NCBI GenBank assembly: GCA_965178125.1
Contig: OZ237745.1
Span: forward strand, 1,302,001-1,352,734
Direction: 5' to 3'
Origin: Bilabrum cf. latius
Taxonomy: Eukaryota
DNA: 50,734 nt
The translations under genes were made by a program, and so were the position numbers. The notes beneath the pieces are model-generated. The model was not told where the DNA came from, searched no databases, and was given only the letters and a program-made list of their open reading frames with translations. Positions within the stretch are counted from its first letter, which is position 1; each line of letters begins with the position of its first letter. Below, one piece after another: positions 1-50,734 of this stretch.

Positions 1-3000
1 GCATTGAGAAGTTCGCTCATCGAGTGTTTGCCTGTTGAGATAGATTTGCTCGCTATCAAACCGGCGAGGGTTGCTCTCAGGAACTGAACTGCACATCGCT
101 TGGCATGTACAGGGCCTCGAGGGGCCTCCTCAACCGCTTCTTCCCACCCCCATCTAGCTATTGCTGGGACTGATCCAGGTTCCAATCCGTGCGCCGCCTC
201 AAAAAGTCTGGCATCGAGCTCTTCCAATGGGGAAGGGTCCCCAGGAGTGTCAAAAGGTGATGCAGCTGCAGGTCGTCCATCGGCAATCTTCGGTTTTTTC
301 ATCTATCCAGCATCCAATGGCCCCTCCCTGGCAGCTGTCATGCCACTTTGCTGCTGCAATTTGATTTCATCAAAGTACGGGCTTTGCGCCCAGGGCACTC
401 TTGGATCGAGCGAGCCCACAGTTGTCGTGCTGGCTGCCCGAAGCGGCGTTGCCAAGTCGTCCTCACTTTCCCCATCATCAGATCCGCAATCGACACCAGC
501 ATCAAGCTAGTTGGGTTGGTCTCTTGCTACAGGGACATCGCCCTGGGGCGTCGATACATCCCCTTTCCGCCCGCCACGGACAGTCAAACCAGGTCCTGGC
601 GGGCCAACTAAAGCGAATGCCGGCAAGTGCGCCTCACCACCGGCAGGAAGAAAGTGTCGATTCAGCAGTCGGAAAGAGTGCAGTACCATGGAATCCAGCG
701 GCAGCAGCGCTCCACGCTTGCCTATATCAACAGATTCATTGCCAGCCTAGCTATCGTGGACTGCCTGTACGTCATCTTCTCCTACTCCTTCTTCATCAAC
801 CATTTTGCGTGATTCTGCGGCACTTTCAGCACGTGGGGAAGACTCTGACGCTGTCGTGCGCCCCGTAGGCCCCGGCTTCCAGGCAACCTCAGCCACCACA
901 CCTGCTTGCGGCGCGGTTGCTAGTGCTATTCTTGGTGGATCGATCAAAAACTTTCGATTCTAACCGCCAAGCTTGCCGAGGACTCGAAGTGCATCGGTGC
1001 CGTACGGAGCTGGGGACCCTAGCAAAAGGGAGGACAGTGCCGCCATCAGAGGGCGCAGGATCGTTGGCTTCGATAGCATCGGGAAAAGGAAGCTTGGGTT
1101 GAGATTGTCGATCCAGAACTCAAGCGTTCGCAAACCGGTCCCAACTAAATCGGTTGCCGCTAATGTTTCGCCGAGCCGTGAGCCGTCTGCCCTTTTCTTG
1201 GAGCTTGCACTGGACAAACTGTCGTCGCGATCGCTCTGCCCGTCTGCACCTGGACTCACTTGCGCTGCCGATGGCGATCCGATGGCTGCGCCCATCGGAG
1301 CCGCGGCATGCTTTCTTGCGGAGCCTGGAGTGTGCGAAACTCCTGCTGGATACACAGCTGGTGCAGCTGCGACTCGGCCATCCCTTTCAACTGGACCAGC
1401 GCCGGTCCCAGCTCCATACTATGGAGACGGGCGTGACCTGAGCGCTAGAATCAACGGGCCCATCAACCTAGGCAGCCACTTGAGCTGGTGCGAAAGTCTT
1501 GCCGGCACGATCAGCAGCAGCTCAGTGCACTGGTCACGGAGCTCCGGGTCGACCATGGTAGATCTACAAGCCAGCAGTGAGTCCAAAATGAGCGGTAAAT
1601 GGGGAGGAAACGCTCTGAACAGGTGGTCTGACCTCGAATTTGCTACTTGCTTAAAAAGTTGTCGAAGCAAGCTGAGATGGTACACTGGTCTCTTGCACCC
1701 CGGCATGCTGCCCAGAATGCCAACGAGGAGGCTGGAAATAAACCGCACCAGGATTCTATCGTGGACTCTGAACACCTTTGCTAGAGAATACAGCACTAGC
1801 CTGCATAGTCGCACGACAGTAGCCGCCCTGGCATGTGGCGGAAAGCATGCCAGTGGCGTCTCAGCAGTGATCGGCGGCGATAGCGGGTCCCTGACGTCTG
1901 GGCCAGGAGGCGGTGGAGTTCTGTTTACACCAGGCCGCGGCCCTTCTCCTGGCCTCCCCTCAGCCGACGGCCCATCTGAAGTCGCGATCAAAGCTGTATT
2001 TAGGGCATCGTAAGCATGTGCGGGGTCGTCTGCCGACAAGAGGTAAAGATGCCTCGAGATGAACTCCAAGAACTCCTCGGCAAATACCGGAGCACTGTCC
2101 GGGCTACTCATCAGGATGGTTGCAATCACTTGGGATGGCGGGTGAGCCACGAAGTACCGGAACAGCATTGGCATTGTCTTGCCGGCCAGTATTTCCCGGA
2201 GATGGATCGTAGGAAGGATGCTAAGCACGCCAGCAATGTGCTCGAAGCACTTGCGCTGGTCATCTGCAATCTTCTGGGCAACATCATTGGCTGCCTCCAG
2301 GGCTTCATCGGCAGCAGTATACTCGCCCTCAGAAGTGGCCGCTGCAGTGCTGTGTGCAGGACCTCCGCTGAGATCCTCTGCAGCGCACAGAGCAGTTGGG
2401 CGCCCATCCGCACCTGGAACCCTGGGCAACACTGGGCGGGCATGCTCGCCCGAATCAGCGCCTTGAGCGCCAGATCCTGCAAACCCGAAGACAGGCATTT
2501 CGCTCGAGCCATCCTCGAAGCACCCCTGCGTGCCAGATAGTGGGAGAGTGCGCATGCCAGCACCAAGGCCTGCGCCAGCAGCAGCGCTAGCCACAGACAG
2601 CTGGACACCACGCTCATCGAACGATGTCGCGCGCTGCCACCGAGCTGAGGACCATCGCAACCTCTGTGCTGCGGCTCGGTATGCATCGCCAGGAGCTGGG
2701 GTCGCGCCGGTGACCGGCTAGCTCCCAGCTGTAGACGCGCTGAGCGAGCTTGCACCCCCGGCAAGGGCGGAGCGGTTCAGAGCCTGCTGATGGTACGCAG
2801 TGCGAGCGTCGGACCTGGATGCACCAGGTGCCCACTCCGAGGCCACAAGAGCCAGCGATGAGCGCACAGAGTGCGGTCTAAACGCTGAGACACCCCCATG
2901 TGCCGTTGCTTCATCAGAGGCCAAGCGAACGATTCGAGCTGCTGCATGGGCGGAGTCGTCAGCAGAGTGGATTCTCGTGCACTCCAGCAGGTACCGCACA

Positions 3001-6000
3001 GCATCCCTCAGCATACTGACTTCTTGCTCCGACAAGCGACAGGCCGGAAGGACAGAGCTCCGCGTTGCGTCCAGGCTGAACTCGGCCGAGACTCCAGGAA
3101 TACTTGACTCACCTTGAGGCCGGGGCGGCTTCAGCTTTAGCTCGGCAGCTCGGGCTGCTGCTCTCGCTCTCCCCTCGGTTCGAACAGGGAAGTTGAGCAC
3201 GCACCACGTGAGCGTCTTGAGACCAAGCCCCATGGTCCGAAGAAGATCACGCATTGACCTAGATCCGTCAAGTGATGACCCGGCGTGGCCTTCGTGGTCC
3301 TCTTGCTCCGAGTCCGAGCGCGGGTCAGCGGTCTGCGCAGTGGGAGGCACACCTTGGGATGAGCGCCACCACGGCCCTTCGGCTCCAGGTGCAGCAAGAG
3401 AAGCCGATGTCGGGAAGCCTAAACCGTCAACAGGATGCGCCTTCCATCGCTGTCGCTGCCGCCGCAATGCCAGCCGCCGGCGCAAAGCACCGCGACGGAA
3501 TCGCATCCGCAGAGAATCAGCACTGCGTTCGGCTCCATCCTAAGACTTGGCAAGCTGCATCATGGCCCGAGCTTCCTAAAGCGCCTCTGCTCCTGCAATG
3601 GCTGCGCCCACTTCGCCTTCATCATCGGCATCCGCGTCCTCTTCTTCCGATCCAGCCAAAAAAGCATACATCTCGGCGTTCCCCGAGGAGCGCTCTCCAG
3701 ACAGACTGGCTATGCCACCAGCCTTGCGCAGCGGACACTTGTCGTCTTCGCCTTCTGACCAACCCTCATCGTCACTGCTACTGCGGTGCTGGGGCGCAGC
3801 ATCGCCACCACCATCCATTGCAGCCTGAACACTGTCGCTGGATTGACTCTCAGTGGCTTGCCCGGCCCACCTGAGCATCCTGCGCAGTCGGCGCTGTTCG
3901 AGCACCTGCCTCCACGCCCGACGAACCTGCCTCCGGCGCTCTCGAGCAAGTACGACAGGAACGTACGCTCGAAGTGAATCGAACTTGCGGATTAACACCA
4001 TTAGCATTCGAGTCAACAAGCTCCTCGCATCCTCCTCGCGAGGCTCGTCCGAATGGTACACGTGATCCGTCAAGTTCAGGATTAGACGGGCGCTCATAGT
4101 CTGGATGCCAAGAGGAAGCGTCGGATCGGCAATTATTTGCGCGAACAGACGCAGCACCCTGTCAATCTGGACCATGCTCAGTCTGGCTCGCACGTGGTGC
4201 ACCAGGTCAGCAACTGTGGACAGAGCCTGCGCACGCAGGGCGTCATGCGAGGCCCTGCCGCATCCAAGCAGAGCACCTTCGTCCAAGAAGGTGTCCACGT
4301 CGTGCTGAAAGGCTTTCTTAAATATTTTGGACTGCAGGATGTGACGCGTCCCGACCAGCACATCCTTCCTCAGAGTGACGGCGGAATTCGGGCATCCCCT
4401 CAAAAGTCGCACAACGCACCGCGCAACAACCCGGTGGGACAGCTGCTGCACCTTCGCAGAGCGAAGCACGCTATCGAACTTGCCGTACAGGAAAACCAGG
4501 AAGGCGAGAGCCTTGACCTGTGCCGTGTATAGCTCCACTCTGTGCCGCTCATGCGTGGCTCGAAAATCCGCCTCCGCTTCATCGGCAGCTTTCTTGCTCT
4601 GTGACGCCGGAGATCCGCGTGGAGATGGTGCTGATACCGGCGTACTGCTCGTGGATGCACTCTGAGACAGCTTGGGCGTACTAGGCAGCTGCGAGACGCC
4701 AGCCGTCTCGTCCGACACGTCGCTGCCCACGCTGCTCGAGCCGCCTTCGTCATCCATGGCTGCCTGCCCACTTTCCTTCGCCTGCGAGCTCTGTACAGCC
4801 TGCTACCGCACTGCCTCAATAAGGTCTTGGGGGGGTTCCAGAGGAACTCTGATGTTCAGCATCGTGGCCATGTGCACCGCAAGCGTAGGTGTGTGCCGCT
4901 GAACATACCTCGGGTTGAGCTACAGCACCATCATGATGAGAAGAGGCAGCTCTGTGAGCACCTTGAGCGACTCTCCAGGACGAAGCACCCGCTTGCCGAG
5001 CGCTACCTCCCGCATCCGCTCACGGGTTTCATCGGGCACAGCGATGGCAGTGCAGGGTACGTCGAGGTCGGTGGATTCCTCCATAGCAGGCTACTTGCCG
5101 CTTCCAGCTGCACTGGCCGCCTCTGCCGCCCCTACCGCTGGTGATGATGGCAACGATGACGCAGCCCCAGCCGCGGCGGGGTCGGCCTTTTCCACGGCTT
5201 CTGAAGCCGCTGCTTGCTTCTTCTGCGCGTCTCCAGCGACAGGGATGTCGTCCGGCTTCTCCATGTCGCCCCCAAGAAGGCCAGCTGCCACCACAGGGAG
5301 ATTTTCAAAGGCCTTCTCTGCGAAATGCAGTAGTTTCTCGACTGCCTGTCCAGCCGTGTTGTTGTCGAGGTCTCTGTGGACCTTGTGGATGTCCATCACC
5401 AGCCGAAGACCGAGGATTGCCGTGTCCTCAGGGTCGCTTCGTAAGGCAAGCATGCCGAGTTCAAGCATACGGCTCGCGTATGGCCTCTAAACATCATTCT
5501 CTGGCAGCCTTTGCAGAATCTCGAGAATGAGCTTGCGCGTGTCGTTCTCAATCCCGGGACGATCCTGCGAAACGACATTATATGGCAAGCATGGCAATGA
5601 GACAGGCATGTTCAGGAACCGTATGGCCCCTTTTTAGCCAACACAAACACTAATAAACATGTTAGGACTCACTTGAGGCTGAATGCGCTCGTTCAGCAAG
5701 AACTCAAAGGCTCCCAGCAAGTGCTCTAAAAAGTGCCTGTAAGCCTGCGTGTGAACAACGTCTATTTGGTCCCGCACGCCTCGCACGTAGTCGTGTATCG
5801 TCTACAGGGGCTGTGATGCATCCTTCAGCTTCTCTGCGCGCCTGATGTACTGGGCTTCCATGCTTGCTGTAGCTCGCGAAGAGCTGGAGCTTGAGGCTGC
5901 ACCCACAGTCTGCTAAGCACGACCAGTAGATGATTCTGAGGATGCGTTAGAAGAGACCACTTCGTTCGTCTATCTATCGGAGGGCATGGGGGCACCATCC

Positions 6001-6029
6001 ATTGGAACAGAACCGCTGTTTGAGGACAT
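1..6029 (-). CDS. TRRAP: TRRAP/Tra1 (PIKK pseudokinase of SAGA/NuA4), N-terminal HEAT region; runs off the left edge
   Basis: ORF pieces 5091-5468, 3576-4757, 2718-3506, 1419-2660, 960-1355, 747-947 and 507-689 share one frame and each ends in TAG. Motifs SLKVLTELPLLIMMVL*L, AQVKALAFL, LLLIVPARLS, GLRTLEFWIDNLNPSFL and ALRVLGKLGG match TRRAP/Tra1. ATG at 6029; one intron at 5565-5672. Confidence 0.95.
5565..5672 (-). other. GT-AG intron in TRRAP (108 bp)
   Basis: Donor CAA|GTGAGT and acceptor TTTCGCAG|GAT. It contains an in-frame TAA, and removal joins ...ERIQPQ to DRPGIENDTRKLILEILQRLP. Confidence 0.8.
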
Positions 6030-6372
6030 CTAGATTCAAGGCTCCGTCACTCAAGTTTGTATCCCGGAGTACGCGAGCAGAGTCGGGCTTAATCGTATAA
6101 TACCCACTTGCAAACGAAACCCACTAAATCAAGTGTTCGATTTGACTGAGTACTCAACGACAAAAAATCCGATGAATACTAGCAGGGGCAGTATAAATCC
6201 CATCGCATGGATTCGGCGTCTGACGTTCCGCTGTGGCCTCCAGGATGCGCGGCGCCAAAATGATTTTCTTCGATTTGTAACGTGCCAAATCCGTTGGGCG
6301 ATTGCAAACTGCAACATCCTATCATTTCCCGTAGAATAGCATCAATAATTTGCGTTTTGCATCCTACTTGAC

Positions 6373-7745
6373 ATGGCGGTAACTGGAGCAGCGGTTCCGT
6401 CCCCATCGAGGGGTTCAGTTCGAACTGAAGCGCCGTCTGTCGTGCCTATGAAAGTAATCGATGGACTCCGAGCTGCTGCGATTCTAGAGGAAGGTCTTGA
6501 AAAACTGGCTTTCTTGTCAGTCGTTGAGCCAGATGTTTTTGCTCACAAGGACGAGCTCGCACAAGCTGTTGGCGACGAGGTTCAGAGGACGGTAGAGCAG
6601 CAGCATGCATTGGAAACCAGGTACCGGGACTTGTTGCAGTAGCGAGAGCAGCTTAAAGGGGTCGCCGCAGCTAAAGCGAAGGCAGAGCCAATCACTGAAG
6701 AAATCAGGCGGGTATCCCGTGAACTTAGGAAAAACACTAATGCGCTCTCAAGAGGCCTCAAGGTTAGCTCTACTGCACCTCACAATCACACCAACCTGCC
6801 CAGTTTTGCGCCGGCAAGATCCGAAATCCATTGAACAGCCGCATCATTGCATCGCAGGATAACCCACGAATTAGTGATAATCTGCGGAAGATAGTGCAGG
6901 AGAGGTCTAGACTGTACTCTTTGCTAGCTGCCACAGTGGAGGAGCTGCAACCGAATGTCACGGCATCCCGTGCAGGGGCGTCTGGTACCGGCACAGCTCC
7001 TCCAACGGCAGGGAAGCCGCATTATACATCACTATCATCGTTTGTCGAGCAGGAGCGCGCGGCTCGTGCTCGCTTGGAGGAGCTCGAGCAGCAGCACCAC
7101 GCCGTTGTCCGGCGGGTGGAGTCCCTGCAGCGCACGCTCTACGAGGAGCGCCGCGCCCATGCAGCTGAAGTTCGGCGCAGGCAGGCGCGCATCGATGGAT
7201 TGTAGGCAGACGTGCGCGAAAAGAAGAATAGCACGGCGAAGACAGCGCGAGACGAGCGGAGGGAGGCGGCCGCGCGGACCGAGGCGTTGGCCCGTGGATA
7301 CCATCTGGAGGAGGCCTCCGCGGCGAGCAAGCTGGAGGAGGCCTCGGCGCGGCGGGTGATGGAGGACGCTGCTCACCAGGCCACCGCGAGCGCCCTGTCT
7401 GCCGAGCAAGCGGAGCTGGGCGAGGTAGCTCGCAAGCTGCGCGGGGACACGGAGGAGGAGCTGGCCCGCAAGAAGGTGGCCCTCGAGAGGATGAGGGAGA
7501 AGCGGTAGGCGAATGCCGAGGAGCTGGCCAGGCTGAGGGCCAGATTCGAGGCGCAGTTGAAGAGAGAGGCGGAGGAGAAGTTAGCCCTTGAAGAGGAAGC
7601 CAGGCTGGAGCGAATGCGCAGGGAGGAAGCCGAGAGGAGGAGGAGAGCAGCCACCGCCCTGCAGAGGGTGCTCGTCCCAGCCTTCTTGCTTGTCGACGAG
7701 AGGATGCCGAAGAAGAAGGGCAAGAAGGGCAAGAAAAAGAAATAA
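6373..7745 (+). CDS. IQCG: Dynein regulatory complex subunit DRC9 / IQCG-like coiled-coil flagellar protein
   Basis: Motifs AAAILEEGLEKLAFL, HKDELAQAVGDEV, RELRKNTNALSRGLK|DNPRISDNLRKI, a degenerate IQ-like AATALQR and a KKKGKKGKKKK tail. Intron 6763-6857 (AAG|GTTAGC...CGCAG|GAT). In-frame TAG at 6640, 7203 and 7506; ends in TAA. Confidence 0.75.
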
Positions 7746-7939
7746 CGGCGGTTGCACAAAAGAGTATCCACAACTGCCCAACTAGGCAACCTGTCAGAGT
7801 GACAACCAGCCGCCCTGGACAACCAAAAACCTGGAACAAGCCAGCCAGCGAGCCATGCATCGCCAGCGCTTGGCTCACTCATCACACTAGTTGCCTTTCG
7901 TGAAATCCGTTGGCGACAATACCGTTGAATCGTTTCAAG

Positions 7940-8923
7940 ATGGAGACAGGTGGAGCTCCCACCAGCGTTAAAGCTCATAATAACAGAACAACTTTCATGC
8001 TTGGAACTGGAGATGCGCCGGATATGTACTCTACCTCGTAGCGTGATGCTTTCAAGGGCTTGGCTCCCGAGCCCGAAGACCCGAAGTTCGCTGCTCCCGC
8101 TGCATCAAAGCAGCGGGAGAGCAGGATTGTGCTTGGAAATGATACGTTTGAATACATTTCTACGTTCAAGGCAGACGAGAAGGCCTGGGGTGCAAAAGAA
8201 GCAGAAGAAGGTAAGAGAAATTTGCTTACAACCGCTGCCGAGGAATAATTTATCGGCTAATCTGATCTGATTTGGTACGTTGTAATGTCATTTAATAATA
8301 TTTCTGTGTTGCTCTGCCACGCAGCCCGCGGAAAGTAGATTCTCCGAGACACAAGGGCGACGAGCTATTCGCTTGGCCACGCAGAGTCTGATTTTGGCAC
8401 AACTCAAGCAGACGCATTTGTCACATACAAGGTTGATCCAAAAGACTAGGAGGAAGAGCGCAAACGGCAAGCTGGAGTCAGGAGTGAGCTTCGTCATACA
8501 CATTTTACTTTGGGGGACGCAGAAACGGATTACACGACAACAACATCAGCTGGATAGGCCGCTGAAGCAGACTTGGTTCGAGCGGTGGCAATTGATTCTC
8601 GGCGGGAGCAGGACGCGCAGCAGAAGGCTCGCGTGGACGAGCTCAGGCGTCCCCATATCGATTTTGGCGACGCCAAGCCCGAGTGGACGACTACGAACGC
8701 CTTGCCGGCCCACAAGGTTGGCAAGTTCTCGATGACCAGGAAGTACATGCATGGAACCTCGTTTACGTTGGGAGATGACAAGTGCGATTGGCAGACTACA
8801 TCGTATGCTGCGGAGGGCAAGCCCCCAGAGCAGCGCGTGAAGCTCGGGACAGTGGATGTGCCCAGGCGTGATGTGGATTGGAAAGCTCAACTTGAGAAGG
8901 CAATGGCCACCAAGGAAATTTAA
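7940..8923 (+). CDS. Repeat protein with T(H/S)FxLG...(Y/W)xTT units, probable ciliary microtubule inner protein (SAXO/TEX45-like)
   Basis: About six repeats (TTFMLGTG, SRIVLGND, TSYSLGHA, THFTLGDAETDYTTT, PHIDFGDAKPEWTTT, TSFTLGDDKCDWQTT). Intron 8211-8324 (G|GTAAGA...GCAG|CC). Four in-frame TAGs; ends in TAA. Confidence 0.55.
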
Positions 8924-9104
8924 TTCATCCCCCGATACACTGATTTTATCCCCCCTGTATTTACAACTGCAAGCACTTCCCATGTGCCAGCCGCGGCATC
9001 TGCCGGTGGATGCAGTGCGGCATGCCGTGATACTTCCGGTATAGCCTCCCACGGCCGCCAGCGTAGATGCATCATTTCTCGCTGGATCTGCTTTCCCAAG
9101 TTGA

Positions 9105-10902
9105 ATGTCCAGCACTTATTTGTCCCAGTCGTATAAAGTAGAGCCATGGCCACCATAGCAGCAATCCCAGGAGCCATCTGTAGAATTGCTGCGCAGCACA
9201 AGGTCGTTGGCTCGTCGCGTTGATTTTCACAAGCCATTGGACCCTCCTTCACTGAGGAAACGGAGAGAAGAAGTAATAAATGCGCTAACCAGCGTGTTTG
9301 AACGGTTTGTTGCGGATATGGCGGTCCAGAAAGGTTTAGCTAGCTCTGGGACGGAGGCGAGATAGTACGGCGGGCAGGTCCGAATCTCGGGTTCGTTTCG
9401 GTTGGGCATTACGTCAGAAGGAGACGACATCGATGCCATTTGCATTGCCCCTAAACATGTTGTCAATGAAGATTTCTTTAAGAGCCTTCCTGCGTTGCTT
9501 GCCAAGCACCCATACGTCGATTCGGCGCGGCCCATCGAAGGAGCGCGCGTTCCCCTCATTGATTTGGTCATGCGAGGCATTCCCATCGACCTCCTTTTCT
9601 GCCGTTTGGACCGACGAAGCGTTCCTCAAGTTGGTCTTGATAGCATTTCGACCAGTAGTCTGTCCGGTCAGTCTGAATTCGATCCCCGCTTCGACATTAT
9701 GGACGACCGAGTTTTGATTGGAGCAGACGAGGCCTCTGTGCTCTCCCTAAATGGACCGCGCTGCACGGAGCAGCTCCTGATGCTTGTGCCACCATCCAGA
9801 CTTCCGGTGTACAAGCATGCATTGCGGGCCCTGAGACTGTGGTGCAAGCGGCGCGGGATGTATGGCAACAAGTTTGGGTTTCTCGGTGGCATCAACCTCA
9901 GCATCATGCTGAACTATATCGTTCAGAGATTTCCAGCGTATAGTCCTGCTGGGCTGGTGCTGCGCTTCTTCGTGTGTTTCTACAGGTGGGAGTGGCCCAG
10001 GCATTTCTCGGCCCAGCGCACCATCTACCATCGCGCTGACTTCACAACGCCCGTGCGCGTGTGGGATCCGGAGACTGACGTGCGGGCTAGAAGCGACAAG
10101 ATGCCCATTCTGACCCCCTGCTTCCCTGTCACCAACAGTACCGTGAATGTGAACAGCCATACTCTCCGGCGCATGCAAGCCGAGTTCCTTCGAGGCGTCG
10201 CCGCCACGTTCCACGCAGTCTTGCGACTCGGCGGTGGCTCCAAGGCGATGGAGCAAGCTGACCCCAGCGCGGCCTCATAGGCGTTAGAAACAGCTTCGGA
10301 AGCATGGGATGTGCTGTTCCGCCCGAGTGAGTTCTTCCTGGAGTTTCCATTATACATTGCTGTGCACGTGTGGGCGGATGAGCACGCCCCGGACCTTGAG
10401 GGCGAAACGGTAGCTGGGGCCGGGGCAGGGGCATCCACAGCAGGGGAAGCGCCGAAGCAGACGCGAGCAAGCTCCAAAAATGCCGAGGTTCAAGAACTGA
10501 AGAATGCCTGGAGCGACTACGTAGCCAGTCGCATGCGGCAGTTGATCGTAATAATGGAGCGTGACCGCCTGCCATTCGACCTGGCAGTGCCCTGGCCCAA
10601 GGGAATCGACTGGACCATGCCGATTGGGTACGAACGCACCGGTATATTTTCAGGGGGTGATGGACGGCCTGATAGCGTAGAGTGGGACGCTTCTGAGGTA
10701 GATCAGGATGAGCCTGGAAGCGAATCGATGGCAGCTGGCAAGACCGCATCGGAGGCGGAACGTACTGGCGACAGCGTGAGCTCCACGGCTGCCGTCTAGG
10801 AGTCAACTGAACTAGCTGATGCACAGAACCACGACTCTGCTGCAGGCGATTAGAAGGAGGACAGCGCTGGCATGGCAGGTAGCAGCCGTGATGAGGACAC
10901 CC

Positions 10903-10947
<45 letters not shown>

Positions 10948-11870
10948 CATTCGCTGGCCATGGCCCCCTTCCTGATGCTAGCTAGGAACAGGTGCAGTCG
11001 AGCGGTGCCGCAGGCGCAATAGACGGTACTGCTCCGGCAACAAGCAAAGGAAGACCGATCACTACGTACTACATCGGTCTGCGGCCTTCTTCACAGGGTG
11101 CATCGGGGTAGCCACTGCGATTTCCGGAAAATCTGCTGCCGGATTTCTTACAAGGTACGCTGATCAGCGGATACTCCGACTTCGATCCCAGAATGAGAGC
11201 AAGTTTCTAGCTTCTGCGGGACGTTGATTTACCCCTTGCAGTCTTCGACGGGGCGACGTTAGAACAGGTAGCGCAGGACAGACGGGCGGTGAAGGATGCA
11301 CTTGCGAACATGACATGGCTCGGGCTGCCAAACAAGGCGGCCTAGGCTGCGCTGTCTCGAGTCATGAAGATGCACTCGGCTGCCGACTCTGGCTCTGAGG
11401 AGGCTGGGATAGTGCAGGCCTCTCCTGCTGCTGCTGCAAGTTACGACCGAGATCAGGCCGCTCGCGAGACGAGCTCAGGCGCCCAAGATTCCGCGCCGTT
11501 GTAGCACGTGGACGCTGTGCAAGCTCCAGCTGTAGCAGGTGTCAAGCGACCCCGGGAAAGCCAAGCAGAGGCTGATCTGGCTAAGGGTAGTGCGGCCGGT
11601 CAAGGCAAGCCATCAACTCCCAGAACGTCTAGTAGTTTGGGCCCGAGCAATGAGGGGGGAACTGTGGAACACAAGCGACCGCGCGTCTCAAAAGAAGCCG
11701 CTGCTTCGCAACAAATGGATGTTGGGGTTGTGCAGCGCAGCACCGAAAGCCTTGGGAAGTCCCCGCAGCCCTTGGACCTCACGAGTATCGGAGGGTCGAA
11801 GAGAGGGGGCAAGGGCAGAGGCAAGAAAAAGAAGAGCAAGGGCAAGGTATCCGTCAAGCTGTTGACATAA
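9105..11870 (+). CDS. PAP1: Canonical poly(A) polymerase (about 921 aa)
   Basis: RREEVINAL, the GSFRLG...DDIDAICIAP nucleotidyltransferase motif, ARVPLI, SLNGPR, LWCKRRGMYGNKFGFLGG, MPILTPCFP and C-terminal TYYIGL/DLPLAVF. Single frame interrupted only by TAG; ends in TAA. Confidence 0.93.
10905..10946 (+). repeat. (AGC)14 microsatellite encoding poly-Ser inside the poly(A) polymerase
   Basis: Perfect AGC run that reads as Ser in the PAP frame. Confidence 0.9.
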
Positions 11871-11918
11871 TTGGAGTGCCATGGCTGGCCGTAGGTTGGA
11901 AGTCAATATGTGTGACAA

Positions 11919-13836
11919 TCACCTAAATGCAAACGGGTTATCACGACTCGTATCATTGGTCGGGAGCGGACCGCCTCCGTGGCCGGCGTGGTGGCCGCTG
12001 TGGGCACTGCATGATCCTGCAGCTCGCGAGTCGCCAAATCGAGGCATGGAGCTGCCGAATCCAGCACGAGCTCCGATAGAAGACGTCATTGGCCTCATTG
12101 GTGATCCCGTCTATGCCCTGCGATGCGCTGTCTTGAACCGCATGGGGCTGGGACTCCCCCACGCCTGCCTTGCAATGGGTGGATTTGGCAGACCGTACCC
12201 ATGGCCGCTACCTACCGTGCCGTCTCTTCTCACAGCGCGCTGCGTTAGAATGTGCGCCCCGCTCGTCCTGGGCCTCTGCAACGTGCCAGTGCGCGTACCC
12301 GGGCCTGACAGTCTGCTCGGGGCATACAGATCTGGCAGTCTGGATCGCTAACCTTGTCGACTGCGGGCACGCATGCTTGGATGCGGCTCCAGCTGAATGG
12401 CATGGTGGCCAGATTGCCAACCGCGAGCAGCATATGACCTTGACCTGGCGTCCAAGGCGACCTGCTGCACGAGCGAGGTGTGACATTGGCGACCTTGCGA
12501 AGTGGAGGCGCGAGTCGATGCAGCACGCGAAGTGAATACGGTACGAGACCGAGACGGGACAATCGGCGACATTAGAGCCTGCCGTGACTGAGTGACATTC
12601 CCTAGCATCGTATCATCCGGATCCTCTGTAGATTTCCGCCCAAGCCCCATTCGCCCAATCTATCGTAAAGCTGGACCGGGGGCCGTCCCACAGTGGTTCT
12701 CGACTGATCCTCTAGATACACTGTGCTGCTGGTCTCGTCGATGATTCTATGAAGTTGCAATCGCGCCTGCCGCATGCCGGTCACAGCTGCCTGCCCCCCT
12801 TGCTCCTCCGGCAACTGGCCAATTTTTTGCCTGGCGGATGGCGTGCTGAAACTCCTAATGCTACTTTTTCCAGTCAGATTTTGCTAATTCTGTGCGTGCA
12901 ACAGGCATGGACCTGCCCATCGCAGTGCCAGTGTCGCGCCTCGAGCGTCCGACCGGGTGGCGGCGCCCTCCAGCGTGGGACAGCGCGCCTCGATCCAGGG
13001 ACTGCGGCGCAGTGCGTAGACGACCTGAGCCGTCCGAACGGTAATATCCGTCCTTGGAACCGACTGACGATAGTCCCTATCGCTTTCGCCTTTCCCTGGG
13101 CCTTCGCGACCATGACAGCGGCGGCGGAGGCCCGAAGAGTCCACCGCCCTCGCCGAGGTCGAGGTCGAAAGCGGGTCGGGAGTCGCCAATACCACCGGTG
13201 GCAGCCTGGGATGCACTGTCCCAAAACAAGGACGTCGTCGGCAGCCCTGTGCTGGTGCCTATTCCGCCAGCCCCGCTGTGCGACCCAGGCGCAGTCTTGA
13301 TTCCAGTGGCCGAGCCCATCCCACGCCGACGCTGCATGCTGCTCTTGAATGTACCGCGGCGCCTAGACGCTTGCTTGCTATTTCTACAGGCTTTTTCGTG
13401 CTTTGCCAGTCGGTCTGGGGCGAACTTGCGCCCACAGCAGCTGCATGCGACTCGAATACCGGACGATGTGGCGATTAGCGATTTGGTGTCTCGGCTTGCC
13501 GACGGCGATATTTCAGTACGACCATGGTCATCGCCCGAGCCAGCAAATTCACCAGAGCTGCTCTTTCCTATACTTTTGGATGGAGCAGTTGGAAGCTTCC
13601 CTTGCGCTAGCTGTTGCGCTACATTTCTCGGCATTTGCGAAAGGATTGCAGCATTCTTTTTCGCACATGCTTTTAAATGAAACTTTAATGATGCCGGGAA
13701 AAACTGCGCATGACAAATTCCAGAACATTGAGAATACTCAGTGACTGTTGCAGTTCAAGAGCATCCACCCTCTCATTCACCGTCAACATCTCACCATCTG
13801 GCCGCATATCGGGCACGATCGGGCTCTTCTGTGCAT
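11919..13836 (-). CDS. C2HC zinc-finger protein (ZC2HC1-like)
   Basis: Two C2HC fingers: CPICGQM|FFPASLKFHLKAC, split by intron 13704-13794 (ATG|GTGAGA...CAG|TTT), and CSCCGRKFAPDRLAKHEKAC. Also a WKK*H*EFQHAIRQAK motif. Open through TAGs to TGA at 11919. Confidence 0.75.
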
Positions 13837-14046
13837 AGCCTTGAACGTTGCTCTGGCACTGAGGCCTCGATCCTACTAAGATCTAGGCCTAGAATCCCTA
13901 GGCTTGGCTCCGAGGCTCCGGACGTAAATTTCATGTTGCTTGCCCTTGCACCTTCATCGCTCACTTCAAATACGCAGTATCAATACCAATAGCACATCCT
14001 GTTGCAATTAGGCCTACAGTATCAGATATTAATTGTTTGAGGTCCC

Positions 14047-15351
14047 ATGGGCGTTGCACAAAGTCTCGTAGCAGCTGTAGCATTCGGCAATCTCCACACC
14101 GCTTCGTGTTAGTTTACGGTTAACACATATACCCCAAACCAATTTGGAGCAGTTGGAGATGGTGATCACATCGATACTTATGCTGTCCGAAGCGCCGCAA
14201 AGGCGGCTGCGGAAGCAGCACCCGACTCTCGGCTTCTCTTCCCAGCCGGTTTTACATTTCTCACTGGGCCATTCAACATTTCAGCGTCTGGAGTGGTAGT
14301 AGAGATAGAGAAAGGCGCTTCCATTGTGGCGTTGGCATCATCCGGCGACTGGCCGCAAGTGCCGCCTCTGCCATGGTATGGTGGTCCCAGCGACTACTAG
14401 GAGAGCGGGGCGCCAATGCGGCAGGGCTTTATCTACAGCGATGGAGCCAATGACATCGTTCTAACAGGTGAAGGCTCAATCCAGGGGAACGGCAGCCTGT
14501 GGCAGGACTGTTGGCATCATGACAAGCAGAGAGCCCCTTGTCTTGGCGTAGGCAGGCCCCACCTCGTCCAGCTCACGCGCGGCAAGAACGTTACAATCAG
14601 CGGGCTGACGATCGAGAACAGCCCGTGCTGGACAGTGCACCCCTCCATGATCCAGGGCCTACACATCTACAATTTGACGATTCGGAACCCCGCGAGCAGC
14701 TCCAACACGGATGGAATCGATGTCGACTGCGTGCAGGACGCGGTGATCGAGGACTCCTTCATATCCGTGGGGGACGACGCGCTGTGCGTGAAGTCGGGGA
14801 TCAACTGGCTTGGCAGGACGTATGGGCGCGAGTCGACCAACATAACCTTCCAACGGATCCAGATCGGAACCGGCCATGGGATCTCGGTCGGATCTGAGAC
14901 GAGCGCAGGCGTCAATGGAGTGGTCTTCCGTGACATCGCCATGTCTGGGACGGAGCGTGGGGGTCGCATCAAATCATAGAGAGGTCGCGGGGGTCATGTG
15001 CAGAACATTGTGTACGAAAACATCACCATGGATGGCGTTGGTGTTGCGTTCGAATACACTCTGAATTACCACCCCGGCCTCCCGCCGACGAATGTAACAG
15101 GGACACCGAAGCTTTCCAATGTGACCGCCAAGAGCATCCGGGCTACGGGTGCTGGATCCGCTTGGTCGATAGACGGGCTTCAAGAAAGCATCATCGAGGG
15201 CCTTGCATTTAATGGTGTCAGCGTCGGCTACACCGGCAAGGAGGGGTCCTGCGAGCTTGCCCGGGCATCTTGCGCACCGGTGCAGGGAGGTGGTGCTGGT
15301 GCTGGTGGCGGTATTACGGACAGCACCGCGACATGCCCAAAGTGCACATGA
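14047..15351 (+). CDS. Glycoside hydrolase family 28 (polygalacturonase-like), probably secreted, about 434 aa
   Basis: FGAVGDG, FLTGPFN, NTDGID, GDD, GHGISVGSE and RIKS*RGRGG motifs with a hydrophobic N-terminus. TAG at 14110, 14398 and 14977; ends in TGA. Confidence 0.92.
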
Positions 15352-15468
15352 GCGCCCCAGATACCTTTCTCGATTAAGCAGACGCCAATTCTCGTTGTTT
15401 GCTCAACACGCGGTCCAATCGCAGATCAGTCTATACCCCGAATCTCACTGCCATTCGAGGCCACCCTC

Positions 15469-17340
15469 TCACTTGACTCGAGCCGACAGCCGAGTCAAGA
15501 ACGCAACTCCGAGAGCAATGTACACTGCTGCCGCTGCAAAAAGCAGGGCAAAACCATTCCCGGGACCCAGGCTGCGGTTGCCCCAGTCGAGCAGGACACC
15601 TGCCACTGGGGCGGCAACGCACAGCGGCGCGGCCAGGGCCAGGTTCCACAGACCCAAGTCCCTGGCAGAGTCCGACTCTGCCGCAGGCAGGACATCCAGA
15701 GCTAATGCGAGGTCCAGGGCCGAGAAGGCGCCATACCCTAGTCCGAACAGTCCAGCGAGCGGCAGCAGCAGCCCCCACGAGCGACAGAACACGAGGCCGA
15801 CGGCTACGCAAACCATGAGGCCCCCGGCAAGGTAGAGCATGGGCCGCCGCTGCCCCCCTGTGTAATCCGAAAGAGAGCCCACCAGTAGCGGCGCCACGAG
15901 TGCAGCCAGCAGCAGCGGGACCATGGCCGCCGAGAGCGCCTGCGAAGGGGGCAATCCCGCGGGCAGGCGCACCGCGTACTGCAGGTACAGCAAGAGGTAC
16001 TCCTGCACCGTGAAGATGCCCATCTGAATAGACACCCGCGACCAAAACGCCCAAAAAAAGTCATTGTCCGCAAAAGCGCTGAAGAACCCTGTGTGCGCAC
16101 CAGCCCGTTGCTGCACGGGGGAAGCCTGCTTGGTGGCGGTGTTGCTCTTGGCCTCGAGACCCTCCCCAGACGCAGGCGGCGACTGCCCAACACCATGCCT
16201 GCCTATTCTCATCCTCGCCTACTCTGCACCAGTTTCGGATTCTTCAACTGGCAGCCCCTCCCGTCCTCGATCCACGCTACCCAGCCCAGCCGGCCGGCCG
16301 CCCACACCTGCGAGGGCCCCTGCCCCTGTGCGCCCGTCGTGAGCCTTGTTCGTGCCTGCAGGCGACTTTTCACGATGCTGAAGCTCCCCTGCTTCCATTT
16401 TATCCGCTGTTTCCCCCTGCATTGCCAAGAGAAAGCCCTCCTGGTCATCCTAGCCAGCCCCAATTGCCTCGTGAGCATGCTGCGGTCCGCTTTCTGGTGA
16501 ACCTCCTAGCTGTTTATCACGGCCAGCATGTGCAACCAAGAGGCTGGTTCCATCAGATTCCAATGCCTCTTCCGACTCATTGCCATGCCGCCGATGACCA
16601 GCCTCTTTGCTCCCTGCCCCTGCTATCCGCCCCTCCCACTGCCACTTTGCCGCAGCCTTGCTCGACGTCCTGTGGGCTCGCAGGGCCCACACAGCCCACG
16701 CCGTGAGCAGGGCAGACAGCACAACGGTGGACATGCACAACGCATACAGTCCCATTCTTCCGGTGTACGGCCGCAGCGCTCCTAGAAATGCACCGAACAG
16801 GTTCCCAAGCGCGAGGCACGCCCCAACGATTCCAGACATCACCCCGCGCTCCGATGGCAGCACAACATCCGACAGCAGGCCCGTGAACGGACTAGCGCCA
16901 ACACTAATGCTAAGCTATAGAGCAGCAAAACTCACTGTATACCCCCAGTATGACTGTGTGCTAAAGAACAGCGCGGTAGCAGCGAAACATGCTGCCGCAA
17001 CACCACCGAGTAGCCACGGGACGCGCCGTCCTAGACCGCAAGCGAGGCGGTGCCTTGTGTCGCAGCTGTCACTCATCGCCCCGACTACTGGGGCAGCGAT
17101 GGTCGCAAACAAAGCTCCGCAAAGCAGCGTGATTCCAAGTGCTGCGCCCTTTGCCTGAGCTCGCACGGCCTGCTGATCTACGGTTGCAACACTTAAGTCC
17201 TATCCTTCAACTATGGCTTCCACCTCTTGTGGTACAACTAATAGCACGAATACATACAACCAGACAGCCGAGCCAAACCAGAATGAGCTCAAAGCGATCA
17301 TCTAGAAAGTTGTCAGAGGAGTTCTGTGAAGGATATCCAT
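15469..17340 (-). CDS. MFS transporter (sugar/GPH-like)
   Basis: Multiple hydrophobic helices with PVVGAMSD...GRRVPW, PFTGLLSD, GSLSDYTGGQRRPM and ARDLGLWN motifs. Pieces are joined in one frame through TAGs at 16915, 16450 and 16219; ends in TGA. Confidence 0.85.
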
Positions 17341-17620
17341 GGCTCTGCGGGGTTCAGCAACTCCCGGTGTGGCAACAAGTAGCTAAGCAAGTACTTCTTG
17401 AATTATACAACCATACTCTTGTAGCCCCAAACAACGACTAGGAGCGCCACAATTCTACAGAGCTTCCCCGCTGGCTCTGCCAGTGGAACCTCGAAGGAAC
17501 CTTCACGTCGACGGCTAAACAAGCATTTGCACCAAAATGCAGGATGACTGGCAGCTGAATTTAGATTATTTGCTTGGAACCCGGATTCCTGAGACGATTT
17601 CGAGTTAGAAGCGAACTAGA

Positions 17621-18589
17621 ATGCCTGGTAGTGCAGGCAATCGCTTGCTAGCCGGACATCTGAAAGGTGCCAAGTCTCATAACTCCCGCCATAGTGACCG
17701 TCTGGCTCAGTCTCACAGGCGAGCGGTTGTGAAAAGCACAAGTATCTGCACGGAATCGACTCTAGATGAAAAGGCTGAGGCGCAGAATGGGCGTAACCGA
17801 CTGTTTGGTGCTGCTATATCCTCCGTGTCAAGCAAACGTGCCCGGTCCCGCAATAGATTCCGTCATTCGGGCCCCAGTCCCCGGCTTAAACTATCACACG
17901 CGGTATCATGTAAGAGCGAAACTGCCCCTGATGCTGCAGGGCGTGACCCAGTCGCTGTGAGTGGGTCATCGGAATCCAGCCACAAGATATTGCCAGCCGG
18001 TTTTGTTTCGACTTACCAACAACGCGACGAAGGCTCTGCATCGATAGCGAGGTCGCGTGCAACCGACGAGTCGCCCTCGTTGTAGGCAGTCGCAATACGG
18101 CGCGTTGGAGGTTTCCTGCATCACTCGGGCCCTCGAGAGGAGATGTCCGAAGCCAGTGAAGTATCGAGAGCGGTACAAGCTCTCGTGAAGTCCTCGAGGG
18201 AGGTTACAGCCTTGATGCCATGCAGTGCCGGGGCTAGTACTTCCAGTACCCTTGGAGGGGGGCAGCTCGCGCGGGCCGGGCAAGCGGCGCAGGTGTTTAT
18301 CGCAAGCACCGGAGAACTTGCGGGTAGCAGTAAAGTTGGCAGGAAATGCAGCACATCTGTACCTCTACCGGCAACAGGAAGGCGCAAGCGAGGTCGAGGA
18401 CACCACAGCCAGCCTAGTGGGCAAGCCCCGGGCTAGGACAGGTCGGCCGGTGGAGGAGAGCTGACGGGGCCCGGTGCCAGTGGAGAGCAGGGTACTCCAA
18501 CACAGGACCCAATATTAGATCGAGGGCAACGCAAGCAAGCAAAGCACCGCAAGCGCAGCAAAGGGAGGAAAAGGCGCCGAGTGGAGTGA
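17621..18589 (+). CDS. Hypothetical low-complexity basic protein (about 322 aa)
   Basis: ORFs 17621-18085 and 18143-18436 are in frame via TAG and continue to TGA at 18587. Basic NLS-like tail KHRKRSKGRKRRRVE. Confidence 0.5.
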
Positions 18590-18862
18590 AGGGCATCGGC
18601 CCCCGGTTGGAGCACCAAGCGGTGTGGTGTGGTGTGGTGGAGGGAATGGACCCCAACCGCAGTCCAAGGAATCGCGCTAATAGCAATCAAATTCTTTCCC
18701 TTCCCAGAGTCATACTGGGCAGCAATACCTCAAGCGTTCCTTGCCTGAGTATTTCCATCTACGTGGGGCTATCACAACTTGGCACGCTTTCCTTTTTGGC
18801 TGCTACTCCATTCCCCGCGCCATGAAAAAGGAGCGTCCACCGACTGCCCGAGTGACTCACAT

Positions 18863-20494
18863 TCAGAACCCCCTGAGCGCCTTCTCGAACGCCTCGCGCT
18901 CCTCCCGGATCTTTTGCCGCCTGCGGTTGTCCGCCGCCCGCCTCTTCCTGTCGTTGCGCTTGATGATTTCCCACCGTCGGGCCCCGTGCTTGGCCTGGCC
19001 TTCGTTGTCCTCGGTCTTCCACATGACTTCAAACTCGTAGGGGGCCGCCCGCGAGTCGATCTCCTCGCGCCGCTTCCGCAGCTGCATGTGAAGGAACCCG
19101 CGGCGCACGTCAGGCCTGTACTTCTCGCAGGAAAAAGCTCCCATGGCCGCCTGACCCGCCGTGAACCGACTCATCGCTTCCTGCAGCTTTTCTTCCCTTT
19201 GCTTGATCGTGGCCTCGCCAGTCTCCTTGCCCTCCCGCATCCTCTCAAGAGCCCTCTCAAGGCCCTCGCGGCTAACGCCCAAGCCCCTCTCCTTGTCCTC
19301 CACCGACTTCTCGAAGGTCGCCACCTTGCGGGGCAGTGACTTGATTGCCAGGCGGAGCGCGTTGGCGGCCTTCTCAGCGGCGGTCGCCTCCTTCTTGGCG
19401 GCAGAGGCGGCCTTAGTAGCCTCACCGGTCTGCGCAGTGATGGCCTTCATCTCCTCCTTTACGGCCTCAAGCGCCGCCTGCGCCTCTTGCAGGCCCTAGG
19501 CGGCGGCCTCGGCCTCGGCCTCGGCCTCCGTCTGCGCTGCCTGCAGGCCCTCCAGGCCCGGGTCGGCCTTGCGGGCCGCAGCGGCGGCCGCCTGGGTCGC
19601 CTTCCGTGCCGCCTGCTTGGCCTTGGAGTCTGTCTGCCTGGCGGCCGACACGGCTTTGTTGGCTTCTGACTGCTTGGCAGTGCATGCCTTGCGCGCCTCT
19701 GCCAGCTCCGCCTTGTGGGCTTCTGCCTGCTGCTGAGCCGCCTTCGTGCGTGCTGCCTCCTCCTCGGACAGAACGAGGTCATCCTCCGCCAGGCCCAGCT
19801 CCTTTTTGGCCTCCTCCACCTTGTTCATGGCGGCTTCGACGGCCGTCTGGGCCTTCTGATACTGCCCCGCGGCGCGGTCCACGCTCGCCTGCAGCTTGGG
19901 GTACCCTTTCCGCGGGTCCATGAAGATTTGAGCCGAGTTGGGGTCCATGTACTTAGCAGGTTCGTACTCGTTGTCCCAGAACCTCTTGACGGCTTCTTCC
20001 AGGGTGTGCCCGCCGATGGAAAGACCTCCGACAGCCTCTATGACGGATTTGCGGTAGTCCTCGACAAAGAAGCTGCTGAGGCCCTTGGCCTCCCAGGTCG
20101 CGGGCTCGTCGTCAGGAATGGATGCCATGTATTTATCGGCGGCTTCTTCGCAGTATGCGGTGCCCAGGGCGATGAGTTCACGGGCTGTCGCTTCCTTCCC
20201 TTTCGGGTGCGCATCGTCAATGCTGACGAGAGCTTCCTGTGCGCTCTCACTCCGCCCAATGTTTTCCTCGATTTCATCGCCAGGAGCAACCGAATTGAAA
20301 TCGTTGAATACAGCCTCGGATTCCTCCTTGGTAGGGATTTCGGGGAGGTCAGTCCACATGGGACTGAAGTCATCAGTCGGATCCACCTGAGGCACAATCT
20401 CCAGCTCGAGGGGCTCACCGTCGGAACCAATGACCGTCCGCGTGCCCAGGCTACCAGAACTTCCACCACTACCAGCGCCGCCTGCTGCTGCCAT
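18863..20494 (-). CDS. Hypothetical protein with long Ala/Glu/Lys coiled coil (about 543 aa)
   Basis: ORFs 19496-20494 and 18863-19450 are in frame via one TAG, with strongly coding-like composition; ends in TGA. Confidence 0.7.
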
Positions 20495-20747
20495 TCTATA
20501 TCACTCTGGGAAGTGACAAATGCCCTGGAGTCGAGATTGCGGGGTAGCTGCCTCGTGCGCGGCACCGGCACCGCGGCTGGTTCCGCAACTTGAAGTCACC
20601 ACCAACGTCAAAACACTGGTAGTTCTGCTTCTGACATGAGCCGTAGAATGCTAAGCAAAAGCGAAGGTAGGGAAGTAGCTTCCTCGAGAGTGCATAATGA
20701 GATAGAATTGATTTAGCACCAAGCGGTGTGGTGTGGTGCCGCAGGCT

Positions 20748-21935
20748 TCAAGTTGCAGCACCTCCTCCACTACCAGACCGCTCGGAAGCTACAGCAGCGG
20801 CAGTCTCAGCAAGCCGCGAGAGGGCAGCCACCTGCTCCGCATCCCCCGACTCGAGAGCTCCCGGCAGGTCCCTGGCCTTGTGCCCGTCCTTGTCCTGGGC
20901 CTCCCAGTCCGCCCCTGCCCGGAGCATGGCATCGGCTGTAACAAACTTGCCAGCAGCTACGGCGTACATGAGCGGTGTCTGGCCGTCCCCACTCTCCCGC
21001 GCATTCGGATCAGCCCCTGCCGCGAGGAGCGCCCGCACCACGCCCAGCCCCGGCTGGCCCTCCAGCTCGGCTGCGATGTGCAGGGGGGTTTCGCCGTACC
21101 GATTGCTTGTATGTGCTAGCTCTGGGACGCGCTGCAGCACCTCTTGCACGGCCTTGGCGTCCGTGGGCTCCTCCATGGCCCTGGCGAGCTGCTCTGATGC
21201 TTGCTGCAGGTCAACGGCCGGCCCTCCCGCCCTCCCGGTGCCCGAGCCATCTTCCTCCTTCGGGCTGCCGGAGTCTGTATCCCGCTAGACGTCTGGCTTG
21301 TCCCAACGGAACGCGAGATCCTCCTGGTTTTCCTCCCGCAGTTCACCCATCATTGGCATCGGCCGCATGCCTTGGTCCACCGGCTGCGCCTTGGCCGCAC
21401 CCCCGCCTCCATCGGAGGAAGCTGTCATGTGCGACTCGAAATCTGGCAGCAGCTCTGCCACTAATAGACAATACTGGCGCTTGGCATCCTCCTAGCTTGT
21501 GTTTCCAAGAGCATTCCAAGCCCGCCACTTAAAACCAGCTGCTGCATCAACTAGGCTCGGAGCTGGCGAGTGGCAAGTTCCCATCGTAGCTTGCTTGAAC
21601 AATCCATAAAGTTTAGACTTTTGATCGAGGGTAAAACTGCCGTGTGCACGGACTGCATCGGCAGCCCGGTGAAACTTTCTGTCGAGGCTTTTGGATTCCC
21701 CGTCTGCCTGGGCCGCTGCACGGAGCTGACGCCGAGCATCGCCTTCGTCCCCGGATGCAAAATGCTCTACAACTCCAGCATCATTAGCTGTCAAGTTGCT
21801 TTGGTCAGACCAGCCCCACCATGCTGAAGCAAGGCCAATGCCAGCCCCGACTGCGAGAACACCAATAAACACGGAAGCGTCCTGGAAGGACGGGAGACCC
21901 ATCCCGCCCGAGGAGGCACCTTGTCTACCAGACAT
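20748..21935 (-). CDS. Acyl-CoA-binding protein with N-terminal membrane anchor and C-terminal ankyrin repeats (ACBD6/plant class II ACBP-like)
   Basis: ACBP motifs LYGLFKQATMG and KWRAWNALGNTS*EDAKRQY; ankyrin motifs GETPLHIAA and GQTPLMYAV. TAG at 21492 and 21285; ends in TGA. Confidence 0.88.
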
Positions 21936-22208
21936 ACTCTCTCCGGGAGCAAAGTTGAGATCAAATCAATGCTCGTGATGGGCGAGGCATGTGCACCCTG
22001 CTGGAAGTGTGGTGACGAGTGTGTTTAAACTGTGGCACCGTGACTGCGCACTGTGCTGAGCGGCATGCTGCATGCCCGGTGGCTCATCACAGCTCAACGT
22101 CAAAGATGACTAAGTTTAAGGGCAAGTGGCTATGAAAAAAGGCCCTCGAAGGCTTCGCTATGCTCTACGCCTGGCAGCACGCATCCACCCTCCCCGAACC
22201 CCTTGAGC

Positions 22209-25200
22209 TCACCGGCCGGACTAAGGTCCTTGGATCCGCTTCAGCTCTTCACCTACCGCGACCGCGTGGGACTCCAGAGACCGCCTTGACTCCTCCATCT
22301 TCCGTCTTGAATCCTTCGTCAGCTGGTGTAGCTCCTGTCTCAGCCGTTTGGCATCAACGGAGGCGCTTGCTCGGCTTGAGGCGGACCTACTTGCATCGCG
22401 TGAGAGCGTTCCACTGCTTTGGAAAGATGACACGGCACTCGGAGTCGCTGCTACGCTCCCACCACCCGTAATCTCACTTGACTTGAAGTCTGAACGCACC
22501 ATATCGAGTCCAGCAAAGCGAGCACTCGGTGTAGTGGACTCTCGCGCCCCCCTAGCAACACCACTGAAGGCGCTGCCATCTGCCGGCGTGCCTGAAGTAG
22601 CCGGTTGCAGTGCATTGATCGGCGAGGTTCTTCTTGCTTCTCCCAACTCAATGCCAACGCAAGCACTGGAAAGCTGGCGGGTAGACGCAGCCATGCCGTG
22701 TTGTCCCGCACTCGAAGCATCGTGAGATGCTACCCCAAAAACTGATGGCTGGCTCACCTCTAGCACTGGGTCGTCCTCGCCGGAGCTCATCGACAAAAAC
22801 TGCAACCGATCCCCCGAATCAAACATGCTGCTGTCGAAATTATCGCGGGACCCCTCTCCAACTGCCTCCAGCGGCTGTTCGCCATGCACGTTATCTGCCC
22901 TCGCCGGGCTCGCACTTGCAGCCTAGCTGGGATCACCTCTTCCACCGGTAAAATGTTCACGGCCGTCTTGCTACGCCCTACCCTTTGCTGGAACACCAAG
23001 GTCTCGGTCCCATTGCTGGCCACCTCCGGGGCGACGCGGCGTGCCAGAGCTACGGTTTGTCAAATCAGAAAGATCCGCGCCCACTCCTGCTGCCTGCATC
23101 AACGAAATCGCTGGTTTCTTTGGCTCGGGTGCTGTTGGTGAAGGGTCGCCATCGATGTCTTCTAGGATACTAGAGAGTGGCAGATGCCTCGCGCTGCCGC
23201 CCCGGAGCACGGGACGGAACATGCGGTGATCGGCAGGCAGAACTGCAGATCCCCGAACATCCGTTCGACCGCTAGCATTTCGCTAGCTTTTTTCCGAGCG
23301 GTCGGCCGCAAGTCTTGAGTGTTCGTCAGGACGCCGTAAGTCCTGCTGAAGACCTCGTCTGGGCACTGCCACGCTAGCTGCGCGGCGGAGCTGCCTCGCC
23401 CTTGACTTTGAAGCGGACAATGATGCAGAAGCCTGGTCGCGCTGCCTGCTTCGTGAAACCCTCAGTCCAACCTGCCATGACTACGCCACTTCTGCGACAG
23501 CCGATGGTTGAGCTGCCTCGCTTGCTTGTCTGGGCTACGATAGCTTGTCGAGCCGAGCGCTAGCTGGCTTCGGCAGCCATGATCGTGACTTTGCCATTCG
23601 ACCACGGCCCTGCCCATGGCGATTGGATAAGGCGCGCCTTGCCGACGCCCTACTTGCGCCAGCCTACCCACTCCTCTGTGGGCTTCTTCGCACTGAGCTA
23701 TCCCGAAGTCCTGCTTCGCCAGCGCTGCTAGGATTTCCACTTGCGCTTCCCCGTCTCGTGTTTGGACTTGAATCAGCCCCGTGCGGTGTACCACTAACTT
23801 CCAAGCCCGTACTCGCGATTTGCGCACTCATACTACTTCGCTGTCGGTTGGTAGAGCTGGCTGAGAACCTGGGAATGCGTGACAGGGCGGGAGACGCTTC
23901 CGTAGAAGTCTATTGCGAAAAAATTCCTGAACTTGACGCACCGGCATCCCGTGACTAAACACCGGGCTCGACCGCTGCGCCTCGAATCTTCTACCTGCCC
24001 GGCCCCCCTTCGCCATGCCCACTTGCACTTTTGCCAATGGACACTTCATGCGCGTACCTTACAACCTCTGCAGCCATAATGTCACCAGATCCTAGGGCAA
24101 CCGCGTACTAGCTTCCACTGTCGAGGACTGTGGCACTCTCCTGCTGCTCCTGTGTGATAGCCTCTTCCAGAGCATCTCCATGAGGTGACTGCACATCAGG
24201 TCTTGGTAGCACACGAAACGGTCGCAGCGCAGACACGCTGGTCTTATTCAAGTGACTAAGCTCAACGAAGTCCCCTGGCAGCAGGCGTGAGCACAACGCA
24301 GCAGAATGGATCGAAGTTCCCGCGGATTCGCTACCCCCAGATTGGGACAGTCGAAGGCTGGCCCTCGTGCATGCTCGACGAGCACACAAGACTCGTTCAA
24401 TTCCCTGTTCTATTGGCAGCCGGATAGGTACTAGCGGAACCCCATGCACCGAAATGCTCGACCCACCCTGGATTGCAGCGAGAAGTGCCATGGCTTGCAC
24501 TTGGGACATGAAAGGCAGCTGCTCCCTCAGGCTGGCGATAAACACGCCTGGAGCTGCTGTGCTGTCACCATTGACTTCAGCAAAGGCCTTCTGAAGTGCT
24601 GCTTGGACAGGAGCAGACACATCTATACGACTCGTACTCGGCAACGCGGCCCCAACTTGGCTTTCGGGTACCACGCTGCTTGAGTCTCTCCGTAAAACCA
24701 CAGCATCCCATTCGTGCGAAGACATTTCTATTGGAATTTCTTCTTCTTTGGGCACTTGTTGCTTAATGCTGAGTGCAACATACGCAGACAAGTTCTCCCT
24801 ATTAACTCTACAGCTGCGATCGTGCAGGGAGTCGAGGCGAACGTCAGTACTTGCTGCGCCTGAAGCTGCAACGCTGGTCTCATGAAGCGGTCGTGCAACG
24901 ACGCACCCCCACGACCGAGCCGCTTCGCTCAGCATGTCCACGCGAATCCTTCCAATCACTCCAATAGGCGAATGAATCCATGCAAAATCCGTACTGGGTA
25001 AATCCGCGGCAGGCGATGTGGCATCGAGCTCAACCATGACAGGAACGAATCGAATCGATCTCCCGTTCAGACTCGAATGCGATACCATGGCTTCAACTGC
25101 ACTCTTGCTGGAGCTCCAGTTGAGAGAGGAGGCTTGCTTTGCTCCTTCAGCAGCTATTGCTTGGCTACTTGCACTGGTGGCCTCGGGCTCGCGTCCAGCA

Positions 25201-26729
25201 CCGCCTTTCAAAGTAGATTGGTGTACCGTTCCGTCCATAGGTGCTGTCGCCGTGGCTGAGACCATGGCTTCCCGGCTCTGCGCGACTGTCTCCACGTAAT
25301 TCAACGAGGGGGCATCTATCGGCACACTCAAGCTTCCAGATGCTAGCCCACCGGTGTCTGCGTGTGAAGCTGTGCCTTGAGATGCATGCCTGCTCGTATC
25401 CTCAGAGATGACCAAGCTCCCAGTAGCTTGAGCAGGCGTGTAATCTCTGGATTGCACTGACGATCCGCCAGAAGATGGTGCGCCCAGCCCCGTCCAAGGC
25501 ACCGGTCGGATCCCCCCTGGAGTGGCGATCACTACATCTGATTGCTGCAGTCCTGTCGCGCCAAGCATTGTGTTGATATGATGATACCAAACATCTCGAT
25601 TACAAATACCCGCTCCTTGTATAGTCCAACTTTGACTCGAACATTGTCTGTCGGGGCTTGCCGCAGACGAACAGAACTCGATGTCAATTCGCCAATCAAA
25701 AGCAGTTGATTTCGATCTATCGCCAGGACTACTGAGATGATTACCAGCCTGGCTTCCTACTGAGTCTTGATCTGGACGCACAATCGTGCATGATCGCACG
25801 TCAAGAAGTGAGGCTGAGACATGCTCCTCCCAGCCGTCTGGGACACTGCATCGACGTGGTCTCGAATGCGAAGAGGCACAGCTCGTACCATGGCCAGAAG
25901 CAGTGGGGCGGCACAACGCCAGTGCTTTTGCAGAAAGATCAATGACAAGGCAAAGCTAGTGGTCAACTTCCGTGCCTCCTATTGCCGGCAACGCCGATGA
26001 ATCGCTTGACGGCCCGTGCAATTCTCGCGCAGACGAGCCTGCAGCCGTGGACTTGCGCGGAGTGGGATCCTCCTGATTCCCCGAGGGCAAACCTGGCGTG
26101 CCTCCAAAGCAAGGGAAACACCCAATAATACATGATGTTGCAGGATCCCCTTGAGAATCGCTGGATGCCCTGCCAGAGCTAGGTGTGGGTCTACCCTCCA
26201 GAGAGCCACCAGTACCTACCTGCCGATCCTTCAACTTCAATATCACAGATGGTATATATTGTATCGTACCATGTACTATGCCGCAGAAACAGTAGTTCTC
26301 GCTGCCATAGAGAATCCTTGGTACGAAACTCTCGGTTTCAGAAGAGTCTTCCCACGGAATCGCCGGTGGGACTTGCTTCAAAGCGACCAACAACGCAAGG
26401 CGGACCAGCTTCCCGCGGGATCTGTCTATGACATCGCTGCGCTGCTCCATCGGCTGCATCTGCCGAACTGCACGGTCTAAAGTGGACCCCACAATGTTCA
26501 ACCCTTCAAGCATCTTTCGAATGGTGCCGACGTCCTTTGAAGTCGTTTCCATCGGAATGAGCACGCCATGCACATATGAATTCGGCAGGTTGTGAAGACC
26601 CAAGCATTCAAACGATCCAGCTATCACATGGACACGCCGGGTTTCGCATGCTTGTTCCAATTTAGATGGATTGTACTGGTCTTGCACGTCGTAAATGCAA
26701 ACCTTCCCAAACACGGGAACCGCAGTCAT
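22209..26729 (-). CDS. Large hypothetical Ser-rich protein (about 1500 aa), possible PH-like segment near 25560-25810; both ends uncertain
   Basis: ORFs 25956-26729, 24108-25916, 22971-23222 and 22221-22889 share one frame interrupted only by TAG. The first TGA, at 22209, overlaps a possible GTGAGC splice donor. Confidence 0.6.
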
Positions 26730-26892
26730 CTCCTCATTGAATTTAAGAACGGCCGTACAATGAGTTTTAAGACGTTTTGGGTAGTGTTAAACTTCCATCA
26801 AGGAAAGGTTCGCTGGAAGGTTGCGTACGTTCGTCCTGTGCTCCAACAAAAAAGGCCTTCAAAACCCATACTCATCAGCAAAATTGACGCAT

Positions 26893-29800
26893 ATGCGATT
26901 CTCTCGACATACGCGGCGCGGAAGGGTTTAGCGTGTGTCAAGGGAGAGGTATCTGCGCGATGATATCGGGTGCTTGTCAGAGCTCTGCCCATTGCAAGGC
27001 GGCCTGGAGGCAGAAGAAGACGAAGTCGGAATGGATCCAGAAGCTAATTTTAGTGGGGCTTTCAGCGATAGTCGTACTCACGGGTCTCAAAGGTACGGTC
27101 CTGCATAGGGCAAGCTGCTGTCTGCAAGACCAAAGGACAGGAGGTACATAGTTGTCGATACAAACGTGTGCATCCGGCAAATCGATATGCTGGAGCTAGA
27201 GTGCGATGCACTAGGAGATGTCGTGATTTCACAGTCGGTGGCTGAAGAAGTTCGGCATCGCAACACCGCAGCATGGTCGAGGCTCAAGGCGCTCATTAAC
27301 TCGCAATCCAGGCGATTTGTGTTCTTCCCGAATACCTGCCACTCAGAAACATTTGTGACTAAGCAGCCAAGCGAATCGCCGAATGACTACAATGACCGAT
27401 GCATCCGGCGGGTGTGCAGTTTCTACAACCAGGAACTTGGCAAGCACGGCCTGCAGGCGGTGCTGCTCTCTGACGATCGAGAGTGCAGACGGCTCGCCAA
27501 GGATGAGGGGATCCAGGCAATGTCATCGCACGATTTTGTGAAGCAGTATCAGAAGGAGTACCCCCGTCTTGCAGATCTGCTCGTGCGGGCAGGCTCAGGC
27601 GACGAGCAGGCCGGTGGCCGTGACAGGCCCAGTGCACCTGGCAGGGCAGGCGCGATGTCGACTCAGGGCAAACGGTAGACTCGATTCGACCCTCACTTGG
27701 GGCTGCAGGAGCTCGAGACTGGTTTGAGGTCTGGCTCCCTGCTAGCCGGCAGCTTCCGAGTCAACAGGGAGTGCTGGTTCGAGGGCAATGTGTCGGTCAG
27801 GCTGGGACAGGACGTGGGGCAGCACGCCGCACAGCAAGTTGCAAGAATCGCGGCATAGGAACGATCGGACGGTCGTCCGTCAGCCCCAGCGTCATCGTCA
27901 TCAACAGCAGCAGTTGCTGCAGCTGCTGTGGCCTCTGCATCTGCCAGCGACTTCGTCGGGGGGTCTCGTCTCGCTGATCGACTGGCACGCGCATGGGAAC
28001 TGTCGCGACGCACCAAGGCTGAGTCGGCCTCATCGAAGCCAGTCTCTGTCATGCAAATTCTGGTTCGCGGCTCTCGTGACGTGAATCGAGCCACTGACGG
28101 AGACCAGGTGGCTTTGCGGCTGCTTCCAGTGCAGCAGTGGAAGAAGCAGTCAAGGAAGATCGCAGTTGCACCAGCCACTGGGATTGAGTAGCAAGCGGGA
28201 TCAAGCGAGGCGGATGCGGGGACAGTCGGCGGAGTGGGCGGCAGCTTTGAGCCAGATGCGATGGCTAAGGCAATGCAGGCAGGATTCAAGCCCACTGCGG
28301 AGGTCGTTGGTATCCTCAGGCGAGCTTGGAGGCCTCTCTGCGGATCCATTGAGGAGGATGCTACTGCCGCCGACGGCGGGGGTTCGGCTCGGGATGGAGC
28401 CGTGACTTCGCTGGTGTTCGTACCTGTCGATCCACGGTTTCCTAGAGCCCGCATTCGAACCACATAGGCTGCCTCCCTGGCGGGATAGCGGATTGTTGTT
28501 GGACTGGATGGGTGGCGGTGCACATCCGCGTTTCCTGATGGCCACCTGATCCGTATTGTAGGGCCGATTGGAGACCGTGAGACGGAGACAGAGGTCCTGC
28601 TATTGGAGCACGACATACCCTCCAATGACTTCACAGCTGAGGTGATGGCTTGCCTGCCTCCTCCCACCTGGAATGCAGAAGAAGAGTTCCCGAGCGAAGA
28701 GGCGAAAGGCCGGGTGGATTGCCGCGGTTTGACCGTGTGCTCGATTGACCCACCGGGGTGCAAGGACATCGACGACGCGCTGCATGCCAGGGAGTTGTGG
28801 CTCACCGAGGCCGAAGCAGAGGCCGGTATTGCGTCTTCCAGGCCCACCGTCTAGCTTTGGAGACCAGGTTGCGCCCAGGAGGCTAGGGGGGCATTTGCTA
28901 CTTAGATCGACCGGGACCGTTGCCAGTTGCCAGTTGCCAGGATTCCAGCAAAAGAGTTAGACAGACTAGACCTTGACTCGGATGCACGGTCCGGCACCCT
29001 GCAGCGTTTCCTCGAGCTAGGTGTTCACATCGCAGATGTTACGCACTTTGTGCAGCATAATGCTCCGATTGACATTGAGGCAGCCAAGCGCGGCAACACC
29101 ACCTACTTGACTGAGAGGCGCCTGGACATGCTGCCGAAGCTTCTGACCGAGACACTCTGCAGTCTACGAGATGACGGGCCGCGCTTCTCGTTCTCTGTGA
29201 CGTGGCTCTCAAGACCTGAACCTGTTGCGAGGGGGCTCGCTGACGTCTCTATCGGGCCTCAACCTGCGGGTCAGGCCGGTGCCGCCGTTGCCATCGACAG
29301 CGAGTCGAATGAGCTGCCAGAGTTCAGCTACTCTGTAGTGCGAACTTGCTTCCATAAAAGTATGGTTCTATCGAAGAAGGCGATGACGTATCAGCAGGCG
29401 TATGACAGGCTCATTGGAGAGCGTGCGCGAATTGCTCAGGATCGCGTGGAGGCTCGCAGACTGGCAGCCAGCGACGAATCGCCTGTCCGCCGCCGCCCTG
29501 ATCCACTTGATCAAGGGGTCTCTTGGATCGCCGACGTGGCACGCTTCCTGCGCCGCAAGCGCATCGAAGCGGGTGCGCTCACGCTAGCTAGTCCCGAGGT
29601 GAGGTTCCTGCTGGACAGCGAGACCCACGAGCCCATCACCGTGCAGGCCTATTAGCACAAGGAAACGAATCGCACGGTGGAGGAGTTCATGCTGTGGGCC
29701 AACATCTCTGTCGCTGCTCGAACTACAGAGGTGTACCCGAGGTGTGCGGTCCTTCGCAGGCACCCTGCTCCGCAGCCAGGTGCCTTCGACGGGCTGGTCG

Positions 29801-30735
29801 CTGCTGCCAAGTCCGTTGGCATCGAGCTTGAGACTTCGAGCAGCAAAGCTCTTGCGACAAGCCTTGATGAAGCTGTCAGCAGCGACAATCCTTGGTTGAA
29901 CAAGATTCTCAGGATTCTGGCCACCAGGTGCATGCAGCAGGCCGTATACTTCCCTTCGGGCGAATGCTCGCCGGCGTAGTACCTGCACTACGGACTTGCT
30001 ACTCCCATCTACACCCATTTCACGAGTCCTATTCGAAGGTATGCGGATGTGATGGTCCACAGATTGTTGGCTGGCTGCATCGAACAGGGCATCTTACCTC
30101 ACGAGTACGAAGACCGGTAGTGGATGCGCCGAGTCACTAGCAACCTCAACACCAGGCACTACAACAGCCAGATTGCCGGGCGTGCATCGGCAGCTCTATT
30201 CACGCAGATCTTTTTCGCTGGCAAGCCGAAAGAAGAGGAGGCCCTTGTGCTGCGTGTCCGGCGCAATGGGATCGTGGTTCTCGTGCCGAGCTACGGGCTC
30301 GAGGGGTCAGTGATGCTGGTTTGCCCCAGGAAGTACAGGGACACAGATGCAGAGAAGCAGTGGGCAGTTCACGAAGAGTCAGAGCTGGAGCTGAATACTG
30401 AAGCTACTTCTTTGACTTTCACCCCATCTAGTACTAGTGCAGCCAGTGGTGCAAGCGATGTGGCCAAGGCACCGGTCACGATAAAGCTATTTGACAAGGT
30501 CAGGATATTGCTGTCAGTGTAGGAAAGGGACAGGGCGCGGTAGAGGCATGAACTGACGTACCGGCTGGTGGACCCTCCGCTTCATGCCCGGGAGGATAGC
30601 GATTCTGCGATTGTCGGTAGCAAGCGGGTTGCACCAGAGCCTCCAAGCGGGAGCGTGCAGTAGGCGGGTAGTTCAGCGACGGCAGCCACTTCAAAGCAAT
30701 CGAGCGGATCGAGGGCCAAGAAGAGACGCCGATGA
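26893..30735 (+). CDS. DIS3: Exosome catalytic subunit DIS3/RRP44 (PIN + RNB), about 1280 aa
   Basis: [11 protein letters not shown], the PIN motif [63 protein letters not shown] and [28 protein letters not shown]. One frame with many TAGs; ends in TGA at 30733. Confidence 0.97.
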
Positions 30736-30827
30736 TGCTGCGTTCATTTTATGCCCATGCAGGGATACTTACACACACATTTCTGTAGAAATACTGTTAC
30801 GTGCCCTTCGCAATGCATCCATCGAGC

Positions 30828-31104
30828 ACCCACGGTCACACCCACTGCCCATCCAGCGCACCCCCTGCCCACCCACGGTCACACCCACTGCCCATCCAGC
30901 GCGCCCCCTGCCCACCCACGGTCACACCCACTGCCCATCCAGCGCACCCCCTGCCCACCCACGGTCACACCCACTGCCCATCCAGCGCACCCCCTGCCCA
31001 CCCACGGTCACACCCACTGCCCATCCAGCGCACCCCCTGCCCACCCACGGTCACACCCACTGCCCATCCAGCGCACCCCCTGCCCACCCACGGTCACACC
31101 CACT
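30828..31104. repeat. 43-bp C-rich subtelomeric minisatellite, about 6.4 copies
   Basis: Unit ACCCACGGTCACACCCACTGCCCATCCAGCGCACCCCCTGCCC at 30828, 30871, 30914, 30957, 31000 and 31043, with a partial copy at 31086. Confidence 0.95.
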
Positions 31105-31664
31105 TTTTAGGGGTTTTACTTAGGGTTTAGGTTAGGGTTAGGGTTAGGGTTAGGGTTAGGGTTAGGGTTAGGGTTAGGGTTAGGGTTAGGGTTAGGGTTA
31201 GGGTTAGGGTTAGGGTTAGGGTTAGGGTTAGGGTTAGGGTTAGGGTTAGGGTTAGGGTTAGGGTTAGGGTTAGGGTTAGGGTTAGGGTTAGGGTTAGGGT
31301 TAGGGTTAGGGTTAGGGTTAGGGTTAGGGTTAGGGTTAGGGTTAGGGTTAGGGTTAGGGTTAGGGTTAGGGTTAGGGTTAGGGTTAGGGTTAGGGTAGGG
31401 TTAGGGTTAGGGTTAGGGTTAGGGTTAGGGTTAGGGTTAGGGTTAGGGTTAGGGTTAGGGTTAGGGTTAGGGTTAGGGTTAGGGTTAGGGTTAGGGTTAG
31501 GGTTAGGGTTAGGGTTAGGGTTAGGGTTAGGGTTAGGGTTAGGGTTAGGGTTAGGGTTAGGGTTAGGGTTAGGGTTAGGGTTAGGGTTAGGGTTAGGGTT
31601 AGGGTTAGGGTTAGGGTTAGGGTTAGGGTTAGGGTTAGGGTTAGGGTTAGGGTTAGGGTTAGGG
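31105..31664 (+). repeat. Telomeric tract 1, (TTAGGG)n, about 560 bp with degenerate start
   Basis: Direct reading; begins TTTTAGGGGTTTTACTTAGGGTTTAGG. Confidence 0.98.
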
Positions 31665-31725
31665 TATCTATTATAAAGTCAGGGACAGGGTCGGGGAAAA
31701 ATATTTTCATCTTCACTTTTTGACA

Positions 31726-33531
31726 AAATCCTGCGGGATACGATCTCGGCAACCACAGGAGATATGAAGACCGTTCAAATTGCGTTGGGACGGCCTAGGG
31801 CCACATCATTGGCCAAATGTTCCTCAGGTTCCGCTTTTGACGCGCGGCGCCAATATTGGGCCTTGAAGATTTTCATGCTGAAATCCTGCGGGATACGATC
31901 TCGGCAACCACAGGAGATATGAAGACCGTTCAAATTGCGTTGGGACGGCCTAGGGCCACAACATTGGCCAAATGTTCCTCAGGTTCCGCTTTTGACGCGC
32001 GGCGCCAATATTGGGCCTTGAAGATTTTCATGCTGAAATCCTGCGGGATACGATCTCGGCAACCACAGGAGATATGAAGACCGTTCAAATTGCGTTGGGA
32101 CGGCCTAGGGCCACAACATTGGCCAAATGTTCCTCAGGTTCCGCTTTTGACGCGCGGCGCCAATATTGGGCCTTGAAGATTTTCATGCTGAAATCCTGCG
32201 GGATACGATCTCGGCAACCACAGGAGATATGAAGACCGTTAAAATTGCATTGGGACGGCCTAGAGCCACATCATTGGCCAAATGTTCCTCAGGTTCCGCT
32301 TTTGACGCGCGGCGCCAATATTGGGCCTTGAAGATTTTCATGCTGAAATCCTGCGGGATACGATCTCGGCAACCACAGGAGATATGAAGACCGTTCAAAT
32401 TGCGTTGGGACGGCCTAGGGCCACATCATTGGCCAAATGTTCCTCAGGTTCCGCTTTTGACGCGCGGCGCCAATATTGGGCCTTGAAGATTTTCATGCTG
32501 AAATCCTGCGGGATACGATCTCGGCAACCACAGGAGATATGAAGACCGTTCAAATTGCGTTGGGACGGCCTAGAGCCACATCATTGGCCAAATGTTCCTC
32601 AGGTTCCGCTTTTGACGCGCGGCGCCAATATTGGGCCTTGAAGATTTTCATGCTGAAATCCTGCGGGATACGATCTCGGCAACCACAGGAGATATGAAGA
32701 CCGTTCAAATTGCGTTGGGACGGCCTAGGGCCACATCATTGGCCAAATGTTCCTCAGGTTCCGCTTTTGACGCGCGGCGCCAATATTGGGCCTTGAAGAT
32801 TTTCATGCTGAAATCCTGCGGGATACGATCTCGGCAACCACAGGAGATATGAAGACCGTTCAAATTGCGTTGGGACGGCCTAGAGCCACATCATTGGCCA
32901 AATGTTCCTCAGGTTCCGCTTTTGACGCGCGGCGCCAATATTGGGCCTTGAAGATTTTCATGCTGAAATCCTGCGGGATACGATCTCGGCAACCACAGGA
33001 GATATGAAGACCGTTCAAATTGCGTTGGGACGGCCTAGGGCCACAACATTGGCCAAATGTTCCTCAGGTTCCGCTTTTGACGCGCAGCGCCAATATTGGG
33101 CCTTGAAGATTTTCATGCTGAAATCCTGCGGGATACGATCTCGGCAACCACAGGAGATATGAAGACCGTTCAAATTGCGTTGGGACGGCCTAGGGCCACA
33201 TCATTGGCCAAATGTTCCTCAGGTTCCGCTTTTGACGCGCGGCGCCAATATTGGGCCTTGAAGATTTTCATGCTGAAATCCTGCGGGATACGATCTCGGC
33301 AACCACAGGAGATATGAAGACCGTTAAAATTGCATTGGGACGGCCTAGGGCCACAACATTGGCCAAATGTTCCTCAGGTTCCGCTTTTGACGCACGGCGC
33401 CAATATTGGGCCTTGAAGATTTTCATGCTGAAATCCTGCGGGATACGATCTCGGCAACCACAGGAGATATGAAGACCGTTCAAATTGCGTTGGGACGGCC
33501 TAGGGCCACAACATTGGCCAAATGTTCCTCA
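31726..33531. repeat. 155-bp tandem repeat, subfamily A, about 11.6 copies
   Basis: CGATCTCGGCAACCACAGGAGATATGAAGACCG recurs every 155 bp from 31741 to 33446. Confidence 0.97.
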
Positions 33532-33570
33532 GATTCATTGTACTTCATTCAGTGCAAGTATGGCGTATTG

Positions 33571-36266
33571 AAACCTACTCGGGGGAGGTTTCAAAACCTA
33601 CCCAGGGCGGTTTCAAAACCTACCCAGGGCGGTTTCAAAACCTACCCAGGGCGGTTTCAAAACCTACCCAGGGCGGTTTCAAAACCTACCCAGGGCGGTT
33701 TCAAAACCTACCCAGGGCGGTTTCAAAACCTACCCAGGGCGGTTTCAAAACCTACCCAGGGCGGTTTCAAAACCTACCCAGGGCGGTTTCAAAACCTACC
33801 CAGGGCGGTTTCAAAACCTACCCAGGGCGGTTTCAAAACCTACCCAGGGCGGTTTCAAAACCTACCCAGGGCGGTTTCAAAACCTACCCAGGGCGGTTTC
33901 AAAACCTACCCAGGGCGGTTTCAAAACCTACCCAGGGCGGTTTCAAAACCTACCCAGGGCGGTTTCAAAACCTACCCAGGGCGGTTTCAAAACCTACCCA
34001 GGGCGGTTTCAAAACCTACCCAGGGCGGTTTCAAAACCTACCCAGGGCGGTTTCAAAACCTACCCAGGGCGGTTTCAAAACCTACCCAGGGCGGTTTCAA
34101 AACCTACCCAGGGCGGTTTCAAAACCTACCCAGGGCGGTTTCAAAACCTACCCAGGGCGGTTTCAAAACCTACCCAGGGCGGTTTCAAAACCTACCCAGG
34201 GCGGTTTCAAAACCTACCCAGGGCGGTTTCAAAACCTACCCAGGGCGGTTTCAAAACCTACCCAGGGCGGTTTCAAAACCTACCCAGGGCGGTTTCAAAA
34301 CCTACCCAGGGCGGTTTCAAAACCTACCCAGGGCGGTTTCAAAACCTACCCAGGGCGGTTTCAAAACCTACCCAGGGCGGTTTCAAAACCTACCCAGGGC
34401 GGTTTCAAAACCTACCCAGGGCGGTTTCAAAACCTACCCAGGGCGGTTTCAAAACCTACCCAGGGCGGTTTCAAAACCTACCCAGGGCGGTTTCAAAACC
34501 TACCCAGGGCGGTTTCAAAACCTACCCAGGGCGGTTTCAAAACCTACCCAGGGAGGTTTCAAAACCTACCCAGGGCGGTTTCAAAACCTACCCAGGGCGG
34601 TTTCAAAACCTACCCAGGGCGGTTTCAAAACCTACCCAGGGCGGTTTCAAAACCTACCCAGGGCGGTTTCAAAACCTACCCAGGGCGGTTTCAAAACCTA
34701 CCCAGGGCGGTTTCAAAACCTACCCAGGGCGGTTTCAAAACCTACCCAGGGCGGTTTCAAAACCTACCCAGGGCGGTTTCAAAACCTACCCAGGGCGGTT
34801 TCAAAACCTACCCAGGGCGGTTTCAAAACCTACCCAGGGCGGTTTCAAAACCTACCCAGGGCGGTTTCGAAACCTACCCAGGGCGGTTTCAAAACCTACC
34901 CAGGGCGGTTTCAAAACCTACCCAGGGCGGTTTCAAAACCTACCCAGGGCGGTTTCAAAACCTACCCAGGGCGGTTTCAAAACCTACCCAGGGCGGTTTC
35001 AAAACCTACCCAGGGCGGTTTCAAAACCTACCCAGGGCGGTTTCAAAACCTACCCAGGGCGGTTTCAAAACCTACCCAGGGCGGTTTCAAAACCTACCCA
35101 GGGCGGTTTCAAAACCTACCCAGGGCGGTTTCAAAACCTACCCAGGGCGGTTTCAAAACCTACCCAGGGCGGTTTCAAAACCTACCCAGGGCGGTTTCAA
35201 AACCTACCCAGGGCGGTTTCAAAACCTACCCAGGGCGGTTTCAAAACCTACCCAGGGCGGTTTCAAAACCTACCCAGGGCGGTTTCAAAACCTACCCAGG
35301 GCGGTTTCAAAACCTACCCAGGGCGGTTTCAAAACCTACCCAGGGAGGTTTCAAAACCTACCCAGGGAGGTTTCAAAACCTACCCAGGGCGGTTTCAAAA
35401 CCTACCCAGGGCGGTTTCAAAACCTACCCAGGGCGGTTTCAAAACCTACCCAGGGCGGTTTCAAAACCTACCCAGGGCGGTTTCAAAACCTACCCAGGGC
35501 GGTTTCAAAACCTACCCAGGGCGGTTTCAAAACCTACCCAGGGCGGTTTCAAAACCTACCCAGGGCGGTTTCAAAACCTACCCAGGGCGGTTTCAAAACC
35601 TACCCAGGGCGGTTTCAAAACCTACCCAGGGCGGTTTCAAAACCTACCCAGGGCGGTTTCAAAACCTACCCAGGGCGGTTTCAAAACCTACCCAGGGCGG
35701 TTTCAAAACCTACCCAGGGAGGTTTCAAAACCTACCCAGGGAGGTTTCAAAACCTACCCAGGGAGGTTTCAAAACCTACCCAGGGAGGTTTCAAAACCTA
35801 CCCAGGGAGGTTTCAAAACCTACCCAGGGAGGTTTCAAAACCTACCCAGGGAGGTTTCAAAACCTACCCAGGGCGGTTTCAAAACCTACCCAGGGCGGTT
35901 TCAAAACCTACCCAGGGCGGTTTCAAAACCTACCCAGGGCGGTTTCAAAACCTACCCAGGGCGGTTTCAAAACCTACCCAGGGCGGTTTCAAAACCTACC
36001 CAGGGCGGTTTCAAAACCTACCCAGGGCGGTTTCAAAACCTACCCAGGGAGGTTTCAAAACCTACCCAGGGAGGTTTCAAAACCTACCCAGGGAGGTTTC
36101 AAAACCTACCCAGGGAGGTTTCAAAACCTACCCAGGGAGGTTTCAAAACCTACCCAGGGAGGTTTCAAAACCTACCCAGGGAGGTTTCAAAACCTACCCA
36201 GGGAGGTTTCAAAACCTACCCAGGGAGGTTTCAAAACCTACCCAGGGAGGTTTGAAACCTACCCTA
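33571..36266. repeat. 22-bp tandem repeat GGTTTCAAAACCTACCCAGGG(C/A), about 120 copies
   Basis: Direct reading; nearly homogeneous. Confidence 0.98.
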
Positions 36267-36530
36267 GGTGTGGGTTTGGGAATCCAGTGGTTATTGACCG
36301 ATATTCAATGTTGTGGCTCGTTCTACGTAGCCATATGTATGCGTTAACCTCCTTGGTCGATACATCGCTTTGACATCAGGTATTCGTTGGCTTATAGTCA
36401 AGACTAAATAGATTGCGTCCTGGCTCCTACTATCCCGTCCTAACGGGTCACTGGCTGGCACTCTGGCAAGCTCCTCTCACAAGCTGGCCCAGCTGCCACT
36501 GACCTCAATTGGTATCCGCCTGGCTGCTTT

Positions 36531-38066
36531 TCACTCGTTATCGGAGGAGGGTTCCGCATCGACAGCTGCCAGGAGCGCCTCAACAGCGTCCACGTCTGCT
36601 GCATTGAGATCTCCTTCCGCCGTCTTCTCGAGGGCCGTCATCAGGCCTACGAGCGTGCCCAACCCGTCGTCCCTCTCTTGAATTGTTTCCTGCACGTCCT
36701 CGAGCATGTCGTCGAGAGTTCGGCTGACGCCCAGCGCTATGTCATCGCAGGCAGCGAGGATGCGGTCCACCAGGTGCCGCTGCTAGTCGGTGAAGCCGTT
36801 GTCATCCACTCCACCGTCGTTCTCAGAGTCGTCTTGCTGGTTCTGGGCCTCGTTCTCTTCTTCCTCATCCAGCTCGTCCTGATCCTCCTCGTCCTGCTGC
36901 ACGAGTTCTATCGGAGCCTCATCCTCGTCCTCTTCATCGGCTGCGTCTGCGTGGTATCGATCACCGATCTCCTCTTCATCCTCCTCAGAGTCCTGTCGAG
37001 GCAGTGATGCTGCTGCTCCACTCCTTGCGCCTCTTGCTCCCCTCTTGTCCTGGCCAACGGCGTGGCGAGCTCCTCCGCCATAGCCCGGTTGGAGAATGGG
37101 CGATCGCTTGTGCTGTATCTTAGCCCGAGGTGCCGCTTCAGTCGCCTTCCTGCGCTCCGGTTCTGCCGGTTGCGCACCTTCATCCCTCGGCTTTCCCTTT
37201 GACTTTCCCTTTGACTTGCCCGCGGCCTTGGTCCTGGCCTTCAATTTGGCCTTTGCCTTTTCCCTGGCCTTGGCCTCCGCTCTCCGCTTGGGGCCGAGTA
37301 GGTCGTTGTTCAGTCGCTCGGTCTATGAGTCGCTGGACTCTGAGCCGTCTGAATCTTGCTCGCCTCGTTTCCTCTGGGCCTTGTAGGCACTGTGGTCCGC
37401 GACACCGTCGTCGGGGTCGTCCTCGTCGTCGTCGACCATGGCACTCCGTTTGTCCTTGCCAGCACGGGGTGCTCCACTCGGCGAAGCAGCAGCGGCTCCC
37501 GCAGAAGCATCTTGGTCCCCTGCGGCTGCCGCGGCAGAGTCCTTGACTGCCATGTCAAACACGTCTTGGAACACAGCCTGCATGCCTCCACGCGCACGCA
37601 CAGAGGCTTTCCCAGCTCCGTAGTCGCAGACGAACTTGATCGCGGTCTTGTAGTTCCTCCGCAAGCCATCCATGCCTGCCTTGAACCAAGGATTGTGGCT
37701 GGTAGAGTAGCCGCTGTCGCGCAGGCCCATGAGCATCTAATTCATCTTGCGGTAGCCTGGCGAGCTGGTGCCGCTAGTTGATGCAGCCGGATATAGGCGG
37801 TGACTCAGCACCTTCAGCATGTCAGGCGGCAGATCGGACTCATTCAGGTCCAGCATGGCATCCACGCAGGCTTTGATGCCCTCTTTCTTGGTCCCCTAGT
37901 AGTGCTCGGTAGACCCGCAGAGTAACCCGCAATCTTGGTGGAGGCCCACGAGGGAGATCAGCAGGACTTGCTTGGCAGCAGACGTGCTGACGCCTGAAGC
38001 CAGGGCAGCCACGACGGGGCGGGAGGCCTTGGTGTGCTTGACGCTGTAGCTCTTTGCGGCGGCCAT
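36531..38066 (-). CDS. Element-encoded unknown protein (about 511 aa; globular N-terminus, basic and acidic tracts, helical C-terminus)
   Basis: ORFs ending at 37896, 37323 and 36783 plus 36531-36770 share one frame, joined by four TAGs (37896, 37737, 37323, 36783); ends in TGA. Alternative upstream in-frame ATG at 38228. Confidence 0.75.
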
Positions 38067-38291
38067 AGTACTCTGCGGTGCTGGGGGAACACGGGTAAGG
38101 CCACGAACAGGCGCTTGGATGCGGCAGCGAACACGGACATGAGACCCAGGGAGTCTCCAGGGCAAGCTCGAGGGCAAAGAAAAAGAAGGCCACGACCCCG
38201 CGCACTCGGTCTCAGACCCGGGACCCATGATGTTAGGTCGATCCCCCAGTCGTGGGGGGGCGGACCCCAGCCCAGAAAAAAATTAAAAAAG

Positions 38292-38373
38292 ATCGCCCCA
38301 ACGGGAATCGAACCTCGGGGGTAGGCCTGGGTGCGATTACCAACCGTACGCAATACCACTACACCACCACAGC
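38292..38373 (-). other. tRNA-like sequence / Pol III type-2 internal promoter (degenerate; not a functional tRNA as folded by eye)
   Basis: The minus strand has A-box TGGTGTAGTGG (38356-38366), B-box GGTTCGATTCC (38304-38314) and T6/T7 tracts immediately downstream. The acceptor and T stems pair poorly. Confidence 0.55.
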
Positions 38374-38946
38374 AACCCACGCGAAACCGAAAAAAAATAC
38401 AGATTCGCATCAAAAGTGCACGCAACTTGCACTTGTCACGCCGAAACCTACCCGTTCACCCAACGAGCAGCGCGAAATCAGAAACACTCATATTGCGCTC
38501 CTTGTATTCAATTGCAGAGGCGCATACTTGGCATATAGCTACTATAGCATATTGTGCATACAACCCTAAAGCAAACGTGAGTCAAATCGATGGGGTATGC
38601 GTGGGGATTGCCTTGCGCAATGCGCTTGCTGCAACGTGGTTCAGACGTTTGGCTCAATTGCGCGACGGCAAGCACTCGTTGGAACTAATCTCGCGCATAT
38701 TATCAAATAATATAACATACTGCAAACAATTGCGCGGCGATATATAGGCTGCGCGCCCAATGCTCACTTTGCTTGCGGCAGGTGTGCTGCGACAACATTT
38801 GTGGTGGCCCGGATCAGGTTGCGGAACCTGATGCGCGGCACCGCCGTGACGAGTGCGCCACCAGGGAACAACGCATCGTACCATCATACTAATCACATCC
38901 CAAGTATATTATATATCCTTGTGGCATCTCTGTCCGCAGTCTGGTC

Positions 38947-41900
38947 ATGGCGCAGTCCACGTACGACGCCACCAAGCATGTGAAGGCTCTCGACTACCTT
39001 CGGGCCTTCCTGGACCGCCGCGCGAAGGGCTACGCTCAGAACCCGCATCGCGTGCGCATCGGAGTCCCAGGGCCACTTCAACCAGGAGGTGCCGCCCTGC
39101 CTGGCCCGCCGGCCGGCGAGGCGCAGGCCCAGATCCCGGCCCAGGTGGGGCCAGCGCCAGGCGGCCATGCCGCCGGGGGGGGCGATGCGGCAGGCCTGCC
39201 GGCCCCCGCCCCAGCCATCGGCGAGCATGCTCCGGAGCCCCAGCACCAGCAGCAAGAGGGCGCCCACCAACCACCACCTGGTGCAGCTCTTGCTGCTGGC
39301 CAGCAGGCGATGGCCGCCGCCCCGCCCCAGCACCCCGCTGGTCCGGGTGCCAACCTGCCGGTCCCAGGAGGCTTGCAGCCCGAGCCGCCAGCTGGCGATG
39401 CCGACGCCTTCCTCCCGATCCCGGAGCCCCAGCAGGAGCCTGCAGGTGGGCCAGCCGGCGTCGGTCCGGCCCCTCCAGCAGCCGAGCAGCAGCCAGCTGC
39501 CCAGGCTGCCCAGCACCAACTCGTCCCTGGGCCCGTGCCTCTCGCCGAGGTGCCCGTCCTGGCCGGGGTCGGCGCAGGGGAGGACGCGATGGAGGACGAC
39601 GAGCCCCCAGAAGCGGTCCAGGCCATCTTCCTCGGGCGCCAAGCCGCCCACGCGGCCACCCAGGCAGCTCGGCAGGCCATGGTCTGGGATGCTCAGGGCC
39701 AGCAGCCGCTCTTCGGGGCAGAGGGAGGAGCGCCCGAGCTGCCCATCCCCGGAGTCGTGTTCGCTGCCGGTGCAGAGGCAGCCGGCGCCCAAGGCGGTGG
39801 CGCAGGCCCAGACGCCGGAGGGGAGGTCGGTGCGCCACCCGTGCAGGCGTGGAACCTGGTCGTCGGCGACCCGGGGGGAGCGCAGGGAGAGGAGGCCCTG
39901 GCCGTCAACCTCCCGCCCGAGTACCGGTTCGGCATGCACGAGGCGACGGACGACCTCGCGCAGCACCCCATGCTGGCCTACCACATATGGGAGGTGGACG
40001 ACGAGGCGGTGCAGGCCCTGCAGGGCCTGCTGACCTGCGTTGGCAGGCAGGAGCTGCCTCCCGAGGTGTGGAGGGCGCTCGCACCTCCAGTGATGGAGAC
40101 GGTGACCATGCAAGGCATGCGGCGCTGGTGGGCGTACCAGAGGCGCGCCGTTGTCGTCGTGGACAGCCTCCTGCATGCCGAGACTGATGCTGCCGGCGTG
40201 GAGCAGCGCGCGCAGAGGCGCGGCCGCTTTCTCGTGCAGCTCGTTGGCTGGACTGACATCACCAAGATGCTGGAGAGCGAAGACCTGAACGAGGAAGGGG
40301 CTGCCTTCATTCGGAGCAAGCTGGCTTCGGTGGCGGTCAGCTTCTGGCCGTCTCCGATGCTGGCGGAGCCCGGGCTGCACAGCCACAAGCTCTCTCCGCT
40401 CCGCACGGAGTGGGATCACTACATCGAGTACAACCGCGTGGACGAGACGGTCTTTGACGCGGTCGGGCTCTCCGAGCAGCCTCCAGCGTTCGTGTACGAG
40501 GACGAGGACGAGGACGAGATGGAGGAGGGGCCGGCGGCGCAGCCGGCTGGGGCGGAGGAGCATGCAGAGGGCGACGAAGATGCCGGGTATGAGGCTGGAG
40601 AAGGCGAGTGGGGTGGGGAAGGCCAGTGGGACTCGGACGGAGACCAAGGCGGCGACGAGGAAGCGGATGGTGGAGATCCTGCCGCGGGGGCTTTCGGAGC
40701 TGCGGATGCCGAGCTGGAAGGCGAGCCTGAAGAGGAGCAGGAGGCCGCCCCGGATGTGCTGCGGAACCCACCAGACGGCATGGCGGCCCCCGTGGCGGTC
40801 CGCTCTGAGCTCTCCGATGTCGACGCCATGGAGGTGGTCGGGATCCTAGCCGGCGCCGGAGCCTCCCAGGAGGTGCAGACCAGCCCGTTCATGCTGGTGC
40901 TTGGGGGGCCGGTGTCACGGCTCCTGCTGGACGAGCCGCTGGACCAAGCCTACGGCCTCATCGACGTGCTGATTGGAGCCGACTCGGCGACGCAGGATGG
41001 GGTCCTCTGCGGGCGCAGGGGTCTGCAGAGGGACGGGGGGCAGATCAGGGTGCAGTCGGCCACGCAGCAGCACCAGCGCACCGAGGTGGAGACGAGCGGC
41101 TCATCCAGGCCCCGGCTCGGCTACAGCATCGTCTTCAACCGGCACATCCCCACGTAGGAGCGGGACAATCCCGGCACGCCGAGGACTCACGGCGCGTACT
41201 ACTCACCCCGCATCGACGTCGCGTACCTTGGACCGATGGGGATCCAGAACATGGGTGTGGATTCGGAGCCGCTGCGGCTGCACCGCATCCATCACGCTCT
41301 CCCTGCACCAGCAGGGGACCACGTGACCGTCCAATCCCTGACATCGGACGTTCGGAGTGCAGCTCGTCGCTTCCACCAGAGCAGCGAGGAGGTTGGGGTG
41401 CTAGAGGAAGCTGAAGCGATCCTGGAGGGAAGCACCGGCACAGTGCGAGGCAATGCCAGGGCCGTGAAATCCGCACGTGCCACGCTCCGCAAGTACCTCA
41501 CGATGATGCCCAAACAGCGCGGGGTCGGATCTGGCGACGTCTCGGTCTCTGTCCTCCTGGCGGGGGCGGCTGAGGTGCGAGTCGTGCTACCGGAGGGCGG
41601 TGTGGCTCGGGTGTTTGGCGTTGCTCACGCAGGGTCTGAGGAAGAGCAGGCCTCCTTGCGCACACTCGCGAGGCGCTGGAACATCCGACGACTGGAGGGT
41701 ATGCGCCTCGTTGGAACGCCGTTCGACCAGGCCGTGCAGTCGCTCCTGATTGGCATCGCAGGCGCCATCAACTACGTGAGAGAGAAGGAGGGGTACCGCG
41801 GGCCCGAGTTCATGGTGCAGTCGACCCCGAGGACTGCCACGACGGCGCAGGGACTCTCCGCATCGTACGCGATTGTAGCAACCGACTCGCCCGTCGGTGT

Positions 41901-43665
41901 CTCTCGCGGAAGCACCCACACCGAGACTTTGAGTCCTGGAGACCGTCACATGGGCGTGCGTGGGACTGCTGAGCCTGATGGCGGGCATCGCAGCAGGCCC
42001 GGGTACTTCCTGTGCGAAGTGCTCCGGGTCCTGAGCGAGGACGCGGCCCTGCATCCCACCCAGGTCAGCCATCTGCCCCACAGGCTGAGATATCCTGACG
42101 GACTGAAGATCCAAGGGGTCCTGGCGTGCTCGATCTACCGAATCCTGGTCGTCGGGGGCCAGAACCAGGCGGCGGTTGCTGTGATGCGATCCCTGATGCT
42201 GCGACAGGCTCCGGCCGCTGGTGAGCCTGAGGAGGACCCTCCGGACCACGGCGGGCACCCTGTAGTGTTTGTCGACCCTCTTGCCGCCGGGAGGGACGCC
42301 ATCCGCATGGCGACGGAGCTCGGGCAACATCGACCAGAGATCCAGTGCCAGGACCCCGTGTTGCTCTCCATGGACCTGGGCTTCATGGCAGGTGGCGGCG
42401 ACATGCACGCTGCGTTTCCGAGCGTGCTGGGCCTGCGTCATGCCATGGCACTTGCGGGTGAGGCCGTGGCCGACATCTCCTCCGTACCGGGCTTCGGACA
42501 GGTGGGGAGCTAGTTCGTCTTCCCAATGCAAGTGGATGAAGAGAACGTGAACTGCCTGCTCATGAGCCCATCTCTGGGCAGTGTGCAGTTCAGGGCTCGT
42601 GCCAGAGGCGATACGCAAGCTGCCATGACTAAGCATGACTTTCAGCACGTGGCTGAGCTGGTATCGCAGGCCACCCGCGAGCGGGACGACGAGTTTGTTC
42701 GGAAGCTCTTGCCCGCGATGCTGAGCGTATCTCACGGGGTGCAGATGTACGTCGAGCAGGCGTTCCGCTCCACGAGGCTCAGCGGCGACAGTCACCAACG
42801 GCTTGGGTCTCGGCTGTATGGTGAGCTGGAGCGATGCAGGCAGCAGGTTCCAAAGGTGGGGCGGGCTGCTGCGGCCACCATGGCAAGGGTTGCGCACGAC
42901 GAGGCCACAGAGATCGCGTGTCGCAGGTTGCAGGCTATTGGTGACGCTCGAGCGTCGCTTCGCGTCGAATTCAGCATGGCAGGGCCTGGTCTGCTGATGG
43001 GACTAGCAATGGCGCTGGGACTTGAGGACGGACACGCCAGTCTCGTGGATGCCCTGGCGGAGGGAACGTCGACAGTTCGAGCGCCCTTCTTTGACACAGT
43101 TGCTGCCATGGTGCAGCGGGAGGTGGCGCATGCCGTCACGCGGGACTTGGAGGAGGCGGTCCGAGGGGCCATGGCTACGGCGGCCAGTATCGAGAACAAG
43201 GCTATGGCGGCCGAGCAGGTGTCGGACGGTTTGGCTGTTCAGCAGGCGGTCGCGGGGGAGCTGCGCATGCTAGCGCTGGATGTGTCGCAGATGGTGGCCC
43301 CCACCCAGACTGGGCAAGCCATGACCCGGTCCATCATGGAGTCCGTCCTTCCGCGTCCCGAGGCCAGACTGCGGCAGGCCATCTGGCATGTGGCGGATGG
43401 CACCATTGCGGACCGACGGCGAACGGTGGAGAAGGATCCACGCAGCTGGAACGGCCAGTGCCGCGTCGCCCAGGCAACTCTGGCTATGGTGCTTCAGGTT
43501 GTGACCAGGGGCGGGGTGAGGGAGATCACGGATCCGGAGGCCCGCTCTCCAGAGGTGCTTCCGAAGCTGCTGCACGGCGTAGCGTCACTCATTGTGGTGG
43601 GTGTGCAGTCGGCCTCGCTCATTGCCTGCACGGGGCAGCGACCACTCGCGGTTACACGGGCTGAC
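38947..43665 (+). CDS. Element-encoded large unknown protein (over 1570 aa), lacking its own stop and running into telomeric repeats
   Basis: ORFs 38947-41157, 41236-42513 and 42526-43707 share one frame, joined by TAG at 41155 and 42511. Pro/Ala/Gln-rich N-terminus, acidic linker, then globular-looking regions. No domain recognised. Confidence 0.75.
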
Positions 43666-43876
43666 TTAGGTTTTTTAGGTTTAGGGTTAGGGTTAGGGTT
43701 AAGTTAGGGTTAGGGTTAGGTTAGGGTTAGGGTTAGGGTTAGGGTTAGGGTTAGGGTTAGGGTGAGGGTTAGGGTTAGGGTTAGGGTTAGGGTTAGGGTT
43801 AGGGTTAGGGTTAGGGTTAGGGTTAGGGTTAGGGTTAGGGTTAGGGTTAGGGTTAGGGTTAGGGTTAGGGTTAGGG
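43666..43876 (+). repeat. Telomeric tract 2, about 210 bp with degenerate start
   Basis: TTAGGTTTTTTAGGTTTAGGG followed by (TTAGGG)n with a few variants. Confidence 0.97.
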
Positions 43877-43937
43877 TATCTAATATAAAGTCAGGGACAG
43901 GGTCGGGGAAAATTTTTTTTCATCTTCACTTTTTGTC

Positions 43938-44968
43938 GAAAAAATGCGCGCGACGATCTCGGCAACCAGATGAGATATGAGGACCGTTCAAACTGCATCG
44001 GGACGGCCTGGGGGTACAATGTGGGGCAAATGTTCCCCAGGTTCCGTTTTGACCGCGCGGCGACAATATGGCTGGACGAAGATTGTCATGCAGAAAAAAT
44101 GCGCGCAACGATCTCGGCAACCAGATGAGATATGAAGACCGTTCAAACTGCATCGGGACGGCCTGGGGGTACAATGTTAGGCAAATGTTCCCCAGGTTCC
44201 GTTTTGACCGCGCGGCGACAATATGGCTGGACGAAGATTGTCATGCAGAAAAAATGCGCGCGACGATCTCGGCAACCAGATGAGATATGAAGACCGTTCA
44301 AACTGCATCGGGACGGCCTGGGACCACAACTGGGGGCAAATGTTCCCCAGGTTCCGTTTATACCGCGCGGCGACAATATGGCTGGACGAAGATTGTCATG
44401 CAGAAAAAATGCGCGCGGCGATCTCGGCAACCAGATGAGATATGAAGACCGTTCAAACTGCATCGGGACGGCCTGGGACCACAACTGGGGGCAAATGTTC
44501 CCCAGGTTCCGTTTATACCGCGCGGCGACAATATGGCTGGACGAAGATTGTCATGCAGAAAAAATGCGCGCGACGATCTCGGCAACCAGATGAGATATGA
44601 AGACCGTTCATACTGCATCGGGACGGCCTGGGGGTACAATGTTAGGCAAATGTTCCCCAGATTCCGTTTTGACCGCGCGGCGACAGTATGGGGGGACGAA
44701 GATTTTCAGGCAGAAAAAATGCGCGCGGCGATCTCGGCAACCACAGGAGATATGAAGACCGTTCAAACTGCATCGGGACGGCCTGGGACCACAACAGGGG
44801 GCAAATGTTCCCCAGGTTCCGTTTATACCGCGCGGCGACAGTATGGTGGGACGAAGATTGTCATGCAGAAAAAATGCGCGCGGCGATCTCGGCAACCAGA
44901 TGAGATATGAAGACCGTTCAAACTGCATCGGGACGGCCTGGGACCACAACTGGGGGCAAATGTTCCCC
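43938..44968. repeat. 155-bp tandem repeat, subfamily B, about 6.6 copies
   Basis: CGATCTCGGCAACC at 43954, 44109, 44264, 44419, 44574, 44729 and 44884. Confidence 0.95.
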
Positions 44969-45265
44969 GTGATTCTATTACATCAAGCATTGCAAGTATG
45001 GGGTTTGCACACCTACATGGTTGGGTTTGCATACGTACATGGGTTCGGGTTAGGTAAGAGGTTTTCCTTAGGGGCGTTCATTAGCTGTAAATGAGATTTC
45101 TTGATTTCAGCCGTTCATTCGCACTTTGAGTCATCATCATGTGTCATGTGTGCGAAGTTTGGAGAATGGCTGGCACACAGCTCTCGAGCAATCGAGCAAT
45201 ACAAGTAAGTGCTCATCTGGTCGGCGCCACGCCCACAGTGACTGGGTGACTGGCGATCTTCATTA

Positions 45266-45724
45266 ATGTCAGAAAACCAAGTACCGTAAATGATACAGTG
45301 CAATAATGCAAACTCATGAATCAGCAAATCGAATTTGCAACTCCCCCACAAAGGGGCAAGGCTAGGAATAGGGTGTATGTCATATACCGGCGAGAGGAGG
45401 TTGGCCCCGAAAATTGGGTGGATTTTTTAATCATGTCAGAAAACCAAGTACCGTAAATGATACAGTGCAATAATGCAAACTCATGAATCAGCAAATCAAA
45501 TTTGCAACTCCCCCACAAAGGGGCAAGGCTAGGAATAGGGTGTATGTCATATACCGGCGAGAGGAGGTTGGCCCCGAAAATTGGGTGGATTTTTTAATCA
45601 TGTCAGAAAACCAAGTACCGTAAATGATACAGTGCAATAATGCAAACTCATGAATCAGCAAATCGAATTTGCAACTCCCCCACAAAGGGGCAAGGCTAGG
45701 AATAGGGTGCATGTCACAGACCGG
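45266..45724. repeat. 167-bp tandem repeat, about 2.7 copies
   Basis: AGAAAACCAAGTACCG at 45271, 45438 and 45605. Confidence 0.93.
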
Positions 45725-46007
45725 TAAGAGTGAGACTTGGTTGAAAATTATGAAACTCCGAGTAATTCCAGGGAACAGAGGTGCGTAGACATCATGTGGA
45801 AGGTGTAAGGCATTGGACATATTTCCGGGCTGAGAAAACATGGATCAAAGATTCGGGCTAGCCCAAACATTTGCGCAAGTCCCGATAGCTCAGCAACCAG
45901 ATGCGGCATGAGTGCGTTTGAATATGCATTCTATAAAAATGCCACGCCGGGCTACTTCGGCAATCCGAGATCACATATCCTGGAACACATGGATTTCATG
46001 GCTCTGA

Positions 46008-46750
46008 CTCTACCATTCGCCGTGATGCATGCTGGTGGTCAAACTGCGTCGCAGCACATGCCTGTGGGTCTGGAGCACCTCCATGATACAGTCCGAGGGC
46101 ACAGTGAGGGCAGGAAGGGGTGTGAAATTCGACTCCGAGTTCGAAAAGTAACCGACGCGAAAGCAGTCGTGACCCGGCCATGACGAAGCCGCAGCCATCA
46201 ACGACCAGTATCGGCTGAGATATGGACCATTAAACACCCAAATATGCCACTTTCGTAACCCTAGCTATACGGAGAACGCCGATTTCTCGGCCCACAGACA
46301 GGATGTGCGTGCTATACGATGCGGGTTAGATAGGCCGGAGTCGGAACTAGTCGAGACGACGCGGGCACATGTTCGCTTGCAATCCGGAATCAGATAGGAG
46401 CAGGTAAACTGGTTCGGCTCTACCATTCGCCGTGATGCATGCTGGTGGCCAAACTGCGTCGCAGCACATGCCTGTGGGTCTGGAGCACCTCCATGATACA
46501 GTCCGAGGGCACAGTGAGGGCAGGAAGGGGTGTGAAATTCGACTCCGAGTTCGAAAAGTAACCGACGCGAAAGCAGTCGTGACCCGGCTATGACGAAGCC
46601 GCAGCCATCAACGACCAGTATCGGCTGAGATATGGACCATTAAACACCCAAATATGCCACTTTCGTAACCCTAGCTATACGGAGAACGCCGATTTCTCGG
46701 CCCACAGACAGGATGTGCGTGCTATACGATGCGGGTTAGATAGGCCGGAG
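46008..46750. repeat. 410-bp-period direct repeat, second copy cut by the telomeric tract
   Basis: TACCATTCGC at 46011 and 46421; TAGGCCGGAG at 46331 and 46741. Confidence 0.93.
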
Positions 46751-46958
46751 TTAGGGTTAGGGTTAGGTTAGGGTAGGGGTTAGGGTTAGGGTTAGGGTTA
46801 GGGTTAGGGTTAGGGTTAGGGTTAGGGTTAGGGTTAGGGTTAGGTTAGGGTTAGGGTTAGGGTTAGGGTTAGGGTTAGGGTTAGGGTTAGGGTTAGGGTT
46901 AGGGTTAGGGTTAGGGTTAGGGTTAGGGTTAGGGTTAGGGTTAGGGTTAGGGTTAGGG
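46751..46958 (+). repeat. Telomeric tract 3 (208 bp)
   Basis: Direct reading. Confidence 0.98.
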
Positions 46959-49832
46959 TATCTAATATAAAGTCAGGGACAGGGTCGGGGAAAATTTTTT
47001 TTCATCTTCACTTTTTGTCGAAAAAATGCGCGCGACGATCTCGGCAACCAGATGAGATATGAGGACCGTTCAAACTGCATCGGGACGGCCTGGGGGTACA
47101 ATGTGGGGCAAATGTTCCCCAGGTTCCGTTTTGACCGCGCGGCGACAATATGGCTGGACGAAGATTGTCATGCAGAAAAAATGCGCGCAACGATCTCGGC
47201 AACCAGATGAGATATGAAGACCGTTCAAACTGCATCGGGACGGCCTGGGGGTACAATGTTAGGCAAATGTTCCCCAGGTTCCGTTTTGACCGCGCGGCGA
47301 CAATATGGCTGGACGAAGATTGTCATGCAGAAAAAATGCGCGCGACGATCTCGGCAACCAGATGAGATATGAAGACCGTTCAAACTGCATCGGGACGGCC
47401 TGGGACCACAACTGGGGGCAAATGTTCCCCAGGTTCCGTTTATACCGCGCGGCGACAATATGGCTGGACGAAGATTGTCATGCAGAAAAAATGCGCGCGG
47501 CGATCTCGGCAACCAGATGAGATATGAAGACCGTTCAAACTGCATCGGGACGGCCTGGGACCACAACTGGGGGCAAATGTTCCCCAGGTTCCGTTTATAC
47601 CGCGCGGCGACAATATGGCTGGACGAAGATTGTCATGCAGAAAAAATGCGCGCGACGATCTCGGCAACCAGATGAGATATGAAGACCGTTCATACTGCAT
47701 CGGGACGGCCTGGGGGTACAATGTTAGGCAAATGTTCCCCAGATTCCGTTTTGACCGCGCGGCGACAGTATGGGGGGACGAAGATTTTCAGGCAGAAAAA
47801 ATGCGCGCGGCGATCTCGGCAACCACAGGAGATATGAAGACCGTTCAAACTGCATCGGGACGGCCTGGGACCACAACAGGGGGCAAATGTTCCCCAGGTT
47901 CCGTTTATACCGCGCGGCGACAGTATGGTGGGACGAAGATTGTCATGCAGAAAAAATGCGCGCGGCGATCTCGGCAACCAGATGAGATATGAAGACCGTT
48001 CAAACTGCATCGGGACGGCCTGGGACCACAACTGGGGGCAAATGTTCCCCGTGATTCTATTACATCAAGCATTGCAAGTATGGGGTTTGCACACCTACAT
48101 GGTTGGGTTTGCATACGTACATGGGTTCGGGTTAGGTAAGAGGTTTTCCTTAGGGGCGTTCATTAGCTGTAAATGAGATTTCTTGATTTCAGCCGTTCAT
48201 TCGCACTTTGAGTCATCATCATGTGTCATGTGTGCGAAGTTTGGAGAATGGCTGGCACACAGCTCTCGAGCAATCGAGCAATACAAGTAAGTGCTCATCT
48301 GGTCGGCGCCACGCCCACAGTGACTGGGTGACTGGCGATCTTCATTAATGTCAGAAAACCAAGTACCGTAAATGATACAGTGCAATAATGCAAACTCATG
48401 AATCAGCAAATCGAATTTGCAACTCCCCCACAAAGGGGCAAGGCTAGGAATAGGGTGTATGTCATATACCGGCGAGAGGAGGTTGGCCCCGAAAATTGGG
48501 TGGATTTTTTAATCATGTCAGAAAACCAAGTACCGTAAATGATACAGTGCAATAATGCAAACTCATGAATCAGCAAATCAAATTTGCAACTCCCCCACAA
48601 AGGGGCAAGGCTAGGAATAGGGTGTATGTCATATACCGGCGAGAGGAGGTTGGCCCCGAAAATTGGGTGGATTTTTTAATCATGTCAGAAAACCAAGTAC
48701 CGTAAATGATACAGTGCAATAATGCAAACTCATGAATCAGCAAATCGAATTTGCAACTCCCCCACAAAGGGGCAAGGCTAGGAATAGGGTGCATGTCACA
48801 GACCGGTAAGAGTGAGACTTGGTTGAAAATTATGAAACTCCGAGTAATTCCAGGGAACAGAGGTGCGTAGACATCATGTGGAAGGTGTAAGGCATTGGAC
48901 ATATTTCCGGGCTGAGAAAACATGGATCAAAGATTCGGGCTAGCCCAAACATTTGCGCAAGTCCCGATAGCTCAGCAACCAGATGCGGCATGAGTGCGTT
49001 TGAATATGCATTCTATAAAAATGCCACGCCGGGCTACTTCGGCAATCCGAGATCACATATCCTGGAACACATGGATTTCATGGCTCTGACTCTACCATTC
49101 GCCGTGATGCATGCTGGTGGTCAAACTGCGTCGCAGCACATGCCTGTGGGTCTGGAGCACCTCCATGATACAGTCCGAGGGCACAGTGAGGGCAGGAAGG
49201 GGTGTGAAATTCGACTCCGAGTTCGAAAAGTAACCGACGCGAAAGCAGTCGTGACCCGGCCATGACGAAGCCGCAGCCATCAACGACCAGTATCGGCTGA
49301 GATATGGACCATTAAACACCCAAATATGCCACTTTCGTAACCCTAGCTATACGGAGAACGCCGATTTCTCGGCCCACAGACAGGATGTGCGTGCTATACG
49401 ATGCGGGTTAGATAGGCCGGAGTCGGAACTAGTCGAGACGACGCGGGCACATGTTCGCTTGCAATCCGGAATCAGATAGGAGCAGGTAAACTGGTTCGGC
49501 TCTACCATTCGCCGTGATGCATGCTGGTGGCCAAACTGCGTCGCAGCACATGCCTGTGGGTCTGGAGCACCTCCATGATACAGTCCGAGGGCACAGTGAG
49601 GGCAGGAAGGGGTGTGAAATTCGACTCCGAGTTCGAAAAGTAACCGACGCGAAAGCAGTCGTGACCCGGCTATGACGAAGCCGCAGCCATCAACGACCAG
49701 TATCGGCTGAGATATGGACCATTAAACACCCAAATATGCCACTTTCGTAACCCTAGCTATACGGAGAACGCCGATTTCTCGGCCCACAGACAGGATGTGC
49801 GTGCTATACGATGCGGGTTAGATAGGCCGGAG
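46959..49832. mobile_element. Telomere-associated element copy 3, apparently identical to copy 2 (offset 3082 bp)
   Basis: Every ORF-track entry of 43926-46237 recurs at +3082 with identical translation, and the termini are the same. Confidence 0.7.
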
Positions 49833-50418
49833 TTAGGGTTAGGGTTAGGTTAGGGTAGGGGTTAGGGTTAGGGTTAGGGTTAGGGTTAGGGTTAGGGTTA
49901 GGGTTAGGGTTAGGGTTAGGGTTAGGTTAGGGTTAGGGTTAGGGTTAGGGTTAGGGTTAGGGTTAGGGTTAGGGTTAGGGTTAGGGTTAGGGTTAGGGTT
50001 AGGGTTAGGGTTAGGGTTAGGGTTAGGGTTAGGGTTAGGGTTAGGGTTAGGGTTAGGGTTAGGGTTAGGGTTAGGGTTAGGGTTAGGGTTAGGGTTAGGG
50101 TTAGGGTTAGGGTTAGGGTTAGGGTTAGGGTTAGGGTTAGGGTTAGGGTTAGGGTTAGGGTTAGGGTTAGGGTTAGGGTTAGGGTTAGGGTTAGGGTTAG
50201 GGTTAGGGTTAGGGTTAGGGTTAGGGTTAGGGTTAGGGTTAGGGTTAGGGTTAGGGTTAGGGTTAGGGTTAGGGTTAGGGTTAGGGTTAGGGTTAGGGTT
50301 AGGGTTAGGGTTAGGGTTAGGGTTAGGGTTAGGGTTAGGGTTAGGGTTAGGGTTAGGGTTAGGGTTAGGGTTAGGGTTAGGGTTAGGGTTAGGGTTAGGG
50401 TTAGGGTTAGGGTTAGGG
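49833..50418 (+). repeat. Telomeric tract 4 (586 bp)
   Basis: Direct reading. Confidence 0.98.
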
Positions 50419-50734
50419 TATCTAATATAAAGTCAGGGACAGGGTCGGGGAAAAAATATTTTCATCTTCAATATTTGTCGAAAAACGACGTGCTACGATC
50501 TCGGCAACTACAGGTGATATGAAGACCGTTCAAACTGCATCGGGACGGCCTGGGGGCACAACATGGGCCAAATGTTCCCCAGGTTCCGTTCTGGCCGCGC
50601 GGCGCCGATATGGGTGTATGAAGAATTTCACACCGAAAAACGACGTGCTACGATCTCGGCAACTACAGGTGATATGAAGACCGTTCAAACTGCATCGGGA
50701 CGGCCTGGGGGCACAACATGGGCCAAATGTTCCC
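50419..50734. mobile_element. Telomere-associated element copy 4 (partial, runs off the right edge), 155-bp repeat subfamily C
   Basis: Same proximal terminus. Variant unit CGATCTCGGCAACTACAGGTGATATGAAGACC at 50496 and 50651. Confidence 0.65.

Follow-up and report, generated by a model that had tools for sequence, protein, structure and literature searches.

[quoted passage not shown]

The window, i.e., the complete stretch of 50,734 nucleotides that was analyzed, carries protein-coding genes that are interrupted in frame by TAG. This raises the question of whether UAG is translated in this organism and as which amino acid, and whether UAA and UGA have retained their role as stops. The window represents nuclear DNA from a eukaryote with closely packed genes, few introns, and a high GC content (about 0.50–0.67). 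When TAG was treated as a sense codon, 13 long ORFs emerged from the window, all of which are fragmented under the standard code. The features were as follows.

3–5609, minus strand: main exon of Tra1/TRRAP, running beyond the window edge; 12 in-frame TAG; Pfam Tra1_central, E 5.4e-98; 20 homologues
4920–4922, minus strand: TAG codon at TRRAP residue 230
5634–6029, minus strand: probable first exon of TRRAP; a short GT..AG intron (GTGAGT and CGCAG visible) would lie between it and the main exon
6373–7745, plus strand: coiled-coil gene in at least two pieces of the ORF list (6373–6834 and 7359–7745); TAA end at 7743
7940–8923, plus strand: repeat-motif protein (ORFs 7940–8248 and 8285–8923); 4 TAG in total; TAA end at 8921
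9105–11870, plus strand: poly(A) polymerase; 10 in-frame TAG; TAA end; Pfam PAP_NTPase and PAP_central
11919–13870, minus strand: zf-C2HC protein gene; 7 TAG in the main ORF; TGA end; intron 13704–13794; Pfam zf-C2HC_2
14047–15351, plus strand: GH28 polygalacturonase; 3 TAG; TGA end; Pfam Glyco_hydro_28, E 1.4e-48
15469–17340, minus strand: MFS transporter; 5 TAG; TGA end; Pfam MFS_1
17537–18589, plus strand: ORF of 350 residues, no family; 3 TAG; TGA end
18863–20494, minus strand: coiled-coil ORF of 543 residues; 1 TAG; TGA end; sub-threshold Tropomyosin match only
20748–21935, minus strand: ACBP and ankyrin-repeat protein; 2 TAG; TGA end; Pfam ACBP and Ank
22209–26729, minus strand: ORF of 1506 residues, no family; 12 TAG; TGA end
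26893–30735, plus strand: DIS3/RRP44 exosome nuclease; 15 TAG; TGA end; Pfam PIN_4, CSD, OB_Dis3, RNB and S1
28465–28467, plus strand: TAG codon at DIS3 residue 525
36531–38228, minus strand: ORF of 565 residues, no family; 4 TAG; TGA end
38947–43671, plus strand: doubtful ORF; 2 TAG, then (TTAGGG)n; GC3 0.75; overlapped by antisense ORFs; no family

The probable first exon of TRRAP matched homologue residues of about 25–86 in blastp, and the main TRRAP ORF aligned from about residue 57. No Pfam family was found for the ORF piece 6373–6834 or for the repeat-motif protein at 7940–8923. An earlier reading of the same DNA, made from the sequence only, had identified TRRAP, poly(A) polymerase (PAP), and DIS3, and these identities were confirmed by their Pfam domains (Tra1_central, PAP, and the PIN, CSD, RNB, and S1 domains of DIS3). 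This sequence-only reading had also described the genes as interrupted solely by TAG. This holds for in-frame stops, but introns are present, one at 13704–13794 and another in the interval from 5609 to 5634. In addition, the frame ending near 43665 enters a TTAGGG array.

The 13 ORFs comprised 10,958 codons with 82 in-frame TAG (~0.75% of the codons and ~15% of the putative Gln codons). Three of these TAG lie within the (TTAGGG)n array that closes the doubtful ORF (here 38947–43980), leaving 79. Neither TAA nor TGA occurred internally in any of these codons, compared with 241.5 TAA plus TGA expected from the mean of the two off-frames of the same ORFs (TAG 117 and 106, TAA 25 and 43, TGA 162 and 253). 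The claim that only TAG splits the genes in frame was thereby borne out. Twelve of the 13 ORFs were closed, ten by TGA and two by TAA, with TRRAP extending beyond the window. The gene ends given earlier were all verified (TAA at 7743, 8921, and 11868; TGA at 11919, 15349, 15469, 18863, 20748, 30733, and 36531), as were the TAG positions in four motifs, i.e., 28465 (DIS3 aa525), 29653 (aa921), 26929 (aa13), and 4920–4922 (TRRAP aa230).

A relative of the window organism was represented by contigs L001 and L002, which come from two metagenomes and are 100% identical across their 1,259-bp overlap. The identity of its DIS3 to that of the window was 65% (L001) and 73% (L002) by MAFFT, or 60% and 71% in tblastn segments. 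These closest DIS3 relatives surfaced only in a six-frame DNA search and not in a protein search. Across 2,616 codons, four ORFs on the two contigs contained TAG in frame 13, 10, 9, and 11 times, respectively, and neither TAA nor TGA internally, and both closed ORFs (two of the four) terminated with TGA. A syntenic counterpart of ORF 22209–26729 (25% identity, 10 TAG) adjoins DIS3 on L001. The combined sample of ~11,000 window codons and 2,616 codons of the relative is smaller than a genome.

Stop codons inside genes could mean that these codons are never translated, because the genes are pseudogenes, the assembly is erroneous, or TAG is spliced or edited out of the mRNA. Nothing speaks for this explanation apart from the stop codons being there at all; the window does differ from public runs by two small indels. 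However, all 13 ORFs and the four ORFs of the relative carry just one type of stop in frame, and the frames and conserved domains run on across the TAG codons. Pfam matches cover them in TRRAP, PAP, GH28, MFS, DIS3, and ACBP-Ank, and the alignment of DIS3 with RRP44 from the PDB (E 1.4e-183) passes through them. The TAG sites were also kept, or swapped with CAG or CAA, in the relative at 60–71% identity. A DNA-like contig from run X1 matched the window over 11900–30856 with no other letters, and the contigs of run X5 retained 47 of the 48 TAG codons in 11900–31000, again with no other letters in the listed pieces. The X5 contigs break at gene borders, have depths that range between 10 and 102, and in one case omit 91 nt (13704–13794; CT..AC on the plus strand, which is GT..AG on the minus strand) with the zf-C2HC frame kept. 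Run X5 is labelled "RNA? (probably DNA)" in the run table, and we infer its RNA nature from these contig borders, depths, and splice. With X5 taken as RNA, UAG remains in transcript-like contigs and is neither edited nor spliced out. The probability that the TAG codons are untranslated is therefore negligible.

The amino acid specified by UAG was examined by comparison with distant homologues. Two TAG codons occupy invariant Gln columns, namely DIS3 aa525 (Q in 120/120 homologues) and TRRAP aa230 (Q in 20/20). Among 305 sense positions in columns conserved above 0.9, the query agreed with the consensus at 277, and none of its E or K codons was located at a Q column of this conservation. Of the four Gln motifs proposed in the sequence-only reading, these two were upheld, whereas DIS3 aa13 (L 42, V 30, I 16, and Q in 3/109) and aa921 (E 57 and Q in 8/120) were not Gln columns in distant homologues. 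In a profile test, the query was masked to X and did not contribute to the HMMs, which were built from the homologues alone; four genes provided 40 TAG codons, 18 of which fell on match states. Across these 18 codons, Q scored 8.6, K −6.9, and E −16.0 nats, placing Q 15.5 nats over K. The controls recovered 57 of 61 sense codons, with a mean recovery of 0.927 at n = 18. Calibration draws from E columns were called E in 499/500 cases, those from K columns K in 500/500, and those from Q columns Q in 458/500. For TAG, the Q−E score was 24.6, which falls within the spread seen for real Gln columns (19.3 ± 9.0), whereas Glu columns scored far lower (−29.4 ± 12.0).

UAG could also be a sense codon for another residue, with K and E as the nearest candidates. 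UAG is read as Glu by Blastocrithidia (PMC12153298) and by one uncultured ciliate, and as Leu or as Ser in still other lineages (PMC11687900). Many TAG columns in distant DIS3 homologues are rich in E or K (aa532, K 82/120; aa1029, E 88/120; aa921, E 57/120). Once both invariant Q columns were dropped, the other 16 distant-homologue columns gave K 3.7, Q 1.7, and E −4.6, and a cruder BLOSUM-mixture score ended in a tie between Q (5.71) and E (5.58). Default entropy-weighted emissions placed K and E above Q without a background term, where only 50/61 controls were correct, and K above Q with this term, where 36/61 were correct. In GH28, a near-identical fragment has Ser opposite TAG22; this site belongs to a variable N-terminal region that adjoins an indel.

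This possibility is opposed by the two invariant Gln columns, by the lack of query E or K codons at conserved Q columns, and by the calibration, where real E and K columns were called correctly and the TAG score was Gln-like. It is also opposed by the relative. Among 915 reliably aligned codon pairs between the window and the relative, TAG was opposite Gln codons (CAG/CAA) 13 times, opposite E twice, and opposite K, I, and S once each, i.e., 5 of the 18 reliable pairings were not with Gln. TAG was opposite TAG two times. The codon-pair log-likelihoods were −28.0 for Q, −55.7 for K, and −65.5 for E, with Q 27.7 nats above K. At the DIS3 motif sites, the relative has CAG at aa13, TAG at aa921, and CAA at aa525 (L001). 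These comparisons support glutamine as the meaning of TAG, and another residue is very unlikely. The UAG = Gln code is common to the window organism and the related organism in the two metagenomes.

UAA could have been reassigned to Gln together with UAG (table 6 type), with TAA being just rare in a GC-rich genome. The window GC of 0.50–0.67 and the whole-window triplet counts on both strands, where TAA is the rarest (TAA 612, TAG 1103, TGA 1432), are in line with this. However, the CAA share of CAR codons was 0.297 in the window ORFs (0.30–0.47 from window to relative), so that an equal meaning of TAA and TAG would predict ~35 in-frame TAA alongside the 82 TAG. None was seen (simple binomial about 1e-18), although TAA is present off-frame. 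The lower-GC relative has CAA and CAG at 37:41, with 34 TAG and no TAA. The check for in-frame TAA that had been suggested from the sequence thus yielded 0 in 10,958 window codons and 0 in 2,616 codons of the relative. Three genes terminate at TAA, and the role of TAA as a stop rests on these three gene ends, which have no homologue support (7743, 8921, and 11868). A joint reassignment of UAA and UAG is extremely unlikely, and the conclusion that TAA was not co-reassigned with TAG is supported for the window and relative sample. As for TGA, the basic C-terminal tails of DIS3 from the window and from L002 align and both are ended by TGA, which is by this comparison a true stop.

Reading TAG as sense means that an ORF can close only at TAA or TGA, and ORF logic therefore cannot discriminate between a code in which UAG is always Gln and an ambiguous one in which it is Gln inside genes and a context-dependent terminator for some genes. 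Such context-dependent stop codons occur in Condylostoma, karyorelicts, Blastocrithidia, and Amoebophrya sp. ex Karlodinium veneficum, and PMC12005148 documents ambiguous codes. Two late codons in the window could be seen in this light, one TAG located 3 codons upstream of TGA in ORF 22209–26729 and one TAG 23 codons upstream of the DIS3 end. However, at 0.75% TAG per codon, a TAG in the last 5 codons is expected by chance in ~0.45 of 12 genes. Homology or Pfam matches extended past the last or a late TAG in four genes (GH28, MFS, ACBP-Ank, and DIS3), whereas the last TAG of several ORFs is located in tails that have no homologues. The DIS3 tail beyond its last TAG matched that of L002 in length, with TGA ending both. 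Termination at some UAG codons is therefore unlikely. A three-stop ambiguous code, as in Condylostoma, Blastocrithidia, and Amoebophrya, does not fit, since TAG alone is in frame in the window and in the relative.

The invariant Gln columns, the calibrated profile likelihood, the exchanges of TAG with CAG and CAA in the relative, and the absence of in-frame TAA lead to the reading already proposed from the sequence. With high confidence, cytoplasmic translation reads UAG as Gln and terminates mostly at UGA and also at UAA (NCBI table 15 pattern). By analogy with established codes (PMC5304391), UAG would be decoded by a tRNA-Gln(CUA), which would pair with UAG but not with UAA, and eRF1 would show lost or weakened recognition of UAG. 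The simplest source of such a tRNA would be tRNA-Gln(CUG), with a single change in the anticodon. No tRNA genes were found in the window or in metagenome contigs L001–L004, and an eRF1 gene was absent from the window.

The code type itself is already known (table 15 type), and the window adds a further case. In PMC11687900, UAG alone is listed as Gln for Iotanema, Protocruzia tuzeti, and two phyllopharyngean ciliate lineages. The sequence-only reading had called this reassignment rare and known from Iotanema, which agrees with this source and with PMC5304391. Iotanema spirale, as described by Panek et al. 2017 (PMC5304391), resembles the window in that UAG alone has become Gln, UAA and UGA are stops, and in-frame UAA and UGA are absent; the evidence is also of the same type, i.e., in-frame UAG at Gln columns. 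In contrast to the window, where TGA closes 10 of the 12 closed ORFs, its main terminator is UAA, and it is known from a transcriptome rather than from genomic DNA (same source). Iotanema is a fornicate, whereas the window DIS3 was placed among SAR-type sequences and not in Metamonada in the DIS3 tree.

Protocruzia tuzeti and the two phyllopharyngean lineages have a codon table identical to that of the window (PMC11687900). The window differs from these ciliates as a 50-kb multi-gene stretch with 50–67% GC and TTAGGG arrays. In ciliate macronuclei, the telomere repeats are different and the DNA is usually AT-rich. A ciliate affinity is thus unlikely, although not firmly so, since the DIS3 tree contained no ciliate DIS3. 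Table 6 codes (UAR = Gln), which occur in many ciliates, Ulvophyceae, hexamitin diplomonads, Streblomastix, and Amoeboaphelidium, differ in that UAA is not sense in the window (0 vs ~35 expected). UAG and UAA likewise have uncoupled meanings where UAG alone specifies another residue, i.e., Leu in the rhizarian exLh and some ciliates, Ser in Scotinosphaera, and Glu in an uncultured ciliate, but the residue in the window is Gln. Amoebophrya sp. ex K. veneficum also has in-frame stops in essential genes (PMC6394959 and PMC12005148). In contrast to the GC-rich window with TAG only, it is AT-rich and carries all three stops in frame (PMC12005148). Both may belong to the same broad region of the tree, and the only named row in the clade of the window DIS3 is a dinoflagellate. 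On sequence grounds, the window organism appears SAR-like.

The literature searched contained no matching case for the UAG = Gln code of the window. We lean slightly toward an independent, previously unreported origin of this code in a SAR-affiliated protist clade that is neither ciliate nor metamonad, where it would be a clade-wide trait. The use of the code by both the window organism and a relative with 60–71% DIS3 identity would point to a trait of a clade rather than of a single species. As part of this cautiously favored reading, members of the clade would be present in public runs that carry several organism labels, and in two metagenomes.

Near-identical GH28 sequences in databases are fragments that stop just before TAG118 and TAG311, and these splits are attributed to standard-code gene callers; the GH28 pieces P0159, P0180, and P0182 exemplify such caller-made fragments. 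Because these callers fragment the genes, proteins of the clade are truncated in public catalogues and hard to find by length-matched search.

Nuclear codes that split the meanings of UAG and UAA are rare. A further case in a different, GC-rich and gene-dense lineage provides an independent replicate for the evolution of release factors and suppressor tRNAs that split the UAR pair. It also indicates that the change is able to persist across a clade despite heavy use of UAG, with TAG making up 15–30% of the Gln codons across the window organism and its relative. If the SAR clade origin is true, this compact, intron-poor genome would be suited for studying how eRF1 and tRNA-Gln(CUA) separate UAG from UAA.

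The standard code breaks the window (50,734 bp) up into short frames. With TAG as a sense codon, 13 long frames ran on both strands from position 3 to about 43,670. A Pfam search gave a family for six of these frames and a C2HC zinc finger for a seventh, and no family for the rest.

Frames of the window with a Pfam family
Tra1/TRRAP (Tra1_central, E 5.4e-98)
Poly(A) polymerase (PAP)
14047-15351, + strand, GH28 polygalacturonase
MFS transporter
DIS3/RRP44 (PIN, CSD, RNB and S1 domains)
ACBP-ankyrin protein

The genes were densely packed and nearly devoid of introns, the GC content was 0.50-0.67 in 2-kb steps, and an Rfam search of the window gave no matches. A 91-nt GT..AG intron on the minus strand (13704-13794) was evident from a spliced contig, and its removal preserved the frame of a second C2HC finger. 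Judged by homology, another short intron appears to separate the first exon of TRRAP (5634-6029) from its main exon. The ORFs 7940-8248 and 8285-8923 (+ strand) had a repeated motif in common, T-x-F-x-L-G-(x)-D ... T-T, and no Pfam family matched them; both probably belong to a single gene, interrupted between 8248 and 8285 by an intron or a frame break. The GH28 protein has a hydrophobic N-terminus, which suggests that this protist enzyme is secreted and degrades pectin. The + strand stretch 38947-43671 was very GC-rich (0.62-0.67), contained antisense ORFs (38893-40563 and 41203-43389) and gave no family match. Its TAG density was far lower (2 in about 1,575 codons), and its coding strand, if any, is doubtful.

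Stop triplets were counted in the 13 frames and compared with the two off-frames.

Stop triplets in the 13 frames (10,958 codons) and in the two off-frames
TAG: in frame 82; off-frame 1, 117; off-frame 2, 106
TAA: in frame 0 internal (2 terminal); off-frame 1, 25; off-frame 2, 43
TGA: in frame 0 internal (10 terminal); off-frame 1, 162; off-frame 2, 253

At the off-frame rates, about 241 internal TAA and TGA were expected in the 13 frames and none was observed; this pattern did not arise by chance. Three of the 82 TAG codons are located where the doubtful frame 38947-43980 enters a TTAGGG array. All coordinates of the sequence-only reading, which had claimed that UAG encodes Gln while UAA and UGA remain stops, were verified against the window. 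CAA made up 0.297 of the CAR codons, so a TAA with the meaning of TAG should occur in frame about 35 times; there were none. Because frames that are opened by reading TAG as sense close at TAA or TGA by construction, their ends do not indicate whether UAG terminates some genes. The use of TAA as a terminator is judged from three gene ends (7743, 8921 and 11868), each without homologue support.

The window stretch was present in four public sequencing runs. In run X1, a single contig of even depth covered 11900-30856 and looks like DNA; it stopped at the start of the repeats that follow DIS3. The listed contigs of run X5 ended at gene borders, their depth varied from about 10 to 102, and one of them omitted 13704-13794, with GT..AG on the strand of the gene. 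From these border ends, the uneven depth and the splice, we infer that X5 is RNA, although its run label reads 'RNA? (probably DNA)' and none of the listed matching runs is recorded as RNA. The region 11900-31000 has 48 in-frame TAG; 47 of them were covered, without a single deviating letter, by the listed X5 pieces, and 22 by the listed pieces of run X6, the kind of which is a guess. The TAG codons are thus neither spliced out nor edited in these contigs, and their retention in transcript-like contigs agrees with the proposed sense reading. The highest depth in X5 (about 102, vs 10-43 elsewhere) was found at the GH28 locus and the convergent MFS gene.

Two short indels, both in frame, also set the runs apart from the window. 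After 26905, X1 and X6 contained 12 extra bases, i.e., four codons near the N-terminus of DIS3, which gave this part of the gene the length that it has in L001, a metagenome contig of a related organism. Six bases at 26229 of the window were missing from all four runs. The cause is either variation between strains or a slip in the assembly of the window. Runs X1-X8 contained near-identical sequence (0.45-0.99 of sampled words) under four coded organism labels from four studies. Hence the organism, or a strain close to it, has been sequenced repeatedly or travels along with other cultures.

The residue encoded by TAG was examined in alignments with distant homologues (for DIS3, 120 of 247 matches). 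TAG was translated as X before alignment, so the alignments were not biased to any residue. The column of DIS3 aa525 contained Gln in 120/120 homologues, and that of TRRAP aa230 in 20/20. The remaining well-filled TAG columns were polar or variable, and a few (DIS3 aa13, TRRAP aa41 and TRRAP aa690) were hydrophobic. For the ACBP-ankyrin protein, the matches in the PDB were ankyrin alignments only, with no information on TAG148.

Homologue residues in individual TAG columns
DIS3 aa532: K82/Q24
DIS3 aa1029: E88/D24/Q4
DIS3 aa921: E57/A21/T13/Q8
DIS3 aa1217: H26/N17/Q16
TRRAP aa1550: R17/G2/K1

Three schemes were used to score these columns. The BLOSUM mixture was set aside as a tie (Q 5.71 vs E 5.58), as were the default entropy-weighted HMM emissions, whose controls reached 50/61 without a background term and 36/61 with one. 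In the third scheme, HMMs were built from homologues only and without entropy weighting; each codon class was replaced by X prior to alignment, and the composition of the query served as the reference for the scores. This scheme performed well, as its controls were correct for 57 of 61 sense codons, and mean recovery was 0.927 at n=18. Of the 40 TAG codons in four genes, 18 fell on match states, and these scored 8.6 nats for Gln, -6.9 for Lys and -16.0 for Glu. When random sets of 18 real columns were scored, Glu was called Glu in 499/500, Lys was called Lys in 500/500 and Gln was called Gln in 458/500. The profile score for Gln leans on the two invariant columns; when these were removed, Lys (3.7) exceeded Gln (1.7). 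Columns conserved above 0.9 included 305 sense positions of the query, of which 277 agreed with the consensus; Gln columns of this conservation contained no Glu or Lys codon of the query.

A closer comparison was provided by two metagenome contigs, L001 and L002, obtained by a six-frame search with the window DIS3. Their best tblastn segments were 60% and 71% identical to it, respectively (65% and 73% in MAFFT alignments). The two contigs overlap by 1,259 bp with 100% identity, so they represent one organism that was met in two collections. TAG was the only stop triplet in frame in the DIS3 of this relative and in both adjoining ORFs.

Frames of the relative
L001 DIS3: 967 codons, 13 in-frame TAG, 0 internal TAA/TGA, end open
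L001 neighbour: 952 codons, 10 in-frame TAG, 0 internal TAA/TGA, end open
L002 DIS3: 714 codons, 9 in-frame TAG, 0 internal TAA/TGA, ends with TGA
L002 neighbour: 697 codons, 11 in-frame TAG, 0 internal TAA/TGA, ends with TGA

Opposite the window TAG at DIS3 aa13, 525, 1029, 1076 and 1217, the relative had CAG or CAA. The reverse (TAG in the relative, CAG or CAA in the window) was found at eight sites, including a pair within one stretch of 13 protein letters (not shown), and two DIS3 sites were TAG in both. Among the 915 reliable codon pairs (flanks at least 50% identical), the partners of TAG were Gln (13), Glu (2), Lys (1), Ile (1) and Ser (1). Scored against the empirical partner table of each amino acid from the same alignments, the log-likelihoods were -28.0 for Gln, -55.7 for Lys and -65.5 for Glu. 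At the level of sequence, this comparison settles the residue as Gln. The relative, which has a lower GC content (CAA:CAG 37:41), separates UAA from UAG even more clearly than the window does: its 2,616 codons included 34 TAG and no TAA. In the window and in L002, DIS3 ends with a basic tail followed by TGA at matching positions. The stop-codon counts, the Gln columns and the relative together confirm the in-frame UAG pattern and support the core of the sequence-only reading: UAG is read as Gln, and neither UAA nor UGA is decoded.

The gene upstream of DIS3 in the relative (L001 1-2856, - strand) was a divergent counterpart of the window ORF 22209-26729 (25% identity over 831 aligned pairs), which indicates that synteny was kept. 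Downstream of DIS3, L002 encoded a 696-aa multi-pass membrane-like ORF (2180-4270, - strand) with 11 TAG, at the place where the window has repeats.

When GH28 was compared with representative proteins, three short proteins were matched.

GH28 fragments in the protein database
Query residues 1-117: 87% identical
Query residues 124-310: 97% identical
Query residues 318-434: 90% identical

Two of these fragments stop exactly before TAG118 and TAG311. Evidently, the TAG codons of a near-identical gene were taken as stops by a standard-code gene caller, and the gene was cut there. Opposite TAG22, in a variable N-terminal stretch beside an indel, the near-identical relative had Ser.

The repeats of the window were taken from the TRF table, where four internal telomere-type arrays had the same orientation.

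TTAGGG arrays of the window (TRF)
31120-31665, 91 copies
43675-43877, 34 copies
46750-46959, 35 copies
49832-50419, 98 copies, about 300 bp from the window end

Each of the first three arrays was followed by a 155-bp satellite (11.7, 6.7 and 6.7 copies). TRF rows of equal consensus recurred 3,082 bp apart (43938/47020 and 45266/48348); the window thus has two copies of a unit of about 3.1 kb. The region has the look of a subtelomere, or of healed ends stacked within the contig. A 43-bp unit (6.5 copies, 30827-31104) directly followed DIS3, and a 22-bp unit (122.5 copies, 99% matches, 33571-36264) gave rise to false ORFs of 928 and 941 aa. The TTAGGG arrays and the GC content, together with the presence of many genes on one contig, speak against macronuclear DNA of a ciliate, a judgment that draws partly on what is generally known of ciliate genomes.

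The DIS3 tree comprised 71 rows, i.e., the query and 70 of the 120 listed matches, with 50 left out. The query grouped with two proteins (SH-aLRT 94) inside a 25-row clade (SH-aLRT 99), whose sole named row was Symbiodinium sp. KB8 and which adjoins stramenopile clades (MAST-4; oomycetes plus ochrophytes). The top named matches were the bicosoecid Cafeteria roenbergensis for PAP (37%) and Balamuthia for TRRAP. On this tree and these matches, a phylum assignment was withheld. The nearest full-length DIS3 relatives in the database (P0006 and P0007, about 51% identity) are predicted as unbroken proteins, which suggests, short of proof, standard decoding in the organisms they come from. For P0006, a cluster look-up gave broad 'Eukaryota' DIS3 clusters only, which did not narrow the lineage.

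The code pattern of the window corresponds to NCBI table 15. The same assignment, UAG as Gln with UAA still a stop, is described for Iotanema spirale (PMC5304391) and, among ciliates, for Protocruzia tuzeti and two phyllopharyngean lineages (PMC11687900). Other meanings of UAG alone are given in the latter source: Leu (rhizarian exLh, some ciliates), Ser (Scotinosphaera) and Glu (one ciliate). The window is unlike the AT-rich genome of Amoebophrya sp. ex K. veneficum, in which all three stops are read (PMC12005148). In the literature covered, with the supplementary taxon tables of PMC5304391 and PMC11687900 outside its scope, there was no report of UAG as Gln for a stramenopile, dinoflagellate or other non-ciliate, non-fornicate nuclear genome.

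A tRNA scan of the window and of four metagenome loci (L001-L004) returned no genes, and neither tRNA-Gln(CUA) nor an eRF1 gene was found within the window. CUA is the only anticodon that reads UAG without UAA, according to the reasoning in PMC5304391; the decoder would thus most likely be a tRNA-Gln(CUA), which differs from tRNA-Gln(CUG) by a single anticodon change. Its partner would be an eRF1 that no longer recognises UAG. Judged from these sequences, the code is of a rare but already known kind, common to at least two related organisms.
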